Shown here: one piece after another, positions 1 through 64,000 of the stretch
Numbering within the stretch: position 1 is the first letter of the stretch
Layout: every line of letters starts with the position of its first letter
DNA from: Candidatus Binatia bacterium
Lineage (GTDB): Bacteria; Desulfobacterota; Binatia; Bin18
Assembly: GCA_963666315.2 (NCBI GenBank)
Contig: CAXXHG010000043.1
Coordinates: forward strand, 576,001 to 640,000
Length of the DNA stretch: 64,000 nucleotides
Direction of reading: 5' to 3'
The notes under the pieces: model-generated
Databases searched by the model: none
Seen by the model: the letters and a program-made list of their open reading frames with translations, nothing else
What the model was told of the DNA's origin: nothing
Program-made: the position numbers and the translations under genes

Positions 1-20
1 TCCAGATCAAGATATTGCAT

Positions 21-1979
21 TTACATCCACTGCTTATGCCAGGCTTGAAACATCAACACGTTCCACAACGGCCGCTTCCAATCCGATGTTCCAGCTATAT
101 GCTCGGTCCACTTCTGCCGCACCAGGGCTGAGTTGAATATGCCGGTTTGACACAATGCCTGTTCCGACAGCAGCTCCTCTGCCCATTCACGCAACGGTCC
201 GCGCAACCAGCCACTCAGCGGAACCCCAAAACCCTGCTTGGGACGTTCAACAAGCTCACGCGGCACATATTTATACAGTAACTGCCGCAGCAGCCATTTG
301 CCCTGTCCGTTACGGATCTTCATGTGAGCGGGTAGCGTCCAGGTGAACTCGACAATTCGATGATCCAGCAGTGGCACCCGCACTTCAAGACTGACCCCCA
401 TGCTGGCCCGATCGACCTTGGTCAGATTATTATCCGGCAGATAGGAAAGGGTGTCCAAAAACTGCATCTGAGAGACAATGTCCACCGCTGGAGTTGTGTG
501 GTGTGTGAGATACGATTTCTGCGCCCCGTCAGCGTCCGCATTGATAACGAGTCTGGCCGGGTCCTCCCAGCGCCGCCACAGTTGGCGATCGTGTAAGTCG
601 GCTGTATCGAGCGATAATGCACGGGAGAGTTGGTGAGTGTGTTTGACCAAACGAGAGAGTGGTTTAGGTGCAAGTGACTGTACATTTTCTAAGAACGGAG
701 GAAGCAAGCCTGTGGCCTGCGCCAACACAGCACGGACAGGACGTGGCAACCGTGAGAATCGGCCCCATAGCTGGGCGGCTTTGATATAGCGTTTATACCC
801 AGCGAATAGTTCATCGCCGCCGTCTCCGGAGAGCGAAACAGTGACCTCCTGCCGGGCCAAATGCGAGACAAAACAAGTCGGAATCTGCGAGGTGTCAGCA
901 AAGGGCTCATCATACCAGTCAGGCAAGCGTGGCAGGAGGTCTGAGGCGTGACTTGGCTCGACAACAAGTGTCTGATGGTCAGTGCCTAGGTGTCGCCCAA
1001 TGCGCTGCGCATACTGGGATTCATCCCGGCCTGCTTCCTGAAAGCCAATAGTAAACGTCTTGATAGGACGCGGGCTGTGCTGCTGCATGAGCGCGACAAT
1101 GGTTGAAGAATCAATCCCACCCGACAGAAACGCGCCCAGAGGAACATCGGCAACCATACGCCGTTGGACTGCGTCACTCAGTAGGGTTTCGAGTTGGTCC
1201 AGTGCAAGTTGGTCCAATGTTTGTTGATCTCGTGTTTGTCCGTCATCCGCCTGGAGAGGAGCCTCAGTCCCTTGCTGGATAACATGGTTGAGATCCCAAT
1301 AGCGCGTGATGTGTGGCTCGTGCGACGTACGCAGCTGTAACATGCAGCCGGGTTCAAGTTTATACACGTCACGATAAATGCTGTGCGGAGCAGGAATATA
1401 ATTATAGCGCAGAAACGGAATAACCATGTCTCGGTCAAGCCGTGCGTCAAAGCACGGATGCGCTCGTAGCGCTTTCAGCTCAGAACCAAAGAGAAAGACC
1501 TGTCCGAAACGAGCCCAGTAGAGTGGCTTAATGCCGATGCGGTCGCGTACCAGGGTGAGACAGTGTTCTTGGCGATCCCATAGACCAAAGGCAAACATGC
1601 CGAGACAGCGCCTCACCGTCTGTTCGATCCCCCAGGCGGCACACGCTTCAAGCAATACTTCGGAGTCACTGTTCCCGCGGAAGATGTGGCCGTGCGCTTC
1701 GAGGTCTGCGCGGAGTTCCTGAAAGTTATACAGCTCGCCATTATATACCAGCACGAAACGCTCATCCGCAGACAGCATGGGTTGGCGGCCGCTTGGTGAC
1801 AGATCGATGACGGATAAGCGTCGATGTGCAAGACCGATTCCATGTGTCTGATCAACCCAGACCCCATTGTCATCCGGTCCGCGGGATACGAGGGTATCTG
1901 CCATGCGCGTGGCCAGCATTGAGAATTCAGACAGTCGAGGATTTGGAGCAGGGTCCAAAAATCCGCTTATCCCGCACAT
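21..1979 (-). CDS. asnB: Asparagine synthase (glutamine-hydrolysing)-type amidotransferase of the polysaccharide/lipid-cluster class
   Basis: N-terminal MCGISG (Ntn Cys; ATG at 1979), RGPD, HRRLSVIDLS, YNGELYNF, RDRIGIKPLY, LSGGIDSS, SGDGGDELFAGY, KVDRASM, RPKQGF. Confidence 0.92.
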   Translation of the reverse strand: MCGISGFLDPAPNPRLSEFSMLATRMADTLVSRGPDDNGVWVDQTHGIGLAHRRLSVIDLSPSGRQPMLSADERFVLVYNGELYNFQELRADLEAHGHIFRGNSDSEVLLEACAAWGIEQTVRRCLGMFAFGLWDRQEHCLTLVRDRIGIKPLYWARFGQVFLFGSELKALRAHPCFDARLDRDMVIPFLRYNYIPAPHSIYRDVYKLEPGCMLQLRTSHEPHITRYWDLNHVIQQGTEAPLQADDGQTRDQQTLDQLALDQLETLLSDAVQRRMVADVPLGAFLSGGIDSSTIVALMQQHSPRPIKTFTIGFQEAGRDESQYAQRIGRHLGTDHQTLVVEPSHASDLLPRLPDWYDEPFADTSQIPTCFVSHLARQEVTVSLSGDGGDELFAGYKRYIKAAQLWGRFSRLPRPVRAVLAQATGLLPPFLENVQSLAPKPLSRLVKHTHQLSRALSLDTADLHDRQLWRRWEDPARLVINADADGAQKSYLTHHTTPAVDIVSQMQFLDTLSYLPDNNLTKVDRASMGVSLEVRVPLLDHRIVEFTWTLPAHMKIRNGQGKWLLRQLLYKYVPRELVERPKQGFGVPLSGWLRGPLREWAEELLSEQALCQTGIFNSALVRQKWTEHIAGTSDWKRPLWNVLMFQAWHKQWM

Positions 1980-2764
1980 GAGCGGTCCTTTGTCGCTGGA
2001 GGCAACTGTTCCGACCTGCCCGACTGTCCCAGATTTCCCAATTTGGTTTTGACCCAACGCTGGAGTTTTGGGGCTCGGCGCACGTAGTAATGCCGCAGCG
2101 GATTTGCTTGCTCGTCAAATTCGTACACAAACGGCTCGCCTGTAAGCGAACGTTTCACACCTGGGATGTCGTTTTCCGCAATGCCATCAAGATAGGTGGT
2201 CAGTGCACGCAGGCTATTGCCGTGCGCGACTATCAAAATCTGTTTGCCTGCTTTGATCTGGGGAATTATCGTTTCGTGCCAGTAGGGGAGCACGCGCGCG
2301 CGGACGGCTTTGAGGGTTTCTGTGCGTGGCAGTTCTGCGTGTGTAAGCTCGGCATAGCGGGGATCATGGCCGGGAAAGCGCTCGTCTGTTGGGTCGAGGG
2401 CCGGGGGTGCGATATCGAAGTGCTGCTGCCAGATCACGACTTGTTCCCGGCCATAACGCTGGGCGATTTCTTGCCGGCTGAGTCCTTGCAGTGCACCACA
2501 ATGGCGCTCATTCAGCCGCCAGCTTGTATGGATCGGAACCTGGAGCTGCATGCCTTCCAGAACGATCTCAAGTGTATGCAGCGAACGCTGCAGATAGGAG
2601 GTAAAGCCCACGTCAAACGAAAAACCAGCCGCTTGCAGGAGCTGGGCGGCTCGTCTGACTTGCTCTTGGCCGTGTGGACTGAGATCGACATCGGCCCAGC
2701 CGGTAAAGCGACGGGCTTGGTTCCACATACTCTGGCCGTGACGAAGAAGAACAAGTTTGATCAT
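1967..2764 (-). CDS. gpmA: 2,3-bisphosphoglycerate-dependent phosphoglycerate mutase
   Basis: LLRHGQSMWN, FTGWADVDLS, WRLNERHCGALQG, AHGNSLRAL; ATGA overlap with the upstream gene and overlap with the asnB start. Confidence 0.88.
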   Translation of the reverse strand: MIKLVLLRHGQSMWNQARRFTGWADVDLSPHGQEQVRRAAQLLQAAGFSFDVGFTSYLQRSLHTLEIVLEGMQLQVPIHTSWRLNERHCGALQGLSRQEIAQRYGREQVVIWQQHFDIAPPALDPTDERFPGHDPRYAELTHAELPRTETLKAVRARVLPYWHETIIPQIKAGKQILIVAHGNSLRALTTYLDGIAENDIPGVKRSLTGEPFVYEFDEQANPLRHYYVRRAPKLQRWVKTKLGNLGQSGRSEQLPPATKDRSCAG

Positions 2765-5268
2765 ACGACGGTGTGAAAGCCGAGCAGGCGGCGAACCTTT
2801 TGGGCAACCTGGTCAAACTCCTGCAGAGCTGGACGTATCTTAAAATCCAAGGGTGCACCGAAAAAGCGCGCAATCTTGCGCTGGACTAGGGTGTCGTGCA
2901 ACGCGCTCAAATCCCGTCGGGGCTGGACAATGCCGCGTTCAATCAATCGAGCGCACACGTACGACAACCCACTTTGGGGTTGTATGCTGCCGCGCTTTTT
3001 GCGCTGCGTGATTTGGGCATGAGTGACTATCCACTCCTTGCAACTCCCGATCAGGTCCGCCGCTCGCTTTGGCAAGGGATAGATGGAGAGCGGTGTAGCG
3101 GTGGTTGCGGCTTCAGCCAACATGGACTCGCTCTCTCCGCTCACAATCAAAACGTCCGCTAGTGCCAGATAACCCAAATACGGATTGTCTTGCTGCCCCG
3201 CTTCCCAGGTATGCACGTAGTGGGCTGGACCCAGCCCGGCTATCAAGGCGGCTGTTTCCGCCTCGCCCGTTCGTCGGCTGGTCGTGGCAAAAACTTTTCC
3301 ACCCACACGTTCGGCAAACGTGCGGACATCTTCTCCCATTTTCCGGGCAATGCTGGGATCAAGCTGATAGCGGGCGGTCGCCCCTCCGACCAGCAGCATA
3401 ATCCATGGATGCGGAGCGTCCTGAACCAGGTGACACCACTGGTCTGCCCCCTGCTTGAGTCGCTCTGGGGTGATTTGCGTCAAAGGTGCCACAGTTTCGA
3501 TACGCCGAGGATGAGGCGGCAGACGAAAATGACTGCACGCGACCCCGATATCGGTGGTATTGGTGGGCCGGCTGCCTTTACGACCGAGCAGTACCAGCCG
3601 GGTGTGTCCTTTGCTTTGGCGCTGAATCCAGCGCGCAACACGCGCGGGGCGCCAGCCTGCGGTAATAATGAGATCGGGCCAGGGTGGGACAAGTGGGTCG
3701 GAATGGGCGACGTTTAAACCAAATCGCGTTACCCGCTGGGAGCCGAGCAGGCGTTTGTGCACATCAGCCAGCGCAGTAAAGCGTAAGGCCTTAGTTTCAT
3801 ATGGCCAGTCCAGGGCATCGGCGAGACCGAGCGCTTGGGCGGTATGGCCCGGCTTATGTGAGGTCAGGACCCAGACCGTTGGGAGACGGCCGAGGTTGCC
3901 GCCAAAAGAGATCTGGGTGCTGGACTTGGGTGTTGTTGACAACGGTTGGACGGCCAGTTGCCAGCGCACGGAGGGATAACGCGGACTGAGCAGGTCCAAT
4001 TGCGCCTGCCACCAGGTAGAGGGCCGCGGGCGTCCCCGCAACAAGTCGCCATTCGGAAGTTGTTGTTCATACGGAAACGCATGCACGGCGACGGCCACAA
4101 AATGGTGAGCACGGCGAAAGAGCTCTTCCAGCATCCAGGGCACATCTTCGTCTGGCACAAAATCAAGGCTATTCGTACAGACAACGCCGTCCGCGCTTTC
4201 TGCCCGACCGGAGTCGCGGGGGTTGCGGGGGTTGTATGATGCCGACTCGACAAAGACAGGATTATACTGCTGCACGCTGGCCCCGTTGCAACTGATTTGT
4301 CTGCTGCCTAAGCCAAACGAATAGTCCAGGATAGTGTGGCTTCCAGTCTGGGCGATAAGGGTCTCTACACACTTCTGGAGCGGATGGCCGTCACCGTTCC
4401 GGTCTGACACTCTCTGAGGCCGTGATGTCTGCCTGAGACTCGATCCGCTACGGAGGCGAGAGAGCAGCGCGGTGTATTGCGCACTCGGCTGCGCTGCTTG
4501 AAAGACCTGATAGCCGGCCTCATTGGCTGTTTGTTCTAAATGAAACCAAAGCTGGGCGACAGGATTATGCTGATACGCATAACGCTGGGGAAATGGCTGC
4601 CACGGCTGGGTCTGGATGGTGGTGTAGTGCAGCAGCTTCGATCGCTCAGCCTCGTATTCTCCGTCGCGTGCATTCCAGTGTTGATCAAGCGCACCCCATA
4701 GATCAGGGACTTCCCGGGCGGCGGCTTCTAACGCTTTACGGCGTTCGTGCTGCGCCGCTTCGAGTGTCCAGACCGTTTTCATCCGCTCGCAGTCGATCAG
4801 CATGACTGACGTGTCGCGGTCGTTTATAGACAGAAAGCCATGGCTGCCCAGAGCTGTGTCAAAAAGTTCGCCGGGATCGGCCAGATAGATTTGGTCCATG
4901 TCATTATAGATGGCAGTGCCGTGCCCGTCAGCAAAATGGGGAATAGCAAATCGATAGTTCGTAAATCCGGTCAGCCAACCGTGCTGATCAAAACCGGCCA
5001 GGTCTTTCATGAGATATAATTCGTACACCCGAGCGGGATCCCGGACCTGCTCAATGGACCAGATAAAGACGCGCTCGGCTCGGTATTGGGCCGGCTCGGT
5101 GCCAACAAAGATGCGGACCGCTGGCTTTTCGCTGGGAGCAACACCAGTGCGCACACCAAGGACGACACGCTCAAGCTGGGTCCGGGTGCCTGGTGTGTGA
5201 TACGGGTCTGTCCGCAGCAGCGAATCAAGTAATCTGCTCACTCTGCGTGCTGTTGTTGAAAAAGCCAT
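2761..5268 (-). CDS. Three-domain protein: GT-A (GT8-like) glycosyltransferase + class I SAM-methyltransferase-like domain + ELM1/GtrOC1-family domain
   Basis: IFVGTE...TGFTNYRFAIP...AIYNDMDQIYLADP (DxD); ILDYSFG...DGVVCTNSLDFVPDEDVPWMLEELF; KPGHTAQALGLA...PPWPDLIITAG...TTSRRTG...NPYLGYLALAD...SESMLAEA. ATG 5268 preferred over TTG 5286. Confidence 0.7.
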   Translation of the reverse strand: MAFSTTARRVSRLLDSLLRTDPYHTPGTRTQLERVVLGVRTGVAPSEKPAVRIFVGTEPAQYRAERVFIWSIEQVRDPARVYELYLMKDLAGFDQHGWLTGFTNYRFAIPHFADGHGTAIYNDMDQIYLADPGELFDTALGSHGFLSINDRDTSVMLIDCERMKTVWTLEAAQHERRKALEAAAREVPDLWGALDQHWNARDGEYEAERSKLLHYTTIQTQPWQPFPQRYAYQHNPVAQLWFHLEQTANEAGYQVFQAAQPSAQYTALLSRLRSGSSLRQTSRPQRVSDRNGDGHPLQKCVETLIAQTGSHTILDYSFGLGSRQISCNGASVQQYNPVFVESASYNPRNPRDSGRAESADGVVCTNSLDFVPDEDVPWMLEELFRRAHHFVAVAVHAFPYEQQLPNGDLLRGRPRPSTWWQAQLDLLSPRYPSVRWQLAVQPLSTTPKSSTQISFGGNLGRLPTVWVLTSHKPGHTAQALGLADALDWPYETKALRFTALADVHKRLLGSQRVTRFGLNVAHSDPLVPPWPDLIITAGWRPARVARWIQRQSKGHTRLVLLGRKGSRPTNTTDIGVACSHFRLPPHPRRIETVAPLTQITPERLKQGADQWCHLVQDAPHPWIMLLVGGATARYQLDPSIARKMGEDVRTFAERVGGKVFATTSRRTGEAETAALIAGLGPAHYVHTWEAGQQDNPYLGYLALADVLIVSGESESMLAEAATTATPLSIYPLPKRAADLIGSCKEWIVTHAQITQRKKRGSIQPQSGLSYVCARLIERGIVQPRRDLSALHDTLVQRKIARFFGAPLDFKIRPALQEFDQVAQKVRRLLGFHTVV

Positions 5269-5409
5269 AGGTCTACGACTAGGCAATTTTTTGTACGTAA
5301 GGGCGAGAAACGGCTGTGGCTATCGGTCTGATGCGGCCCGGGTAGGCACGGGCAAAGACAAGCAGCAGATGCATGACTAGAGGAACTCCCTAGTGGAGCA
5401 TGTGGAGCA

Positions 5410-6657
5410 TCATGATGCCTGCGTTCCAAGCAGATGTTTGCGGTTCCAGAACTGGACTAAACGCAGGGTGTGGAAGCCGAGTGAGGCCACCTGCCAGACA
5501 ACAATGGCAACAAAGACGGGAATCGGAATGTCAAGAAGTAATCCCAGCATAAACAGCGGCACATTGATATTCCGGCGCGAAATAAAGGTCCGCATGCGTT
5601 CATCTAGGGAGGTGTAACCGTGAATCGACTGGCCCATCCGGGCGCTAAACAGCCCGGCCACAATACGATCCAGAACATAAAAGACAGCCATCCACACCGC
5701 CAGTTGGAAGACGGGTGCGCCCGGTATCCCGCCACTTAATGCCCAAGCCCAGGCGAAATACCACACTGGAGGATGAACGATATCCAGCCCATGATCCAAG
5801 ATATCGCCGAGCTTGGACGCCGTGAATGTGAGCCGGGCCAACTTGCCGTCCACCGAGTCGAGTACGCTCATGGTGTAGGCGAGCGTAAAGGCCGAGATCC
5901 AGTATCCGTACGCGAAGAGCGGCACAGCGAGAAAGGTGATGAAGACATTAAATACCGAGATGACGTTAGGATGTACGCGCCAGCGGGCGAACGGACGTAC
6001 GGCACGCCATACCAGTGGCGGGTAGACATATTTGGTAAAAAAGTCGGTCGAGCCTTTATAGTTGGACCAAAACAGAAAGCGTTCGGCCCGGTCTCGGCTG
6101 GCTGTGTCCAGAATGCGAAAAAGATATACGGGCAGATCACGCCGGAGCTTGCGAATATACGACGGCACTTCGGCCAGTACGACTTCCTGGAGGCGGCCTG
6201 CCTGAAGACTGCGTTCCGCAAGCTTCGGCAGCCGGATTCCGGTTGAAGGGGGCAGGGGGTCCTGTCCTTCGAAACGAAGTGCAGCAGTCTGTGCTTCTCC
6301 GGCTTTTCCCCGAGCGGCCCAAGAACCCGAGCACTCGCCAAGATGGCGCAACAGGCGGCTATCCACAACAGCGTCCGCCTCTAGTGCGAGCAGCGGTTCG
6401 TTTTGGACCGTTTGAGACAGCGTCGTCCGATATTCCGACACTGTGCGACGTTCATGCCCCCAGCGTATCGAAAGCCGGCGCAGGAGATCCGGTGGCAGGA
6501 GCGAAGGAAGATCTACCGTCTCAGCAGAGAGCTGGACATAGACTTCGTTCGGGTCTAGCCCAGCTTCGATAATGGTATGTAGCTGGCGTTCGAGCAGCGT
6601 CATGCCGAAAATCCGCAGTCTGCTGCTCGGATTGGTCGCGTCTATCCAGATAAACAA
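5410..6657 (-). CDS. CDP-alcohol phosphatidyltransferase with an N-terminal degenerate NTP-transferase-like domain (CpgA-like paralogue)
   Basis: DSVDGKLARLTFTASKLGDILDHGLD matches DxxDGxxAR(x8)GxxxDxxxD; N-terminal IFGMTLLERQL; several TM helices. Confidence 0.8.
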   Translation of the reverse strand: MFIWIDATNPSSRLRIFGMTLLERQLHTIIEAGLDPNEVYVQLSAETVDLPSLLPPDLLRRLSIRWGHERRTVSEYRTTLSQTVQNEPLLALEADAVVDSRLLRHLGECSGSWAARGKAGEAQTAALRFEGQDPLPPSTGIRLPKLAERSLQAGRLQEVVLAEVPSYIRKLRRDLPVYLFRILDTASRDRAERFLFWSNYKGSTDFFTKYVYPPLVWRAVRPFARWRVHPNVISVFNVFITFLAVPLFAYGYWISAFTLAYTMSVLDSVDGKLARLTFTASKLGDILDHGLDIVHPPVWYFAWAWALSGGIPGAPVFQLAVWMAVFYVLDRIVAGLFSARMGQSIHGYTSLDERMRTFISRRNINVPLFMLGLLLDIPIPVFVAIVVWQVASLGFHTLRLVQFWNRKHLLGTQAS

Positions 6658-6797
6658 GAATCTTTACCCCCTGTGCGGATGCCCATTCCCCACCATTCCC
6701 TATCCTAGGTGCAGGGTAGTCTAGCTGGGTGATGATGACGGCGAAAGAGAGGCGCGCTGGCTGTCTACGGCTCAGGCGGCAGTCTAGAGAGGAGGAA

Positions 6798-6825
6798 TTG
6801 CGCAGTTGCGTACGCCGTCTACAAT
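6798..6825 (+). promoter_or_regulatory. Putative sigma70 promoter, possibly leaderless, for the 6832 gene
   Basis: TTGCGC-16 nt-TACAAT with the -10 box ending 6 nt before the GTG start at 6832; no SD adjacent to the start. Confidence 0.4.
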
Positions 6826-6831
6826 GCCGGC

Positions 6832-7674
6832 GTGGCTAGCGTGTTGGATCAGAAGGGAGACCCAGGAGCCCATAGTTCTGTCACGGCATTTGTTCTTGCC
6901 GGACGACGTGGGCCGACGGATGCCTTAGCTCAGGTGACAGGCCAGACGCATAAAGCCTGTATTCCCGTCGCTGGCGTGCCCATGCTGGCTCGGGTGCTGC
7001 GTAGCCTGGGCAGTACGCCACACGTACAGAAAATTGTGGTCAGCATTGACGAGACCAGCGTGTTGACTGCCCTGCCTGAGGCAGGAGCAATAGAGTTCCA
7101 CACGAGCCGCCACTCGCCGCCGGCAAGTGTTTTGGACTATTATGAGGCGCACCAGGGAGATGGCCCGCTACTGGTGACGACTGCCGATCATGCCTTACTT
7201 TCCCCACAGATGCTGGAGTATTTCTGTACAGCAGCCGAACAAACTGAGGCCGATGTGGTTGTTGGCGTAGTCACCGCTGCGCTTTTTCGATCTCAGTATC
7301 CGGATTCGCGCCGCACGTTTATCACGCTTCAGGATGAGAGTTTTTGCGGAACCAATCTTTTTCTTCTTCGTACGCCACAGGCAGCGAATGCCGTGCGGTT
7401 CTGGGAACGAGCCGGACGGTTCCGCAAGCGCCCCTGGCGCTTGGTGAGTGAGTTTGGTTTTGTGAACCTGCTGCGCTTTCTCTTTCGCAGGCTAGATCGT
7501 CGGACCGCTATAGAACAGGCTAGTCAGGTGTTGGAAGCGCAAGTGGGCATCGTTGAGATGCCGTTTGCAGAGGCAGCGATCGACGTGGATACTCGAGACG
7601 ACTTGGCTACTGTCGAGAATATTTTGGCGAGACGCGCGAGACAGGACGCTGCGCTTTCAGGGAAAGAGTCTTAG
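6832..7674 (+). CDS. cpgD: Nucleotidyltransferase (MobA/NTP_transf_3 type), CpgD-like phosphoglycerate cytidylyltransferase
   Basis: VLAGRRG..D.LA...G..HKA.IPVAGVPML.RVL, LVTTADHALL, GTNLF, AAIDVD; sphingolipid-cluster context. Confidence 0.65.
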   Translation: MASVLDQKGDPGAHSSVTAFVLAGRRGPTDALAQVTGQTHKACIPVAGVPMLARVLRSLGSTPHVQKIVVSIDETSVLTALPEAGAIEFHTSRHSPPASVLDYYEAHQGDGPLLVTTADHALLSPQMLEYFCTAAEQTEADVVVGVVTAALFRSQYPDSRRTFITLQDESFCGTNLFLLRTPQAANAVRFWERAGRFRKRPWRLVSEFGFVNLLRFLFRRLDRRTAIEQASQVLEAQVGIVEMPFAEAAIDVDTRDDLATVENILARRARQDAALSGKES

Positions 7675-7859
7675 AGCGTGTCTAATAAGTGTCTCTGTGG
7701 CCCAAGCCTGAGCGAAAGCGGCGTGACCAAGGCGCCCGAAACAGCCATATCCACTGTGATATGGCGATGGAGGGTAACAGGGACACGCTGTTTGCAGCCG
7801 GGCGACGTCCAGAATGAACTTTTTGGACACGCTCTTAAGAATAAAGAAGGATAAACCGT

Positions 7860-8585
7860 ATGTCGGAGAGCAAAGACCCCAAAGAAATCCTGGAACAGAC
7901 ACAGCAGCCGTTCAGCTCACCTGGATTTGATACATGGACGGCTGCCTGGGCCGTCTCGAAACGAAGAAAGAAACAGGCGTCACCGCCCGCGCCAGATACC
8001 ACGTCGGACACGCTGCGAGCCGTGGAAAATGATCCGGAAACACTACGCAGGAGAACCGAGAATCTGTTTCAGGGCCCAGTGTTGGATACGTGGACGGCTG
8101 CCTGGGCGGCTTCAAAAGGAAAAATAAAGGCGCGGCCACAACGCAAAAAAGACAATGCCACGGTCGTGCGACAGATCTATACGGATATCTATACAGGTAT
8201 CTCGACAGATATCTCGCAAAACGAGCTGGCTGCAGTTCTGCAAGCGCTTGCTGAGAATCAGACGCTTGCTGAGAATATTGAGTGGCAGTCGCCCGGACCA
8301 AAGGAAATTCCTTGGGCTGGAACTATCCGGGGTCGAGAGCAGGTGGCGCAGTGGTTTGCCATACTCGACGAAACGAGAGAGCTTGAACAATTTGTACCGC
8401 GAGAATTTATCGCCCAAGGAAATCAGGTTGTTGTGATGTGCGACGAACGCAGCCGGGTGAAAGCGACCGGCAAAGTGTATGAGGTGGCCTTGGTTGCCGT
8501 ATGGACGCTTCTCAATGGGACGGTCACTCACTACCGCGAGTCCTATGACACAGCGACGGTGTTGGCTGCATTATGGGCAGAGTAG
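7860..8585 (+). CDS. SnoaL/NTF2-like (ketosteroid isomerase-like) protein with a duplicated N-terminal repeat
   Basis: C-terminal LAENIEWQSPG...PWAG..RGREQV..WF...EFIAQGNQVVV...YDT; SD AAGGA upstream. Confidence 0.7.
   Translation: MSESKDPKEILEQTQQPFSSPGFDTWTAAWAVSKRRKKQASPPAPDTTSDTLRAVENDPETLRRRTENLFQGPVLDTWTAAWAASKGKIKARPQRKKDNATVVRQIYTDIYTGISTDISQNELAAVLQALAENQTLAENIEWQSPGPKEIPWAGTIRGREQVAQWFAILDETRELEQFVPREFIAQGNQVVVMCDERSRVKATGKVYEVALVAVWTLLNGTVTHYRESYDTATVLAALWAE
7929..8107 (+). repeat. Intragenic direct repeat with 156-nt (52-aa) spacing
   Basis: gatacatggacggctgcctgggc (7929) and gatacgtggacggctgcctgggc (8085), both encoding DTWTAAWA. Confidence 0.8.
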
Positions 8586-8758
8586 CTTATTTCTTGGCAA
8601 GCAGCGTGTAACACATCGGTGGTTTCACCTTGAAATACTCAAAATGAGCCCACAGATTGGTACATCGGGCATCCAGCCCAACACGCCTATGGTGATGATG
8701 GATTGTAGAAGGATGTGATTCCAGCTGGGAGTGAGGGCTCCCTCTAGGAGGGGCTTCT

Positions 8759-9841
8759 CTAGATGGACGGGAGCGTTTTTTCTTTGTCCTGATTTTTCGG
8801 GTTAGGGGCTGTACGAAAATAGCTCTCCCGGTCGGAAGAACGTACCACAATTTCCTTGATTTCTGTCCCCTGCAGGAGGGTGATCGGGATGTCGGCTCCG
8901 GCGTCACTGAGCGCCCAGATTTTTCGATAGAAGTCGGCTTGGTCTTTGATCGGCTTGCCGGCGACCTTGAGCACAAGGTCATTCGCATGCACTTCCGCTT
9001 GTTCAGCTGGCCCGCCGGGTGCCACAGACATGATAATAAGCTTATCCCGGAATTTTTCAGTAAACAGGCCGAGCCAGGGTTGGGGAGAGGCGGCAGTCCG
9101 TCCTGTGCGAATGAGATCTTCCAGGATGGGTTTGAGACGATCAACAGGAATAAACATATTACCGGTCAGCGCCTGTCTGCCGGGCAGAACATCGTTCACC
9201 AAGAGCGAACCAATGCCGAGCAGTTTACCCTCGGCTCCAATCAATGCAGCTCCGGCATAATGCGGATGAGGCGGGGCGGTGAAAATGGCATCCTCAAGAA
9301 GGTATTCCCAAGAGCCGGCAAATTCTCGGCGTGAGGTCACAAGAGTGGGACGAATCGAGGCGGGGGTACTATCGCTGACAACTAAGAGCTCTGTTCGTTC
9401 GGTCAGCTGTGACGATTGGCCAAGCGACATCGGTGTTACATCCAGCGGTTCCGTTGCACGCAGCAAGCCGAATCCGGTCCTATAGTCATTGCCAATAACG
9501 GTTGCTTGGATGCGCCTGTTACCATTCAGCATGATCTCAACGCTGGAAGCCTCGATGATAAGATAGCCTACGGTCAGAATATGACCTTCAGTGTCAATCA
9601 CGACACCGCTCCCGTCTCGCTCGGTTCCCAGAAACCGTGCGGTGCGTGCGCTGGCCGGTACTTCTGCATGGATGGTCACAATAGCGGAGAGAACCTCGTC
9701 AGCGATGGGAGCTGCGCACACAGCCTGGCCACCTAAAGCGAGAAGAAGGCCGAGCAGCCAGCCTGTGACAGTCGGCCACTTTCCCCGTCTCAGCCCGCAT
9801 TCGAAAGCGCGCGTGAAAACCTGACGTCGGTCTGTTTGCAT
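8759..9841 (-). CDS. Exported S1C/HtrA-like trypsin-fold + PDZ protein, probably non-catalytic
   Basis: Signal peptide, GSGVVID, LTVGYL, GAALIG, PDZ (PWLGL...PGGPAEQA...DLVL). Confidence 0.8.
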   Translation of the reverse strand: MQTDRRQVFTRAFECGLRRGKWPTVTGWLLGLLLALGGQAVCAAPIADEVLSAIVTIHAEVPASARTARFLGTERDGSGVVIDTEGHILTVGYLIIEASSVEIMLNGNRRIQATVIGNDYRTGFGLLRATEPLDVTPMSLGQSSQLTERTELLVVSDSTPASIRPTLVTSRREFAGSWEYLLEDAIFTAPPHPHYAGAALIGAEGKLLGIGSLLVNDVLPGRQALTGNMFIPVDRLKPILEDLIRTGRTAASPQPWLGLFTEKFRDKLIIMSVAPGGPAEQAEVHANDLVLKVAGKPIKDQADFYRKIWALSDAGADIPITLLQGTEIKEIVVRSSDRESYFRTAPNPKNQDKEKTLPSI

Positions 9842-9973
9842 GACAACACCCGCTGTTATGTTCTGTTATCTGGGTCTCTTAGCTTCTAGCCCGCTGTATG
9901 GGGCAGAGTCAAGAGGAGAGCCCTCTGAGCATGCTTCCCTCGATGGTACCGACGGTGGGCACCGAGAAAGCAG

Positions 9974-10933
9974 CTAGAGTAATTGTTCACTCAGGTGATG
10001 GAAGCTGGCATCTTCGGAACTGTACTCGCGGGTAGTGAGCAAAATGCCGAAACGCGGTCTGCCGTTTGCCTCTTGTTGCTGCTCGATTCGATACAAATGG
10101 TAGTGTGAACGCCGCTGTGGCCGGCGTCCAATGGCTGAAGACGCCCGGACTCCGACAACGGGAATCGGTCCGTGTGGTCCTGGAACACTCGCCCGTATGG
10201 TTTTGTGAATATGGCCGTGCAGAATGAGCTCGGCGCCGGTTTTAGCAATCACACGGCGAAAGGCGTCGGCATCCGTCAGCCTGCGACGGGCTGCCGTGTG
10301 CATCTCTTGCGGCGGATGGTGAATAAGAACGACCCGGCATAAGCGGGTTTCCGCCAGAGCGCTGAGAAGCTGTTCGAGTCGCTGCAGTTGACTCCGGCCT
10401 ACCTCTCCTGAGGCATACAAAGGCGCGGTTGCCTGTGCTGTTGAGACACCCACGACAGCAATGGGCCCACAGGTTCGGATAGTCGGGAAATTGGACGCGG
10501 TATGATTTGCGATATGATTTGAAAGAAGCGCAAGCAAGTCTGACGCAGCACTCGATAAATTGTCGGAGCGCATATAGTCGCTCCAATAATCCCAGGGGAA
10601 GCGTTCACTACTGGGTGTATAGGTATCGTGATTTCCGGGGATGAGAGAAACCTGTTGTGGACCGCCCAGCCGTTGAAGCCATGGCAGCGAGGCGGAGAAT
10701 TCGTCTTCCAGCGCAATGTTTGTCAGATCTCCCGTAATCACAAGGTGGTCTGGCTGCTGGGTACGCAAATCGGTGGCAAGAGCGGCCAATACCTCGGGTC
10801 GGTACTCCTTACGTCGACGCAAGGACCATGACAACGCGCCTAAGGCGCGCTTATTCAGGAATGCCCTAGGGTGTCGGAGACGGATTGGGGTCACGTGGAG
10901 GTCTGACAAATGGGCAAGTATGAAAACTGACAT
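9974..10933 (-). CDS. Calcineurin-like metallophosphoesterase
   Basis: AHLSDLH, TGDLTN, PGNHD, HHPP, LHGHIH; start ATG at 10933. Confidence 0.85.
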   Translation of the reverse strand: MSVFILAHLSDLHVTPIRLRHPRAFLNKRALGALSWSLRRRKEYRPEVLAALATDLRTQQPDHLVITGDLTNIALEDEFSASLPWLQRLGGPQQVSLIPGNHDTYTPSSERFPWDYWSDYMRSDNLSSAASDLLALLSNHIANHTASNFPTIRTCGPIAVVGVSTAQATAPLYASGEVGRSQLQRLEQLLSALAETRLCRVVLIHHPPQEMHTAARRRLTDADAFRRVIAKTGAELILHGHIHKTIRASVPGPHGPIPVVGVRASSAIGRRPQRRSHYHLYRIEQQQEANGRPRFGILLTTREYSSEDASFHHLSEQLL

Positions 10934-11005
10934 AATCCCTAAGTTATTCAGCCTATACCACTTCCCTAGGGTATGATAAGACCGCTCTTCCGCAGGAGCA
11001 CAGGC

Positions 11006-12223
11006 ATGAAGCAGGTGGCAGGCGCAGAAAATGTCCACGCGTGGATAGTCAACACGCCGAGCCATCCGAGCGATGCCGCCGACAGCCCTATCGAGATTTG
11101 GGGTCTTTCTCCGCTAGAGCGCCTGCGCCGCAGCCTACACGCGGCCGGCGTCCCTGACAGCTATATCTATACCGGCGCAGCCGTGCCGGCCAGTGCGCAA
11201 GGCGCGCCGGTTATTCTTGTGCGGGCGGATTACGTTTTCGACGAACGTTTGATCCGTGCGCTTATTGAACAAAAGCCGACGCGCGGCGTGGTCCTGGTCG
11301 ATCCAGATAATCAGACGGCAGTAGCGGCAGTGACAACGCGCGACCAGCTTGATGCGGTCTTACCTGTTCTTCTTGATGCAGCAGAAATCCCTACTGAGCA
11401 ACCCAACAATGTCGACTACCTTGAGCCTGCAGCGCTGGTCTCGGCCTATTCGTCTGCGCTGCGAAAATTCGATCCGCCGTATCTCCTTCCCATTCGGTCA
11501 GAGAAACTCATGCAGATTGAGAATCGTATTTTTGGCGCATCGTATAAGGGCATTACCGATGTGGTGACAAAGTGGGTCTGGCCGCTGCCTGCGCGTGCGG
11601 TAACACGACTTTTAGCCCGATTACACGTTTGTCCTAATGTGGTGACCGGGCTCAGTTGGGTGCTGGTGGGTGCTGCGACCTGGCTCTTTGTGCAGGGACA
11701 CTTCGGCCTGGGATTGCTGTGTGCCTGGCTCATGACCTTTCTGGATACGGTGGACGGGAAGCTGGCCCGGGTCACCTTTACCTCAAGTCGGGTCGGGCAT
11801 GTCCTGGATCATGGCCTTGACCTTGTCCATCCGCCGTTTTGGTATCTCGCCTGGGTGGCGGGATTGTCCGGCAGGGTCTCTCTTGCCGTCATCTGGGCTG
11901 ATCCTACGACGGCGATTATCATTGGCGGCTATATCATAGGCCGGTTGCTGGAGGGCCTGTTTGTGCTGGCCTTCCATATGGAAATCCACTCGTGGCGACC
12001 GGTTGATTCGTTCTTTCGTACCATTACCGCCCGCCGGAATCCTAATCTGATCCTGCTCACTCTAGGGACCTGCGCCAGCCGGCCCGACCTGGGCTTCTGG
12101 TTGGTCGCTGTTTGGACGGTGTGTTCTCTTGTGTTTCATACCGTGCGATTCGGCCAAGCCTTTGTCCAACGCTGGTACGGCCAGCCTATTCAGACCTGGC
12201 AAGTATCCAGGACGCCGGCATGA
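11006..12223 (+). CDS. cpgA: CDP-alcohol phosphatidyltransferase, CpgA-like
   Basis: YKGITDVVTKWVWP, DTVDGKLARVTFTSSRVGHVLDHGLD, ITARRNPN; SD AGGAG before ATG 11006; heads an operon with the kinase and cpgC-like gene. Confidence 0.75.
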   Translation: MKQVAGAENVHAWIVNTPSHPSDAADSPIEIWGLSPLERLRRSLHAAGVPDSYIYTGAAVPASAQGAPVILVRADYVFDERLIRALIEQKPTRGVVLVDPDNQTAVAAVTTRDQLDAVLPVLLDAAEIPTEQPNNVDYLEPAALVSAYSSALRKFDPPYLLPIRSEKLMQIENRIFGASYKGITDVVTKWVWPLPARAVTRLLARLHVCPNVVTGLSWVLVGAATWLFVQGHFGLGLLCAWLMTFLDTVDGKLARVTFTSSRVGHVLDHGLDLVHPPFWYLAWVAGLSGRVSLAVIWADPTTAIIIGGYIIGRLLEGLFVLAFHMEIHSWRPVDSFFRTITARRNPNLILLTLGTCASRPDLGFWLVAVWTVCSLVFHTVRFGQAFVQRWYGQPIQTWQVSRTPA

Positions 12224-13452
12224 GTCGCATGAGTAGACGGACGTGTTCGTCTCCCGTTTCTCAACTCAGACGCGTCTTTTGGACCGTGCCGGTTGGATTT
12301 CCCTATATCTTCAGAATTTTCGGAATTGTCGGAATCCTCGGAGTTCTCGCAATTTTGGGAGGAGTTCCCACATTTGGCTTATGGACGGGCTGGAGTGGCG
12401 ATCTCTTTGCCGCAGCTGAGCGCGGAAATCCGGCCGCCCGCCTACTGCCGGGAGAGCTTGCCCACGAGCGGTGGGATCTGACTGCCCGGTTCGATTCCGG
12501 CCATTTTCTGTTCGCTGAATTTTTGATCACCAACTTTGGGCTTGGTGATCGGAACGCTGCAGTGATTGGTCATGTCGTTCGACCCAACGGTCAGAGCCGG
12601 CGATTTCGGAACGGTCGGCGTGAAAGTCGATGGCAGCTCTCGTCAGATCGGCTCCGGATGGAAGTCGGGTCGAGTCTGCTCGACCAACGCAGCCCAAAAC
12701 ATCAGCTGCGGGTCAGGAAGAAGAGTACGCAGATTGAGCTGGATTTTTATCCGCGCGGGCCGGCTGTCTGGGCAGCTGATTTTCCGCCATCCGGTTACGC
12801 GCTGGATCTGCTTGATCCTGCTGCACGGGCTGAGGGGTCTGTCTGGGTCAAAGGCATGGACACGCCGGTGACGGTACACGGGACTGTCGCCGTCACCCAT
12901 AGCTGGGCGAATGAGGCGGAATCTGATCTGGTGCTGCGTCGGCTGGAATTCTTTTTGTTTCCGGATAAGCAAAGTGAGATGTCGCTCTACTTAGCGGATC
13001 TCACGACACCCCACGGAGCCCACAGCCGTTGGCTTGTTGTCAAAAACGGACAACAGGTGGTCCACGAGGCGCAAAATTTTCAGCTTACGTTTGACGGGAA
13101 TGTGAAAAATATCGGGTCCTACCATGTCCCCCAACAGTTCTCTTTTGAGAGTACAGCTGCCCATCCACACATAAAAGGCCGGGTTCAGCTCGACCGGGTG
13201 CTCCTGCTGTATAATCCTCTGGATGATATCCCGCAGCCCTTTCGCTTTCTGATCTCTCTCAAGCTGAAACCGCGTCGGGTGTGGCTCCTGTCGCCTTTCG
13301 AAATAATCTTCCAGCCGGACCAGGCGCGTGCATCAATTACGCTGACAGGCACTGGCATCACAAAAGTCTCGTTTCTCAACCCCTTAGCCCCCACCGCGAC
13401 CGGATGTAACGGTCTCGGTTTTTCAGGGATTTCGTGCGACTGGGCCTTTTAA
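12220..13452 (+). CDS. Membrane-anchored beta-rich hypothetical protein, possible AttH/Svf1-like lipocalin fold
   Basis: ATGA overlap with cpgA; one N-terminal TM helix; ERWDLTARFDSGHFLFAEFLITNFG followed by alternating beta-strand patterns. Confidence 0.55.
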   Translation: MSRMSRRTCSSPVSQLRRVFWTVPVGFPYIFRIFGIVGILGVLAILGGVPTFGLWTGWSGDLFAAAERGNPAARLLPGELAHERWDLTARFDSGHFLFAEFLITNFGLGDRNAAVIGHVVRPNGQSRRFRNGRRESRWQLSSDRLRMEVGSSLLDQRSPKHQLRVRKKSTQIELDFYPRGPAVWAADFPPSGYALDLLDPAARAEGSVWVKGMDTPVTVHGTVAVTHSWANEAESDLVLRRLEFFLFPDKQSEMSLYLADLTTPHGAHSRWLVVKNGQQVVHEAQNFQLTFDGNVKNIGSYHVPQQFSFESTAAHPHIKGRVQLDRVLLLYNPLDDIPQPFRFLISLKLKPRRVWLLSPFEIIFQPDQARASITLTGTGITKVSFLNPLAPTATGCNGLGFSGISCDWAF

Positions 13453-14432
13453 GCAATTGCCGGGCTGGTCTTAAGAAAGGCCACCTTGGCGCGCTTGGGC
13501 GCGTCCTTAAGGCTGCTCCAGATGTGGTGCATATCGAGACCGCTGGCAGCGAGGAGGTGCCCGAGGCGTTAGCCCGCTTAGCGCGTCAGGAAGTTACAGT
13601 GCTGGCTGTGAATGGCGGGGACGGGACGCTGCAGCATGTACTGACCGAAGTTTTAAGCAGCAATATCTTCGAGACGCTGCCCTGTATTGCCCCTCTGTGC
13701 GGTGGACGAACAAACATGAGCGCGCATGATATCGGCAGTCGTGGCAAGCCGGCTGCTGGCCTTGCTACGCTCATGAGTAGCGTGCAAGCGAATACGCTTG
13801 GACAACGGATTGTCGAACGGCCTGTGTTGCGCATTGACTGCGGGCCACACCAGCGTCCTCAATATGGGATGTTCTTCGGCGCAGGCGTCATCCAACGGGC
13901 GCTGGCTTTTAAGCATCAGCTGTATCCCCAGCAGCGCTTGCAAGGACTGTTTGGGGCGGGGCTCTTCTTGGGTGGGACGTTGCTGCGGATCGCGTGTGGT
14001 GCGCAAACCGGACTCCTGACACCGGACGAAATTGGGATAGGTCTGCACGCTGAGCATGGTGAGCAGTATGTGAATGATGAGTGTGTTCCGCTGGCACACC
14101 TGGAACGGGAACGGTTCCAACTGCTGATGGCTACAACGCTTGCGCGTCTTTTTCTCCGCATTCGCCCGTTTTGGGGACGAGAAGATGCTGCAGTCCGATT
14201 TACCTCTATCGCGGCAAGAGCGAAGCGGAGTCTTCCTGCTGTGCTAAAAATCTTGCGGGGGCTGCCACCTGCGCCGTCCATTAGCGCGAGCGGCTATTGC
14301 AGCCGAAATGTTGAGAGTGTGACCTTACACATGGACTGTGGTTTCACGATTGATGGCGAACTGTTCGACCCGGAGCCAGGACGAACAGTCCGTCTTGAGG
14401 CCGACCATAGACTCCGTTTTGTGCGAGCATGA
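13434..14432 (+). CDS. cpgB: Diacylglycerol/sphingosine kinase family, CpgB-like ceramide kinase
   Basis: VNGGDGTL, GGRTNM, GMFFGAG, FTIDGE; position between cpgA-like and cpgC-like genes. Confidence 0.78.
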   Translation: MRLGLLSNCRAGLKKGHLGALGRVLKAAPDVVHIETAGSEEVPEALARLARQEVTVLAVNGGDGTLQHVLTEVLSSNIFETLPCIAPLCGGRTNMSAHDIGSRGKPAAGLATLMSSVQANTLGQRIVERPVLRIDCGPHQRPQYGMFFGAGVIQRALAFKHQLYPQQRLQGLFGAGLFLGGTLLRIACGAQTGLLTPDEIGIGLHAEHGEQYVNDECVPLAHLERERFQLLMATTLARLFLRIRPFWGREDAAVRFTSIAARAKRSLPAVLKILRGLPPAPSISASGYCSRNVESVTLHMDCGFTIDGELFDPEPGRTVRLEADHRLRFVRA

Positions 14433-15433
14433 GTGATATGGACGGACCTGCAACATCCCTCGGTGCAGCACCTGACATGCTCCTGACCGAGCTCTTTTTG
14501 AAAGAGTTGACCCAGCCTGTTCCACAAGAAGCTGACATTATCGCTGCTGAAATTCAGCGCCGTCACGGTCAGGCCGTGGATGCCGTGCTTTTTTACGGCT
14601 CCTGCCTGCGTACTCAGCAGATGACCGACGCTGTGCTAGATTTTTATGTTCTGGTCCGCTCATATCCGGCGGCGTATGAAAAGCCCATACTGAGATGGCT
14701 GAATGCACTCCTGCCACCAAACGTGTTCTATCTTGAGATAGGACATGCGCCGCAGACGCTGCGAGCAAAGTATGCCGTTATCTCGACTGTGGATTTTGAG
14801 CAGGCGACTACTCCACGCAGCATTCCTGCCATTATATGGGCGCGGTTTTGCCAGCCCGCACGGCTTGTGTATGCACGCGATAGTGTCGTGCAAGAAAGAG
14901 TGGCGCAGGCAACAGCGCAAGCCGCGCTGACGTTCATAAGACGGGCGGTCCTCTTTTTCGCTTCTCCGGAGGGTGATCTGCCTATTCCCTGTGCCGACCT
15001 GTGGCACACCGGATTCCAAGAAACTTACCGTACAGAGTTTCGTACCGAACGACCAGAAACCATTCGTGCCTTATACAAAGCAAGCCCTGAGCGATACGAC
15101 CGGATAGCGCGGTGCGGACTCCAACGACTTCAACAGCAACGCGTGTTTGACCTCCAAGAGCAAGGCGGGCAGTGGACGCTGTCTATGCCGCTGCTTCAAC
15201 GGTGGACGAGACGCTGCGGCTGGACCCTGCGCCGTTCCTTGGCAAAAATGCTGTATGCTTTGCGGCTCTTCAAGACGGCGCTGACCTTTGGAGATTGGCT
15301 GCCCTATGTCCTGTGGAAGCTGGGGCGGCATACTGGGGTGTGGGTTGAGCTGTCTGAGCGGCAGCGCCGCTACCCATTGATCTGGGGCTGGCCGGTGCTG
15401 TTTAAGCTTCTTCGGCAACGTGTTCTTCGATAA
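14429..15433 (+). CDS. cpgC: Pol-beta-type nucleotidyltransferase-fold protein, CpgC-like
   Basis: VLFYGSCLR...LDFYVLV, LLPPNVFY, AKYAV, WARFCQP, TYRTEFRTE, YVLWKL.RHTG; ATGA overlap with the kinase. Confidence 0.65.
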   Translation: MSDMDGPATSLGAAPDMLLTELFLKELTQPVPQEADIIAAEIQRRHGQAVDAVLFYGSCLRTQQMTDAVLDFYVLVRSYPAAYEKPILRWLNALLPPNVFYLEIGHAPQTLRAKYAVISTVDFEQATTPRSIPAIIWARFCQPARLVYARDSVVQERVAQATAQAALTFIRRAVLFFASPEGDLPIPCADLWHTGFQETYRTEFRTERPETIRALYKASPERYDRIARCGLQRLQQQRVFDLQEQGGQWTLSMPLLQRWTRRCGWTLRRSLAKMLYALRLFKTALTFGDWLPYVLWKLGRHTGVWVELSERQRRYPLIWGWPVLFKLLRQRVLR

Positions 15434-16518
15434 CTGATGCAGATGTCCGGTGTAGGCGTATCCGTCGTATCAAGTGTCGGATCGCCGAAAGAATGCCGCG
15501 CTCGCTGGTTTGATTATAGGAAGAGTCCAAGGGCAAAGCGTCCTGCAGCTGGCGATGCAGCCCCCCCAGACTATGATAGGGGACATTCGGCAAGAGGTGA
15601 TGAAGCGCGTGATAGCGTAAGCCCACCGGCGCAGCCAGAACGGTCAGGACCGGCCATCCGCTCAAATTGATGGAGTCAAGCAGCTGTTCTGTCAGGCTCA
15701 GTTGCCGCCCGCTATTTTCATAGCGATGAGCGGCCAGGGTGCGGACTTGATTCAGCACCAATATACCGGCTGTCACCAGGTACCACTGCAAGATCCAAGT
15801 GGTGGGCAGGAGGCCCATCATCCAGCTTACGCAGGCGAACCAAACAACCAGGGCTGCGGCCGCTTCTTGAACGCGCCAGCGGGAGATCTGATGTTTGCGT
15901 GGCAGCGGACGACAATAGGCTGGGTTAATGACCAGGGTCGAGGCGCGCTGAACAAGCAGCTTGCGCAATGGAGGAATGCTATACGACAGAGGTCCCAGGA
16001 TACCCCAGCGAAGTACTAGTAAGGCTGGAACGATCAACACACCGAGGACAAACCAGCCAAGGCTGAGTATGTTTCCCTGGGCAAGGGGCGCGTACTCGGG
16101 GTCGTTTGCTGTACCGAAAACATTGGGCCGATGGTGATCCCCGTGGGATCCAACATACATCAGGCTGGGTAAGAGGAAAGGCAAGCCGACAAGGAGATGC
16201 CAGGCGATTTCGAAACCTGGCAGACTGCCTCGCTTACAAATGTGCAATTTCATGGATAAATAAGGTCGCACGGAGCAGTGCGACCAGAGCGATGACGGTT
16301 GCTGCGAAGTAGGCCAAGGAGCTGAATGGCGAGTGAAGACTCAGATAAAAAGCCGTCCAACCCACTACAGATGACAGCAAGAGATCAAGCCAGTAGATGC
16401 CAGGATGTGGCTGAAACGTCTTGAGAAACTGTTTGCGCAGCCGTTGTGCCAGCCGCTCGTCCGGTGTTGCTACGAGCAGGTCCTCAAGGGATGGGAGGGT
16501 TGACTCTCTTGGCTGCAC
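15402..16518 (-). pseudogene. Membrane fatty-acid desaturase/hydroxylase (possible CerH-like), +1 frameshift near 16236
   Basis: His boxes FIHEIAH, HGDHH, YHALHH split across ORFs 16234-16518 and 15402-16271; removing one T (cat ttg [t]aag cga) restores HLKRGSLPG. Confidence 0.75.
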
Positions 16519-16750
16519 TCTTTTTTCCTAATCTTGCCTAGTCCCGCCTAGTCTTGCTTACCCCCGCTCATAACAAAGCCGGCTTCTATAAGAGCGCCCT
16601 AGGCCGCCTTGTCAAGAGAGATCTCTGGGAAGTCGAAGAGGGGGTCAATTGAGTAACATCGTTATTTCTAGTAAAACAACTGTGAAGTGGGTATGCCCTT
16701 GGCTAAATCCGGAAAATCTGTTACCTACCGTGCGATTTCATCGTGATTCA

Positions 16751-17785
16751 ATGGCTTCTGTGAGCATCTTGGTGACAATACCACGTGCGCCGGTGGTGAA
16801 GGCAGATTCTCGCGTCCTTGTGACTGGAGGAACTGGATTCATCGGATCACACTTCATCGACGCGCTTGTTGAACAAGGCGTGCGACCGCGCGTGCTCGTG
16901 CGTCGCACGAGTAATGTCTCTCAGCTCTCGGCACATGATCTCGAACTTATGACAGGCTCATTAGAAGATTCCGACAGTCTGGCCCGTGCGGTATCTGGGG
17001 TTGAGGTTGTCATCCATATCGCGGCCATAACAAAGGCGCCCACAGAGAAAAAATATTTGCGCGCTAACGCGGCCGGTACCCAAGCGCTTGTTGATGCAAT
17101 GCGCTCTGCTGAGCCACGTCCTCGACGGCTCGTCTATCTCAGTTCGCTTGCGGCAGCTGGGCCAGTGTTGGATGGACAACCCTTCGGACCAGACGACGCG
17201 CCACGACCTATTACTGCGTATGGACGAAGCAAGCTCATTGGTGAGCAAGCCTGTCTTGCTGCGTCTGACGCATTCGACGTTGTTGTCTTGCGTGCACCAG
17301 TGGTGTACGGACCACGAGAACGTGATTTTTTCTTGCTCTTTCGTTTGGCGACTCGGGGCATTTTGCCTACGCCAACGGGACCGGACCGCGTTGTCCAGCT
17401 CATCCATGTTGCGGATTTAGTTGAGGCGCTGATCCGTGGAGCAACAATGCCCGACGCACGTGGCATCTATCACGTAGCCGAATCACAATCCTATGCCTGG
17501 AGCGAGATTGCCGCGTGTATGGGGCGAGCAGTTGGGCGCTCAGTCCACCTGGTGCGTATCCCACAGCTCTTGATGCAAATTGCCGCAGCAGGCAGTGAAG
17601 TCGGGGCGGCAATAATAGGACGGGCGACCATATTTAATCGGGAAAAAGTCAAGGAGTTACTCGCTCCCGGCTGGTTGTGCGAAACGGCACTGGCCAGGCA
17701 AGAGCTAGGATTTGAGGCCAAGATTTCGCTTTCGACAGGATTTGCTGAAACAGCAGCATGGTATAAACGCAAGGCATGGTTGTAG
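16751..17785 (+). CDS. cerR: NAD-dependent epimerase/dehydratase-family SDR, CerR-like ceramide reductase
   Basis: VTGGTGFIG, YLSSLAA, YGRSK, VYGPR; directly upstream of spt; start uncertain. Confidence 0.75.
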   Translation: MASVSILVTIPRAPVVKADSRVLVTGGTGFIGSHFIDALVEQGVRPRVLVRRTSNVSQLSAHDLELMTGSLEDSDSLARAVSGVEVVIHIAAITKAPTEKKYLRANAAGTQALVDAMRSAEPRPRRLVYLSSLAAAGPVLDGQPFGPDDAPRPITAYGRSKLIGEQACLAASDAFDVVVLRAPVVYGPRERDFFLLFRLATRGILPTPTGPDRVVQLIHVADLVEALIRGATMPDARGIYHVAESQSYAWSEIAACMGRAVGRSVHLVRIPQLLMQIAAAGSEVGAAIIGRATIFNREKVKELLAPGWLCETALARQELGFEAKISLSTGFAETAAWYKRKAWL

Positions 17786-17884
17786 TGTGGAAGGTCGTGG
17801 AGCCTGGAGGGGTGAGATGAAACCGGGACCACAACATGTCGCTAAAACTGACAATCTGGGATGTCACGGAGAGAGGGGGACGGG

Positions 17885-19087
17885 ATGAACCTTTTCGGGA
17901 AATGTGCTCGTTTTACTCGCGCTCGAGAGGCTCAGGCTACCGGGTATTACCCATTTTTTACGCCGATAGAATCATCGCAAGGGACAGAAGTGATGGTCCA
18001 CGGCGAGCCCAAGGTCATGATGGGCTCAAACAATTACCTTGGTTTAACCCACCATCCAAAAGTGTTGGCTGCTGCAGAGGCTGCACTCAAACGCTACGGC
18101 AGTGGCTGTACCGGTAGCCGTTTCCTGAATGGGACGCTGGATCTTCACGACCAACTCGAAGAGCGTCTGGCCCATTTTCTGAACAAAGAAGCCTCGCTGG
18201 TCTTTAGCACGGGTTATCAGACCAATTTAGGCATCCTGGCGACCCTGATCGGGAAAAGCGATTATCTCTATCTTGATAAGCTTGACCACGCCAGCGCGGT
18301 AGACGGCTCTCAGCTCGCCCATGGGACAGTACTCCGTTATCCGCACAGCGATCTCGTTACACTTGAACAACAGCTTGAGAAAACGCCCCCAAAGGCGGGC
18401 AAGTTGATTGTCACAGATGGCATTTTCTCCATGGAAGGCGACATTGCGGAGCTGCCTGGTTTAGTCGCGCTGGCCGAACAATACGACGCTGAGATTATGG
18501 TCGATGACGCGCACGCCCTGGGCGTCTTAGGAGAAAATGGCGGTGGTACAGCGCAGCATTTTCACCTGGAGGACAAGGTCAGCCTGATTATGTCCTCATT
18601 CTCCAAATCGCTGGCTGCCATCGGTGGGGTTGTGGCGGGGCCGGAGCCGGTTATCCACTATCTGAAACACCATGCTCGTTCCTTGATTTTTAGTGCCAGC
18701 ATGCCGCCTGCGTCTGTGGCCACGGTTTTGACTGCCCTGCAGATTATTGAGGAAGAGCCTGAACGTCGTGCAGCACTATGGCGGAACACCCACCGCATGC
18801 AAGACGGACTCCGGAGCCTGGGCTACGACCTGGGGGGGAGTGATACCCCGGTGATTCCTATTATTGTCGGGGATATGTGGTTGATGGGCATGATCTGGAA
18901 AGAGCTGTTTGACTCAGGCATCTTTACTAATCCAGTCATTCCTCCCGCCGTGCCGGAAAATTCGTGCCGTGTCCGGATCTCGATGATGGCAACGCATACG
19001 GATGAACAGATTGATTTTGTCCTAGACGTCTTTGCCCGTATTCGGCCTCACATTCAGGTGGAACAGGTAGAGAAGGTGGCCGTTTAG
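17885..19087 (+). CDS. spt: Serine palmitoyltransferase (AOS-family PLP enzyme)
   Basis: GSNNYLGLT, GCTGSRFLNGT, FSTGYQTN, DGIFSMEGD, VDDAHALG, SFSKSL, IFSASMPP; flanked by cerR-like and bcerS-like genes. Confidence 0.85.
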   Translation: MNLFGKCARFTRAREAQATGYYPFFTPIESSQGTEVMVHGEPKVMMGSNNYLGLTHHPKVLAAAEAALKRYGSGCTGSRFLNGTLDLHDQLEERLAHFLNKEASLVFSTGYQTNLGILATLIGKSDYLYLDKLDHASAVDGSQLAHGTVLRYPHSDLVTLEQQLEKTPPKAGKLIVTDGIFSMEGDIAELPGLVALAEQYDAEIMVDDAHALGVLGENGGGTAQHFHLEDKVSLIMSSFSKSLAAIGGVVAGPEPVIHYLKHHARSLIFSASMPPASVATVLTALQIIEEEPERRAALWRNTHRMQDGLRSLGYDLGGSDTPVIPIIVGDMWLMGMIWKELFDSGIFTNPVIPPAVPENSCRVRISMMATHTDEQIDFVLDVFARIRPHIQVEQVEKVAV

Positions 19088-19127
19088 TTCTTGGCTGGCC
19101 TGTCTCTGCTAGCGGGCAAGGTCGAGC

Positions 19128-20252
19128 ATGCGGGATGCCGTACGCATAGATCGTGTGGCAGGCCGGCAGGACCTTCAGCGTTTCATTCGACTCCCCTGGC
19201 GCTTATACCGCCAGGATCCGGCCTGGGTCCCTCCGCTCCTCTTTGATCTCAAAAATCTCCTCTCGCCTAAAAAACATCCGTTTCATCAACATGCCGATGT
19301 CCAATACTTCCTGGCCCGCCTGGACGGGGAAGTTGTGGGGCGTATTGCGGCTATTGTCAACCATCAGCACGTGCAATTCCATGCTGAGCCAGTCGGGTTT
19401 TTTGGGTTTTTTGAGAGCATTGACAATCAAGACGTTGCCACTGCGCTGTTGACGGCTGCTGAATGCTGGGTGGCCGAGCGCGGAATGCAACGCATACGCG
19501 GCCCTATGAATTTCTCGACCAACGAGGAATGTGGGCTGCTGGTTGATGGTTTTCACGATGCGCCCAAAATTATGATGCCGCATCATCTGCCGTACTATGG
19601 TGTACAGATAGAAACGGCGGGTTATGGAAAGGCGAAAGATTTGTTCGCATACATACTCGATGTGCGCGGCACCCCCCCCCCGGAACGGCTCGTCCGTGGT
19701 ATTAAGCGGCTGCAGCAGCGCCAGAATATTCGACTTCGACCCATCAGCAAAAAGCGGTTTGATGAAGAGATAAGAATCCTACATGGGATTTATCACCGTA
19801 CGTGGGAGAAAAACTGGGGTTTTGTGCCGATGACCGAAGCTGAGGTGGATCTGTTTGCGAGCCAACTTCGCCTCGTTGTTGATCCGAAACTGTGTCTTAT
19901 TGCGGAACACCAAAACGAGCCAGTAGGCTTTGCGCTCGCGATTCCCGATTATAACCAGGCCTTGCGTCATATCGATGGACGCTTGTTTCCGTTTGGTTTG
20001 CTGAAACTCCTATGGTACCGGCGCACCATCAATATGGCCCGTATTCCGCTGCTTGGCGTCAATCCGGGCTTTCGTCGTCGGGGCATTGAGGCGATGCTTT
20101 ATGTCAAGCTGTGGGAGGTCGTGCCACAAAACGGCTACCCGGTGGTCGAGTGTTCCTGGATTCTGGAAGACAACTGGGACATGCGACGCGGACTCGAACA
20201 GATGGGCGCGCACGTCTATAAGACGTACCGGGTATATGAAAAGGCGGTGTGA
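19128..20252 (+). CDS. bcerS: Double-GNAT bacterial ceramide synthase
   Basis: FIRLPWRLY..DP.WVPPL, VGRIAA, GFFGFFE, RGPMNFSTNEECGLLVDGF, NWGFVP, SWILEDN, KTYRVYEK. Confidence 0.8.
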   Translation: MRDAVRIDRVAGRQDLQRFIRLPWRLYRQDPAWVPPLLFDLKNLLSPKKHPFHQHADVQYFLARLDGEVVGRIAAIVNHQHVQFHAEPVGFFGFFESIDNQDVATALLTAAECWVAERGMQRIRGPMNFSTNEECGLLVDGFHDAPKIMMPHHLPYYGVQIETAGYGKAKDLFAYILDVRGTPPPERLVRGIKRLQQRQNIRLRPISKKRFDEEIRILHGIYHRTWEKNWGFVPMTEAEVDLFASQLRLVVDPKLCLIAEHQNEPVGFALAIPDYNQALRHIDGRLFPFGLLKLLWYRRTINMARIPLLGVNPGFRRRGIEAMLYVKLWEVVPQNGYPVVECSWILEDNWDMRRGLEQMGAHVYKTYRVYEKAV

Positions 20253-20269
20253 GGGGCGTCTCGAAAGAC

Positions 20270-20325
20270 GAGGGGCGAGGTGACCTCTCCCGGGCACCGC
20301 ATGCTGGCCGACTGGTCTCCCCTAC
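20270..20325. repeat. Degenerate GTAG-type REP doublet between convergent genes
   Basis: aggggcgaggtgacctctccc ... ggccgactggtctcccctac, resembling the element at 22414. Confidence 0.45.
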
Positions 20326-20335
20326 CTGTGAAGGT

Positions 20336-20917
20336 TTAGCCCTTATTCGCGTTCGCATCCACCATTTTCTGCATTTGCGGATCAAGCTCCACGCCTAAGC
20401 CGTCGGCCAGGCGATCCATAAAATTGAATGTGCAGGTGATGAGAACGATATCGACCACGTTCTCTTCGCTAAAGCCGTACTGTTGTAAGAACTCTGTATC
20501 TTCGCGCTTTACGCTGGATGGCTGCTTGGTCAGTTTCAGCGCAAAGTCGATCATGGCACGATCCTGGGCTTCGAGTGGCGCGTTTTCCGGATCGGTCTTG
20601 AGATGCTTCACCAGTGTGTGGTCGCCGGTTTCCATACGCAGAAACTCTGCGTGCGAAGACGTTCAATAGTGGCAGTGGTTCAGCGCAGACACGGCTGTGG
20701 CAATCATCTCCTCCCGTTTGCGACCGAGTGTTGAAGCCCCAAACGTGATCCCCATATTCATGCGCCACACGCTCAGTAATGCCTCTGGTCGCAGTCCCAT
20801 GGAATTAATCACATTTGGAACTCGGCCCGCGCCGAGAGGATGGTCCATGACCTCCTTATAGACCTCGGCGAGGCGGCTGGTTGTCTCGTTTTCTGCAAAT
20901 GTTTTTACCCAAGCCAT
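20336..20917 (-). CDS. AhpD/carboxymuconolactone-decarboxylase-family peroxidase, selenoprotein (CxxU)
   Basis: ORFs 20663-20917 and 20336-20635 share a frame; AVSALNHCHY-UGA(20663-65)-TSSHAEFLR places UGA at the second Cys of CxxCxxxH; downstream hairpin; C-terminal FNFMDRLADGLGV; SD GGAGG. Confidence 0.88.
20636..20652 (-). promoter_or_regulatory. Putative bacterial SECIS hairpin
   Basis: mRNA UGA + 10 nt + ACGCAGA-GUU-UCUGCGU: perfect 7-bp stem with a G-first GU loop 17 nt after the UGA. Confidence 0.7.
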
Positions 20918-21089
20918 ACTGCCCTCCTTTTTCTTTTCGTTCTCTTTTGGGAATCTATTCCTATTCTCTTCAGGAAAACCATCTCAGCACACAAGAAAGT
21001 TCCTGGGAACTTCTTATTCATAAAACAAATTGAACAAATTGAACATGAGAGAAAGATAATCTAGCGAGTTCACCCGGAGGAGATATGTT

Positions 21090-22034
21090 ATGCGTAAGCG
21101 GAAATGGCAACGCTGCAGTTGGCTCGTTCTTGTGGTGCTGTGTTTGAGCGGATTCGATTTCGCGCAGCATAGTATTCCGACCGAGAAAATTCTCAGCGGC
21201 GGACCACCCAAAGACGGCATTCCGGCCATTCTTGAGCCCCACTTCCTGACAGCTGAAAAGGCGACATTCTTGGGTGAGGATGATCGGGTCCTGGGTGTTG
21301 TCAAAGACGGGGTGGCGAAAGCGTATCCCTTACGTATCTTGGTCTGGCACTAGGTTGTTAACCGTCGGCTAGGAGACACTCCGGTCGTGGCCACTTATTG
21401 ACCGCTGACTGACAGCGCCGTCGTGTACGGACGCACAATAAAAAATAAAGATAAAGACACCGAACTCACGTTTGGCGTGTCCGGCTGCCTGTATGAGAGC
21501 AATGTCTTGCTGTACGACCACCAAACCGAGAGCCTGTGGTCTCAGCTCAAAGAAGAAGCGGTGACCGGACCGATGACGGGAACCCGGCTGCCTGCCGTTC
21601 CTTCAGTCTTAACCACGTGGAAGCAGTGGCAGGCGCAGCATCCTGGGACTTTGGTGCTTTCAACGCAAACCGGCCATGACCGCAATTATGACTACTCCCC
21701 ATCTGAGGCCTATGCACGACACCCTTCCCCTCTATTCCCAATTGAAAATCAGGATGATCGTCTCGCACTGAAAGAGCGTATCATCGGCGTCTCCCTCAAC
21801 GGCAAGCACAAGGCCTATTCTCTTACAGCACTCAAGAAGCGTGGGACGCCGCTTGACGATCACATAGGAGAGAGAGCCATTCAGGTCAGCTATGACGCGG
21901 AGGCAAAAAGTGCTCGGATTGTTGATGGAAAATCCGGAGAAATTCTGCCGTCTGTTATCGCCTATTGGTTTGCGTGGGCTTCTTTCCATCCTCAGGCCTC
22001 CGTCTATGGGCAGGAAAGCCAAACGGGTCAATAG
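21090..22034 (+). pseudogene. DUF3179-family (seleno)protein: UGA at the Cys position plus an amber stop at a conserved Glu
   Basis: One frame: SGGPPKDGIPAI...AYPLRILVWH-TAG(21351)-VVN...ATY-TGA(21399)-PLT...FGVSG.LY.SN.L.YD..TESLWSQ...YWFAW..FHP; SD GGAGG. Confidence 0.8.
21415..21434 (+). promoter_or_regulatory. Putative SECIS hairpin of the DUF3179 gene
   Basis: GCGCCGT-CGTGT-ACGG(A)CGC stem-loop starting 13 nt after UGA 21399-21401. Confidence 0.45.
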
Positions 22035-22104
22035 CTGAGTTGCAGCGCCCACCGTTCACCCATAGACTGCACGGAACAGGGCTAAACAGGAGGGGGAAAA
22101 TCTC

Positions 22105-22359
22105 GTGGAAACAGACAAACAGCCAAGTAGAGGAAGCCGCTTCCTCTACCATTGGTTTCGACGCGAGACTGTCATGCGAGCCCTCAAGGTCGCGGGAATT
22201 GTGGGGCCGATACTCACGCTCATTAATCAATACGATTTACTTCTGGGTCTCGACTTTTCGCCCAAATTATTTTTCAAGATCACACTTACTTTCCTTGTTC
22301 CCTATAGCGTGGCTTCCTACTCTGCTGCCAAGACGTATATGGAGCAGGAGATATCTTGA
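22105..22359 (+). CDS. NrtS-family small membrane protein
   Basis: RALKVAGIVGPILTLINQYD...KITLTFLVPYSVASYS; SD AGGAGG. Confidence 0.7.
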   Translation: METDKQPSRGSRFLYHWFRRETVMRALKVAGIVGPILTLINQYDLLLGLDFSPKLFFKITLTFLVPYSVASYSAAKTYMEQEIS

Positions 22360-22413
22360 TCAGAGAGCTGTCTGCACTTTGGTGCGTCCCTGCGGCTTAG
22401 GAACGAGACTCTT

Positions 22414-22460
22414 GTAGGGGCGACCGGCCGGTCGCCCGGGCAATGCATGAGTGCCCCTAC
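22414..22460. repeat. Inverted pair of GTAG-type REP palindromes (BIME-like)
   Basis: GTAGGGGCGACCGGCCGGTCGCCC followed by GGGCAATGCATGAGTGCCCCTAC. Confidence 0.7.
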
Positions 22461-22527
22461 CTTTGGCTTCATTGCGAAAGCAAAACAGACAGAGTACACA
22501 AAGGGCCTGCAACCAAGGAGGTCTCTC

Positions 22528-23403
22528 ATGGACGTACGCATCCGGTCCGCTGTTCCCGACGATAGCGAGACCTGCGGGCGCATTCTGTAGGAAGCGTTTA
22601 AAGGTATTGCGGAATACCACCGCTTCCCTCTGGAATATAGCTCTGTCAGGGCTTCGACTGCACTGGCCCGCTTCTTTATCCGCCATACAGCGGTTTTTTG
22701 TGTTGTGGTCGAAAAAGACGGGCGCGTCATAGGTGTCAATTTTCTTGATGAGCGTGACGCTATTCGCGGGCTGGGTCCTATTGCGGTTGATCCATCAGTG
22801 CAGGAACGTGGCATAGGCCGGCGCTTGATGCAGGCCGTGATGGAACGTGGCAAGGATGCCGCAGGTATTCGGCTCACCCAGGACGCCTATAATACGCTGG
22901 CTACGTCGCTGTATGCCTCGCTGGGCTTTGACATCAAAGAGCCGCTGGGGATGCTGAAAGGCAAACCAAAAAGCAAACCTCGGACTGATGTTGAAATCCG
23001 TGCGCTCAAGAGCGAAGACCTGGAGGCCTGTGCAAGACTGTGTCAGCAAGTCTACGGCTTTCACCGTACGGGTGAAATGCAAGATGCAGTCAAATATTCG
23101 GCTTGCTTCGGCGTTACACGTGACGGTCGGATTGTCGCGTATACGTATTCCTACACTGCCAAAAGCGAGGAATGGATACTGGCACACGGGGTCGCAGAGA
23201 CAGATGCCGACATGCAAGCGCTGCTCCTTGGCGTAGCTAAAGTCAGCGGGAGACCCCTCTCCTTCTTACTTCCTACGCGCCGGGCGGCCTTATTCCGCTG
23301 GTGTCTCAGGGAGGGCTTGCGCGTGGCAAAGCCGGGCTCGCTCATGACCATGGGGGCCTATCAAGAACCATGCGGCTGTTATTTCCCGTCTGGACTGTAT
23401 TAA
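22528..23403 (+). pseudogene. GNAT acetyltransferase with an in-frame TAG at codon 21
   Basis: SD AAGGAGGT + ATG 22528: MDVRIRSAVPDDSETCGRIL-TAG(22588)-EAFKGIA... in frame with ORF 22705-23403 (VDPSVQERGIGRRLM). Confidence 0.75.
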
Positions 23404-23469
23404 TGCGCTGCGTCTTTACTGCTACAATCCCGAGCCGAACTGAACTCGATTCACTTTCTGTGAGAGAGG

Positions 23470-24345
23470 ATGAATATGGACTACGGAATTGTTTTGCCTC
23501 ACTTCAGCTCTTTTGCGCATGAAGATCCAGCTAACCGCATCCTGACTGCCGCCACAACAGCAGAGGAGCTCGGCTACAGTACGGTCTGGGTAGCGGACCA
23601 TGTCGTCTTTCCGTCTCAAATCCCAGGCGGCTATGCGTTTAATCCCGAAGATCCATTCCTTGATCCACTCACCGTCCTCGCGGCACTGGCGTATAAGACG
23701 TCCAGGATCAAATTGGGTACGGCTGTGCTGATTCTGCCTTATCGGCATCCGTTGGCTGTAGCAAAGGTGTTGGCCACGATTGATGTCTTATCCGGAGGCC
23801 GTACGGTTGTCGGTGTAGGCGCCGGTTGGTTGGAGCAGGAATTCAGTGCGTTGGGTACGTCGATCAAAGAGCGTGGTGCCCGAACCGACGAGACCATGGA
23901 CATCTTCAAGGCGGTCTGGACTCAGGAGACGCCCCAATTTTCCGGCAAGCATTTTCAGTTTGCCGACATCAAATTTATTCCCAAGCCTGTCCAAAAGCCG
24001 CATCCGCCTATTCTTGTCGGCGGTATGAGTAAAGGTGCCTTGCGGCGTGTGGCGCGTCGGGGTGATGGCTGGATTGCCATGGGCAAGGGGCCGGACGATG
24101 TGAAACAGCCTCTAGAAATTCTTCGTGAGCTGACGACGAAAGAGGGCAGAAATCCTGACGACCTGCGTATTTGCATGCTGCCGCTCGGTGCGCCGAGTGT
24201 TGATCAGCTCCTTCAGGATATCCCGCGCTATGCAGACTTGGGCATTCATCATGTCTATCTGTCTTTCCGGGCCTGGACGGAGGAGTTCTCCACGCTGATG
24301 GAGCTGATGGAGCATTTTGCGCGCGAAGTAAAACTGCCGAATTGA
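23470..24345 (+). CDS. LLM-class (probably F420-dependent) oxidoreductase
   Basis: AEELGYSTVWVADHV, DPLTVLAALA..TSRIKLGTAVLILPYRHP, DVLSGGR, GAGWLEQEF, PKPVQKPHPPI. Confidence 0.88.
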   Translation: MNMDYGIVLPHFSSFAHEDPANRILTAATTAEELGYSTVWVADHVVFPSQIPGGYAFNPEDPFLDPLTVLAALAYKTSRIKLGTAVLILPYRHPLAVAKVLATIDVLSGGRTVVGVGAGWLEQEFSALGTSIKERGARTDETMDIFKAVWTQETPQFSGKHFQFADIKFIPKPVQKPHPPILVGGMSKGALRRVARRGDGWIAMGKGPDDVKQPLEILRELTTKEGRNPDDLRICMLPLGAPSVDQLLQDIPRYADLGIHHVYLSFRAWTEEFSTLMELMEHFAREVKLPN

Positions 24346-24436
24346 AATGAAACTGCCGAATTAAATACAAAACCAAGCATCTGGCTTACACCTCTCGTGC
24401 GTGCCGCTTGCTTGTTGAGGCCGCCTTCGTAGGGAG

Positions 24437-26010
24437 TCAGGCGGCTTCTTCATGCGGGGCAGCTGGTTGCGTAGAGGCTGGTCGGGGTCTGTCTGTAGCG
24501 CGGCGGTGGTGAGGGAGTTCGACACAGAAAACGGCGCCGCCCTCCGGTCGGTTCTCGGCCCAAATCCGGCCCTGGTGGGCGGCTATAATCTCGAGGCAGA
24601 TCGATAAACCTAAGCCCGTCCCGCCCGCGCCGGTCTTGGTCTTATTCGATTGAATGAATTTGTCGAAAATCGCGTCTTCTTCCCCCGCCGAAATCCCCAC
24701 GCCCTGATCGCTGACCGTCACGAGCACGCTCTGCTCCCGCTGCTCTACCCTCAGTTCAATGAGGCCGTGGGAGGGCGAGATTTTGACGGCGTTGCCTAAC
24801 AGATTGCGTAGGACCTGGAGCATTTTGGAGGTATCGAGACTGACCTCCGCCCGCTCGGGGAGGGTGTGGCAGACCACCTCGAGCTGGCGTTCGGAGAGCA
24901 GGGCGTGAAACTCGTCGGCGATCGTGGACAGCAAGGGGTTGAGATCGGCCGGCTGGAAGTCAAAGGCCATCTTGCCGGACTCCAGTTTGGCTAGATCGAG
25001 CAGGTCATTGAGCAAGGCGAGGAGGACGCGGCCACTGGTGTTGATGTGCTCAAAATAGCCCCGGAGTTTGGCCGGCGGGGCGGTGGTGGCTTTTTGGAGG
25101 CCGAAGTCGGCGAAGCTCAGGATGCCGTGCAGGGGGGCGCGCAGCTCGTGGGACATATTGCCTGAGAAGGCACTCTTGGCCAGGTTGGCCTTTTGCAGAT
25201 CGACGACTGCATCTACAAGGTTTTGGTTCGTTTGCGAGAGTTCAGCCGTTCGCGTAGCGGCCTGGACTTCAAGTTGTTGGCTGTGCTGCTCGAATCGTTC
25301 ATCGCGTACCTGAATCTGCGCCAACATCCCGTTAAACCCATCAATCAGAGTTCCTAACTCGTCATTCCTCGTCTTTTCAACTCGGATCGAGTAGTTTTCT
25401 CATGTGAGATATTTTCCATTGTGTACGCTAACTGCAGGATAGGTTGTGAAATCACACGCTGCAGCAGTGATGACAATAGATAGGCCACGATCGACAAGCT
25501 CAGCAAGATAGCGATGACAATTCAGGCAGCCCGCTGCAGGTAGGTCTGCAGTTCTCGTAAATCAGACCGGATGGACACCGTGCCGATCACATTACCGTGG
25601 AGCATGATCGGCCGAGATAGCTCTAGATAATCGTTGTGGAAGGTGTGAGCGTTCATGGCCGACTGGACCGAATATGCAGGTGTGACGTTTTCGGGTGCGC
25701 CGTGACGCTGGTAGCGAGCAAAGGGCTTACCGTCTTGAGTGTGAATCGTGGCCGAGAGGACGTGCGGGACGGCTCCGAGGGCGGCTAAGGTCTTTTCCGC
25801 AAACTTCTCATCTTCGAATGTCAGGGCTGCCGTACTGTTTATTCCGATGACGTCTGCGAGCGTGGTAGTCTCTCTGACGAGGGCATGCCGGAATGTGATG
25901 ATATCGTTTGCCACAAATGCTGCTGTTGCGAAGAGCAGCATGACGATGCTCGTGAGCAGAAGCAGCGCTTTGAGCTTATGTTCAATGGAAATGTCACCAA
26001 AGCGTCGCAT
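24437..26010 (-). pseudogene. Sensor histidine kinase (CHASE8-like sensor, HAMP, HisKA, HATPase), disrupted
   Basis: N-terminal part ends at TGA 25522; the frame continues through TM2/HAMP with a frameshift in an A run near 25395, then NMSHELRAP, NLLGNAVK, DQGVG, GTGLGL. Confidence 0.75.
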
Positions 26011-26018
26011 CGCGCGCC

Positions 26019-26668
26019 TTACTCGCGATTGTGGTTGATGACAGTGGCGACACTCAAAAGCTGCGAACTGATGTCCAGCCCGGCCCGCTCCGCTGAGGCT
26101 CTATTGATTTCAAAGCGAATTTTGTTCTTGACAATAACGAAGTTGATAATGCAGCCAGACAGGCGCAATTCTTCCAACTCATTGCCTACGGTGAGCACGG
26201 GCGCGTCTTTGAGTGTCTCTAACACCTGGGCGATGTGCTTTTGCTGTTGTGAACTAATGAAGAGGATATGGCAGGCGATGATGTCTTCGGTCTTGGTGAA
26301 GTGTTTGATTTCCAGTGTCCTGCCATTAACCGACTGTCCCTTGAGCGCATTAAGATGATGGCCAAACGGGTCCTCGCCCAAGATGCCCACGATGAGCGGG
26401 GCATCACTACCCCTAAAAGTGGCTTCCGGCCACTCGCTAAAATTGGCAAAATTATACAAGAAGGCGGCCTTCATCGCATACTCCCGGTCTGAGAGGGAGC
26501 CTGCATATACGTGCGCGCAGCACTGAGCATGACGCCCCCGAGCAGTACGCGGATGAAGCTGGAAAAGGCAGTCCACAGCCGATCAGTTCGGTATCGTCTA
26601 AATCGCTCAGATCGGCTTGCCTGTGCCGCAGCGTGGATATGACGGGCCGCACGTCCTAGAAAGCCCAC
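26019..26668 (-). pseudogene. YfiR/DUF4154-family periplasmic protein, frameshifted after the N-terminus
   Basis: EYAMKAAFLYNF...EWP...GILGEDPFG...CHILFI...FEIN...ISSQLL; the signal-like N-terminus lies in another frame (26471-26668). Confidence 0.7.
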
Positions 26669-27724
26669 GTCAAGCTTCCTCCCACCGCCACGTGCCAGTC
26701 TGCTTCGAGCTGGGGACCATCCAAGGATTCATACAACGGGAACCCATATTCAACACCCAGCCGAACCCCTTTGAAAAAGCCACGCGGGACGTAGAGATCG
26801 AGCCCGAGCGAAAGATCGATGCGCTCTCCGCCACGTCTATCTGGGTGAGCCGTTGGCACGATAGCTGGGTTCAGGTCCGGGTCGGCTCCGTCATTATTGT
26901 CCCAAATATGTCCGTCAATGCGTACGGAAGAAGAAAGCCAGCACGTCCATTTCCGGCTGATCCAGACCCCCAACCGATAACGATTCCCCAGGGTATAGTC
27001 GTTGCTGTTTTCTCCGACCCTGATTGTTGATATCAGTTCACTCCCCCAGGCCCAATTCTGTGCCTCGCCCAGATACACGAGACCCGGCAGCAGATCGAAC
27101 GTGCCCGACCCCAACTGCATCGGATACGGCAACTTCTGATCTGGACCGGCAGGGGTGCCGTCCTTCTCGTCTATCCCTCCGGTTGGGAAACTCAAACCCG
27201 CACTGAAGAGCAACCGGTACCGATCTTTCCTGACATCGCCCAGCAGAGTGTAGAGCGCCCGCACGGAAATATCGCCTAGTCCCTCCGCCTCAGTAGTGAA
27301 CCGTGTGCCCATCCGGGTGATATGGTCCATCGACACACGGAGGTAGGGAAACATGGCCATCAAGGTCAGGTTGTCTGTTGGAGCGTACATGACCTCTGCC
27401 ATGTGCATCTCCATCGTCATATCAGTTGGGGAGACCCGAAAGTCCTGCAGAACGCGGTTGACGCCGATGTCCTTTGTCCCGTCACGATACCCCTCCATAT
27501 GCATGGACATATAGCGGTAGCCGAGCATCCATCTCCCCTGCCAGATGCGTATGGGTTCCCAGAACGTCTACGGCCTGGACGTCGGCGTCCATCAGTTCCT
27601 GAAGGCTCAGCTGCATAAAATCGGCCGTGGACTCTTGGGCGTAGGCCAGGGAGGGAGGCCAGCTAGTGGCTATCCAGGCTACGCACAGTAGCGTACGTAG
27701 GGTGAAAAGCTGCTTCTTTGTCAT
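26656..27724 (-). pseudogene. Outer-membrane beta-barrel transporter-like protein with a TonB-receptor-like N-terminal segment, +1 frameshift near 27532
   Basis: Signal peptide + DFMQLSLQELMD + VLGTHTHLAGE|WMLGYRYM, GLGDI, LSFPTG, LPYPMQLGSGT, C-terminal TWAF. Confidence 0.65.
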
Positions 27725-27953
27725 CTGGCTCTGAGGTCGCGCCGTGGGACTATGGACGGGACTAACAACAAGGTGCGCTCTCCCCTCCTTGCTCCTGTAT
27801 CGGTAAGTACGCAAAGGCATTAAGGAAATTCTTGAGTTGAACAGCAGCAGAAAGATACGGAGGATAAAACACGAGTCTGTCTCCAGAATCCGAAACCTCC
27901 CTTTGATTCAGCACCCATGAATGATACCCCTAGCCATGACTCAAGGAGGTCGC

Positions 27954-28169
27954 ATGAGCGACAAAACCTGGCCAATTGAACATCCTGACCGTATTCAGCT
28001 CTATTCCCTGGCTACCCCGTGGGTCGGCTGTCTGGATTGGGGCTATGGGGCGCGCGAGGATCTCAAGCTCGACGCAGGTTTTCCCAAATTTGTTGTCTGG
28101 TATACACGCTGCACAGAGAAGCCGGCTTCAGTCCGAAGTGCCAAGGTGTGCGCTTTCTCAGACGACTAG
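27954..28169 (+). pseudogene. Glutathione S-transferase (YfcG/YghU-like) remnant with a large internal in-frame deletion
   Basis: SD AAGGAGGT; WPIEHPDRIQLYSLATP (GST N-terminus) joined directly to WVGCLDWGY...FP...W..RC..KPA..R (GST C-terminus). Confidence 0.6.
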
Positions 28170-28385
28170 GGTTATGGAAACGGAAAGCGGGCCTGACCTT
28201 GTTGTTGATATCTTTGTTGCCGGGCGGCTGGTGAACCCGAGTGAGATACCATCCGCTGTTATTATCAAGATTGAAACGTCTGCCTTAAACTCCGAGTCTG
28301 GAACGCTGACGTACGAAAGCGTTGTGTATGCATGGTCTACACGGCCGTGTGTCTATCCGTAGATCATATGCGGTGAGGGCGAGTC

Positions 28386-28826
28386 ATGCGAAAAAATTTA
28401 CGCCCCAAAGACCTGGGTGATTTTCTAGATCAACCCAAGTGCGCGATCTTGGCCACGCATTTCAAGGATGGCACTATTTTGCTCTCTCCAGTTTGGTACG
28501 AATGGAAGGACGGTGGCTTTACGGTTGCTGTCGTAGCCGACGATGTAAAGGTCCGCCACATTCAGCGTGACGCGCAAGTCAGTATCAGCGTCGCCGAAGA
28601 CGTTGCTCCCTATCGTGGTATCGAAGTGCGTGGGACGGCCAAGATCGTCCGAAACTATGCACTGGAAACAACGCGGCGTATCGCCGTGCGCTATCTTGGT
28701 CCGAAACAGGGCGAGGTGTATTTTGCTGCGGTGGGTCAGGTTGATCTGGCTCTCATTCGGATTGAGCCGGCAAAACTCCGAGTGTGGGACTTTGCTGACG
28801 AAGCGGCGCTGACCGGAGAGGGATAG
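28386..28826 (+). CDS. Pyridoxamine 5'-phosphate oxidase-like (PPOX class, probably F420-dependent) protein
   Basis: AILAT..KDG...LSPVWY...KVRHIQRD.QVSI...PYRGIEVRG. Confidence 0.8.
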   Translation: MRKNLRPKDLGDFLDQPKCAILATHFKDGTILLSPVWYEWKDGGFTVAVVADDVKVRHIQRDAQVSISVAEDVAPYRGIEVRGTAKIVRNYALETTRRIAVRYLGPKQGEVYFAAVGQVDLALIRIEPAKLRVWDFADEAALTGEG

Positions 28827-28907
28827 TATCGAAACGTATCCAGCCTAGACCTTATCCCGAACTGACGTTAACTAAGATTAAGCAGCAGAAAGGAAACTCC
28901 CCTGCAC

Positions 28908-29954
28908 ATGTCTACAATGAAAGTTGCTCGCTTATATGACTCGACCGACATCCGTTTCGAAGACGACCCTATTCCGTCCGTTGGACCTGGAGAAGCGCTG
29001 GTAAAGACTCGCGCCTGCGGTATTTGCTCGGGCGATGTCATGGGCTGGTATATGAAGAAAAAAGCGCCCCTCGTGTTTGGGCATGAGCCGGCCGGTGAGG
29101 TGGTCGAAGTGGGTGAGGGGGTGGATGACTTTCAGCCTGGGGACCGGGTGTTTGTCCATCACCATGCGCCGTGTTTTTCTTGCCGCGCGTGTCAGCGCGG
29201 CGAGTTTGTCCAGTGCCCGACCTGGCGAGCAACGAAGATTGTGCCCGGTGGCATGGCCGAGTATTTTGTGGTGCCAAAAGACAATTTGGCCGGCGATACT
29301 TTACGCCTGCCTAAAGAGATGTCGTTTTCGGATGGCTCTTTGATTGAACCAACTGCATGTACGGTGAAGTCGCTGCGACGGTCGGGATTTCAGGCTGGGG
29401 AGAGTGTGTTCGTGATTGGACTGGGTATTATGGGCCAATTGCATGTGGCGCTAGCGAAACATGCCGGAGCCCGAACGATAATAGGGACGGACTTTGTTCC
29501 CTATCGGTGTGAGAAGGCTGTTGAACTTGGTGCCGATCTAGTCATTAATCCCGGAGATTTGCCGGAAAATAGGAATGTCGAAGCGGCGCTCAAAGAGTAC
29601 ACCAAGGGTGAAATGGCTGAAGTTGTGATTGTCGGACCGGGTTCGATTGAAGCCATGGAGCTGGGTATGCGGTGCGTGGCAAAAGGTGGAACGGTGGTCC
29701 TGTTTACGGCGAGTAAACCTGAGGACAGACTGACTCTCTCTCCGAATGACCTCTATTTTAATGAGATCCGTCTGATTCCTAGCTACTCGTGCGGCCCGAA
29801 CGATACACGTGAGGCCCTGCGACTCATACAAGCAGGCGTTATCACGGCGGAGAAATTCATTACCCATCGTTTTCCGTTTGACAAGCTGCACGACGCGTAC
29901 CGCAATGCAGCCCAGGCCCGCGATTCGCTCAAAACGATTATTGAGTTTTCCTAG
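28908..29954 (+). CDS. Zinc-dependent medium-chain alcohol/polyol dehydrogenase
   Basis: CGICSGD, GHEPAG, CFSCRACQRG..VQC, GLGIMG, ITHRF. Confidence 0.88.
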   Translation: MSTMKVARLYDSTDIRFEDDPIPSVGPGEALVKTRACGICSGDVMGWYMKKKAPLVFGHEPAGEVVEVGEGVDDFQPGDRVFVHHHAPCFSCRACQRGEFVQCPTWRATKIVPGGMAEYFVVPKDNLAGDTLRLPKEMSFSDGSLIEPTACTVKSLRRSGFQAGESVFVIGLGIMGQLHVALAKHAGARTIIGTDFVPYRCEKAVELGADLVINPGDLPENRNVEAALKEYTKGEMAEVVIVGPGSIEAMELGMRCVAKGGTVVLFTASKPEDRLTLSPNDLYFNEIRLIPSYSCGPNDTREALRLIQAGVITAEKFITHRFPFDKLHDAYRNAAQARDSLKTIIEFS

Positions 29955-29961
29955 GAAAACC

Positions 29962-30441
29962 ATGGCTACATCTAATAAAGCTCGCAAAACTCGCCTTTGC
30001 CGCTTTCAATGTGACTCGCAGACCTACGCCTGGTCAGACGTCGAACGCGAGGCGTATAAACAGGGTCAGGACGAAGGGCGGGAGTGGAAGAATATTGTTC
30101 GCCAGGTCCTTATCGGCAAACGGGCGGAAGAGACGCACTTTCATGTGCGCTATTTCGAAATTGCCCCAGGCGGCTACTCCAGCCTGGAAAAGCATGGCCA
30201 TGCGCACGTCGTGATTGCCGTGCGTGGCCAGGGTAGAGCCGTGCTCGGCGATCGAGCCCAGGACATGCAGTCGCTTGATACTGTCTACGTCGCGCCGTGG
30301 ACGCCGCACCAATTTCTTGCCGTGGGCGACGAGCCGTTCGGTTTCTTCTGTATTGTTGACGCGAACCGGGACCGCCCGCTGCCAGTCTCGCCAGATGAAT
30401 ATGATCAGGCGCTCGGCGCGGGGGCAGCTCCCGGAAAATGA
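29962..30441 (+). CDS. Cupin protein (methylsulfurylase-like cupin)
   Basis: RQVLIG...VRYFEIAPGGYSSLEKHGHAHVV...PHQF...FFCIVDANRDRP; ATG 29962. Confidence 0.78.
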   Translation: MATSNKARKTRLCRFQCDSQTYAWSDVEREAYKQGQDEGREWKNIVRQVLIGKRAEETHFHVRYFEIAPGGYSSLEKHGHAHVVIAVRGQGRAVLGDRAQDMQSLDTVYVAPWTPHQFLAVGDEPFGFFCIVDANRDRPLPVSPDEYDQALGAGAAPGK

Positions 30442-30560
30442 TCCATTACTTCCCGCTTCTTCAATTGCTGATGAGTCGAGACACGCCTCTTCCTGCCACG
30501 ACATCAAAATGAGTACGAGAGGCGAAGGTGTTCGACTGTATGGATTGAGTCAGGTTTTCA

Positions 30561-32192
30561 AATCCCATCCTCATTGTTGAGGATGATCAGAAGACCGCCG
30601 CACTCGTTGCGCTGTATCTGGAACGAGAAGGATTTTTGACTGTCCATGCCGCTGATGGCCAGCAGGCGTTGGATTTCACGGAAAAGCATGACCCGATGTT
30701 TGTCGTGCTTGATCTGATGTTGCCGAAAGTCGATGGCTGGGAGATCTGCCAGCGCATTAGACAACGCTCAGACGTACCTATCCTCATCCTAACGGCTAGA
30801 GAAGAAGAGATGGATCGGGTCCACGGCTTGTCGATAGGCGCGGATGACTATGTCGTCAAACCGTTTAGTCTCTGAGAACTGGTTGCGCGGGTAAAGGCCA
30901 TTATCCGTCGGACACATCCTGAAGCCATACGGCCGAAAGCCATACTTTCTTTGCATGGCCTGGTGTTAGATCAGGAAAAATACCGGGTCACTGTTCAGAA
31001 CGTAGCCGTATCACTGACACCGCTGGAGTTCAAACTGCTCCAGGCGTTGATGACCTCGCCCGGGCGCGTGTTATCGCGGGGTGAATTGTTGCAATTTCTC
31101 TACCTGGGTGGAGAAGCGGTGATTGATCGGGTCATTGACGTCCACATTGGAAAACTCAGACAAAAGATAGAGCCTGATCCATCCACCCCCTTCTTTATCT
31201 TGATAGCCATCGACTAGCTGGCCGCTGACTATTTCATGGTCTTAATGAAGAATTATGGTATCGATCCCACCGACTCGCACGGGATGTTTGTTGAGTCGAT
31301 TCACACCTATCTCATTTGGGCGAGTCTTGCCGCAGTGGGACTTGGCGTGGTCTTAAGCTATGTCCTGACACGCCGGGTGCTGACCTCACTTTTCCAGATG
31401 GCGGAGAGTGCCAAATAAATTGCCGCCGGGAATTATATTGTGACGGTGCCGGTCCTGACAAAAGATGAAATTGGTCAGCTTGCGGAAACGTTTAATACTA
31501 TGGCTACCCGCCTCCAGAGTATTGAGCAACGGCGCAAGACCTTGGTCATCAATGTGGCGCATGACTTGCGTACGCCGCTGACGAATATTCGGGGCTATCT
31601 GGAAGCGCTGAGTGACGGCGTGGCGCCGCCTTCCAAAGGGACCTTTGACTTGCTGCAGGAGGAGACCATGCGGCTGGTTCATCTGGTTGAAGAGGTGCTG
31701 CAACTCGCTCGGGCCGATGCTGCGCGGACCACTTTGCAAACCGAGTGGTGCAATGTCAATGGCTTGATTACGCCGATCCTCGATCTCTTTCAGTCGCGCT
31801 TTCGCGAAAAGGGAATTCAGGTGAAAATGGCCTTTGCTCCCGAGATTCATGAGGTCACGGCTCACCCGGATAAGCTGACCCAGGTGGTACACAACCTCCT
31901 ACACAACGCGTGGCAATATACCCGGCATGGGGGCAGACTGGAGATTCGAACGGAGTCCGATAGCGAACAGGTACGCTTTGTCTTCGCCAACACAGGCGAG
32001 GGCATAGCCCCGCAAGACCTGCCGCACATCTTTGAACGTTTCTATAGTGGAGAAAAATCACGCTCTCGAGAACACGCTGGGACCGGCATTGGCTTGGCTA
32101 TTGTCAAAGAAGTTATCGAAGCCCATGGCGGAACGGTTGGCGCGGACAGTTCGTCCCAAGAGACACGGGTTTGGTTTACCCTTCCCCTCTGA
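30561..32192 (+). pseudogene. Decayed OmpR-family response regulator and sensor kinase, fused by deletion, with three in-frame stops
   Basis: One frame: ILIVEDD...LDLMLP...KPFSL-TGA(30873)...IDVHI.KLRQKIE...IAID-TAG(31215)-LAADYF...-TAA(31416)...AHDLRTPL, NLLHNA, GTGIGL. Confidence 0.8.
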
Positions 32193-32203
32193 TCTGTTTC
32201 GAT

Positions 32204-32258
32204 CTTTACTGAATCTTTACATTTTCTTTATCTGCGCTTTACACACGCCTTCTATGCT
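32204..32258 (+). promoter_or_regulatory. Four 11-bp-period direct repeats (OmpR/PhoB-type operator) plus a -10 box upstream of the ECF sigma gene
   Basis: CTTTAC 32204, CTTTAC 32215, CTTTAT 32226, CTTTAC 32237, then TATGCT 32253. Confidence 0.65.
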
Positions 32259-32303
32259 TTCTCATGCCGGGCATGTCCAGCATGAGAGCAACAGGAGGAA
32301 GCC

Positions 32304-32924
32304 ATGCCACGTGTGCAAAAACGGTGCAGAGTGAAAACAGGACAGAACGAGGCCCTCCTCGCCGGCTGACGAGCCCGGGATAAATCCGCCTTTGAACAGC
32401 TTGTGCGTCGTTATTCTGATAGACTTCTAGCCGTCACGCGGCGCTATCTGCGCAATGAGGACGATGCGCAGGATGCGCTCCAAGATACGTTTCTGTCGGT
32501 TTTTCGCGTGATCGATCAGTTTGAGGGCAATGCCCAGCTCTCGACCTGGCTCTACCGTATTGCCAGCAATGCCGCTCTCATGAAACTGCGGACGCGTCGG
32601 CGTCGGCCAGAGGAGCCGATCGATACGCACGGTAGCGAAGCATTTACATACGGGACGTATCTGGACGATGAAGCTCGCTGGAAAGAACCCGTCGACGTGT
32701 TGACTCAGCGTCAGGAGACACGTTCCTTTGTGCACGATCGTATTACCCTTCTGCCTGAGCTGTATCGGACTGCGCTTGTTCTGCGCGATATCCATGAATT
32801 CAATACGCAAGAAGTAGCGGATCGTCTCGGGGTAAGTCCAAACGCCGCCAAACTCCGCGTTCACCGGGCCCGCCGAGCCCTGCGCGGCGTTGTCCAAACA
32901 CGGCTGGCTGAATGTCCTCTGTAG
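32304..32924 (+). pseudogene. ECF sigma-70 factor with an in-frame TGA at codon 22
   Basis: SD AGGAGG + ATG 32304; EALLAG-TGA(32367)-RARDKSAFEQLV; DAQDALQDTF, LSTWLYRIASN, EVADRLG...KLRVHRARRALR. Confidence 0.72.
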
Positions 32925-33427
32925 TCCCGTCTATTTAAGTCCCGTCTGTTTACGTGCAAGCTTGGCTCTGAAGCCTCGTGCTGGTAAGATCATTCAACCA
33001 GCAACCGAAGTGGGTCATAAAACAGCGTCCGGGCAGGGATCTTGACTTTGAGGGTCGAGAAACCGGTGTCAAGAAATTGACGTTGAAGCATAAAGATCTT
33101 TTCCTTCCTCTTTCCGAACTGCCGCCGACCTTGATCCATAACCGATTGTACGAATTAGGTATTTTGGTTGCTTCGGCTTACGACAGGCCTCGGCATAAGG
33201 ATTGCCCATTGCAGATTGCCGCTAGGATAAAAATGTCTCGTAAGGTGACGAATAGGACGAGAGCATATGGCTAGATCATGTTTGCTGACTCAAAAGTAGC
33301 TATGCTAGAAGAGAGGTGGGGTGGTTCATAAAGCTGATACTGGAGTATCAATGAGGTATTGTGGTATTGATCTGTTCATGTCTTATTCACGACGAACGAG
33401 TTCCACGTGAGAACGACGAGGGATGTT

Positions 33428-36325
33428 ATGGAAAATCCATTAGTTGCCGTCCGAAAATTTGGCCAAAGTATTTGGTACGATAATATCCGCCGCAGTCTTA
33501 TTACTTCTGGCGATCTGAAAGCCATGGTTGATCATGACGGATTGCTCGGCATGACGTCGAATCCGGCTATTTTTGAGAAAGCGCTGACCGGAAGCGATGA
33601 TTATGACCAGCCTATGCGAGCTCTGGTTGAACAGGGCGTGGGCTCAGCGTTGGACGTGTATGAACGGTTGGCAATCCAGGACATTCAGATGGCCGCTGAC
33701 GTGCTGTCCGACGTGTACCGGAAAACAGAGGGCAAAGACGGGTATGTGAGTCTTGAAGTCTCCCCCTATCTTGCCCATGACACTGACGGGACACTTGAAG
33801 AGGCGCGCCGCCTGCACAAAATGGTTGACCGAGCTAACGTCATGATTAAGGTGCCGGCAACCAAGGCCGGTGTGCCCGCCATCGCTCAGCTCATTGGCGA
33901 AGGGATCAATATCAATGTGACCCTCCTATTCGCAGTGGAAGCGTATGAAGCCGTTGCCGATGCGTATCTGACTGGGTTGGAGAAATTGGCGGCGAACGGT
34001 GGTGATCTGCGCAAGGTCTCCAGTGTGGCCAGTTTTTTTATCAGCCGGATTGACGCCCTCGTTGATGAAAAGCTGGGTCAGGCCGTTGAGGCCGCACATG
34101 ATCCTGAGCAAAAGGCAAAGATTGAGGGTTTGCTCGGCAAAGTGGCGATTGCCAACGCAAAAATTGCGTATGCAGTCTATAAGGACCTCACAGCCGGCGA
34201 GCGTTGGAAGGCGCTCGAAGCCCAGGGTGCCCGGCCACAACGTCTGTTATGGGCTAGCACGAGTACGAAAAACCCAAGCTACCCGAAGACGATGTATGTC
34301 GATGAGCTGATTGGCCCAGACACGGTCAATACAATGCCGGGTGAGACATTCGAGGCCTTCCGCGATGTGGGCCGGCCTGAGTCGAGACTCACGAATAATT
34401 GGCCGGAAAATCTAGCCGGCGCGCGTACGATTATCCAAACCCTGGCCGACGTCGATGTTTCTCTTGAGCAGGCCACCGAGCAGCTTCTGGGCGAAGCCGT
34501 ACGCAAATTCGTTGAACCGTTTGACGCATTGCTCAGTTCGATTGAACGGAAACGACAAACCATATTGGGCGCAGATCTGGCCCAGCAGACGTATAGTCTC
34601 AATAGCGCTTCCGATCTGGTTGCCGCCAGCCTGGAAGACTGGCGGGCGAGTGGCAAGGTCCGTCGATTGTGGCAGGGTGATACGGCCTTGTGGTCCAGTA
34701 CGGATGAGGATCAATGGCTAGGCTGGCTGCATATTGTTGATGAGCAACGCAGTAACGGACATCATCTCACCCAGATTGCGCAGCTTGCGAAAGAGATACA
34801 GCAAAGTGATTTTCAGCACGTACTGCTGCTCGGCATGGGCGGCTCCAGTCTGTGTCCCGAGGTCATGAAACGGACCTTCGGGGTTATCGACGGGTGTCCT
34901 GAACTCCTGGTCCTGGACTCGACCGTGCCGGCTCAGGTCGAGACGGTTACGCGAAAGATAGACCCGAGTAAGACGCTGTTTATCGTATCCTCAAAATCCG
35001 GCGGCACCACAGAGCCGAATGTCTTCAAACAATACTTTTTTGACAAAGTCCGCCAGGCCATAGGCGCGGACCAAGCCGGCTCTCGGTTTATCGCCATTAC
35101 CGATCCGGGCAGCGCACTCCAGCAGTTGGCAGAACGGGATCAGTTCCGGACGGTCTTTCCTGGCGTGCCGAGCATCGGTGGACGGTATTCGGCGCTGTCG
35201 AATTTCGGCATGATCCCAGCTGCGGTTATGGGCGTAGATGTGTCTCGTTTTCTGGACAGCACTGCCCTGATGGTACAGTCGTGTTCAGCCAGCGTTCCGC
35301 CCGAGGTCAACCCTGGTGTTACCTTGGGGGCTATTATGGGCACTCTGGCTAAGCAAGGCCACGACAAGGTGACCATTATCACGTCTCCAGGCATTCGTGG
35401 CCTGGCTGCGTGGCTGGAACAGCTCATTGCGGAATCGACAGGCAAAGAAGGCACGGGACTGATTCCTATTGACGACGAGAAGATAGGCTCGCCCGCTGTC
35501 TATGGTAACGACCGGTTGTTTGTCTACATCCGGCTCAATTTCGCTCCATCTTCATCGGCTGAGCAAGCTGAGCAAGCTGAACAGGACGCCGCAGTTGCGG
35601 CCCTCGAAAAATCTGGCCAGCCTATTGTCCGGATTAGCTTAGAGGAAATCATGGACCTCGGCCAAGAGTTCTTCCGCTGGGAGATGGCGACAGCTGTGGC
35701 CGGTTCCATTTTCGGCATTAATGCCTTTAACCAGCCAGATGTGGAAGCGAGTAAGAACGCAACGCGCAAGCTGACTGCAGCCTATGAAGAGACGGGCCAG
35801 CTGCCGGACGAAACGCCGTTTGTGGAAGACCGAGGGCTGCGTTTCTTCTCAGATCCGAAGAACGTTGCTGCCTTGCAAGCCGCCGCTTCGGGTCACGATG
35901 CCGTCGCCTGTCTTGCCGCGCATCTTGGACGCATTCAGGCTGGCGACTATTTTGGGATCAATGCCTATGTAGAGATGAACGAGCCGAATCAGCAAGAGTT
36001 GCAGGCCATCCGTCATCTTATACGAGACACAAAGCAAGTCGCTACTACTTTAGGTTATGGGCCACGCTTCTTGCATTCCACTGGCCAGCTCCATAAGGGT
36101 GGGCCGAACACCGGGGTTTTTCTGCAGATTACATCAGACGATGCTCAAGACCTGTCCATTCCCGGTCAACGCTACAGTTTTGGTACCCTGAAACGGTTCC
36201 AGGCTCAGGGAGACTTTGAGGTCCTGGCCGAACGTGGCCGACGCGCGCTGCGCGTGCATTTGGGAGCAGATGTACAGGCCGGTCTGCAAACCTTGCGAGA
36301 GGCCATCGCCAGTATCCTCGCGTGA
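33428..36325 (+). CDS. tal-pgi: Bifunctional transaldolase/phosphoglucose isomerase
   Basis: GMTSNPAIF, IKVPAT, NVTLLF, WASTSTK; LGMGGS, SSKSGGT, IGGRYS, EQLIAESTGK, NQPDVE, LHSTGQLHKGG. Confidence 0.93.
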   Translation: MENPLVAVRKFGQSIWYDNIRRSLITSGDLKAMVDHDGLLGMTSNPAIFEKALTGSDDYDQPMRALVEQGVGSALDVYERLAIQDIQMAADVLSDVYRKTEGKDGYVSLEVSPYLAHDTDGTLEEARRLHKMVDRANVMIKVPATKAGVPAIAQLIGEGININVTLLFAVEAYEAVADAYLTGLEKLAANGGDLRKVSSVASFFISRIDALVDEKLGQAVEAAHDPEQKAKIEGLLGKVAIANAKIAYAVYKDLTAGERWKALEAQGARPQRLLWASTSTKNPSYPKTMYVDELIGPDTVNTMPGETFEAFRDVGRPESRLTNNWPENLAGARTIIQTLADVDVSLEQATEQLLGEAVRKFVEPFDALLSSIERKRQTILGADLAQQTYSLNSASDLVAASLEDWRASGKVRRLWQGDTALWSSTDEDQWLGWLHIVDEQRSNGHHLTQIAQLAKEIQQSDFQHVLLLGMGGSSLCPEVMKRTFGVIDGCPELLVLDSTVPAQVETVTRKIDPSKTLFIVSSKSGGTTEPNVFKQYFFDKVRQAIGADQAGSRFIAITDPGSALQQLAERDQFRTVFPGVPSIGGRYSALSNFGMIPAAVMGVDVSRFLDSTALMVQSCSASVPPEVNPGVTLGAIMGTLAKQGHDKVTIITSPGIRGLAAWLEQLIAESTGKEGTGLIPIDDEKIGSPAVYGNDRLFVYIRLNFAPSSSAEQAEQAEQDAAVAALEKSGQPIVRISLEEIMDLGQEFFRWEMATAVAGSIFGINAFNQPDVEASKNATRKLTAAYEETGQLPDETPFVEDRGLRFFSDPKNVAALQAAASGHDAVACLAAHLGRIQAGDYFGINAYVEMNEPNQQELQAIRHLIRDTKQVATTLGYGPRFLHSTGQLHKGGPNTGVFLQITSDDAQDLSIPGQRYSFGTLKRFQAQGDFEVLAERGRRALRVHLGADVQAGLQTLREAIASILA

Positions 36326-36333
36326 GACGACAT

Positions 36334-36366
36334 CGTCGGTGCGCCGACTGTGTCGGCGCACCGACG
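36334..36366. other. Perfect 15-bp intergenic stem-loop without a U-tract
   Basis: cgtcggtgcgccgac-tgt-gtcggcgcaccgacg between tal-pgi and tkt. Confidence 0.75.
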
Positions 36367-36388
36367 TAAGGATCGGAAAGGATTCCGT

Positions 36389-38464
36389 ATGACCGAGCAA
36401 GAGCGTACTGAACTGACTAGTATCAACACGATACGAACACTGGCCATGGACGCCGTCCAAGCCGCAAATTCCGGCCATCCAGGAACAGCCATGGCCCTGG
36501 CTCCCGTTGTTTATTGCCTGTGGCAACGCTTTTTGCGTTTTGATCCAACTGATCCGATTTGGCCGAATCGGGACCGCTTTGTCTTATCTATTGGGCATGC
36601 CTCTATGCTGCTGTACTCCATGCTGCACCTGTGTGGAGTCAAAGCCGTCAATCCGAAGTACGAAACGCTGGGAGAGCCCTCGGTTCCACTCGATGATATT
36701 AAGCGGTTTCGCCAGCTCGACAGCCGATGTCCCGGACACCCGGAATACCGCTGGACTTCTGGTGTTGAGACCACGACCGGTCCGTTGGGCCAGGGCGTGG
36801 CCACCAGTGTTGGGATGGCCATAGCAAGCAAGTGGCAGGCGGCCTATTTCAATCGGCCGAACTTTGCCATGTTCGATTATAACGTCTACGCTATATGCGG
36901 TGATGGCTGCATGATGGAAGGCGTCACTGGAGAGGCCGCATCGCTGGCCGGACATCTCAAACTGTCCAACCTATGCTGGATCTACGATAATAATAAAATC
37001 ACCATCGAAGGGCATACGGACTGGACGTTTAGTGAGGACGTGGCCACCCGCTTTATTGGTTATGGCTGGAATGTGACCCGGGTCGGTGACGCCAATGACC
37101 TCGACATGCTGGAGCGTGCGTTCCATACGTTTGAAAATACTACTGACCGCCCAACCCTGATTATTGTTGATAGCCACATTGCCTATGGGTCACCCAATAA
37201 ACAGGACACGCATGCTGCCCACGGTGCCCCGCTGGGTGACGACGAGATCAAGCTGACCAAGCGTAACTACGGCTGGCCTGAAGACGAAAAATTTCTCGTC
37301 CCAGACGAAGTATACACCCACTTCCAAAATGGGGTGGGCAGCCGTGGCCAAAACTTACGCGAAGCGTGGATGGCCATATTCGAGGATTATAGGAAGACCT
37401 ACCCCCAGCTTGCGAGCTATCTGTATAAGATGCAACACCGTGAATTACCGGATGGTTGGGACCAGGATATCCCCTCCTTCCCGGCTGATTCCAAAGGCCT
37501 CGCCGGGCGAGCAGCCTCGGGTCAGGTGCTCAACGCTGTGGCAAAAAATATCCCGTGGTTGGTTGGGGGAGCAGCCGACCTGGCACCGTCAACCAACACA
37601 AGGCTGACCTTTGACGAGGCTGGGGATTTTACGGCTGAGCATCGGAGTGGGCGCAACTTCCACTTCGGCGTCCGCGAACACGCCATGGGGTCGATCCTGA
37701 ACGGGCTGTCCCTGTCAAAAATCCGTCCATATGGATCCGGCTTCATGATCTTTAGTGATTATGCGCGGCCGGCCATCCGACTCAGCGCGCTCATGGAGTT
37801 GCCGACGATCGCTGTTTTTACCCACGACTCCATTGGCGTTGGGGAAGACGGGCCAACGCATCAACCCATTGAGCAGCTTGCCTCACTTCGGGCCATCCCG
37901 GGCTTGATTACCCTGCGTCCGGCGGACGCAAACGAAGTTGCCGAAGCCTGGCGATTAATCATGCAGCTCAAGCATGAACCCGTTGCCCTCATCCTGTCCC
38001 GACAGGCGCTGCCGACGCTTGATCGTGAGAAATACAAGCCAGCCTCTGGCCTGACAAAAGGGGCGTATATTCTGGCCGATACCCCGGACAACAAACCCGA
38101 TATTCTCCTGCTTGCCACCGGCAGCGAGGTGGCGCTGTGTGTCCAGGCCTATGAACAGCTCACGGCAGAGGGTATAAAAGCGCGCGTTGTGAGTATGCCG
38201 TCATGGGAGCTGTTTGAGCAGCAGGACCAGGCCTATCGAGACGGTGTCATTCCGCCCGATGTCACTGCCCGCATTAGTGTTGAGCAAGCGGGTACCTTTG
38301 GCTGGCATCGTTATGTTGGACCGGCGGGCAGGACCATAGGCATGCAAACGTTCGGAGCGTCTGCTCCGCTGAAAGAACTCCAAAAGAGGTTTGGTTTTAC
38401 TGCGGAGAACCTGGTTGCCACGGCTAAAGATCTGGTAGCAAAGCAGGCTGGCGGATCTGCATAA
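36389..38464 (+). CDS. tkt: Transketolase
   Basis: ANSGHPG, RDRFVLS, TTGPLGQG, GDGCMMEG, FGVREHAM, THDSIGVGEDGPTHQP. Confidence 0.96.
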   Translation: MTEQERTELTSINTIRTLAMDAVQAANSGHPGTAMALAPVVYCLWQRFLRFDPTDPIWPNRDRFVLSIGHASMLLYSMLHLCGVKAVNPKYETLGEPSVPLDDIKRFRQLDSRCPGHPEYRWTSGVETTTGPLGQGVATSVGMAIASKWQAAYFNRPNFAMFDYNVYAICGDGCMMEGVTGEAASLAGHLKLSNLCWIYDNNKITIEGHTDWTFSEDVATRFIGYGWNVTRVGDANDLDMLERAFHTFENTTDRPTLIIVDSHIAYGSPNKQDTHAAHGAPLGDDEIKLTKRNYGWPEDEKFLVPDEVYTHFQNGVGSRGQNLREAWMAIFEDYRKTYPQLASYLYKMQHRELPDGWDQDIPSFPADSKGLAGRAASGQVLNAVAKNIPWLVGGAADLAPSTNTRLTFDEAGDFTAEHRSGRNFHFGVREHAMGSILNGLSLSKIRPYGSGFMIFSDYARPAIRLSALMELPTIAVFTHDSIGVGEDGPTHQPIEQLASLRAIPGLITLRPADANEVAEAWRLIMQLKHEPVALILSRQALPTLDREKYKPASGLTKGAYILADTPDNKPDILLLATGSEVALCVQAYEQLTAEGIKARVVSMPSWELFEQQDQAYRDGVIPPDVTARISVEQAGTFGWHRYVGPAGRTIGMQTFGASAPLKELQKRFGFTAENLVATAKDLVAKQAGGSA

Positions 38465-38488
38465 GCAGCGCTGTGCCTGGCGAGTAAC

Positions 38489-39157
38489 ATGACTCTAGCC
38501 GAGCGCGCACTCGAATTTGTGAAAGACGGTGATGTGGTTGGACTCGGTACGGGCCGGGCGGCAACTGCCTTTGTCCGCGCCCTCGGTATACAAGTCCAGG
38601 CTGGTTTGCAGATTCGCGCTATTCCGACCTCTCAGGTGACCACAGACTTAGCCCGGGAACTTTGCATTCCGCTGACCACATTTGAGTTTGTCGACACGAT
38701 CGACGTTGCCGTGGATGGGGCTGATGAAGTCGATCCGCAACTCAACCTCATAAAGGGCTATGGCGGTGCGCTGGTGCGCGAAAAAATCGTCGCAGTAGCG
38801 GCGAAGCAATTTGTTGTTCTGGTTGGAACAGAAAAACTGGTCTCTGTTCTGGGCGGGCGGGGCAGACTGCCGGTTGAGGTTGTCCCATTTGGAGTGGCAA
38901 CCTGCCTGCGACGTCTGCGCACTTTATCCTGCGCGCCCACTGCACGCCAAACCGAAACCGGACTGTTTGTGTCCGACAACGGCAATGCCATCATTGATTG
39001 TGAAATCAGTAGCATTGCAAATCCAGCCCAGTTCGAACAGAAAATCCTGTCGATTCCCGGCGTCGTTGGTACTGGACTGTTTGTCGGCATGGCGCATACC
39101 GTCCTTGTCCAGGATGGGGAAACCGTCCAGGTGCGAGAACGCAACCAACTAGGATAA
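38489..39157 (+). CDS. rpiA: Ribose-5-phosphate isomerase A
   Basis: GLGTG, DGADEVD, IKGYGGAL.REK, LPVEV, SDNGN, IPGVV. Confidence 0.93.
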   Translation: MTLAERALEFVKDGDVVGLGTGRAATAFVRALGIQVQAGLQIRAIPTSQVTTDLARELCIPLTTFEFVDTIDVAVDGADEVDPQLNLIKGYGGALVREKIVAVAAKQFVVLVGTEKLVSVLGGRGRLPVEVVPFGVATCLRRLRTLSCAPTARQTETGLFVSDNGNAIIDCEISSIANPAQFEQKILSIPGVVGTGLFVGMAHTVLVQDGETVQVRERNQLG

Positions 39158-39267
39158 CGACAGAGCCCTGACTATCGAGAGAATAGACACATGCACATAG
39201 TGCAAAGAGGCGGGAGCACGATATGGCAGCGCTTCCGTGTAACTGCCGACTGAGAGGAGTCCGTGTT

Positions 39268-40245
39268 ATGCAACTGGGTATGATTGGTTTAGGCCGTATG
39301 GGAGGAAACATGGTGCGCCGGCTGATACGCGGCGGGCATGAGTGTGTTGTATATGCAAGAAACCCGGACAGTGTCAAACAGTTTGAACAGGAGGGCGCTA
39401 GCGGTGCCTCTTCGCTGGAAGACTTTGTGCAGAAACTGACTCCACCACGAGCCGCTTGGGTGATGATTCCTGCCGGCGCCGCGACGGATAAAACCGTGGG
39501 CGCACTTGCTGAGAAAATGGACGCGGGCGACATCATTATTGATGGTGGCAACTCCAACTTTAAAGATGACATCCGGCGTGCCAAAGAACTGCGCCCCAAA
39601 GGCATCCATTACGTTGACACTGGTACAAGCGGGGGGGTGTGGGGTATGGAGCGCGGATATTGCCTCATGATCGGCGGCGACAAAGAGTCGGTGCAACGGC
39701 TTGATCCCATTTTTCGGACGCTCGCACCCGGCGAAGGTGATATCCCCAAGACGCCTGGCCGTGAGAATATGAAGGGGACAGCCGAGGACGGCTATCTGCA
39801 CTGTGGTTCGGCTGGCGCCGGTCATTTTGTCAAAATGATCCATAACGGCATTGAGTATGGACTGATGCAAGCCTATGCCGAGGGCTTTGACATTCTGCGT
39901 GGTGCGAGTGCCGAAGGATTAGAATATCAGTACGGGTTGAATTTACCGGATATCGCGGAATTGTGGCGCCGGGGCAGCGTAGTCGGATCGTGGTTGCTAG
40001 ACTTGACGGCCATGGCGCTTGCCGAAAGTCCGGAGTTGGCAGACTTCTCTGGCGAGGTCCAAGATTCCGGTGAGGGCCGCTGGACGGTTGAAGCGGCGAT
40101 TGAGGAAGCTGTGCCGGCTGATGTCCTGTCTGCAGCGTTGTACACGCGTTTTCGCTCGCGACAGTCCCACACCTTTGCCGAAAAAGTCCTGTCGGCCATG
40201 CGGTTTAAGTTTGGCGGACACGTAGAGCCGCCTAAGGCGGGCTAG
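39268..40245 (+). CDS. gnd: 6-phosphogluconate dehydrogenase, decarboxylating (short form)
   Basis: [52 protein letters not shown]. Confidence 0.93.
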
Positions 40246-40318
40246 CATCCTGCTCGTTCTGTCCTTGACGGATGCCTCCACTTCAACCGCTACGAGCAAA
40301 TAACGAGGATACCGCAGT

Positions 40319-41953
40319 ATGGATATGGAGACGGGAGTGAAAGCTAAAGTTCATGTGACCAGTAAGAGTAATGGAGATCCTGGCTCTGAACTTTTTCGAG
40401 CCAAAGATCCTTTTACCTTGGTCATTTTTGGCGCGTCCGGCGACTTGAGCCGCCGAAAATTGATCCCCGCCCTCTACCATTTGAACGCGACAGGCTATTT
40501 GCCTGACCGCTACGCGGTGGTCGGCTTCTCCCGGACAGAGATGACGGATGATGCCTACCGCGACACCATGCTCGGGGCGCTCCAGGAGCACGTTGACGCC
40601 GGCTCCAGCGCCGTGCAAGCGGATAATGCCTTAGTCCAATCGCTATACTACCATCCAGGCAACAACGACAATCTGGAATCCTTCACGGCACTCAAAGCGA
40701 AGCTCGACGCGATTGAGGCGGAACGCAACTTGCCCGGTAATCGCCTCTTTTATTTGTCGGTTGCGCCGGAGTTCTTTATCACCGTTATCCGGAATTTATG
40801 CGAAGCCGACCTCATCCGCGACAAAAACGCCGATACCTGGTCTCGCATCATCATCGAAAAACCGTTTGGTCATGATTTGGACAGCGCCCAGACGCTGAAT
40901 ACGGATGTCACGGCGTTACTGGATGAGAGCCAGATTTACCGTATTGACCACTACCTGGGCAAAGAGACGGTTCAGAATATTCTCAGCTTCCGCTTTGGGA
41001 ATTCGATCTTTGAGCCGCTGTTTGATCAAAAATATGTGGACAATGTCCAAATCTCTGTGGCCGAAACCCTGGGCATGGAAGGTCGACGAGGTGCATACTA
41101 CGATACCGCTGGCGCCATGCGGGACATGGTTCAGAACCATATGCTGCAGCTGCTGTGTTTAATTGCTATGGAGCCGCCGTCTGCGTTAGACTCACATTCG
41201 ATCCGAGATGAAAAAGTGAAAGTCTTGCGCGCCCTCATCCCGCTGTCCCGTAAAGAAGTGGCAGCTTCGACGGTCCGTGGTCAGTATGGGGTTGGAGAAA
41301 AAGAGGGTGAGGTGGTGAAGGGCTATCGCCAGGAAGAAGGTGTTGATCCGCACTCGACAACGGAAACCTATGTGGCGCTGCGGACCAAGATCGACAACTG
41401 GCGCTGGGCAGGCGTACCGTTCTTGCTGCGCTCCGGCAAACGGCTGCCTAAGCGTGTGTCCGAAATTGCGGTTGAGTTCAAACAACCGCCTCTGCACCTC
41501 TACCGCCAGCTCACCAACGATGACGATCTTGCACCGCCCAAGCCCAAGTCCAATGTGCTGGTGATGCGCATCCAGCCAGACGAGGGGATCAGCCTGGCCT
41601 TTGCGTGCAAGCGTCCGGGCATGCGGATTCAGCTGGAAGAAGTGAATATGAATTTTTTCTATCATACCTTTCAGCAGCGTTCGCCGGAAGCCTATGAGCG
41701 ACTGCTGCTGGATGCACTCCGCGGTGATGCCTCGCTCTTTACGCGCTCGGACGAGGTGGAGTATGCGTGGCGATTTATTTCGTCCATCCACGAAGGCTGG
41801 GCAAATTTGCCGCCGCCGAAATTTCCGAATTATTATCCTTTTACCGATGGCCCTGATGAAGCCAACCGGTTGCTGGAAGGCAGCCAGGCCGAATGGCGGT
41901 CCTTGAGTGGGAGTCGTTACTCTAAATCTCTCAACGGGATGAGCCCACCATGA
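40319..41953 (+). CDS. zwf: Glucose-6-phosphate 1-dehydrogenase
   Basis: FGASGDL..RKL.PAL, EKPFG, RIDHYLGKE, RDMVQNH, NWRWAGVPF. Confidence 0.95.
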   Translation: MDMETGVKAKVHVTSKSNGDPGSELFRAKDPFTLVIFGASGDLSRRKLIPALYHLNATGYLPDRYAVVGFSRTEMTDDAYRDTMLGALQEHVDAGSSAVQADNALVQSLYYHPGNNDNLESFTALKAKLDAIEAERNLPGNRLFYLSVAPEFFITVIRNLCEADLIRDKNADTWSRIIIEKPFGHDLDSAQTLNTDVTALLDESQIYRIDHYLGKETVQNILSFRFGNSIFEPLFDQKYVDNVQISVAETLGMEGRRGAYYDTAGAMRDMVQNHMLQLLCLIAMEPPSALDSHSIRDEKVKVLRALIPLSRKEVAASTVRGQYGVGEKEGEVVKGYRQEEGVDPHSTTETYVALRTKIDNWRWAGVPFLLRSGKRLPKRVSEIAVEFKQPPLHLYRQLTNDDDLAPPKPKSNVLVMRIQPDEGISLAFACKRPGMRIQLEEVNMNFFYHTFQQRSPEAYERLLLDALRGDASLFTRSDEVEYAWRFISSIHEGWANLPPPKFPNYYPFTDGPDEANRLLEGSQAEWRSLSGSRYSKSLNGMSPP

Positions 41954-42942
41954 CGATCTATGTGCTTGCCGGGGACATTGGTGGAACGAAGACCAATCTC
42001 GCACTCTATGCAGTCGAGGAGCCGCAGCGCGTCGTCCTCGTCCGTGAAGCGTCTTTCCCAAGTGCTGACTATGACGGACTTGAAGGAGTCATCGACGACT
42101 TCCGCCAGGCTGGACAAGAATCGATAGCAGCCGGGGCCTTTGGTATTGCTGGACCCGTACTCGACGGCAAGGTAGTGGCAACGAATCTGCCCTGGGAGGT
42201 GGAGACCCCAAACCTGCGCAAAATATTGGACGGCGGCCAGGTCCGTCTGATGAACGATCTTGAAACCACAGCCTATGGCGCGCTTTTCCTAGCGGACGAA
42301 GAAATTCACATCCTGAATGCGGGCAATCCCAGATGTGGCAACTGTGCAATCATTGCCGCAGGGACCGGCCTTGGTCAAGCCTTTCTCTTTTGGGACGGGC
42401 AACGCTATATTCCTACTGCTACTGAAGGCGGACATGTGGATTTTTCCCCTCGGGACGAAAAAGAAGTCGAACTCCTCCACTTTTTAAAAAAGCAATATAA
42501 TGGCCGGGTGTCCTATGAACGGGTGCTCTCTGGTCCAGGACTTGTCGGTATTTTTCAATTCCTTGACCAAGGTCTCAACCGGTCGACTCGTGCGGAAATT
42601 CGAGCGCGTATGCAGGCTGAAGACCCTGCAGCAGTTATTGGCGAAGCGGGCGTGTCTGGTACCTGTGGCGTCTGTACTGAAGCCGTAGACATGTTTGTGA
42701 GTTTGTATGGTGCCCAGGCCGGAAATCTGGCGCTGACTGTGATGAGCGTTGGTGGCGTATATATTGGCGGTGGTATTGTGACCAAGATGTTATCCAAGAT
42801 GACGTCCGGTCTATTTATGGACGCTTTTGTTGACAAAGGGCGCTTTGCCCAACTCTTACGAGACATGCCGGTTCGCATCATCCTCAACCCCAAAGCCGCC
42901 CAAGTCGGTGCCGCACACGCGGCGCGGGAGTTGCTGAGCTAG
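41950..42942 (+). CDS. glk: Glucokinase
   Basis: LAGDIGGTKT, GIAGPV, LMND, GTGLG, TEGGH, ERVLSGPG, GGVYIGGGI. Confidence 0.92.
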   Translation: MTIYVLAGDIGGTKTNLALYAVEEPQRVVLVREASFPSADYDGLEGVIDDFRQAGQESIAAGAFGIAGPVLDGKVVATNLPWEVETPNLRKILDGGQVRLMNDLETTAYGALFLADEEIHILNAGNPRCGNCAIIAAGTGLGQAFLFWDGQRYIPTATEGGHVDFSPRDEKEVELLHFLKKQYNGRVSYERVLSGPGLVGIFQFLDQGLNRSTRAEIRARMQAEDPAAVIGEAGVSGTCGVCTEAVDMFVSLYGAQAGNLALTVMSVGGVYIGGGIVTKMLSKMTSGLFMDAFVDKGRFAQLLRDMPVRIILNPKAAQVGAAHAARELLS

Positions 42943-43014
42943 GTCCGCGTCGACGAACCCTGTGCTTTTCCGTTGTCCTTCTCAGTTGGGAGGGAGTCTA
43001 GAGGCCCTCAGAAA

Positions 43015-43752
43015 ATGGCAAACGTCCACATCTGCACAGATAAAAACGTCCTCTTCTCTCAAGCCGCAGACCTCTTTGTGAAGTTAGCGAACGAGGCGAT
43101 TACCTCCAGAGGGCGATTCTGTGTTGCGCTGTCTGGTGGCTCGACGCCACGAGGCGTCCACACCCTGCTCGCGAGCGAGGCGTACCGCCAGACAGTTGCC
43201 TGGCAGAAGGTGTATTGTTTTTGGGGCGATGAACGCTGCGTAGCACCAACCCATAAGGACAGCAATTACCGTATGGCCGACGAAACATTGCTCTCGCAGG
43301 TGCCTATCCCACAAGAGAACGTGCATCGGATTAGGGCCGAACGTGACCCTGCTGAGGCGGCAAACTGCTATGAACAGACGCTGCGGCAGGTGTTTGGCGT
43401 ACATACTGGAACACAACCCCAATTCGATCTGGTCTTTTTGGGTATGGGCGCTGATGGACATACCGCCTCGCTGTTTCCGGGCACCCCTGCGTTGCACGCT
43501 GAGGACCACTTGGTCACCGCTCATTTTGTTGAAAAGCTCGATGCCTGGAGAGTCACGCTCACTGCTGCAATGATTAACAACTCCGCCTATATCGCCTTTC
43601 TCGTTGCCGGGGAAGATAAGGCCGCAACGCTCAAAGCGGTAGTCGAAGGTGACGGCCAACCAGAGCAATACCCCTCTCAGCTTATCCAACCGACGTACGG
43701 CCGTTTGTTATGGTTGGTCGATCAGGCTGCGGCAGGTCAACTTTCATTATAA
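43015..43752 (+). CDS. pgl: 6-phosphogluconolactonase
   Basis: ALSGGSTP, WGDERCV, SNY, LGMGADGHTASLFP. Confidence 0.93.
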   Translation: MANVHICTDKNVLFSQAADLFVKLANEAITSRGRFCVALSGGSTPRGVHTLLASEAYRQTVAWQKVYCFWGDERCVAPTHKDSNYRMADETLLSQVPIPQENVHRIRAERDPAEAANCYEQTLRQVFGVHTGTQPQFDLVFLGMGADGHTASLFPGTPALHAEDHLVTAHFVEKLDAWRVTLTAAMINNSAYIAFLVAGEDKAATLKAVVEGDGQPEQYPSQLIQPTYGRLLWLVDQAAAGQLSL

Positions 43753-45237
43753 ATTCCGGGGAGGAGAATGGTCCCTAGATATCATTCTTTCTGCGGTATG
43801 TATCTCATACACATACCATAACTTAGTCCGCTCAACCCAGTTATTAAAGTTCAATTCTTTTATCCACTCGGGCAATGTACTGTATATTAATGTATATGTA
43901 TACCCAGTCTCTCTTATAGAATCTGGATTTCTGGTGACGAACAAACACGGCCGATCGCTACCCAAGTCGATCTCATTAATTGAGCGAATTTCGCGCATTT
44001 CTAAATTACTACGTCTATAAAAAATGATCTCTAATTGTACTCTTTGGTAAGGGCTGCTTTTAATATAATATAACGTAGTTGGGGCGTGATAGTTATCGAA
44101 TATTGTCTTGTACAAATACGTGTTGGCATCCGCCGGACGAAAAGCTATAATTATCAAAAATACAATATTTATGGCCCAGAATATATGGGTAAATCTTCTG
44201 AATAAAGTCGTCTTGAGCAAGTTGCTGAACCATCTATTCTGTATTATCTCAATAGATTTTATAATTAATATAGGAACAAAACAGATTATTGGAAATAAGT
44301 AGCGAGTTTCTTTGTGGCCGATGATGCTCTGAATTATGATAAAAGGAAGGATGGTCCAAATAATGACCTCTTTTCTTTTATATATCAAAACGATGAGCAG
44401 GCTCAGAATACATATAATACTAATGGGAGGGATAGCTTTAATAAAAACGGCTTCAAAGTAATACCACCAGGATTTAACACCAAATTCTGACAGTTTGTCT
44501 AATACAATACCCTGCTCAAAATAATTCCACGCCGTCAGCGTCCAGTCACAATAATACCACCGGTCTATCAATATGCCGAGGGTGATTGCGAATAGTATAC
44601 CCGAACTCATCAGGATTAAATGGACTAGTTTCTGTCTATTGATAAAGAGGAGCCAGAGCATAAATCCAGCGATGAGCAGGCCGACTTGATATCTAAATAA
44701 AAAAGCCAGACCAAAGAGGATGCCAATCAAGAGGTAATGTAATTTGCTTTTCGCCTCCTTTAGAAAAAATAGCGAATACGCTATTAAGAAAATCGAACTA
44801 GACCAATTTTCTGAAGAGAATCTTACGTTAGTATATACCGCAAACCATAAGAGGAAAGATAATAGTAAAAACCATTTCTGCAGTAATACATCCTCTATTT
44901 CTCGTCGATATACTCTATAAAAGAGGTGTATACTCAGAAAAGAAATGAGTCCGGACAGGATTCTCAGAAATATAGCTATCGTAAACGGATTCGTTATTTT
45001 TACTACGCTGAGAAGTGAGTAAACCAATACGACGATTGCCGGCTGTATTGCCGCACGCGTCTGATAGTGATACTCCCAAGCTAAATCGTCTGCCTGCGTC
45101 AGGCCTAATTTGAGGCCTGCAAATTCTAAAAGGTGAAAATGTTCATCAAATTGATGATATCCCACAGAAAACAGTGCCGTAATGAGCAATATTATTGCGC
45201 TGAAGAGATAGACGAATTTATCCTCCATAGTATGCAT
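43747..45237 (-). CDS. GT-C membrane glycosyltransferase, Alg9/PIG-B-like (GT22) mannosyltransferase; visibly AT-rich
   Basis: GYHQFDEHF..LE, LAWEY, R.SSE, GHKETRYLFP, many TM helices. Confidence 0.75.
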   Translation of the reverse strand: MHTMEDKFVYLFSAIILLITALFSVGYHQFDEHFHLLEFAGLKLGLTQADDLAWEYHYQTRAAIQPAIVVLVYSLLSVVKITNPFTIAIFLRILSGLISFLSIHLFYRVYRREIEDVLLQKWFLLLSFLLWFAVYTNVRFSSENWSSSIFLIAYSLFFLKEAKSKLHYLLIGILFGLAFLFRYQVGLLIAGFMLWLLFINRQKLVHLILMSSGILFAITLGILIDRWYYCDWTLTAWNYFEQGIVLDKLSEFGVKSWWYYFEAVFIKAIPPISIICILSLLIVLIYKRKEVIIWTILPFIIIQSIIGHKETRYLFPIICFVPILIIKSIEIIQNRWFSNLLKTTLFRRFTHIFWAINIVFLIIIAFRPADANTYLYKTIFDNYHAPTTLYYIKSSPYQRVQLEIIFYRRSNLEMREIRSINEIDLGSDRPCLFVTRNPDSIRETGYTYTLIYSTLPEWIKELNFNNWVERTKLWYVYEIHTAERMISRDHSPPRNL

Positions 45238-45394
45238 AGTATGGCCGTGTTCAATAAGGGGGAGAATACATGGAGCTCCTCGCTTTTACCCCAGCGATGG
45301 AAAGACTGCAAGGAAGTACGTTTTGGACATGGTATGATGTCCTCAGTCCACGCGATTCTTGGAGTTGCTCCAGGAAGGGTTAAGGGAAGAGTAT

Positions 45395-46165
45395 ATGCCA
45401 GCCAATTACGTCATCGACATGGACGGTGTGATTTATCTAGGCAACGAGATCCTGCCTGGAGCGAAGACCTTTATTGACCGACTAACCAAGGGCAATCACC
45501 GGTTCACGTTTTTGACGAATAGTTCGGGCCGCACGCCTGCCGGCTTGCAACAAAAATTGAGCAAAATGGGTATCGAGGTCGACATCGAACACTTCTTTAC
45601 CTCAGCCTTGGCAACCGCCGATTTCGTAAGTAGCCAAATCCCACGTGGCAGGGCCTACATCATTGGTGGAGACGGTTTGCGGGACGCATTGGAAGAGGTG
45701 GGGTATACCATCACCGACGAACACGTTGATTATGTCATTATCGGTACGACCCGCACGTATAACTACGACCGCATGGAGAAGGCGGTCAAACTCGTCCAAG
45801 AAGGTGCTCGGCTCATTGGCACCAATCCCGATGTCACGGGTCCCTCGGAGCACGGCATCATTCCTGCTTGTGGAGCACTCGTCGCTCCCATCCAGCTCGT
45901 CACCGGGGTACATCCTTATTTTGTAGGCAAACCTAATCCGCTTATGATGCGCACCGCCCTACGCCGCATCGGCGCCCACTCTGCGGATACCTTCATGGTC
46001 GGAGACCGTATGGATACCGACATGATCGCCGGTACCGAAGTCGGCATGCGGACTATCCTTGTGCTCTCGGGTGTGACTGCGCGTGAGGATATTGAAGCGT
46101 ATGCCTTTCGACCGGACTACGTATTTGAGCACGTAGGCGAGATCCCGGTTGAGACGATGACTTGA
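45395..46165 (+). CDS. nagD: HAD-IIA (NagD-like) phosphatase
   Basis: IDMDGVIY, LTNSS, TNPD, GKPNP, VGDRMDTD, VLSG. Confidence 0.85.
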   Translation: MPANYVIDMDGVIYLGNEILPGAKTFIDRLTKGNHRFTFLTNSSGRTPAGLQQKLSKMGIEVDIEHFFTSALATADFVSSQIPRGRAYIIGGDGLRDALEEVGYTITDEHVDYVIIGTTRTYNYDRMEKAVKLVQEGARLIGTNPDVTGPSEHGIIPACGALVAPIQLVTGVHPYFVGKPNPLMMRTALRRIGAHSADTFMVGDRMDTDMIAGTEVGMRTILVLSGVTAREDIEAYAFRPDYVFEHVGEIPVETMT

Positions 46166-46298
46166 TCGGCTCTGCCTCAATAGCTACCGTAGCAAAAGGC
46201 ATCTTCCTCACCTGACGAAGAAGATGCCCGCCTAAGCGTTGCTGCCTGAGAGTCCGCTCACTATCGTCTTCAGAACCTTCACTAATAATGAGGAGTGC

Positions 46299-47393
46299 AT
46301 GTCAGATCCCGGAGTAGAGCTCTCCATCATAGTGCCTACCTATAACGAAAAGGAGAATATCTCTGAGCTGGTTTCCCGGATAGACACCTGTCTGGCGAAC
46401 CAGTCGTGGGAAGTCATATTTGTAGACGACGATTCTCCTGACGGGACGGCAGACCTGGTGCGCGCACTGGCTCGGGATGATCACCGTATTCGTTGTATAC
46501 AGCGCATCAACCGGAGGGGTCTGTCTTCCGCATGTATCGAAGGTATGCTTGCCAGCTCTGCTCCCTACCTCGCCGTTATGGATGCCGACCTGCAACATGA
46601 CGAGCGGTTACTGCAGCAGATGCTGGAAACGTTGAAAGAAGAGGGGTTTGATCTCGCTGTGGGGAGTCGCTACTCCGCCGGAGGGGGCGTGGGTAACTGG
46701 GATCCGGTGCGTACCCGTATGAGCCGCTGGGCAACCAGACTCAGTCGCATGGTGCTCCGGGTTCCTCTCTCCGATCCTATGAGCGGCTTCTTTATGATCC
46801 GTCGCAGTGTTTTCCTCGGCAGGGTGCGTCAACTTTCTGGTGTCGGTTTTAAGATCTTGCTTGATGTCATCGCGTCTTCTCCACAGCAGCTTCAGGTGAA
46901 AGAACTCCCGTATATTTTTCGATCCCGCCAGTTTGGTGAGAGCAAGCTCGACGGACAAGTCGGGTGGGAGTATCTCTTGATGCTGCTTGATAAATTGTTT
47001 GGCCAATGCATTCCTGTCGGATTCCTGTCTTTTGCCCTGGTTGGTGGTCTTGGTGTCGTTGTCCATCTTCTGACCCTTACGTTCTTGTTCGAGGGAATGA
47101 AAATCTCATTTCTCAACAGTCAAATCGTCGCCACCTTTATTGCGATGACCTCTAACTTTGCCTTGAACAACGTGCTGACGTATCGGGACATCCGACTGCG
47201 GGGCTGGCATTGGCTTCAGGGCTGGGCTTCCTTCACTTTCGCCTGCAGCATCGGCGCCTTTGCCAATGTGAGTATCGCTTCCCATTTATTTGAAAAAGGG
47301 ACAATGTGGATTATTGCTGCGCTGGTCGGCATGAGTGTCAGCGCTGTGTGGAATTACGCTATGACCAGGGCGTATACCGGGAAGAAACCGTAG
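46299..47393 (+). CDS. Polyprenol-phosphate mannosyltransferase-like GT2 fused to a GtrA-like domain
   Basis: IVPTYNEKEN, VDDDSPDGT, RGLSSACIEG, VMDADLQH, DPMSGFF, GESKL; C-terminal GtrA FALVG...NF.LNN..TY. Confidence 0.85.
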   Translation: MSDPGVELSIIVPTYNEKENISELVSRIDTCLANQSWEVIFVDDDSPDGTADLVRALARDDHRIRCIQRINRRGLSSACIEGMLASSAPYLAVMDADLQHDERLLQQMLETLKEEGFDLAVGSRYSAGGGVGNWDPVRTRMSRWATRLSRMVLRVPLSDPMSGFFMIRRSVFLGRVRQLSGVGFKILLDVIASSPQQLQVKELPYIFRSRQFGESKLDGQVGWEYLLMLLDKLFGQCIPVGFLSFALVGGLGVVVHLLTLTFLFEGMKISFLNSQIVATFIAMTSNFALNNVLTYRDIRLRGWHWLQGWASFTFACSIGAFANVSIASHLFEKGTMWIIAALVGMSVSAVWNYAMTRAYTGKKP

Positions 47394-47447
47394 GCTGTTT
47401 GAAAAAATTCTCTTTTGCCAAATACGTGTCAAACCTGTCGTTCCGTA

Positions 47448-48623
47448 TTATTGTGTTTTAGAGAAAATCTGCAACACATTGAGCGCGACTGTTCTTTGCT
47501 CAGGGTGGAGAGTCGGAAAGTCCTTCTTCGTCCGGAACGTTACAATGTTTTTTCCAAGATGGAGCCAATCTTGCCTGAGTGGGATCGCATATATGCGCCA
47601 GCCACGATGCAGAAATAAGCGCGCTGCCGCCTGCCCATTGATATCTACCTCTACTGGGTAGCAGGCAAACTCCTGAGACTTAATAAACGGCCGCGCTATG
47701 AACTGCAGTGTATCAACACTCACGTGAGAGAATTGAAGAGCTATATTCGCCTCGCCTCGTTTCGCCCAGGAAATAGGACCCAGAGGTTCACGTGTATGCG
47801 TCTCCCATGCCCCACTTAAACTGTCTAGTGGGGCGCTGCTTCCGAAAGAGAAAGTCAGAAAAGGCGTGTCTTGTACGTAATGGCCTGATGGTAGCGTACT
47901 TCGTAGTCGGGGGAAAAAGTAAAAACATTGGTAGCAGATGAAAGATCCCAGACCTAAAAGAATGATGGCATATCGTTTCCGACAGAAGTACGATGAGATG
48001 GGGAGGGTAAAGAGGAGCCACCCACTCGCAAGCAGGAGACTGCCGATGATATCGCTGAGCCAATGGTGGGCGAGGTAAATACGTTGCCATATAATGACAC
48101 CTGTGAGGGCGAATAACAGTCCGCCGCCACAAAGTTTTAGCCATTTTACGCAGCGGAGGGGATTGAGCAGGACCAGCAGGGTGCCAGTGAGCAGGACCGC
48201 CCCAACCACGTGACCGCTTGGGTAGCTATTGCCTTCCAAAATAGAGGGAATCACGCTGGGCCGGGCACGTTCAAAACCTGTCTTCAGCACTTCACACAGG
48301 AATGTCCCAATAATAACGACCAATGTGGAGTACCATGCTTCAGTCCAATATCTTTGGATGCACATGCGCAAGAGAGCGAGGCAGCCGAGTAGACTGAGAA
48401 AAAAGAGTGGCAGATTTTTTAGTATCGTTGCATAATAATCGAGAGTACAGGAGCGTTGCCCTTGTACCCAATAATACATCGCGGCGTCATAAGAGACGAT
48501 ACTGTCGAGGAAAAATATCTCTCCGAGAGCCAGCACAAAGAGTGCTATTGGCAATACCTCTGGGTGCGCACGCGGATACAGAGAAGGCAGCTTATCCGTT
48601 TCTTCCAAGCTATTGCCTTTCAA
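47448..48623 (-). CDS. PAP2-family lipid phosphatase with a C-terminal soluble extension
   Basis: K..FERARP, SYPSGH, RIYLAHHWLSD. Confidence 0.8.
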   Translation of the reverse strand: MKGNSLEETDKLPSLYPRAHPEVLPIALFVLALGEIFFLDSIVSYDAAMYYWVQGQRSCTLDYYATILKNLPLFFLSLLGCLALLRMCIQRYWTEAWYSTLVVIIGTFLCEVLKTGFERARPSVIPSILEGNSYPSGHVVGAVLLTGTLLVLLNPLRCVKWLKLCGGGLLFALTGVIIWQRIYLAHHWLSDIIGSLLLASGWLLFTLPISSYFCRKRYAIILLGLGSFICYQCFYFFPRLRSTLPSGHYVQDTPFLTFSFGSSAPLDSLSGAWETHTREPLGPISWAKRGEANIALQFSHVSVDTLQFIARPFIKSQEFACYPVEVDINGQAAARLFLHRGWRIYAIPLRQDWLHLGKNIVTFRTKKDFPTLHPEQRTVALNVLQIFSKTQ

Positions 48624-48647
48624 GGAGAAGCACGAAGGGTGAGGATG

Positions 48648-50120
48648 TCATAAAGGTCTTTTCTTAAGGAGCAGGGCTCTTTCCAAGCTGACACCAGCCG
48701 TTTCGAATTCTTCAGGCAGAGTCTTGGAGCCGACTGGATAGAGATAAAAGGGTCGTTCTTTTGCTGTAGGACTTCCATCTAAACTAATCTGAAGATGCCT
48801 ATGGAGATAGGCGTGAAGCTCCCAATCTCCCCGTTCCGAGGGATGGATCCCGATAATGTTTCCTGCAGGCACAATATGACTGATAGCCTGAAGATCGTGA
48901 AACACATCCGTATCCCTGTAAGGCGTATTTATTAGGAAGAGGGAAATCGTCCCTATGCACAGGAGCGCTCCCATCGCTATTCTATGCAGAAGGCGGAATG
49001 ATTGATCTTTCCATAGTGGTATTCTCCGATCAAACATTCTAGACAGGGACGGACAGAGCAGCAGGCTACAGGCAAGGGCAAAGAAAGGGAGAGTCGGAAC
49101 TATATAATATGAATGCTGTTTATAGCTAAGGAGGACAGGCAGGCTGCCAGACAGGGCGATGAGTAAACAGGCTGCGGCTTGGCGTGTCATTTTCTGCGGT
49201 AAGGACAGCGAGTTGTCATATCGTGCCAAGATAAAGATGAGAGCTATTATGACCAGGCTGGGTATGAGCTCCTTGGTCATAGAGAGGAGAAATGGCAGCG
49301 GGCCGATTTCGTTGATACCAGCCTGCGGTTGTCCCTTGAGGGAAGCGAGAACCTGATGACTGAGGTAGTGATTGAGGGCGACCCAGGCGGGTTCGTACAG
49401 CAGCAACAAGCCGAATAATCCGACCGCAGAAAAGATGCACAGCAGCGTAACCGAAACCCCTTTGCGGATGTCTGTAGGATCGACAACGATGACATATAAA
49501 AGCGGCGCCGTAAGAGGAAAAAGCCCAACAGGGCCTTTGGACAGAAAAGCAGCGACAACCAGCAGCCCGGCACAAAAAGCATACAGGATTTGTCGAAAGA
49601 GGTGCGGTGTATATAAAGCCTGGAAGCTGCAAACAAACGAAAGCAAACAAAAGACTGTGAGTGTATTTTCAAGAATATTATTTTGATACGCCCACTGCCA
49701 TCGAGGCATGGCGAGCCAGAGCAATATGGGAAGCCAAGTATAGCGGCGGAAACTGTCTTCTTCCCTTGTTACATAACACCACAGGCATACAATAGAGATT
49801 AAAGACAGGAGCATCGTTGTTAACGAATACAATTTTTCCACCAAATAATGGTCCCCCAGTAATATAAAGAAAAACGACTGTATAACGAATACTAATGGCG
49901 GGTGTTCATAAAATTCAGGATGTAATGTTGCTGTATAATAGGGTTTCCACCACTGTCCCAGCCCTATGGATAGATTCCTGCTGATAGTTGCATACGTCAC
50001 ACCATCATGAAACATGCCCCAAGCAGCCAAACGAGGTAGCAAGATTCCTGCTAGCAGAACCCATACGAATAGCCAACTTATCCGGTGAAAACTGGCCACG
50101 GCGGGCGTGTTGTTTGTCAT
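48648..50120 (-). CDS. GT-C (ArnT/PMT-like) membrane glycosyltransferase
   Basis: GMFHDGVTYA.ISRN, FYEHPPL, LSKGPVG, YYIVP; many TM helices. Confidence 0.78.
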   Translation of the reverse strand: MTNNTPAVASFHRISWLFVWVLLAGILLPRLAAWGMFHDGVTYATISRNLSIGLGQWWKPYYTATLHPEFYEHPPLVFVIQSFFFILLGDHYLVEKLYSLTTMLLSLISIVCLWCYVTREEDSFRRYTWLPILLWLAMPRWQWAYQNNILENTLTVFCLLSFVCSFQALYTPHLFRQILYAFCAGLLVVAAFLSKGPVGLFPLTAPLLYVIVVDPTDIRKGVSVTLLCIFSAVGLFGLLLLYEPAWVALNHYLSHQVLASLKGQPQAGINEIGPLPFLLSMTKELIPSLVIIALIFILARYDNSLSLPQKMTRQAAACLLIALSGSLPVLLSYKQHSYYIVPTLPFFALACSLLLCPSLSRMFDRRIPLWKDQSFRLLHRIAMGALLCIGTISLFLINTPYRDTDVFHDLQAISHIVPAGNIIGIHPSERGDWELHAYLHRHLQISLDGSPTAKERPFYLYPVGSKTLPEEFETAGVSLERALLLKKRPL

Positions 50121-50359
50121 AGTGAGAGACTATGGAAGACGGTCGTCGGCAAATTTGGCAAATCGGGAAAGTATGCGCATCCAGAATAGTGCAGAGCAGA
50201 TCACGGATCATTTATACTGGCATACTGAGGAAATAAGGTTCCTAAGACGCAAACGGCATTGATGCCGGTCTAAAGCTATATGTGGCCATTGTTGTTGAGC
50301 TCCGGCTTTGAGACCCTACCCTTGTAGAGCAGGCACTGCTGCCTGACCCGGTGAGCCTC

Positions 50360-52351
50360 TTACCCCTTTTTTACCATCCCCGTCTTTGTCGTCTCGTAGC
50401 CATCGAGTTGCTCAACGGCTTGCTTGAAGGAGTCGGAACGAATGACTGCAACAAGCCGTTGTCCTGTGTCGCTCTTGAAGAAGTCTTTTTGAAAGACGAG
50501 ATCGTATTCTTCACGCTCAATGGGAACAAAGTCGAGGCCCAAGGCTTTAGCCGCTGACTTCACACCCAGGCCGGTATCAACCAGGCCGCTGGCAATGGCC
50601 ACGGCCACGGCCATATGAGTAGTTTCTTCGCGTTCATAGCCTGTGATGCGTTCCGGCTTGATATGCAGCCTGTCGAGCTTATAGTCCAGCAGCACGCGCG
50701 TGCCAGCGCCGGGTTGGCGGTTGATGAAGGTCACATCTTTACGGGTCAGGTCTCTGAGGTTTTTGATCTTTTTCGGGTTGCCCTGAGGAATAATCAGCCC
50801 CTGTTCTCGAATGACCAGTGTCATCACGACTGACCTGGCCAAAAGTTTTTGTTTTTTTACGTCCGGTATATTGTACACACCAGTGGCAGGATCAAGCAGG
50901 TGGGTGCCGATTATATGCGCTTCGCCTCGTTTGAGCGCTACGAGGCCGCCGAGCGAGCCGATATTGCTGGCTGATATTTTGAGGCCGGGATAATGCGCCC
51001 GGAGCTGATCGTTGAGTACGCCTATGGTGAGGTCATTACTGCCGGTAAACAAAATGGTATTGTCGATTTCTTCAGCCGGACGCAGCAGTTCGATTGTGAC
51101 CTCTTGTCCAGCGTTCAAGCCTTCGTCCAAAGCGGGAATACGCAAAACCCCGTCGGCCCTGACCATGGTGGTGATGACCCCAGCACCGCGTCCTATGGGG
51201 GTAGCGATGAGCTTGTCTCCAACCCGACCGAGGTTTACTCGCACAAACTCTTCCAGACCGAGGCGTGAAGGGACTTTACGCGGCAGCATGGCTCGAATCT
51301 TTTGCGGCTCTTCTGCCGGACGGCCTAGATAATGGGCGATGAGTTTGCGCAGGACCTGCTGACAGATGACCACGGCTGAGACTGGATAGCCGGGCAGGCC
51401 GATTACCGGTTTGCCGTCAATCACGGCTAGAATCGCCGGCTTACCGGGCATGACGTCAATGCCATGCACCAGGATGTCACCCTGCGACTCTAAAGCACGG
51501 ACGGTAAAGTCATGCTCACCGGCTGAGGAACCTGCAATGATGATGACAATGTCATGATTCTTGACTGCCTTTGCCAGTGCGCGGGTAATGGGTTTCAGAT
51601 CATCGCCTACGCGCGCCAAACGTTTTGGCTTACCGCCCCATTCTTCAACAAAGGCGGCGGTAATTCGCGAGTTAAATTCAATAATCTGGCCTGGCTTGGC
51701 AGGGTCGCCGGGCTCAATCAACTCAGAGCCGGTGGGAATAATACCCACGGTCGGCGGGGCAACCACAGGAATTTCAGTATGGCCGGCGGCAAGCAGTGCG
51801 CCCAGGTCATACGGCCGTAGCTTATGCCCGCGTGGCAAGAGCGGCTCAGTGGCAACAATGTCTTCTCCTACCAGCCGGACATGCTGCCAGGGCGTTGAGG
51901 CGTCCCGAATCTCAACTTCTGTGTCATTCTTCTTGAACACCCGCTCAATCATAATGACCGCATTAGCCCAGGTCGGGAGCGGGTTACCTGTGTCCACGTA
52001 CTGAAACGGCGGCTGAGACGATACGTCTTTATTCCTCTGACTTCGCTGTCTGTTTTTTGCGACTCGGTTGAGAATCACAGGAGAGAATTCACTTGCCCCA
52101 AAAGTATCCTCAGCCCGCACGGCAATGCCGTCCATAGCTGCACCATGATAATGCGGGGCGGACAGGACCGCAAAAATCGGCCCGGCCGTGGTGCAATGGA
52201 GCGCTTTTTCAACTGCCACATATGCGGTCTTCGTGTGTGGTGGTACTGCTCCTAGGAAGACGTCGAGCGCTTCGCCCAGCGACTTCTTTTTGAGATAGCG
52301 TTTGCGGTCTGTCTTGGGGGATGGATGTCCAGCCGTATGATGGTCGTGCAT
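50360..52351 (-). CDS. moeA: Molybdopterin molybdo/tungstotransferase MoeA fused to a PBP-like domain
   Basis: AMDGIAV, VDTGNP.P, IPTGSE, GSSAG, PGKP, GLPGYP; C-terminal GSND...GSLGGL.AL...H...NRQ.GAGTR.LLD. Confidence 0.88.
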   Translation of the reverse strand: MHDHHTAGHPSPKTDRKRYLKKKSLGEALDVFLGAVPPHTKTAYVAVEKALHCTTAGPIFAVLSAPHYHGAAMDGIAVRAEDTFGASEFSPVILNRVAKNRQRSQRNKDVSSQPPFQYVDTGNPLPTWANAVIMIERVFKKNDTEVEIRDASTPWQHVRLVGEDIVATEPLLPRGHKLRPYDLGALLAAGHTEIPVVAPPTVGIIPTGSELIEPGDPAKPGQIIEFNSRITAAFVEEWGGKPKRLARVGDDLKPITRALAKAVKNHDIVIIIAGSSAGEHDFTVRALESQGDILVHGIDVMPGKPAILAVIDGKPVIGLPGYPVSAVVICQQVLRKLIAHYLGRPAEEPQKIRAMLPRKVPSRLGLEEFVRVNLGRVGDKLIATPIGRGAGVITTMVRADGVLRIPALDEGLNAGQEVTIELLRPAEEIDNTILFTGSNDLTIGVLNDQLRAHYPGLKISASNIGSLGGLVALKRGEAHIIGTHLLDPATGVYNIPDVKKQKLLARSVVMTLVIREQGLIIPQGNPKKIKNLRDLTRKDVTFINRQPGAGTRVLLDYKLDRLHIKPERITGYEREETTHMAVAVAIASGLVDTGLGVKSAAKALGLDFVPIEREEYDLVFQKDFFKSDTGQRLVAVIRSDSFKQAVEQLDGYETTKTGMVKKG

Positions 52352-52360
52352 GGTGAACCA

Positions 52361-53635
52361 CTAAAACACAATGACCTCAACTTCTTCCCCAGCCTCGCGA
52401 CCTTCTTCGTTATGTGGGATACATACCATCCCATCGGCTTGCACAAGGCTGAAGATCGCGCCTGATTTTCCTGGTAAGGGCTGGGCAAGCTGGGAGCCGG
52501 TGTCGTTGTGGAGTCTCACCCGCACATAATCCTCGCGTCCGGGTGCTGAAGCAATATTTTGTGCCAGCCGTGCCCGGACTGTCCGTAGCGGAATAAAGGC
52601 AGTGTCAGCAGACTCGCCACCGATCATGCGCACTAGCGGCGCACCGAACAACGCAAACACAACCAAGGCGGATACGGGATGGCCCGGCAGACCCATGACT
52701 GGCTTACCGGCTGCTTTGGCAAAAATCGTTGGTTTGCCCGGCGCTATCGAAATGCCGTGAAAGAACAGCTCAGAGCGCGGGAACGAACGAATCACATCTA
52801 GAGCCATATCTTTTATGCCAACCGAGCTGCCACCGGAAATCATGACCACGTCGGCAACTTTGAGGGCTGTGGTCATGGCCTGGGTAAATGCCTGTGCGTC
52901 GTCTTTTATGACTCCCAGGTCGGTCACCTCACCGCCACACTCGGCAATCATGGCTCGCAACGAGTATTGATTGACATTCCGAATCTGTCCCGGTCTTGGC
53001 GTTTTTTCGGGTGGGACGATTTCATCCCCGGTTGAAATGAGAGCAACTGTCGGACGGCGGTACACGGGAACCTTGCGAATCCCCACGCCGGTGAGTGCGC
53101 CTATGTCCTGCGCACGCAGGCGCCGACCCACCGGAAAGATGGGTTTTTTCTTTTTTATATCCTCGCCAATCCGCAGAATATTCTCCCACGGGGATACACT
53201 GCGCAGGATCTCAACCGTTCCGTCGCCCAGCTCTTCGGTATATTCAACCATGACCATAGAGTTTGCACCCGGTGGCAACATACCGCCGGTGGCAATCCGC
53301 ATGGTCTCGCCCTTTTTAAGTTTGTATTTGGCCTCTTTACCCATCTCTATTGCGCCGACTAATTTCAGATAGGCAGGCAGACTGGCGGATGCGCCGAACG
53401 TGTCCCGGGCGCGGACGGCATAGCCGTCCATGTTTGTGCGGTTGAAGTGGGGCAGATCGACGGGCGAGGTGAGCGGCTGGGCGAGAATACGTCCGCCTGA
53501 TTCCAGCACAGGCACGTTCTCACTCTGTGTGTGGGGAGCAAAGGCTGCGAGCTGCACGCGGGCCTGGGCTGAGCTGACCACACGAAAAAACGCCTTAACC
53601 GGGGCGGGTGCTAGAGCCGCCGATGCGCGAGGCAC
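52361..53635 (-). CDS. moeA: Molybdopterin molybdotransferase MoeA
   Basis: MDGYAV, IATGG.LP.GA, STGDE, SGGSSVG, PGKPT, GLPGHP. Confidence 0.9.
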   Translation of the reverse strand: MPRASAALAPAPVKAFFRVVSSAQARVQLAAFAPHTQSENVPVLESGGRILAQPLTSPVDLPHFNRTNMDGYAVRARDTFGASASLPAYLKLVGAIEMGKEAKYKLKKGETMRIATGGMLPPGANSMVMVEYTEELGDGTVEILRSVSPWENILRIGEDIKKKKPIFPVGRRLRAQDIGALTGVGIRKVPVYRRPTVALISTGDEIVPPEKTPRPGQIRNVNQYSLRAMIAECGGEVTDLGVIKDDAQAFTQAMTTALKVADVVMISGGSSVGIKDMALDVIRSFPRSELFFHGISIAPGKPTIFAKAAGKPVMGLPGHPVSALVVFALFGAPLVRMIGGESADTAFIPLRTVRARLAQNIASAPGREDYVRVRLHNDTGSQLAQPLPGKSGAIFSLVQADGMVCIPHNEEGREAGEEVEVIVF

Positions 53636-54414
53636 GGCAATTCCCTCCTGACTTTTTCAAGATAATCGAGATCGATCTCTGCAGTAATAACACATTCTTT
53701 ATCCGGAGCGCGGGCGAGGATTTTCCCCCACGGATCAATAATCATGGAGTTGCCGTAATCCGCAAATCCGTACACATTTTTGCCAATCTGGTTGGGCGCC
53801 ACGATATAGACTTGGTTTTCAATCGCTCTGGCCCGCAGCAAAGCCTCCCAATGGGCAGCTCCAGTTGGAGAAGTGAACGCTGACGGAACAAAAACGATCT
53901 GTGCGCCTCTGTGTGTCAGTCCTCGGTATAATTCAGGAAAGCGAAGGTCATAACAGACGGAAAGACCGACCGTGCCCAGCGGTGTTGTGGCTGTAACGAC
54001 CTCTTCACCCGGCTTCATACTATCTGACTCTTTTATGCTGACCTGGCCTGGAATATCGACATCAAAGAGGTGGATTTTCCGGTAACAGGCGAGGATATCA
54101 CCCTCTGGGCTGAAGAGGAGGCTGGTGTTATACGCGCGTGACTCGTCGGATTTCTCAAGAAACGAGCCAGCCAGAAGATGGATAGCATAACGAGTTGCCA
54201 GTTCCTGGAGTCGACGTGTGGTAGGACCTGGGATGGACTCGACCTGCGCCGGCTCTTTTCTGTGCCGGCCGCGCCACGAGAATACCTCTGGTAGTACGAC
54301 GAGAGCGGCTCCTCGTTCTGCTGCCATCCGGACAAATGTCTCGGCCTTAGCGAGATTCTCTGCCTTGGAAGACGAGGCCGTCATTTGTACTGCTGCCGCA
54401 AGATAGGATCGCAT
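53611..54414 (-). CDS. Carbon-nitrogen hydrolase (Nit1-like deaminated-glutathione amidase)
   Basis: LPE, YRKIHLFD, VCYDLRFPE, HWE.LLRARAIENQ, IIDPWG. Confidence 0.88.
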   Translation of the reverse strand: MRSYLAAAVQMTASSSKAENLAKAETFVRMAAERGAALVVLPEVFSWRGRHRKEPAQVESIPGPTTRRLQELATRYAIHLLAGSFLEKSDESRAYNTSLLFSPEGDILACYRKIHLFDVDIPGQVSIKESDSMKPGEEVVTATTPLGTVGLSVCYDLRFPELYRGLTHRGAQIVFVPSAFTSPTGAAHWEALLRARAIENQVYIVAPNQIGKNVYGFADYGNSMIIDPWGKILARAPDKECVITAEIDLDYLEKVRRELPCLAHRRL

Positions 54415-54543
54415 CGCTCGTATTCCTTACATACTCCGAGGACGAAGACTAGCGAACGCCTCAGACAGGGTCAAGGCAATATATGCGGGTACTTTGCGGC
54501 ACTGGTGTGTTCCGATAGGCAGACGCTACGGGACGCTGAAACA

Positions 54544-56265
54544 GTGGACGAAAAAGAGCTTCCAAAAAGCACGGGTTTTATCCTCATCGGCCTGAGTAGC
54601 ATCATCCTTCTTCTCCCGCTCTCCCTGATGCAGGTGACCAGCGGCCATGAGGCGCAAGAGGGACTGCGGCTGCGCGCTTTGCTAGAGGGCAGGCAGTGGC
54701 TCTTTCCTGAAGGACTGACAAAGCCGCCGTTGTTCTATTGGCTGGGGGGGTTGATCGCGCAGCTTCGTGGCGGCGTGATTGATATCCTCTCTCTCCGCCT
54801 TCCGTCCGGACTTTTGGCAACATGCGGTGTCCTGGCTGTCTTTTGGCTTGGGCGCTCCGCAATCCCACCGACGGGAAGTTTTCTGGCCGCCTGCATCTTG
54901 CTGACCTCGCCTTTGTATGTATGGCAGGCGCACAGTGGACGCATTGATATGACGCTGTGCTTCTTTGTCACGCTGGGTCTCTTGGCCTTCTTCTGGGGCT
55001 ATAGGCAAGGGCAACAAGGTGGTGAACGCCGATCCAGCTTGTGGCTCTTGAGCGTGTATAGCTCGCTAACGCTGGCAGTCTTGAGCAAAGGTCCGGTCGG
55101 CGCGGTATTAATTCTCCTGCCTATTGTCGTTTTTCTGTGCTGGCGCAGAGAATTCCACTGGTTTCGGCTTTTGCTCCGACCTGTTCCGCTGCTCCTCTGT
55201 GCTTTGGTTATCCTCGGCTGGTATGGCGGGGCGTTGTTGGAGGATGGATCGGATATTTGGCAAACGCAGATTCTCATCGAGAACCTGGCTCGCTTTGCGG
55301 GGAATATCGATACCACCTCGCCATTCTATTATATCGAGCCTGTGCTGAGTATGTTTGCTCCGTGGAGCCTGGTGTTGCCGTTTGCCTTGTGGCAGGCGGT
55401 GAAAGAACGTGAACACCACCCCGGTCCTTTTTTTCTTGCCGTCTGGTGGATAACGATCGTGCTGTTCTTTCAATTTGCGGCGTATAAGCGCATTCGCTAT
55501 ATGCTGCCCACGCAGCCGGCTGCCGCCCTACTCGTGGGCTGGTGGCTTACAACGCATCTCCCAGAAAGACTGACGACTTGGAAAGAACGATGCTGGTGGA
55601 AGCCTGTGGTAGTGTGTGTTGCCTTCCTGTTGGGTCTCCTGTTCCTGGCAGGAGTTGGTGTCATTATTGGCATCACGCTGCACGGAACTGACGCGATTAC
55701 CTGGCTGTTACCGCTGCTGAAGACCAAAACTCAGGCGCAGGTTCTGGTGTACGCTCAGTGGCTTGCCAGCTATGCCTGGCCGAGTCTCATCGTCTGGCTG
55801 TGTATGGCTGGAGCCGGCTCGATTCTGTGCCGTAGCCTGCTGTGCGGAGAGCTACGCCCAGCGTTCCTGGCCCTGCTCGTTTTGTTGGGTATGTCGTATG
55901 CAGCCGTCTATCCATCTTGGGCTGTTGTGAAGAGCTGGGCCGGCTCGCCCCAGGATTTTGCCCATACGATCATAGCTAGGACAGGACAGAACAGAACTGG
56001 ACAAACGCGCGCTCTCTCTTTTATCGGCCCTAGTGCGATCCGGGGTTTGCCCATTATGTTTTACCTCAAGCAGCGGGTGGCCGTCGTCGTAGTGGAGTGG
56101 AAGCCAGGTGCTCAGCAGCCACCGCTCGCCGGCGGGTATTACCTTGTGGCCAAGGAGAGGATAAAAGAACTGGGTCCCACGTTCGGGAAAACCTGGGTGG
56201 AAATTTTGCATGACACCAGCGCATCACACTGGCCATTCGTTATATTCCGCTATGCGGCTGCCTGA
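54544..56265 (+). CDS. ArnT-family (GT83) membrane glycosyltransferase
   Basis: TKPPLFYW, LRLPS, GRIDM, LSKGPVG, PFYY, PWS, KRIRYMLP; start uncertain. Confidence 0.8.
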   Translation: MDEKELPKSTGFILIGLSSIILLLPLSLMQVTSGHEAQEGLRLRALLEGRQWLFPEGLTKPPLFYWLGGLIAQLRGGVIDILSLRLPSGLLATCGVLAVFWLGRSAIPPTGSFLAACILLTSPLYVWQAHSGRIDMTLCFFVTLGLLAFFWGYRQGQQGGERRSSLWLLSVYSSLTLAVLSKGPVGAVLILLPIVVFLCWRREFHWFRLLLRPVPLLLCALVILGWYGGALLEDGSDIWQTQILIENLARFAGNIDTTSPFYYIEPVLSMFAPWSLVLPFALWQAVKEREHHPGPFFLAVWWITIVLFFQFAAYKRIRYMLPTQPAAALLVGWWLTTHLPERLTTWKERCWWKPVVVCVAFLLGLLFLAGVGVIIGITLHGTDAITWLLPLLKTKTQAQVLVYAQWLASYAWPSLIVWLCMAGAGSILCRSLLCGELRPAFLALLVLLGMSYAAVYPSWAVVKSWAGSPQDFAHTIIARTGQNRTGQTRALSFIGPSAIRGLPIMFYLKQRVAVVVVEWKPGAQQPPLAGGYYLVAKERIKELGPTFGKTWVEILHDTSASHWPFVIFRYAAA

Positions 56266-56275
56266 AAGGAGATCG

Positions 56276-56557
56276 GTGCTGCAATTGGTACGTAGTGGGT
56301 GCAGGCTGTGGCTATTCTTGAGCCTGCTCTTGTCAGGCTGCCAAATGGTTCAACCCGCGCTCTCATTTACTGAGTCAGGCCGCGACTGGCAACTTGGGCA
56401 GGTATTAAGCCAGCGGTCGGAGCTTGAAGAACAATACCGGCAGTGTCTGATCGATCGGCAGAGAGGCCAAACAGGTGAGGCAAGCGATGCAAGTGATAAT
56501 TGTTCTGCGTATAAGGCAGAGCTGGAGAAACCGATTGTCCTACCTGTCGAGCAGTAA
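56276..56557 (+). CDS. Small lipoprotein
   Basis: SD AAGGAG + GTG 56276; hydrophobic stretch ending in lipobox LSGC. Confidence 0.55.
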   Translation: MLQLVRSGCRLWLFLSLLLSGCQMVQPALSFTESGRDWQLGQVLSQRSELEEQYRQCLIDRQRGQTGEASDASDNCSAYKAELEKPIVLPVEQ

Positions 56558-56570
56558 GCATATACTCGGC

Positions 56571-56598
56571 GGAGGGGCAATGCACGAATTGCCCCTAT
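56571..56598. repeat. GTAG-family REP palindrome
   Basis: GGAGGGGCAATGCACGAATTGCCCCTAT, same family as 22438-22460. Confidence 0.6.
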
Positions 56599-56619
56599 AT
56601 AAAGACGGCGACCTCGAAT

Positions 56620-57384
56620 TCATGATTTCGAGGTCGGCAAGTCCATGACCGCCATACCTTCCAGAGCCAGGCCATAACCCAGCCCGTCGAGCATTAGTTT
56701 TTTGATCTGGTGGGTAAGGGATATGCGTGCATAGCGTAGGGTCAGCGGCGGCTGTTTAGCCAATTGTTCAGCCAGCTCCCAGGCGCGAGCAGACAGCTGG
56801 TCCTGGGGCATGACTTCATTCACCACCCCGAGGGTGAGCGATTCTTGGGCGGACAGCTTTTGTCCGGTCAGAAGAAAATAGCGTCCTCGATTCGCTCCCA
56901 AAAGTAAAGGCCAGACCAGATGGACGCCGTCGCCCGGCACGATGCCGTTTGGGAAGTGGGGCGCGTCTTGAAAGGCTGCGGTGTCGGAGGCCAGTACGAT
57001 ATCGCACAGAGCAGGGATCTCTGCATGGATGAGTGCCGGCCCGTTCACTGCGGCAATCATAGGGACAGGAATATCGAGCAGATTCATCAGCAGGCGTTTA
57101 CCTTCCCAATACACCGTGTCCCACCCGCGCGGGGTACCCAGGCTGTCGCCAAAGCTGGCAAAATCAATATCCGCACAATAGGCATCCCCTGTCCCGGTGA
57201 GGATGACTACTTTGTTGTCCGGATCGGCGCCGATGTCGACACAGGCATGTCCAATTTCCCGGTGGACAGGCTCGTTCCATACCAGCGGCCCATCGTTGGT
57301 ATGGAAGGTCACTTCCAGAATACCGTCGCGGCGCTGCATTTTCATCGTTTCGTACTTATGGGCATAGTCTTCGAATTGGCTCAT
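56620..57384 (-). CDS. Crotonase-family protein, 6-oxocamphor hydrolase-like
   Basis: VILTGTG, IAAVNGPA, FQDAPHFPNGIVPGDG, RGRYFLLTGQ. Confidence 0.82.
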   Translation of the reverse strand: MSQFEDYAHKYETMKMQRRDGILEVTFHTNDGPLVWNEPVHREIGHACVDIGADPDNKVVILTGTGDAYCADIDFASFGDSLGTPRGWDTVYWEGKRLLMNLLDIPVPMIAAVNGPALIHAEIPALCDIVLASDTAAFQDAPHFPNGIVPGDGVHLVWPLLLGANRGRYFLLTGQKLSAQESLTLGVVNEVMPQDQLSARAWELAEQLAKQPPLTLRYARISLTHQIKKLMLDGLGYGLALEGMAVMDLPTSKS

Positions 57385-57473
57385 CTTGTCCCTCCTTTGC
57401 TAAACTGCTTTTCTTCTATCTCTTGTCTTCATGCACTGTCGAGAGAGAGAGAAAAAAGATGTCAGGAGATCTG

Positions 57474-57745
57474 ATGCGTTTCGTCGATCAGTTTCATGTG
57501 ATCCTACTGGATATGGCCACGACCTTTGCGTTTGGTGTTAACCGTTTTTCTGAGGAGATATTGTTGGGGCCAAAGGGGTCGGGCTGGCTGCGGTGTGGAT
57601 TAACGCCCAGCAAGACTAGAGGGCGGACAAGGTGGACGAAGCGGACCAGAACGTTCGGCCCGATCTGGTTATCCGAAATCTGCCCGAACTGCTTGCCGAA
57701 ACGGGTGTGAAGCGTGTAAATGAAAAAAAAGGACACAGCACATGA
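57474..57745 (+). pseudogene. HAD-family hydrolase remnant (internal deletion, frameshift, stop)
   Basis: SD AGGAG; N-terminal VILLDM..TF joined out of frame to C-terminal DIVGAKGVGLAAVWIN...*...PDLVI.NLPEL; ATGA overlap with the phzF-like start. Confidence 0.55.
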
Positions 57746-58628
57746 ATGCTCGCATTTTTCATATTGTTGACGTGTTTGCGGAGAAAAATTTACCGGCAAC
57801 CAGCTTGCCGTCTGCTTAAATGCAGGCGACCTGACTGACGGGCAGATGCAAGGCATTGCCAAAGAAATGCACTTCTCAGAGACAACGTTTATTGTCTCCG
57901 ACAGCCAGCCTAACGGGGGCTATGACGTTCGCATCTTCAGCCCAAAGGAAGAGGTGCCTTTTGCCGGGCATCCAACCTTGGGTACGGCGTATGTCATCCA
58001 GAGCGAGATGCTGCAGGAGCCTGTAGAGCAAGTTCTCCTCAATCTCACCGTGGGACAGATTCTGGTGACGTTTACCTATGACGGTGGCGAGGCGGACATC
58101 CTGTGGATGCAGCAAAAAGAGGCAACGTTCGGTCGACAGCTCGATCCCAAAAATATGGCTGAGGTGTTAGGAATCAAGCCTGCAGACCTGGATGAACGAT
58201 TCCCAGTTGAAGAAGTCTCCACTGGACTGCCACATATTATTGTTCCGCTAAAGACCCTGGAGAGTGTGCGACGCATTCAGGTTGCCAGGGACAAATACTT
58301 TGCTTTAATCGAACAGCAATGGGCAAGATCCATTCTCGTGTTTTGCCAAGAGACCTATCAGTCGCAGAATCAGGTCAACGTCCGCGTCTTTGCCGAGTAC
58401 TACGCTGTCCCGGAAGACCCTGCCACTGGGAGTGGAAATGGATGTCTGGCTGGATATTTGGTCAAACACCACTACTGGGGCAGCAATCAGATCGACGTGC
58501 GATCGGAACAAGGCTATGAAATCGACCAACCGTCGCTTCTTCTCCTCCAAGCGCAGGAGGGCGATGGACAGATTGCGGTTGCCGTTGGTGGGAAGGTCAT
58601 ACAGATTGCTAAGGGAGAATTTATTTAG
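57742..58628 (+). pseudogene. PhzF-family epimerase/isomerase with a one-base deletion in an A run near 57785
   Basis: IVDVFAE|FTGNQLAV in different frames; SETTF, EVPFAGHPTLG, EDPATGSG. Confidence 0.78.
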
Positions 58629-58637
58629 CAGAAAAGA

Positions 58638-59966
58638 CTAGGCCGAGTGCGTGTGTTGGGTCGGTCGTAGAATGTGGGCAAGGTCTTGGGCTAGGCGTGA
58701 CGCTTCTTTTGGGGTGAGTGTTGAGATATTGATCCGTACTGCTGGGGGGCTACTCAGCCGATAGCGCTCGCCCGCGCGGACCGCCCAGCCCTGGATTGCC
58801 AAACCGGTCACAACGCTGACTTCCTCACGAACAGGAACCCAGACGTTCATGCCTGACCGACCATAGGCGGGAATGCCGTGATTGTCTAAAGCGGAGAGCA
58901 GGGCCGTTCTCCGCCGTGTGTAGGTGTCTGCCGCTGTTTGGAGCTGCTGCGCCGTGCGCGCAGTGGTCCACAGGAGCTCAACACACTGCTGCAGAATATG
59001 GCTGACCCAACCCGCGCCTAATCGTTGGCGCCCCTCGATGCGGGCTATGGTCGTGGCATCTCCCGTAACCAGAGCCAAGCGCAGGTCGGGCCCCAGTGAC
59101 TTTGAGACTGAGCGTACGACTGCCCAGCGTTCCTTTTTCGCATAGCAGACGGTATGGGCTGAAACGCCGGCCACCGGGCCGGCGTGATCGTCTTCGATAA
59201 CCAGGACGGTTGCATATGCGTCAAGGACTTTGCGCAGGGCTTTGGCCCGTTGCGCATCCACGGCCGCGCCCATGGGATTCTGGGCGCGCGGCGTAAAAAT
59301 ACAGGCGTGCACTCCATTTGCGAGAACATGCGCTAGTGCAGCCGGGAGAAGACCACACTCATCAATGGTTACCGGGATGACTACAAGGCCGAGCGCCCCA
59401 ACCAGATCAAAGATTTCATTAAAGCCGGGGTCTTCTACGGCGACGCGATCGCCGGGACGGAGATGGGCTTGAAGAATCCGTTCAATCGCGTCTAACGCAC
59501 CGCCCATCAGAGCGAGATGTGTTGCCGGAATGTGATCGCTTGCGAACTGTTTTGCCGCAAGCGTGAGCAGAGACGGACGGTTGGGCGGACCACTATACAG
59601 GACGGGCTGGCCGTCGAGTCGCTGAAAAACACTCTTGAGCCGAGGCAAGAGTACCGGATCTGGATTGCCTTCGGCAAGATTGTGTAAGTGTGGGGCAATC
59701 TGGTCGCTCGGTCGGATCGGCAAAGGCGGCCGCCGGCTGACCTTGGTGCCGTTGCGCCCTTGAGCGCTCAGAATCCCACGGGCTTGCAGACTCTTATAGG
59801 CTGAAGCCACAGTGGCTGGACTGACACCCAAAAAAATCGCCAGTGTACGGACCGGCGGCAGGGCGGCCCCACCCGGAATCCGAGTCGCCACAATATGCTT
59901 CTCAATGCTGGCTGTGATTTCGCTTGCGTTTGCTCCTACAATGGAATATTGTACTGCTACTTTCAT
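58638..59966 (-). CDS. MocR/GntR-family PLP-dependent transcription regulator
   Basis: LPPVR.LA..LGVSPATVA.AY..L (wHTH); GNPD, VEDPG, IEDDH, SVSKSLGPDLR. Confidence 0.9.
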   Translation of the reverse strand: MKVAVQYSIVGANASEITASIEKHIVATRIPGGAALPPVRTLAIFLGVSPATVASAYKSLQARGILSAQGRNGTKVSRRPPLPIRPSDQIAPHLHNLAEGNPDPVLLPRLKSVFQRLDGQPVLYSGPPNRPSLLTLAAKQFASDHIPATHLALMGGALDAIERILQAHLRPGDRVAVEDPGFNEIFDLVGALGLVVIPVTIDECGLLPAALAHVLANGVHACIFTPRAQNPMGAAVDAQRAKALRKVLDAYATVLVIEDDHAGPVAGVSAHTVCYAKKERWAVVRSVSKSLGPDLRLALVTGDATTIARIEGRQRLGAGWVSHILQQCVELLWTTARTAQQLQTAADTYTRRRTALLSALDNHGIPAYGRSGMNVWVPVREEVSVVTGLAIQGWAVRAGERYRLSSPPAVRINISTLTPKEASRLAQDLAHILRPTQHTHSA

Positions 59967-59969
59967 TTA

Positions 59970-59985
59970 TTTGTAATATTACAAA
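59970..59985. promoter_or_regulatory. Perfect 16-bp palindrome, likely MocR operator
   Basis: TTTGTAATATTACAAA in the 30-bp gap between divergent ATGs at 59966 and 59997. Confidence 0.7.
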
Positions 59986-59996
59986 AAGAAAGGTGT

Positions 59997-60659
59997 ATGT
60001 CAATGCAGGATTTTGAACGAACCGAGCAGACCCGATTGCACCGTATGCCGGAACGCGGGTCGTACGACCGCAAACTTGTCAGTGCCATATTGGCTGAGGG
60101 CCTGTATTGCCACGTCGCCTTTAGCGTAGATGGGCAGCCGTATGTCATTCCGACTATCTACGCGCAGATCGATGATCGCCTCTATATCCATGGCTCAGCG
60201 GCGAGCCGTATGTTGCGCTCCATTGGTGAGGATTTCCAGGTGTGTGTCACCGTGACGCTGCTGGATGGCCTGGTTCTGGCTCGCTCTGCGTTTCATCACT
60301 CCATGAATTATCGTTCTGTCGTCATTCTCGGTCGGGCAAAAGAAGTGACTGATCTGGACGAAAAAAATACAGCGCTTAGAGCCATTGTCGATCACGTTAT
60401 GCCTGAGCGCTGGGACGACGTGCGTGGACCGTCAGCGCAAGAGCTCAGAGCAACGAGTGTAATCCGGGTGCCGTTAGTCGAAGTGTCAGCTAAGATTCGG
60501 ACTGGTCCGCCGGCAGACGCGGACGGGGACTATCAGCTCGACTGCTGGGCGGGCGAAATTCCGCTGCAATTGACACCGCAGACTCCAGTAGCTGATCCTC
60601 AACTCCGTGCGGATATTGCGCTACCTCTGTATGTCCAGGCTTACCAGCGACCCCATTAG
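59997..60659 (+). CDS. Flavin-binding pyridoxamine 5'-phosphate oxidase/NimA-like protein
   Basis: PYVIPT, LYIHGS..SRM, DGLVLARSAFHHSMNYRSV, SAKIRTGPP. Confidence 0.88.
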   Translation: MSMQDFERTEQTRLHRMPERGSYDRKLVSAILAEGLYCHVAFSVDGQPYVIPTIYAQIDDRLYIHGSAASRMLRSIGEDFQVCVTVTLLDGLVLARSAFHHSMNYRSVVILGRAKEVTDLDEKNTALRAIVDHVMPERWDDVRGPSAQELRATSVIRVPLVEVSAKIRTGPPADADGDYQLDCWAGEIPLQLTPQTPVADPQLRADIALPLYVQAYQRPH

Positions 60660-60676
60660 TCCTGTGTAGGAATGCG

Positions 60677-61180
60677 ATGGACCACCGTATCCGACTTGTC
60701 ACCACAGAAGATGAATCCTTCTTGTGGGAAATGCTCTACTATTCCGCTCATATAGACGAAGGTGCAGAACCTCTAGAGTCGGCCAAGACTAACCCTGACC
60801 TTGCACCATACGTGACGAATTGGGGTAGGACGGGGGATGTTGGTGTGGTTGCTCTGGATTCGAAGACTCAGGCGAAGGTTGGAGCGGCGTGGGTGAGACG
60901 CATGCCTCACACCTTCGCAGTGTATGACTATGTTGATCCGCGTCTGCCCGAACTCGCAATCGCCGTCCGGCCCGAGTCGCTTGGATCTGGGATTGATTCT
61001 GCCCTGTTAACGCGACTCCTAGAGGAAGCGCACAACGTTCATCCCGGCATGGTGCTCAGCGTGCAAGCGAATAATCCGGCTAAGCGGCTGTATGAACGGC
61101 TGGGATTTGTCGTGGTCGCACAGATTACAAATCGAGTCGGTGGTAAGTCGGCTGTGATGAAGACTGATTTTACAGCCTGA
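60677..61180 (+). CDS. GNAT acetyltransferase
   Basis: PELAIAV.PE..GSGI..ALL, LSV..NNPAKRLYERLGF. Confidence 0.8.
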   Translation: MDHRIRLVTTEDESFLWEMLYYSAHIDEGAEPLESAKTNPDLAPYVTNWGRTGDVGVVALDSKTQAKVGAAWVRRMPHTFAVYDYVDPRLPELAIAVRPESLGSGIDSALLTRLLEEAHNVHPGMVLSVQANNPAKRLYERLGFVVVAQITNRVGGKSAVMKTDFTA

Positions 61181-61183
61181 TTG

Positions 61184-61966
61184 CTACCTCACCGTGCTAA
61201 ATGTTCGTTCGGACCTACGAATCGCCGAAAAGCACCGGCGAAGCTGTCTATAGACTGGGAGTGCATGGCGAAGGAGAGCAGCAGGCTTGAGAGATGAATG
61301 GCCGCCACGTCGATTGCGGAAGCGGATGTCTACCCAATCAATTCCGTCATAGTGCTCTTGCAGCGTGGCTAAAAAGACATTGCTGAGAGACACATCATCT
61401 GGGATAAGGGCAAGACGCTGTGCGACGCTGGATGCGTGCATGAGACGGTATGGGACGTTTGCGTCTCGTACCCAGGTGCCCGTTGCAGCATAGACAAACC
61501 AAGTCAGGGCTCGTGAGATCAGCAAGCGTTTGAGGCCGTCGTCGCGCTTGTATCGAAAACCGTACACGGGCCTTTTTTTGTTCCGTCTGGCCCATAGGCT
61601 GGGAAAGTAATGCGAATCACACTGGCCGTCAGAGTCGATCTGGAAGATCCACTCCGCATTCCGAGAGACCGCAGTGTGGTACCCCAGCACACACGAGTGC
61701 CCGTGACCGGAGTTCGACTGGTCCACTATTTCGAGCTCAGGAAAATCTGCAGACAGATCGGTGAGAATGCGGAGACTCGAATCGGTCGACCCGTCATTAA
61801 TGGCACACAGGACGAAATTCCCACAGGCCGCTCTGAGAACGGGAACCCATTCCTTGATGACGTGTCGCAGGGCAGTCTGTTCGTTGTATACAGGTAAGAC
61901 AACGAACAGAGCAGGCGATTGTGCGGATGATTGCCCAGACGATTGCGATGGCTGCTCCAGTCCTAT
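61184..61966 (-). CDS. GT2 glycosyltransferase; non-canonical (ATA/CTG) or lost start
   Basis: The frame is open upstream of the listed ORF: VVLPVYNE...INDGSTD...NSGHG...QIDSDGQ...DANVPYRL; no ATG/GTG/TTG before PVYNE. Confidence 0.7.
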   Translation of the reverse strand: MGLEQPSQSSGQSSAQSPALFVVLPVYNEQTALRHVIKEWVPVLRAACGNFVLCAINDGSTDSSLRILTDLSADFPELEIVDQSNSGHGHSCVLGYHTAVSRNAEWIFQIDSDGQCDSHYFPSLWARRNKKRPVYGFRYKRDDGLKRLLISRALTWFVYAATGTWVRDANVPYRLMHASSVAQRLALIPDDVSLSNVFLATLQEHYDGIDWVDIRFRNRRGGHSSLKPAALLRHALPVYRQLRRCFSAIRRSERTFSTVR

Positions 61967-61975
61967 GCTCCAGTA

Positions 61976-63112
61976 TTATGCTTTTGCACTACGCTTGAGC
62001 GCATCGGCTTGGATGCGCTCAAAGGTCTGGAGCGCCCTCTCCATGGCTTGGTCGGAATTAATATAGGTATACTGCGCCAGACGGCCACAAAAATAGACGT
62101 GATTTTCTCTCGTTTCTCGTTGCGCGAGTTCTTCATACGAGCGGTATAAGCGCTCAGTGTCGGTCGCTGGGATCGGATACAAAGGGGGACCATCCGCACC
62201 TGGATATTCATAGGCAACGACCGTCCCTGGGTGTTGTTGCTGGGTAATGTGTTTGATCTCGGTGGTGCGGGTATAGGTGTACTGGTTAGGATAGTTGATT
62301 TGGACGCAGGGTTGTCTGTGTTCTTGCGCAAAATATTGAAACTCAAATGTGGCAGAGCGCCAGGGCAGCTTCCCTAAACGGTAGTCAAAATACGCGTCCA
62401 CCGGACCGGAAAATACGGTTGCCTTTCGTGGGCTGATTGTTTTTACTACGTCTTTATAGTTGGTGTTGAACCGGACCTCGATATTCGGATGGTTCAGCAT
62501 GGCGGCAAACATAGCAGTAAACCCGAGTGCGGGGGTTTTTTGAAAAGCGTGGTCAACATAGCGTTCGTCTCTATTGAAACGAATCGGAATTCGTCCAACC
62601 ACGCTTGGGTGTAAATCGCGCGGATGTTTGTCCCAAGCCTTGAGCGTATAGCCTCGATAAAACGTTTCGTATAGCTCCCGTCCGACACGCGACAAGACGT
62701 ATTCTTCCGCATTTTGCGGGTCGTCGATTTTCACACGCAGATCATCAATGAACTGTTTTGCTGATGAAGGGCTAAAGGAGCGATTGAAGAACATTTCGAG
62801 TGTTGTGAGGTTGATCGGGAAGGGGTAGAGGCGTCCGTTCACACAGCTTTTTACGATGTAGTCGCTGTCTGTCCAGTCAGTAAACTGAGAGAGATACTCG
62901 ACCAGGGCAAGGTTATTTGTCCGAAAATAATGCGGCCCATTGTGGTGTATCAGTACGCCACTATCATGCGGTCCGTCATAACACATGCCTGCAATATGGC
63001 TGCGTTGTTCAACCAGCAGGACGCGCCAACCGAGCTGACGGGAGGCGCGCTCAGCGATGACGCAGCCGACCGGGCCGGCTCCGGCTATGAGGAGGTCGCA
63101 CTCCAGGGACAT
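61976..63112 (-). CDS. glf: UDP-galactopyranose mutase
   Basis: IAGAGPVG, HIAGMCYD, GPHYFRT, YTLKAW, RIP, INYP, TEIKH, GRLAQYTY..SDQ. Confidence 0.9.
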   Translation of the reverse strand: MSLECDLLIAGAGPVGCVIAERASRQLGWRVLLVEQRSHIAGMCYDGPHDSGVLIHHNGPHYFRTNNLALVEYLSQFTDWTDSDYIVKSCVNGRLYPFPINLTTLEMFFNRSFSPSSAKQFIDDLRVKIDDPQNAEEYVLSRVGRELYETFYRGYTLKAWDKHPRDLHPSVVGRIPIRFNRDERYVDHAFQKTPALGFTAMFAAMLNHPNIEVRFNTNYKDVVKTISPRKATVFSGPVDAYFDYRLGKLPWRSATFEFQYFAQEHRQPCVQINYPNQYTYTRTTEIKHITQQQHPGTVVAYEYPGADGPPLYPIPATDTERLYRSYEELAQRETRENHVYFCGRLAQYTYINSDQAMERALQTFERIQADALKRSAKA

Positions 63113-63261
63113 GTGTTTTCTGCCCTTGTGGGGTGAGTTGATGCGCGTGGCATCCAGCTTGATAGGCAATTTGACATGAAGAGGAGTATAGGCTTCTTCG
63201 GAGTGTTTCGTCAATGAACGCGGTCCTGGCCTCCCTTCTTGGACGTTTTGTTTTTTTAGGG

Positions 63262-63468
63262 CTAGATCAGCTTTAATGCCTCTTGCGTCAAACGTTTCAG
63301 CGCTCTGTCCAGCAAGCGTTCGAGCTCCCTGACCTCTTTGATGTCAAGGTCAACTTCTCGAAAGATCTCTTGTCCTGTTAGGGAGTGTGACTGCACGTGC
63401 AGCCTTGCTCCTAAGAGGGTGTCCTCCGGCGCTTGTGCGTATCGCAAATCAATCTGCTGCACTCGCAT
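63262..63468 (-). CDS. Small hypothetical protein
   Basis: SD AGGAG before ATG 63468; 68-aa ORF with a helical C-terminus. Confidence 0.45.
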   Translation of the reverse strand: MRVQQIDLRYAQAPEDTLLGARLHVQSHSLTGQEIFREVDLDIKEVRELERLLDRALKRLTQEALKLI

Positions 63469-63557
63469 ATTGGTGTCTCCTAAGTAAGCGTGGGAAGGAT
63501 CATGGATATCTATCATAGCTGGTGCAATCTGCACGGGCCTCTGCTAACTGACTGTGA

Positions 63558-64000
63558 CTACTTCTGTTTTTTAGCCCCCGCTTTCAGCAGCGGGGCAGTG
63601 TTGGGAAAAACGGTGCCGTCGACGAAGCGACCTGTAAGGTCGCTCAAATAATACGCATCCGGGGTAAATTCAAACAGGATTTTCAAGCGCTCTTCGGAAC
63701 TCTTGAGCGCGGCCTCGACCTGCTTGTGTTCGGTGATGTCCTGCACGGCCCCGTAGATGCGCACGGCCCGGCCCTCAGTCTCATCCCACTCCGGACGCAT
63801 ATAATGGCGCAGCCAGCGCACCTCGCCCTTTTTGGTTCTGACGCGAAATTCCCGTGTGTCCGGCCGATTCGTTAACACGGTCTGAAACTGCTCGTTGCAT
63901 ACAGGAAGATCCTCCGAGACCAGAATGCTATGCCAGCCGAGTCGGTTGAGGTCTTCCACGGTGTAGCCGATGACGCGGCTCAAGGCGTCTGTCGCCCATT
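63558..64000 (-). pseudogene. PAS/PAC sensor fragment, entering from the window edge and truncated inside a second PAS domain
   Basis: EFRVRTKKGEVRW...GAVQDITEHKQ.E.ALKSSEERL..LFE..PDAYY..D..G.F, then unrelated tail. Confidence 0.6.

Follow-up and report, generated by a model that had tools for sequence, protein, structure and literature searches.

A probable sphingolipid biosynthetic island with Caulobacter-related head-group genes and an additional tailoring operon in an uncultured bacterium

Locus and host

Positions 21-20252 of the window (the whole 64-kb stretch of DNA that was analysed) probably make up a functional island for sphingolipid biosynthesis in an uncultured bacterium. From its genes the island is predicted to give ceramide an anionic, phosphate-based head group, and it carries an extra tailoring operon. 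The predicted function of the ceramide and Cpg core is well supported, an elaborated head group is put forward more conditionally and asnB is only weakly tied to the system. The 16 ORFs of the region lie at or near the places given in a first-pass annotation, which had taken it for a sphingolipid locus combining a ceramide module with Cpg-type genes; this reading is borne out by homology to Caulobacter loci, by synteny with them and by a tree that includes them. Domains were called with Pfam and NCBIfam models, the NCBIfam scores being read against curated cutoffs, and the locus was compared with 80 loci from several phyla, fetched around CpgA homologues with 10-kb flanks. The Caulobacter reference was the C. 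segnis locus L062, each gene of which has its counterpart in the published CC_1152-CC_1164 cluster as described in S1 Text of PMC11324152. Identities to this locus are 48% for CpgA, 30% for CpgB, 37% for CpgC, 40% for Spt, 41% for bCerS and 31% for CerR.

The same genes surround CpgA in most of the 80 loci, across several phyla, far more often than chance would bring them together. Every catalytic motif examined is intact. Genes in the locus are translationally coupled: consecutive genes share ATGA overlaps at 12220-12223 and 14429-14432, the GTG start at 13434 overlaps the preceding stop by 19 nt, the dPGM start (ATG at 2764) overlaps the ELM1 gene end, and the asnB ATG at 1979 overlaps the dPGM stop. 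The nearest loci, both by locus comparison and in the CpgA tree, come mostly from Binatia-labelled MAGs, in keeping with the earlier suggestion of a non-alphaproteobacterial host; on the labels of the MAGs that share the cluster, the host is most likely a member of the class Binatia.

Head-group genes

The predicted head-group genes and their conserved neighbours are:

6832-7674, plus strand: CC_1153-type (MobA/CofC-like) nucleotidyltransferase (PF12804, NTP_transf_3, 2.5e-13; weak KdsB, CofC and MobA model matches)
7860-8585, plus strand: SnoaL-like (NTF2-fold) protein (PF12680, 1.6e-7), conserved in Binatia versions of the cluster
8759-9841, minus strand: HtrA-like serine protease with a PDZ domain (Trypsin_2 and PDZ), conserved in Binatia versions
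9974-10933, minus strand: calcineurin-like metallophosphoesterase, CC_1158 orthologue (PF00149, Metallophos, 1.8e-13)
11006-12223, plus strand: CpgA orthologue, a CDP-alcohol phosphotransferase (PF01066, CDP-OH_P_transf; motif intact at residue 247)
12220-13452, plus strand: membrane-anchored AttH-like double beta-barrel protein (AF2 model, Foldseek)
13434-14432, plus strand: putative CpgB-like lipid (ceramide) kinase (DAGK_cat 5e-8; GGDG at residue 61)
14429-15433, plus strand: CpgC-like protein with a Tam41-type nucleotidyltransferase fold (AF2 model, pLDDT 90.9, Foldseek)

The four genes at 11006-15433 had been annotated as a coupled operon of cpgA-like, hypothetical, kinase and cpgC-like genes, with which the overlaps and the synteny agree. 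The CpgA orthologue is 48% identical to Caulobacter CpgA-position genes and falls inside the CpgA clade, with AF2299 as its best PDB relative. The kinase, present in 62 of the 80 loci, is 28-30% identical to the Caulobacter gene at the same position; ceramide is its presumed substrate by homology to CpgB and by position, sequence being unable to tell the substrate. The CpgC-like protein is 33-37% identical to the Caulobacter gene between the kinase and spt. Pfam and PDB sequence-profile searches gave it no match; its likeness to Tam41 is by fold only, the top five Foldseek hits to its model all being Tam41 structures (7ECD, 6IG2, 6IG4; E about 1e-7, TM 0.43-0.57, 13-15% identity). The metallophosphoesterase, at 37% identity (E 6e-52) to the C. 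segnis gene divergent from cpgA, is found at a coverage of at least 70% in 71 of the 80 loci. Neither this gene nor the AttH-like and Tam41 folds had been mentioned in the first-pass annotation.

The product of 12220-13452, formerly called hypothetical, has no Pfam match. Its AF2 model (pLDDT 83) has AttH (2ICH, 6e-12) as best Foldseek hit, followed by lipocalin-like Diels-Alderases, kievitone hydratase and 25-phosphosteroid lyase. The gene lies between cpgA and the kinase gene in 19 of the 80 loci, which belong to Binatia-, Myxococcota-, Deltaproteobacteria- or 'Spirochaetales'-labelled MAGs, together with two labelled 'Proteobacteria' (L013) and 'Gammaproteobacteria' (L055) that group with them. 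Among the 80 loci it occurs in none of the Caulobacter type, and it is absent from the close relatives L002-L004, L007, L008 and L010. The SnoaL-like gene keeps its place in eight loci (L001, L003-L008, L010; 45-73% identity) and in no others, and the HtrA-like protease gene does so in L001-L010 (51-87% identity).

The gene at 6832 had been read as a CpgD-like cytidylyltransferase, an assignment that is rejected: its counterpart in C. segnis is the CC_1153 orthologue (E 5e-32, 31% identity over 258 aa), and against the CpgD orthologue it reaches only E 0.055. Its best PDB match is 2DPW (1.5e-14). A query search of the whole 64 kb found no relative of CpgD, a gene that adjoins the cluster in 47 of the 80 loci, the Binatia locus L012 among them. 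Caulobacter requires CpgD to make CPG2, so in this organism the second phosphoglycerate step may be lacking, may depend on a gene outside the window or may follow another route.

Divergent operon

An operon on the minus strand (21-6657) encodes a CDP-OH transferase, an 841-aa protein with an ELM1 domain, a dPGM and AsnB, and retains the trace of a further gene:

5410-6657, minus strand: second CDP-alcohol phosphotransferase, paralogue 2 (PF01066, 5e-9; N-terminal cytoplasmic domain like that of CpgA)
5279-5374, minus strand: what is left, 31 codons, of an MsbA-like ABC exporter gene after an in-frame loss of about 1.64 kb from its interior
2761-5268, minus strand: GT8-like and ELM1/KdoT-like fusion, 841 aa (PF06258, 2.5e-52)
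1967-2764, minus strand: 2,3-BPG-dependent phosphoglycerate mutase, dPGM, GpmA type (NF010713, 315.8 over a cutoff of 305; RHG and HGNS motifs)
21-1979, minus strand: AsnB-type glutamine-hydrolysing amidotransferase, last gene of the operon (Pfam Asn_synthase 6.9e-119 and GATase; TIGR01536, 478.8 over a cutoff of 267; begins MCGI)

Paralogue 2 keeps the motif D..DG..AR(8)G...D...D intact at residue 267. In the tree it and CpgA fall in separate clades (SH-aLRT 100 each), paralogue 2 within a 20-row sister clade that has no Caulobacter row; it is absent from the close relatives L005 and L008. The 841-aa protein, whose start is likely the ATG at 5268 by comparison with L001, has a GT8-like part at about residues 40-275 and an ELM1/KdoT-like GT-B domain at about 479-741, separated by a middle region of unassigned type. 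An SRRT motif at residues 670-673 is kept in five of seven full-length orthologues, and L012 and L025 keep it in their stand-alone ELM1 genes; ELM1 matches reach a coverage of at least 70% in seven loci and are partial in about 12 more. In profile searches the protein itself had no PF01501 match and its middle region no match of any kind, and the sole GT8 enzyme among its PDB sequence matches stands at E 0.49. By Atlas features, 26 of 30 matches of residues 40-275 lie in GT8-bearing clusters (score 0.97); NDxD is invariant in the comparison of this region, and the stand-alone L012 orthologue of the part matches PF01501 at 2.8e-5.

The dPGM gene adjoins the ELM1 gene at 60-64% identity in three Binatia loci, L005, L008 and L004, the last truncated where its flank ends, and is not seen at that place in L006 and L007. 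D-2-phosphoglycerate is reported as the preferred CpgD substrate, and a dedicated phosphoglycerate-producing enzyme has been suggested (PMC12275187); dPGM is a candidate source of 2-/3-phosphoglycerate for head-group synthesis. A role for asnB in the sphingolipid system is doubtful. At its position L005 and L008, which are 62-68% relatives, carry a 2OG-Fe(II) oxygenase instead, and AsnB lies within 10 kb of CpgA in one of the 80 loci (L063), the flank being too short to cover the asnB position in most relatives.

Relatives carry an exporter gene with the cluster, which this genome has lost by deletion. Positions 2116-3755 of L001 are without counterpart in a blastn comparison with the window, and the junction alignment and the mini-ORF fit a deletion; this MsbA-like exporter is present in all informative relatives, and a search of 81 sequences found it in 25 and not in the window. 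The deletion may mean that the tailoring branch is in decay here. The first-pass annotation had mentioned neither this deletion nor the GT8/KdoT-like nature of the 841-aa protein.

Given that every core Cpg gene has a Caulobacter counterpart, it is possible that this is an ordinary CPG/CPG2 cluster and that the divergent operon (paralogue, GT8-ELM1, gpmA, asnB) is a chance neighbour with other envelope or central-metabolic tasks; the score of gpmA above a housekeeping equivalog cutoff, the lack of conservation of asnB at the site, the variable content of the operon among close relatives and the loss of the exporter all fit such a view. However, it is unlikely for several reasons: first, paralogue 2 shares the special architecture of CpgA and adjoins the cluster in 19-20 of the 80 loci, a set whose labels span at least four phyla or classes. 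Second, ELM1 genes and the ABC exporter recur there too, and L050, from Piscinibacter koreensis, has its ELM1 fusion, desaturase, ceramide kinase and ABC exporter genes head to tail on one strand, while a block in L012 holds a sulfotransferase gene and separate GT8 and ELM1 genes. Third, the genes are translationally coupled and CpgD, required for CPG2 in Caulobacter, is missing here. The earlier claim that the divergent operon belongs to the system thus stands for the CDP-OH paralogue and ELM1 (and, in relatives, the exporter), which recur in several phyla, and does not extend to asnB, which is not conserved there.

A head group built on another phospho-alcohol, such as inositol phosphate, with the CDP-alcohol transferases and the nucleotidyltransferase working in the manner of archaeal/bacterial IPCT-DIPPS or PIP-synthase systems, is improbable. 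The best curated models of both CDP-OH proteins are indeed archaetidylinositol-phosphate, PIP-synthase and IPCT/DIPPS models, all far below cutoff, and AF2299 and PIP synthases are their best PDB relatives; the CpgA-like protein nevertheless lies inside the clade of Caulobacter CpgA-position genes, which genetics ties to CPG2 formation, the operon includes a phosphoglycerate mutase, and the scanned ORFs include no inositol-phosphate synthase or other polyol-phosphate gene.

Ceramide module

The phosphoglycerate-type head group favoured here would be placed on a ceramide made by the following genes:

16751-17785, plus strand: CerR-like NAD(P)-dependent reductase (Epimerase 6e-36; 31%, E 3e-33 to the C. 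segnis CerR-position gene)
17861-19087, plus strand: serine palmitoyltransferase, Spt (AOS-family PLP enzyme; best model NF047600 SerpalmtaseCFB)
19128-20252, plus strand: bCerS-like GNAT ceramide synthase (Acetyltransf_1; 41% over 370 aa, E 9e-80 to the C. segnis bCerS-position gene)
15402-16271, minus strand: fatty-acid desaturase/hydroxylase family protein (PF00487, 1.4e-21; HGDHH and HALHH boxes)

The cerR-spt-bcerS tandem (16751-20252) had been recognised on the first pass, and both the domains and the homology and synteny with Caulobacter agree with it; the SDR/epimerase ORF ending at 17785 has an alternative start at 16649. Spt identity is 86-92% for the nearer Binatia loci (L002-L008, L010) and 72-76% for L009, L012 and L013. 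Assignment of the PLP enzyme to the Kbl/BioF type, with the region then no sphingolipid locus, is very improbable: Spt stays below all NCBIfam curated cutoffs (530.6 bits with SerpalmtaseCFB against 640) and still scores 390.9 with bioF and 377 with Kbl, but its best model is 140 bits above bioF, the first 10 rows of its PDB ranking are SPTs (432-284 bits, Sphingobacterium SPT on top with 432) against 277 for Kbl/BioF-type chains, and the gene lies between CerR-like and bCerS-like genes, as in 11 Binatia-type loci, and adjoins the Cpg genes. Such a comparison with Kbl/BioF had been proposed as a check, and the enzyme sides with known SPTs.

The earlier remark that no ACP, acyl-ACP synthetase or LptFG-like gene is visible holds: Pfam detected none on 43 further ORFs of at least 90 aa at 20-64 kb, and tblastn with AcpR and AasR queries from proteobacterial loci gave no match in the window at E<=1e-3. 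By its sequence Spt is of the Bacteroidota-like type, predicted to work without AcpR. The desaturase, already noted on the first pass, lies beside the cluster in 23 of the 80 loci, and its family points to a probable ceramide-tailoring enzyme.

Proposed pathway

On homology and synteny, Spt, bCerS and CerR would form (dihydro)ceramide, and in the absence of a dedicated AcpR/AasR it is presumably acyl-CoA that donates the acyl chain, as it does with Spt of the Bacteroidota type. The desaturase/hydroxylase-family enzyme would probably tailor the ceramide. Orthologues of CpgB, CpgC, CpgA, CC_1158 and CC_1153 would then build a phosphoglycerate-type anionic head group: by analogy with CDP-DAG and from its modelled fold, CpgC may activate ceramide-1-phosphate with CTP to CDP-ceramide, while the CC_1153-type transferase, fed by the dPGM of the operon, may form a nucleotide-activated glycerate that CpgA transfers. 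The divergent operon may extend this head group, paralogue 2 adding another or a different phospho-alcohol and the GT8-like and KdoT-like fusion adding sugars, one of which could be a CMP-activated acidic sugar. Judging from its model, the anchored AttH-like beta-barrel probably serves in lipid binding or handling at the membrane. It is suggested from the enzyme families that the head group is elaborated beyond CPG2.

Comparison with known systems

The CpgC-like model shares the fold of the Tam41/Mmp37 CDP-diacylglycerol synthases without a profile match, an InterPro Tam41 domain having already been noted on CC_1161 (S1 Text, PMC11324152); the substrate of Tam41 is phosphatidic acid, and that of the CpgC-like protein would be ceramide-1-phosphate. 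Both CDP-OH proteins share with AF2299 and the IPCT-DIPPS types (4O6M, 4MND) the CDP-OH signature and the order of a cytoplasmic N-domain, here without family match in profile searches, followed by a membrane domain, but the substrates differ. The AttH-like protein has the fold of AttH (NE1406) and lipocalin-like double-barrel enzymes (TM 0.53-0.67), is 9% identical to AttH and differs in its N-terminal membrane anchor. KdoT of Acinetobacter baumannii (A1S_2903) is an ELM1-like GT-B enzyme that transfers Kdo from CMP-Kdo during LOS core synthesis (PMC12856342, PMC10936431); its SRRT motif is reported to be functionally important, the arginines mattering for activity (PMC12856342). The C-terminal domain of the 841-aa protein resembles KdoT by shared family (PF06258) and motif, not by direct alignment; unlike KdoT it is fused behind a GT8-like part and the middle region and lies in a sphingolipid cluster, not a LOS core locus.

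The closest known system is the Caulobacter crescentus cluster CC_1152-CC_1168 (CCNA_01210-01223; Zik 2022, PMC9393093; Olea-Ozuna 2024, PMC11324152; Dhakephalkar 2023, 2025, PMC10331486, PMC12275187). Orthologues of Spt, bCerS, CerR, CpgA, CpgB, CpgC, CC_1158 and CC_1153 are common to both, as is the local order of a phosphoesterase gene divergent from cpgA-kinase-cpgC. CpgD, AcpR, AasR, LptF2/G2, a HIT protein and a Wzx-like flippase belong to the Caulobacter cluster and not to this one, in which Spt is Bacteroidota-like, cerR-spt-bcerS form one tandem unit and the host is apparently of the Binatia, not a proteobacterium. Extra here are the AttH-like protein, CDP-OH paralogue 2, the GT8-ELM1 fusion, gpmA, the desaturase and the SnoaL-like and HtrA-like proteins. 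A Caulobacter-related anionic-sphingolipid cluster thus appears in an uncultured non-proteobacterial lineage, where the added sugar- and phosphate-transferring enzymes hint at an unseen, more elaborate membrane lipid.

Organisation of the locus

Sixteen intact ORFs and the remnant of one further gene lie in the first 20.3 kb of the window; the intact genes are arranged as follows.

21-6657, (-): four-gene operon for a second CDP-alcohol phosphotransferase (paralogue 2, 5410-6657), an 841-aa ELM1-domain protein (2761-5268), a 2,3-BPG-dependent phosphoglycerate mutase and an AsnB-type amidotransferase
6832-7674, (+): nucleotidyltransferase
7860-8585, (+): SnoaL-like protein
8759-9841, (-): HtrA-like protease
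9974-10933, (-): metallophosphoesterase, divergent from the four-gene unit that follows
11006-15433, (+): four-gene unit for a CDP-alcohol phosphotransferase, a 410-aa protein, a DAGK-type kinase and a 334-aa protein
15402-16271, (-): desaturase-family gene
16751-20252, (+): three-gene unit for an SDR reductase, a PLP alpha-oxoamine synthase and a GNAT protein

The translational coupling proposed in the first-pass annotation is borne out by start/stop overlaps at 12220 and 14429 (ATGA), 13434 (GTG), 2764 and 1979 (ATG). The remainder of the window carries pentose-phosphate enzymes, sensor kinases, glycosyltransferases and molybdopterin genes and, as also proposed, no ACP, acyl-ACP synthetase or LptF/G gene among its ORFs. 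Rfam and tRNA scans of the window returned no match, a promoter scan gave 10 promoter-like sites against 9.2 +/- 2.9 expected, and a terminator scan gave 31 terminator-like sites against 18.7 +/- 4.4 expected, none of them usable as an operon boundary.

In its Binatia versions the cluster keeps the SnoaL-like and HtrA-like/PDZ genes (7860-9841) between its nucleotidyltransferase and phosphoesterase genes; the former occurs in eight of the fetched loci (L001, L003-L008 and L010) and is absent from the rest, and the latter occurs in L001-L010, with a single further match of 18% coverage in L011. Elsewhere in the window, a contiguous sugar-phosphate block (33407-43752, (+)) encodes transketolase, RpiA, 6-phosphogluconate dehydrogenase, G6PD, glucokinase, 6-phosphogluconolactonase and a 972-aa transaldolase-phosphoglucose isomerase fusion. 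It is followed at 43747-50120 by envelope glycosylation genes (an Alg9-like GT22, a HAD hydrolase, a GT2 protein with a GtrA domain, a PAP2 protein and a PMT_2/ArnT-like protein), and G+C drops to 0.43-0.49 at 44-50 kb; this low-G+C glycosylation region may be an acquired island. A second PMT_2/PMT protein lies at 54385-56265. A histidine kinase core, a separate CHASE8 sensor ORF and a YfiR/HmsC-like (DUF4154) protein stand in a row at 24437-26576 (-), the first two of which may be a single split gene, and two neighbouring MoeA genes, the longer with a fused PBP-like domain, lie at 50360-53635 (-).

The Cpg-type core and its match to Caulobacter

The gene order in Caulobacter crescentus, in the available text of three studies (PMC11324152, PMC9393093, PMC12275187), is CC_1152 (CpgD, PF00483/PF01128/PF12804), CC_1153 (a CofC/MobA-like nucleotidyltransferase), CC_1154 (bCerS), CC_1155/1156 (LptF/G paralogues), CC_1157 (a HIT protein), CC_1158 (a calcineurin-like phosphoesterase), CC_1159 (CpgA, PF01066), CC_1160 (the kinase CpgB), CC_1161 (CpgC, given an InterPro Tam41 domain in S1 Text of PMC11324152), CC_1162 (Spt), CC_1163 (AcpR), CC_1164 (CerR) and CC_1165 (AasR). 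According to the same text, Spt, bCerS and CerR produce ceramide, CpgB phosphorylates it, ceramide phosphoglycerate (CPG) requires cpgC, and ceramide diphosphoglycerate (CPG2) requires cpgA, CC_1152, CC_1153 and partly CC_1158; CDP-glycerate is made by CpgD, which prefers D-2-phosphoglycerate (PMC12275187).

The CpgA-like protein of the window was aligned with 15 relatives and the alignment was scanned against a species-representative genome collection, which gave 80 loci (numbered with the prefix L) with up to 10 kb of flank on each side, about 20 of them labelled Caulobacter or Caulobacteraceae; ORFs in high-GC loci were anchored by tblastn. The published Caulobacter order is reproduced gene for gene, by Pfam, in the reference locus of C. 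segnis (L062), and the window proteins match the L062 genes at the expected positions.

Table. Window proteins compared with L062, and loci of the 80 with a match at 70% query coverage or more (counts are lower bounds; many loci end at contig ends)
Protein; identity to L062; E value; loci
CpgA; 48%; 3e-91; at least 77
CC_1158; 37%; 6e-52; at least 71
CpgB (kinase); 30%; 3e-17; at least 62
CpgC; 37%; 3e-40; at least 67
Spt; 40%; 5e-88; at least 40
CerR; 31% over 326 aa; 3e-33; at least 41
bCerS; 41% over 370 aa; 9e-80; at least 49

On the same measure the nucleotidyltransferase is found in at least 62 loci and the desaturase in at least 23. The gene families, their orthology to the Caulobacter genes, their intact catalytic motifs and their conserved linkage are demonstrated, and the reading of the core as a pathway to ceramide with a Cpg-type anionic head group is strongly supported; the original description of a sphingolipid locus with Cpg-type genes holds on both homology and synteny with L062. 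The CpgA-like protein (PF01066) has a cytoplasmic domain at its N terminus and an intact motif and falls within the CpgA clade (SH-aLRT 100). Pfam at E 10 found no match in the N-domains of either CDP-alcohol phosphotransferase, and an Atlas search with that of CpgA returned unnamed clusters only. The CpgB-like kinase (DAGK_cat, 5e-8; GGDG at residue 61) lies between cpgA and cpgC and is 28-30% identical to the Caulobacter gene at the same position, its specificity for ceramide being putative.

Within the three-gene unit, where cerR, spt and bcerS had been read in tandem, the GNAT and SDR proteins are indeed homologous to Caulobacter bCerS and CerR. The point on which the assignment of the PLP enzyme turns is whether it groups with Spt or with Kbl/BioF. 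Among NCBIfam models, the one for Bacteroidota-type Spt (SerpalmtaseCFB) scores highest, with 530.6 bits against 390.9 for bioF and 377 for Kbl, a lead of about 140 bits. The enzyme lies below the curated cutoffs of all three Spt models (530.6 against 640 for CFB, 388.3 against 500 for beta and 321.8 against 670 for alpha), and the bioF and Kbl cutoffs are likewise unreached. In the PDB ranking the first ten rows are SPTs (Sphingobacterium SPT at 432 bits, Sphingomonas SPTs at 284-303), and chains of Kbl/BioF type come after them at 277 bits and below. The two rankings side with Spt, and a Kbl/BioF identity was rejected. With AcpR and AasR from proteobacterial loci as tblastn queries there was no match in the window or in L001-L013, and the matches found (AcpR in 27 and AasR in 29 of 81 sequences) are all proteobacterial. 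Taken together, the SPT-first ranking, the CerR-like and bCerS-like genes on either side and this lack of AcpR and AasR from the window and all 13 Binatia-type loci identify the enzyme as the kind of Spt that needs no dedicated carrier protein. Spt enzymes of that type use acyl-CoA as substrate.

The gene at 6832 had been labelled CpgD-like, and this label has to be withdrawn: its product matches the C. segnis orthologue of CC_1153 (31% over 258 aa, E 5e-32) and reaches only E 0.055 against the CpgD orthologue, which rules out a CpgD identity. Its best NCBIfam models, all weak, are KdsB, CofC and MobA, and in a PDB search TTHA0179 (2DPW) was its sole match; the IMPCT structure 4JD0, which the CpgD orthologue matches, as published, was not matched by it. 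Nor is CpgD encoded elsewhere in the 64 kb at E<=1e-3, in a tblastn search that rests on the C. segnis orthologue (PF12804 + PF00483 + PF01128) and not on the CpgD structures reported in PMC13228409. The same orthologue matches 47 of the 80 loci, among them the Binatia locus L012.

CpgC-like and AttH-like proteins

The 334-aa CpgC-like protein is 33-37% identical to the Caulobacter gene product at a coverage of at least 94%, and was aligned with 29 orthologues, Caulobacter rows included. By sequence nothing above chance was found, either with Pfam at E 10 or with the 30-sequence profile against PDB sequences. Its predicted structure (pLDDT 90.9) has as its five best PDB matches Tam41 CDP-diacylglycerol synthases (7ECD, 6IG2, 6IG4; E about 1e-7, probability 1.0, TM 0.43-0.57), followed by aminoglycoside nucleotidyltransferases at E ~2e-4 and weaker, and the fold agrees with the InterPro note on CC_1161 in the available S1 Text of PMC11324152. 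The model suggests that CpgC may use CTP on ceramide-1-phosphate, which makes CDP-ceramide a candidate intermediate; the term CDP-ceramide is absent from the searched literature and from the main text of PMC11324152.

The 410-aa protein has a hydrophobic N-terminal segment and then an all-beta body, in the soluble part of which Pfam at E 10 found no family. Its model (pLDDT 83) matches AttH NE1406 in Foldseek (2ICH; E 6e-12, probability 1.0, TM 0.53-0.67), and the next matches are lipocalin-like double-barrel fungal Diels-Alderases, kievitone hydratase and 25-phosphosteroid lyase. Of the 80 loci, 19 have an AttH-like gene placed between cpgA and the kinase gene. These 19 are mostly labelled Binatia, Myxococcota, Deltaproteobacteria or 'Spirochaetales' (L013 is labelled Proteobacteria and L055 Gammaproteobacteria), and the gene is in none of the Caulobacter-type loci; the alignment leaves out the ORFs of L057 and L018, which have internal stops. 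The gene is optional among close relatives, being missing from L002-L004, L007, L008 and L010.

The divergent, putative tailoring operon

Paralogue 2 retains the complete catalytic signature. A 97-row tree of CDP-alcohol phosphotransferases separates two clades, each with an SH-aLRT of 100: a CpgA clade of 77 rows, with every Caulobacter row and the window CpgA, and a sister clade of 20 rows, with paralogue 2 and no Caulobacter member. The other members of the sister clade come from Binatia, Myxococcota, Spirochaetales-labelled MAGs, Rhodospirillales, Virgifigura, Variovorax, Piscinibacter, Panacagrimonas and Burkholderiaceae. The L020 row, taken beforehand for a paralogue, is a CpgA on the tree. 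A role of paralogue 2 as a general CPG-forming enzyme was also rejected, since Caulobacter makes CPG without it.

The C-terminal part of the 841-aa protein (residues 479-741) is PF06258 (ELM1), at E 2.5e-52 and 178.4 bits against a cutoff of 27. According to the available text of PMC12856342 and PMC10936431, KdoT of A. baumannii is a CMP-Kdo transferase of the inverting GT-B class and depends on its conserved C-terminal SRRT motif for activity, and no other characterised bacterial member of PF06258 was found in the searched literature. The 841-aa protein has SRRT at residues 670-673, and the motif is kept in five of seven full-length orthologues (SRRL in L057, SPRT in L050) as well as in the ELM1 genes that stand alone in L012 and L025. 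Genes for Kdo synthesis were not seen in the window. The N-terminal part may be GT8-like: over residues ~40-275, 26 of 30 Atlas feature matches fall in GT8-bearing clusters, N128-D129-x-D131 is invariant in eight sequences, and the counterpart in L012 is a separate gene with a PF01501 match of 2.8e-5. Pfam at E 10 found no match in the N-terminal 300 aa or the middle 191 aa, and a match of the N-terminus to the GT8 protein WbbM (E 0.49) is at chance level.

The phosphoglycerate mutase scores above its curated NCBIfam equivalog cutoff and adjoins the ELM1 gene in L004, L005 and L008 too, an arrangement not seen in L006 and L007. In L005 and L008 the place of asnB downstream of the mutase is taken by a 2OG-Fe(II) oxygenase, so that asnB cannot be counted with confidence as part of the system.

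L001, the closest relative, has a 580-aa gene with ABC_membrane and ABC_tran domains (Pfam, run on orthologues) between paralogue 2 and the ELM1 gene. Homologues of this MsbA-like exporter occur in 25 of 81 sequences searched, and it is intact in all ten Binatia loci that reach this position (L001, L003-L008, L010-L012); the search found no homologue anywhere in the window. Window 3264-5338 aligns with L001 1-2115 at 86% and window 5332-6660 with L001 3756-5097 at 90%, with ~1.64 kb missing from the window and the junction at the short repeat GGCC[G/A]CATCAG. Given that what is left is an in-frame ORF of 31 codons (5279-5374, (-)) that joins both ends of the exporter gene (cf. L001:2056-3798), the cluster's own exporter has been lost in this genome by an in-frame internal deletion between short repeats.

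Host and relatives

The nearest locus by CpgA identity (89%) is L001, on contig CAZBUD010000076.1, which is labelled "uncultured Enterobacteriaceae"; the other 11 of the 12 nearest are ten Candidatus Binatia MAGs at 51-77% and one labelled Thermodesulfobacteriota. The window and L001 fall within a clade of nine rows (SH-aLRT 99) whose other seven are six Binatia and one Thermodesulfobacteriota (L004). Other shared genes are 58-92% identical between the window and the nearest loci. With the nearest loci and the clade mostly labelled Binatia, the host is taken to belong to Binatia and is non-alphaproteobacterial, as had been surmised. The transketolase of the window gives no confirmation of this placement, being ~80% identical to proteins labelled from many phyla. 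The genes of L001 are 73-90% identical to those of the window, and its label looks doubtful, since L001 nests among mostly Binatia-labelled MAGs; L058 and L069, which bear the same label, group with beta/gamma- and alphaproteobacterial rows.

Apart from the Binatia loci, a separate link between the tailoring genes and the sphingolipid pathway comes from the arrangement in L050, from Piscinibacter koreensis, where the GT8-ELM1 fusion, a desaturase, a ceramide-kinase homologue and the ABC exporter stand head to tail (14177-20611, (-)), with CpgD, CC_1153, bCerS, paralogue 2, LptF/G, CpgA, CpgC and CerR nearby. This cultured betaproteobacterium would be a tractable model for the extended cluster.

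The tailoring block of the Binatia MAG L012 (578-7946) has a CpgD-like nucleotidyltransferase, a sulfotransferase, separate GT8 and ELM1 genes, the ABC exporter and paralogue 2, which suggests that the head group differs from strain to strain and may in some cases be sulfated. In L011 a 761-aa ORF with two LptF_LptG domains (879-3164, (-)), a fused LptF-LptG, adjoins the cluster's ABC exporter.

Proposed pathway and comparison with known systems

In the pathway proposed here, the CpgC-like enzyme would form CDP-ceramide, the CC_1153-like enzyme would activate glycerate, or phosphoglycerate from the operon's mutase, and the CpgA-like enzyme would transfer the activated product. Paralogue 2 may then attach a further or different phospho-alcohol, sugars would come from the GT8 and KdoT-like domains, and the AttH-like protein may handle the lipid at the membrane. 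The first-pass annotation had proposed an anionic ceramide with a head group elaborated beyond CPG2. The ceramide with a Cpg-type anionic head group stands on homology, synteny and motifs; the elaboration, which would depend on the tailoring genes, has about an even chance of being right, mainly because CpgD is missing and the exporter is deleted.

A broader possibility, to be held tentatively and on balance improbable, is that Binatia, several Myxococcota and beta/gamma-proteobacteria build an LPS-core-like lipid on a ceramide anchor, in which a phosphoglycerate sphingolipid would receive a further phospho-alcohol from the paralogue 2 clade and a hexose and a CMP-activated acidic sugar from the GT8 and KdoT-like pair, with CpgC as CDP-ceramide synthase, a dedicated mutase and a strain-variable tailoring block.

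The CpgA sister clade, the KdoT-like/GT8 fusion and the MsbA-like exporter accompany the cluster in several phyla, which predicts head groups larger than CPG2, and cultured carriers (Piscinibacter koreensis, Panacagrimonas perspica, Variovorax sp. and Virgifigura deserti) make the prediction directly testable.

CPG2 of Caulobacter is, to our knowledge, the only sphingolipid demonstrated to sustain life in the absence of lipid A, and we know of no chemistry yet assigned to CpgA, CpgC or CC_1153. Whether a dedicated enzyme supplies phosphoglycerate is asked in PMC12275187, and the operon-encoded mutase, through a putative feeding role, would provide an answer.

That cpg genes extend beyond Alphaproteobacteria has been published before: PMC10331486 describes CpgB as conserved "across many classes", and the available text of PMC11324152 describes cpg clusters in beta- and gamma-proteobacteria and, in its S1 Text, homologues of CC_1161 in alpha- to delta-proteobacteria. 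Searches linking Binatia with sphingolipids, or Binatota with ceramide terms, found nothing relevant, and this locus extends the Cpg-type genes to Binatia. As far as the searches reach, the Binatia host, the CpgA sister clade, the AttH-like gene, the operon-encoded phosphoglycerate mutase, and the KdoT-like/GT8 fusion and MsbA-like exporter as recurrent companions of the cluster are new; earlier supplements or the S2 tables of PMC11324152 may list some of the taxa. If the LPS-core-like lipid on a ceramide anchor is real, its tailoring block (sulfotransferase, oxygenase, amidotransferase and exporter) would vary in the way that O-antigen and core loci do.

Follow-up and report, generated by a model that had tools for sequence, protein, structure and literature searches.

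A putative head-group-elaborating module in a Caulobacter-type ceramide-phosphoglycerate gene cluster of a Candidatus Binatia bacterium

Organization of the locus

The window, the whole 64,000-nucleotide stretch that was analysed, comes from genome G000, and its left end had been the subject of a sequence-only reading. We found all five open reading frames of that reading where it had put them, and its genes, coordinates and overlaps (2761/2764 and 1967/1979) were exact (Table 1). The stop codon of the transferase fusion gene, fus841, and the start codon of gpmA2 share an ATGA at 2761-2764. The asnB frame as listed spans 21-2057 on the reverse strand; its true start is the ATG at 1979, which gives a protein beginning M-C-G-I. 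The gpmA2 stop codon is the TAA at 1969-1967, and asnB and gpmA2 overlap by 13 nt. The operon runs on beyond the left edge of the window, with an oxygenase gene beginning at base 20, right after the asnB stop codon. A polysaccharide cluster to the left of the window had been named as a finding that would count against the earlier interpretation; none was found there.

Table 1. Genes and features of the locus
Feature	Position	Strand	Basis or remark
2OG-Fe(II) oxygenase, first 20 nt	1..20	-	237-aa gene, C43:575307-576020, mostly left of window
asnB, glutamine-dependent AsnB-type amidotransferase, 652 aa from MCGI	21..1979	-	Asn_synthase + GATase_6/7
gpmA2, long-form 2,3-BPG-dependent phosphoglycerate mutase (dPGM) paralogue, 265 aa	1967..2764	-	NF010713
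fus841 C-terminal domain (aa 468-841), ELM1/KdoT-like GT-B	2761..3885	-	PF06258, SRRT
fus841 middle domain (aa 268-467), class I SAM-methyltransferase fold	3886..4485	-	predicted model
fus841 N-terminal domain (aa 1-265), probably GT-A (GT8-like)	4492..5286	-	profile search against PDB, weak
Scar of deleted MsbA/PglK/HepA-like ABC exporter gene	5287..5409	.	comparison with relatives
CDPOH_2, CpgA paralogue, CDP-alcohol phosphotransferase	5410..6657	-	PF01066
CC_1153-type nucleotidyltransferase	6832..7674	+	NTP_transf_3; tblastn to Caulobacter
SnoaL-like protein	7860..8585	+	PF12680, 32.3 bits
Metallophosphoesterase, CC_1158 homologue	9974..11065	-	37% identity
cpgA orthologue, another CDP-alcohol transferase gene	10973..12223	+	48.5% identity over 369 aa
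Protein without family assignment, one N-terminal TM segment	12112..13452	+	between cpgA and cpgB
cpgB (ceramide kinase type) and cpgC homologue	13434..15433	+	homology to Caulobacter
cerR, spt, cerS (ceramide synthesis)	16649..20252	+	homology to Caulobacter

Two further genes were followed across relatives. The SnoaL-like gene trails the nucleotidyltransferase gene, and this slot is kept throughout the genus. The protein encoded at 12112..13452 gave no family match in domain and family searches; its homologues adjoin the fusion gene in other families (L101, L102, L108, L109 and L124).

A module beside ceramide-phosphoglycerate genes

In Caulobacter, CC_1152 (CpgD), CC_1153, CC_1158 and CC_1159 are required for CPG2 (PMC11324152). 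CpgD produces CDP-glycerate and prefers D-2-phosphoglycerate (D-2-PG), and its authors suggest that a dedicated phosphoglycerate supplier is possible (PMC12275187). The window carries homologues of Caulobacter vibrioides cpgA, cpgB, cpgC, CC_1158, CC_1153, cerS, spt and cerR, corresponding to the ceramide-phosphoglycerate (CPG)/CPG2 system of C. crescentus (PMC11324152, PMC12275187). Judged by homology, the window and contig C7, where cpgD lies, together hold the full Caulobacter-type CPG set. Several genes come on top of that set: those for the CpgA paralogue, the three-domain transferase, a dedicated dPGM and a 2OG oxygenase, one for an ABC exporter, which G000 has lost, and, in some species, asnB. 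When the added genes were searched by tblastn against a 40-kb stretch of the Caulobacter cluster, no matches were found, except that the CpgA paralogue hit cpgA alone.

We found that the conserved module consists of the CpgA paralogue, the divergent CC_1153-type gene, an MsbA-like exporter, the three-domain transferase, the long dPGM and the oxygenase. Among 401 genomes, one sample of the class, the fusion and cpgC occurred together in 75 (including the unpublished genome G216), the fusion only in 7, cpgC only in 14 and neither in 305. Furthermore, in 20 contexts fetched from other families, seven families in all, 19 had cerS, spt, cpgA, cpgB, cpgC or the CC_1153 homologue no more than 20 kb away from the fusion gene. 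The module is thus linked to CPG genes across seven families.

CDPOH_2 has the full D-x2-D-G-x2-A-R-x8-G-x3-D-x3-D signature, at least three TM segments in its sequence and an N-terminal cytoplasmic domain of about 200 aa. Against Caulobacter CpgA it shows 34% identity, compared with 48.5% for the product of the gene at 10973, and Caulobacter carries one such CDP-alcohol transferase gene only. By its signature, the 5410-6657 product is a catalytically intact CpgA paralogue. The second CDP-alcohol transferase that the sequence-only reading had called for is present in addition to CpgA; most genomes keep it without asnB. The gene at 6832 had been described as cpgD-like, an assignment that we rejected: tblastn matched its product to CC_1153, the Caulobacter gene beside cerS, at 32.5% identity across 249 aa, rather than to cpgD, and the cpgD orthologue, 52% identical to Caulobacter CpgD, lies unlinked on C7 (71717-72430). 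The best PDB sequence match of the 6832 protein is TTHA0179 (2DPW). This gene is the sole CC_1153 homologue in G000, and in other families its counterpart adjoins cerS or cpgB.

The transferase fus841 (841 aa, 2761-5286, reverse strand) had been described as a glycosyltransferase fusion. The protein divides into an N-terminal part that may be a GT-A, a middle part with a methyltransferase fold and a C-terminal ELM1/KdoT-like GT-B domain (PF06258, Elm1, residues 479-741, 178.4 bits). The GT-B domain carries an SRRT motif at aa 670-673 that is retained in 24 of 25 family matches; in KdoT this motif is reported to matter for the use of CMP-Kdo (PMC12856342). The middle domain had no Pfam match. 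In VIA-align its predicted model (pLDDT about 80) matched 5UFM best (Z 10.0, rmsd 4.3 Å across 162 aa), and methyltransferases made up almost all of the 50 top matches. Atlas feature matches were to methyltransferase/GT fusions. The predicted structure is thus a class I SAM-methyltransferase fold. For the N-terminal domain, no Pfam, NCBIfam or PDB sequence match was found and the predicted model was poor. A profile search against the PDB gave as its best, weak match the GT8 region of WbbM around D-x-D (E 0.044), and the residues N128-D129-x-D131 do not vary across alignment A1; the domain is tentatively read as a probable GT-A (GT8-like) glycosyltransferase.

The oxygenase scored 24.5 bits against PF13640, under the cut-off of 27, and its residues H125, D127, H197 and R210 do not vary among 22 sequences. 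The best PDB folds for its predicted model (pLDDT 83) were PasI (9EI6/9EI7, E 2e-11, TM 0.70-0.78) and PolD (9BLQ), above PHD2. PasI and PolD, 2OG oxygenases of nucleoside antibiotic pathways, are thus its best structural matches, but they are just 16-20% identical to it in sequence. The ligand of 9EI7 is, by the entry title, octanosyl acid 2-phosphate.

The transferase, oxygenase and exporter might instead decorate the lipopolysaccharide (LPS) core or another glycan and merely adjoin the sphingolipid genes. G000 has KdsB and WaaA, so it makes LPS with Kdo, the exporter of relatives resembles MsbA, PglK and HepA, and in genus g4 the module is located away from CPG genes. KdoT of Acinetobacter baumannii (A1S_2903), an ELM1-like CMP-Kdo transferase that shares the PF06258 GT-B and the SRRT motif with fus841, is reportedly the sole characterised bacterial ELM1-like protein and adds Kdo to the lipid A core (PMC12856342). 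It differs from fus841, in which the GT-B is joined to two further domains and whose gene belongs to a sphingolipid cluster. Against a glycan role, 75 of the 82 fusion carriers have cpgC, whereas the fusion occurs in only 7 of the 312 genomes without cpgC. In 19 of the 20 other-family contexts the fusion gene lies in the midst of cerS, cpgB and the CC_1153 homologue, and the module holds both a CpgA paralogue and the genome's sole CC_1153 homologue. We regard a role in LPS or another glycan instead of the sphingolipid as very improbable. On balance we lean towards reading positions 1-7674 as the head-group-elaborating end of a Caulobacter-type CPG/CPG2 cluster, to which asnB was added later.

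A second phosphoglycerate mutase

The gpmA2 product scored 315.8 against NF010713 (cut-off 305) and aligned over its full length with the solved dPGMs 3LNT (281.9 bits) and 1E58 (274.8 bits). Like E. coli-type GpmA, with which it also aligns full length, it has both catalytic motifs, RHG and HGNS; unlike that enzyme, it accompanies a short-form dPGM as an additional copy and is encoded inside a lipid head-group operon. The short dPGM (203 aa, at C18 in G000, against 265 aa for GpmA2) is present in 26 of the 28 genomes of the genus, and a search of G000 for an iPGM found none.

Of 55 family genomes, 30 have a long-form dPGM. In the 20 family contexts, gpmA2 was found in 14, abutting the fusion gene every time, and was missing from 6; the linkage recurred in 6 of the 20 other-family contexts, spread over five families. 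The possibility that this gpmA is the sole, unlinked housekeeping mutase, which had been put forward as a refutation, fails, given the short dPGM at C18 and a linkage to the fusion across six families, its own included. Four genomes of g4 (G030, G033, G035 and G036) show the operon-linked long dPGM only (E<=1e-15), so the long form could be the housekeeping enzyme there.

AsnB and the proposed head-group pathway

The asnB product has an Asn_synthase domain (398 bits), GATase_6/7 domains, an N-terminal Cys and a PP-loop. It passes the asparagine synthase equivalog TIGR01536 (478.8, cut-off 267) and falls under the cut-off of TIGR03108 (608.8 against 816.9). Its best PDB match is the hydroxyamidotransferase 7YLZ (214.9 bits), compared with 125.3 bits for E. 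coli AsnB. Enzymes such as the AsnB that amidates mDAP, the TsnB9-like 7YLZ and WbpS, AsnB-type amidotransferases with a carboxylate substrate other than aspartate, share this Cys glutaminase and PP-loop synthetase architecture and, like asnB here, belong to an envelope biosynthesis locus. The present AsnB differs from them in its score as an asparagine synthase equivalog. AsnB homologues of Bacillus and Listeria, which act on mDAP, are reported to amidate carboxylates of the envelope (PMC5485061, PMC8554201).

The operon slot holds asnB in 7 of the 28 genomes of the genus. In all seven the gene has the same position, between gpmA2 and the oxygenase gene with start and stop codons coupled, down to 60% sequence identity. 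Identities to G013, G027 and G012 are comparable for asnB (91, 81 and 60%), gpmA2 (90, 73 and 61%) and the oxygenase gene (88, 77 and 60%), indicating that asnB diverged in step with its neighbours. The operon tree requires at least three gains or losses of asnB. Because none of the 20 module contexts from other families holds it and most congeners are without it, asnB is not integral to the module. It is a lineage-restricted insert and a later addition to the operon, and its place in a conserved gpmA/asnB pathway, as first proposed, does not hold.

AsnB might simply make asparagine, its gene being a metabolic one that entered the operon and has no role in the lipid. Its equivalog score, its patchy carriage across the genus and its position as the single AsnB-family gene in G000, whose AsnRS needs free asparagine, agree with this. 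However, 18 of 27 congeners gave no AsnB-family match, AsnA was found in none of the 28 genomes and AsnRS was found in 26, indicating that asparagine supply in the genus does not need AsnB. Since G000 has GatB, and those 18 congeners have AsnRS but neither AsnB nor AsnA, a tRNA-dependent asparagine route is likely. The coupled slot in all carriers, the fact that E. coli AsnB is a more distant match than a non-aspartate hydroxyamidotransferase, and the location of the non-operon AsnB paralogue of G017 within a glycan gene cluster also speak against a purely metabolic gene, which we consider unlikely. With AsnB dispensable for asparagine, amidation of some head-group carboxylate is plausible, and an acidic sugar added through the KdoT-like domain is as plausible a candidate target as glycerate.

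In the head-group elaboration that we favour, GpmA2 would raise the 2-phosphoglycerate pool feeding CDP-glycerate, which the true CpgD encoded on C7 would make. CpgA and CDPOH_2 would transfer phosphoglycerate units, and fus841 would add one or two residues, perhaps including an acidic sugar or acid from a CMP- or CDP-activated donor; the oxygenase would then modify the added residue. AsnB would most likely turn one head-group carboxylate, of glycerate or of an acidic sugar, into a carboxamide, which, if true, lowers the negative charge of the head group.

The sequence-only reading had instead proposed a route from 3-PG through 2-PG (GpmA2) and CDP-glycerate to amidation by AsnB and transfer by the second transferase, giving a glyceramide-2-phosphate ceramide. 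Its dedicated, module-linked GpmA and the CPG set stand, as do the preference of CpgD for D-2-PG (PMC12275187), the intact signature of the CpgA paralogue, the 13-nt overlap of asnB with the end of gpmA2 and the reported amidation of envelope carboxylates by AsnB homologues (PMC8554201, PMC5485061). Its chemical precedent is also real: D-glyceramide 2-phosphate, the same group that is hypothetical here, is reported from the O-antigen of Providencia alcalifaciens O22 (cited in PMC6222762). On the other hand, the 6832 protein is a CC_1153 homologue and not CpgD, whose gene is unlinked, and with asnB in the operon in 7 of 28 genomes of the genus and 0 of 20 other-family contexts, most genomes keep the second transferase and gpmA2 without it, so these two do not exist for the sake of amidation. 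A carboxylate is equally available on an acidic sugar added by the KdoT-like domain, a literature search found no report of amidated CPG, and amidation of glycerate itself is unsupported. We consider this particular route unlikely.

Finally, we compared the exporter site and other module genes across relatives. Where G000 has the scar, relatives carry an ABC gene encoding 585-650 aa; about 1.64 kb is missing from G000 relative to G013 and G015, and no exporter orthologue was found elsewhere in G000. The junction without the exporter gene is spanned by contigs from runs X1, X2 and X6. With the exporter gene deleted, the head-group pathway may be impaired in G000. Module decay was also often seen in relatives: G002 and G022 have an internal deletion in CDPOH_2, G016 has a broken fusion gene, and in G010 and G023 the fusion gene is truncated.

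Genes of the window and their Caulobacter counterparts

An ORF check of the window, C43:576001-640000 of the source genome, recovered every reading frame that the sequence-only reading had placed there, and both of its overlaps are real, one an ATGA at 2761-2764 and the other 13 nt long at 1967-1979. Domain and family searches of the window placed beyond 7674 the remaining genes of a sphingolipid cluster of the Caulobacter type, namely those for a metallophosphoesterase, a second CDP-alcohol transferase, a DAGK-type kinase and a desaturase/hydroxylase, together with a cpgC-like gene, cerR, spt and cerS. That reading had also allowed that the amidotransferase might serve a polysaccharide encoded to the left of the window. 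The 18 kb to the left hold no glycan or polysaccharide cluster, which rules this out; they contain an Abi fragment, a luciferase-like oxygenase gene, an unknown gene, BamD and sulfur-assimilation genes. The Abi_alpha (abortive infection) fragment (15959-16438 of the fetched locus L009) lies between the 2-oxoglutarate (2OG) oxygenase gene of the operon and the luciferase-like monooxygenase gene.

Features of the window
Feature	Position (nt)	Strand	Remarks
2OG-Fe(II) oxygenase gene, 237 aa	begins at 20		directly after the asnB stop; runs left beyond the window
AsnB-type amidotransferase	21-2057	-	true start ATG at 1979, N-terminal Cys (MCGI)
2,3-BPG-dependent phosphoglycerate mutase (putative), gpmA2	1967-2764	-	NF010713 above equivalog cut-off
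Fusion gene, 841 aa	2761-5286	-	sole Pfam match ELM1 PF06258, residues 479-741
CDP-alcohol phosphotransferase, CDPOH_2	5410-6657	-	PF01066, 37.2 bits
NTP_transf_3 nucleotidyltransferase	6832-7674	+	Pfam domain match
CpgA orthologue	10973-12223		48.5% identity over 369 aa to Caulobacter CpgA
Protein between cpgA and cpgB	12112-13452		one N-terminal TM segment
Stretch ~1.1 kb after cerS	20253-21422		no ORF of at least 100 aa on either strand
Pentose-phosphate/Entner-Doudoroff-type block	33407-43752		headed by a 972-aa transaldolase-PGI fusion, then transketolase, RpiA, 6PGDH, G6PDH, glucokinase and 6-phosphogluconolactonase

The locus of Caulobacter vibrioides was located with the primer that PMC12275187 gives for the start of cpgD, and the proteins were then compared. 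The nucleotidyltransferase at 6832-7674 had been taken for a CpgD-like enzyme. Instead, its tblastn match was the adjacent gene, CC_1153, which lies between cerS and cpgD in Caulobacter, and none of the eight CpgD matches in the source genome falls at 6832-7674, so the CpgD identity was rejected. For the Caulobacter CC_1153 protein, this gene is the single match in the source genome at E<=1e-10 (reciprocal best match; 32.5% identity over 249 aa), and genes of this type adjoin cerS or cpgB in other families. By this comparison, 6832-7674 encodes a CC_1153-type nucleotidyltransferase. CC_1153 is genetically required for CPG2, a ceramide-phosphoglycerate sphingolipid (CPG) of Caulobacter, and its activity is not yet known (PMC11324152).

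CpgD itself (CCNA_01210/CC_1152) has its best match in the source genome on contig C7, at 71717-72430 (52% identity, E 7e-69). This orthologue heads an operon with genes for a class I methyltransferase and an APH-family kinase (C7:69516-74869; 9516-14869 of locus L090), and the operon is divergent from a gene for a 759-aa fused LptF/LptG. The kinase may represent yet another enzyme of the head group or its precursors, one not described so far.

Caulobacter has a single CpgA-type gene. CDPOH_2 is 34% identical to Caulobacter CpgA over 240 aa, and the gene at 10973-12223 is closer to it (48.5%), so CDPOH_2 is a CpgA paralogue, not the orthologue. The CDP-alcohol phosphotransferase signature, judged by its consensus pattern, is complete in CDPOH_2 (DSVDGKLARLTFTASKLGDILDHGLD) as well as in the CpgA orthologue, and CDPOH_2 has a membrane domain. 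The protein encoded between cpgA and cpgB gave no match in family searches. Elsewhere (L101, L102, L108, L109 and L124, all from other families) a homologue of it adjoins the fusion gene, and none was found in the Caulobacter cluster.

A linked phosphoglycerate mutase and a sporadic amidotransferase

The gpmA2 product scored 315.8 against NF010713 (curated equivalog cut-off, 305) and aligned at full length to solved 2,3-BPG-dependent phosphoglycerate mutases (dPGMs), with 281.9 bits to 3LNT and 274.8 bits to 1E58. The alignment showed RHGQSMWN, RLNERH and AHGNSLRAL to be present, which include the catalytic motifs RHG and HGN. The protein is thus predicted to be a long-form dPGM. The concern that it might be the cell's only mutase, with no conserved linkage, can be set aside. 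The source genome encodes a second, short dPGM (203 aa) on contig C18, no iPGM was found in the genome, and the short form occurs in 26 of the 28 genomes of the genus, both misses being drafts 80-81% complete. The long form was found in 30 of the 55 family genomes, namely 21/28 in the genus, 7/8 in genus g4, and G044 and G029. In all 14 family contexts holding gpmA2, among 20 examined, it abuts the fusion gene, and it stands beside the fusion gene in 6/20 contexts of other families, over five families.

CpgD prefers D-2-PG, and a dedicated phosphoglycerate supplier was suggested by the authors of that work (PMC12275187); the linkage of gpmA2 fits both. The Caulobacter CPG2 pathway is partly solved, and the activities of CpgA, CpgC, CC_1153 and CC_1158 and the physiological phosphoglycerate isomer are still questions (PMC12275187). 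A mutase paralogue fixed in the cluster across six families speaks independently, on genomic grounds, for 2-PG as the precursor, and gpmA2 is a gene whose deletion can probe the isomer question. In four g4 genomes the long dPGM was the only one seen at E<=1e-15, which counts against a strictly dedicated role.

The product of the amidotransferase gene, asnB, has an N-terminal Cys, a GATase domain and a PP-loop synthetase domain with LSGGIDSS, and it scored above the cut-off of TIGR01536. An identity as the XrtA/PEP-CTERM system amidotransferase was rejected on its TIGR03108 score (608.8, cut-off 816.9). Its nearest solved relative is the hydroxyamidotransferase 7YLZ (214.9 bits), and Escherichia coli AsnB gave 125.3 bits. 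The sequence-only reading had considered that the enzyme might only make asparagine. It is the sole true Asn_synthase gene in the source genome, which also has AsnRS and GatB. Among the 27 congeners, the AsnB family is absent from 18 at E<=1e-20; AsnA was found in none of the 28 genomes of the genus and AsnRS in 26. Asparagine in the genus is therefore independent of AsnB, and the evidence points, indirectly, against aspartate as its physiological acceptor. Asparagine is made by a tRNA-dependent route in Deinococcus and Thermus, and the 18 congeners with AsnRS and neither AsnA nor AsnB suggest the same route here.

Co-occurrence of gpmA, asnB and the sphingolipid genes had been proposed as a check, and it held in part: the linkage of gpmA2 to the fusion gene is conserved across families, whereas the operon-type asnB occurs in only seven of the 28 genomes of the genus (G000, the source, with G009, G012, G013, G014, G015 and G027) and in none of the 20 contexts of other families. 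In all seven carriers its slot is between gpmA2 and the oxygenase gene, and its divergence between carriers is in line with that of the neighbouring genes. In a tree built from three proteins of the operon (26 rows), the presence of asnB requires at least three changes, and the gene is therefore either an old resident repeatedly lost or one that moved with the operon. A paralogue in G017 (48% identical) stands among glycosyltransferase genes. Two candidate carboxylates would be available to the enzyme, should it act on either, the glycerate proposed originally and an acidic sugar added by the KdoT-like domain of the fusion protein. No published report of an amidated CPG, or of asnB or gpmA in sphingolipid clusters, was found in the literature covered, which lay outside subscription journals. 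On the glyceramide phosphate of Providencia, the preprint 10.1101/2022.04.05.486866 mentions neither O22 nor asparagine, asnB, phosphoglycerate or an amidotransferase.

Fusion protein, oxygenase and exporter

The C-terminal ELM1 domain of the fusion protein scored 178.4 bits against PF06258 (cut-off 27). Its SRRT motif, at residues 670-673, is kept in 24 of 25 family homologues. Among 12 homologues from other families the pattern is S[RPA]R[TS], and none of them has lost the second Arg. PMC12856342 describes Acinetobacter KdoT as the sole characterised bacterial ELM1-like protein, with an SRRT motif required for CMP-Kdo transfer. The source genome encodes KdsB and WaaA, and the cell therefore has CMP-Kdo at its disposal. 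By homology the domain is an ELM1/KdoT-like GT-B, with CMP-Kdo a candidate donor. Other families have a second, stand-alone ELM1-like gene between the fusion and oxygenase genes (L107-L120), the products of which are 32-35% identical to the fusion C-terminal domain.

The first 470 residues drew nothing from Pfam (E<=5), NCBIfam or a PDB sequence search, and Foldseek on the model of the N-terminal and middle domains returned no match at E<=0.001. For residues 268-467 the best structural match was 5UFM (Z 10.0; 162 aa aligned at rmsd 4.3 Å), and methyltransferases made up almost the whole of the top 50; as modelled, the domain has a class I SAM-methyltransferase fold. Residues 1-265 contain an invariant D-x-D block and gave a marginal profile match (E 0.044) to WbbM, in its GT8 region. 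A GT8-like GT-A is only a lead for this domain because the model is poor here.

The product of the oxygenase gene scored 24.5 in Pfam, below the cut-off of 27. Its H125, D127 and H197, which form an H-x-D...H iron triad, are invariant in 22 homologues. The model (pLDDT 83) gave 357 Foldseek matches at E<=0.001, and all 48 of those listed are 2OG oxygenases; the best PDB matches, above prolyl hydroxylases, were PasI (9EI6, 9EI7) and PolD (9BLQ). The ligand of 9EI7 is octanosyl acid 2-phosphate, according to the entry title. As modelled, the protein is a 2OG-Fe(II) oxygenase with a double-stranded beta-helix fold.

In relatives, a gene for a 585-650-aa MsbA/PglK/HepA-like ABC exporter lies between the CDP-alcohol transferase and fusion genes. 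It is deleted in the source genome, where ~1.64 kb is missing relative to G013 and G015 and a gap of 123 bp is left (5287-5409); no exporter orthologue was found elsewhere in that genome. An assembly artefact was ruled out, since contigs from three public sequencing runs of three studies, one of them (X1) possibly the source sample, span the exporter-less junction. The exporter is kept in all four other asnB carriers with that stretch assembled.

Distribution of the module and its reading

The fusion protein occurs in 45 and cpgC in 47 of the 55 family genomes, which represent 10 genera. We searched one sample of 401 genomes of the class Binatia for both. The two were present together in 75 (the unpublished genome G216 among them) and neither was found in 305; the fusion protein was present with cpgC not found in 7, and the reverse was seen in 14. 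These are raw counts from related, not independent, genomes; by family, seven had both, eleven had neither and two were discordant. Contexts of 20 kb were then taken from other families (20 contexts, seven families). The fusion gene is beside sphingolipid genes in 19 of them; 17 contexts hold an exporter gene and 12 the oxygenase gene. A typical order, in one direction, is oxygenase, second ELM1-like gene, (gpmA2), fusion and exporter, from which the CC_1153 homologue, cpgB and cpgC diverge. Co-occurrence and contexts together therefore make the module a conserved part of the class's CPG-type cluster, in contrast to the Caulobacter cluster, which is without this transferase/oxygenase/exporter module.

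In the best-supported account, the window holds the conserved module that elaborates the head group in a sphingolipid pathway of the CPG type. This module would have its own 2-PG supply in gpmA2 and an optional amidotransferase in asnB, and it has lost its exporter in the source genome specifically. A more ambitious reading is that Binatia build a sphingolipid-anchored mimic of the LPS core. Here the dedicated mutase would feed the pathway, the GT-A/KdoT-like fusion would add to ceramide-phosphoglycerate an acidic residue resembling Kdo, this residue would be oxidised by the PasI/PolD-like 2OG oxygenase, and a dedicated MsbA-like exporter would flip the product to the other side of the membrane. 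In a few species, the source among them, the AsnB-type enzyme would turn one head-group carboxylate into a carboxamide and so tune surface charge. With all steps taken jointly, we consider this unlikely.

The head-group-elaboration module, being conserved, implies that sphingolipids more elaborate than CPG2 are made in many environmental bacteria. Richer head groups bear on outer-membrane charge, sensitivity to polymyxin-type peptides and phage receptors. The sporadic AsnB offers a natural experiment on head-group amidation, with carriers and non-carriers in one genus, and the dedicated mutase and the conserved module are of more interest than amidation itself.

Several congeners show decay of the module (L046, L059, L058, L050, L051 and L095). 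G002 and G022 have an internal deletion in the CpgA paralogue, the fusion gene has stop codons in G016, and only its ELM1 part is left in G010 and G023. G021 is without the fusion gene and still keeps gpmA2. G058 has the fusion module in two copies.
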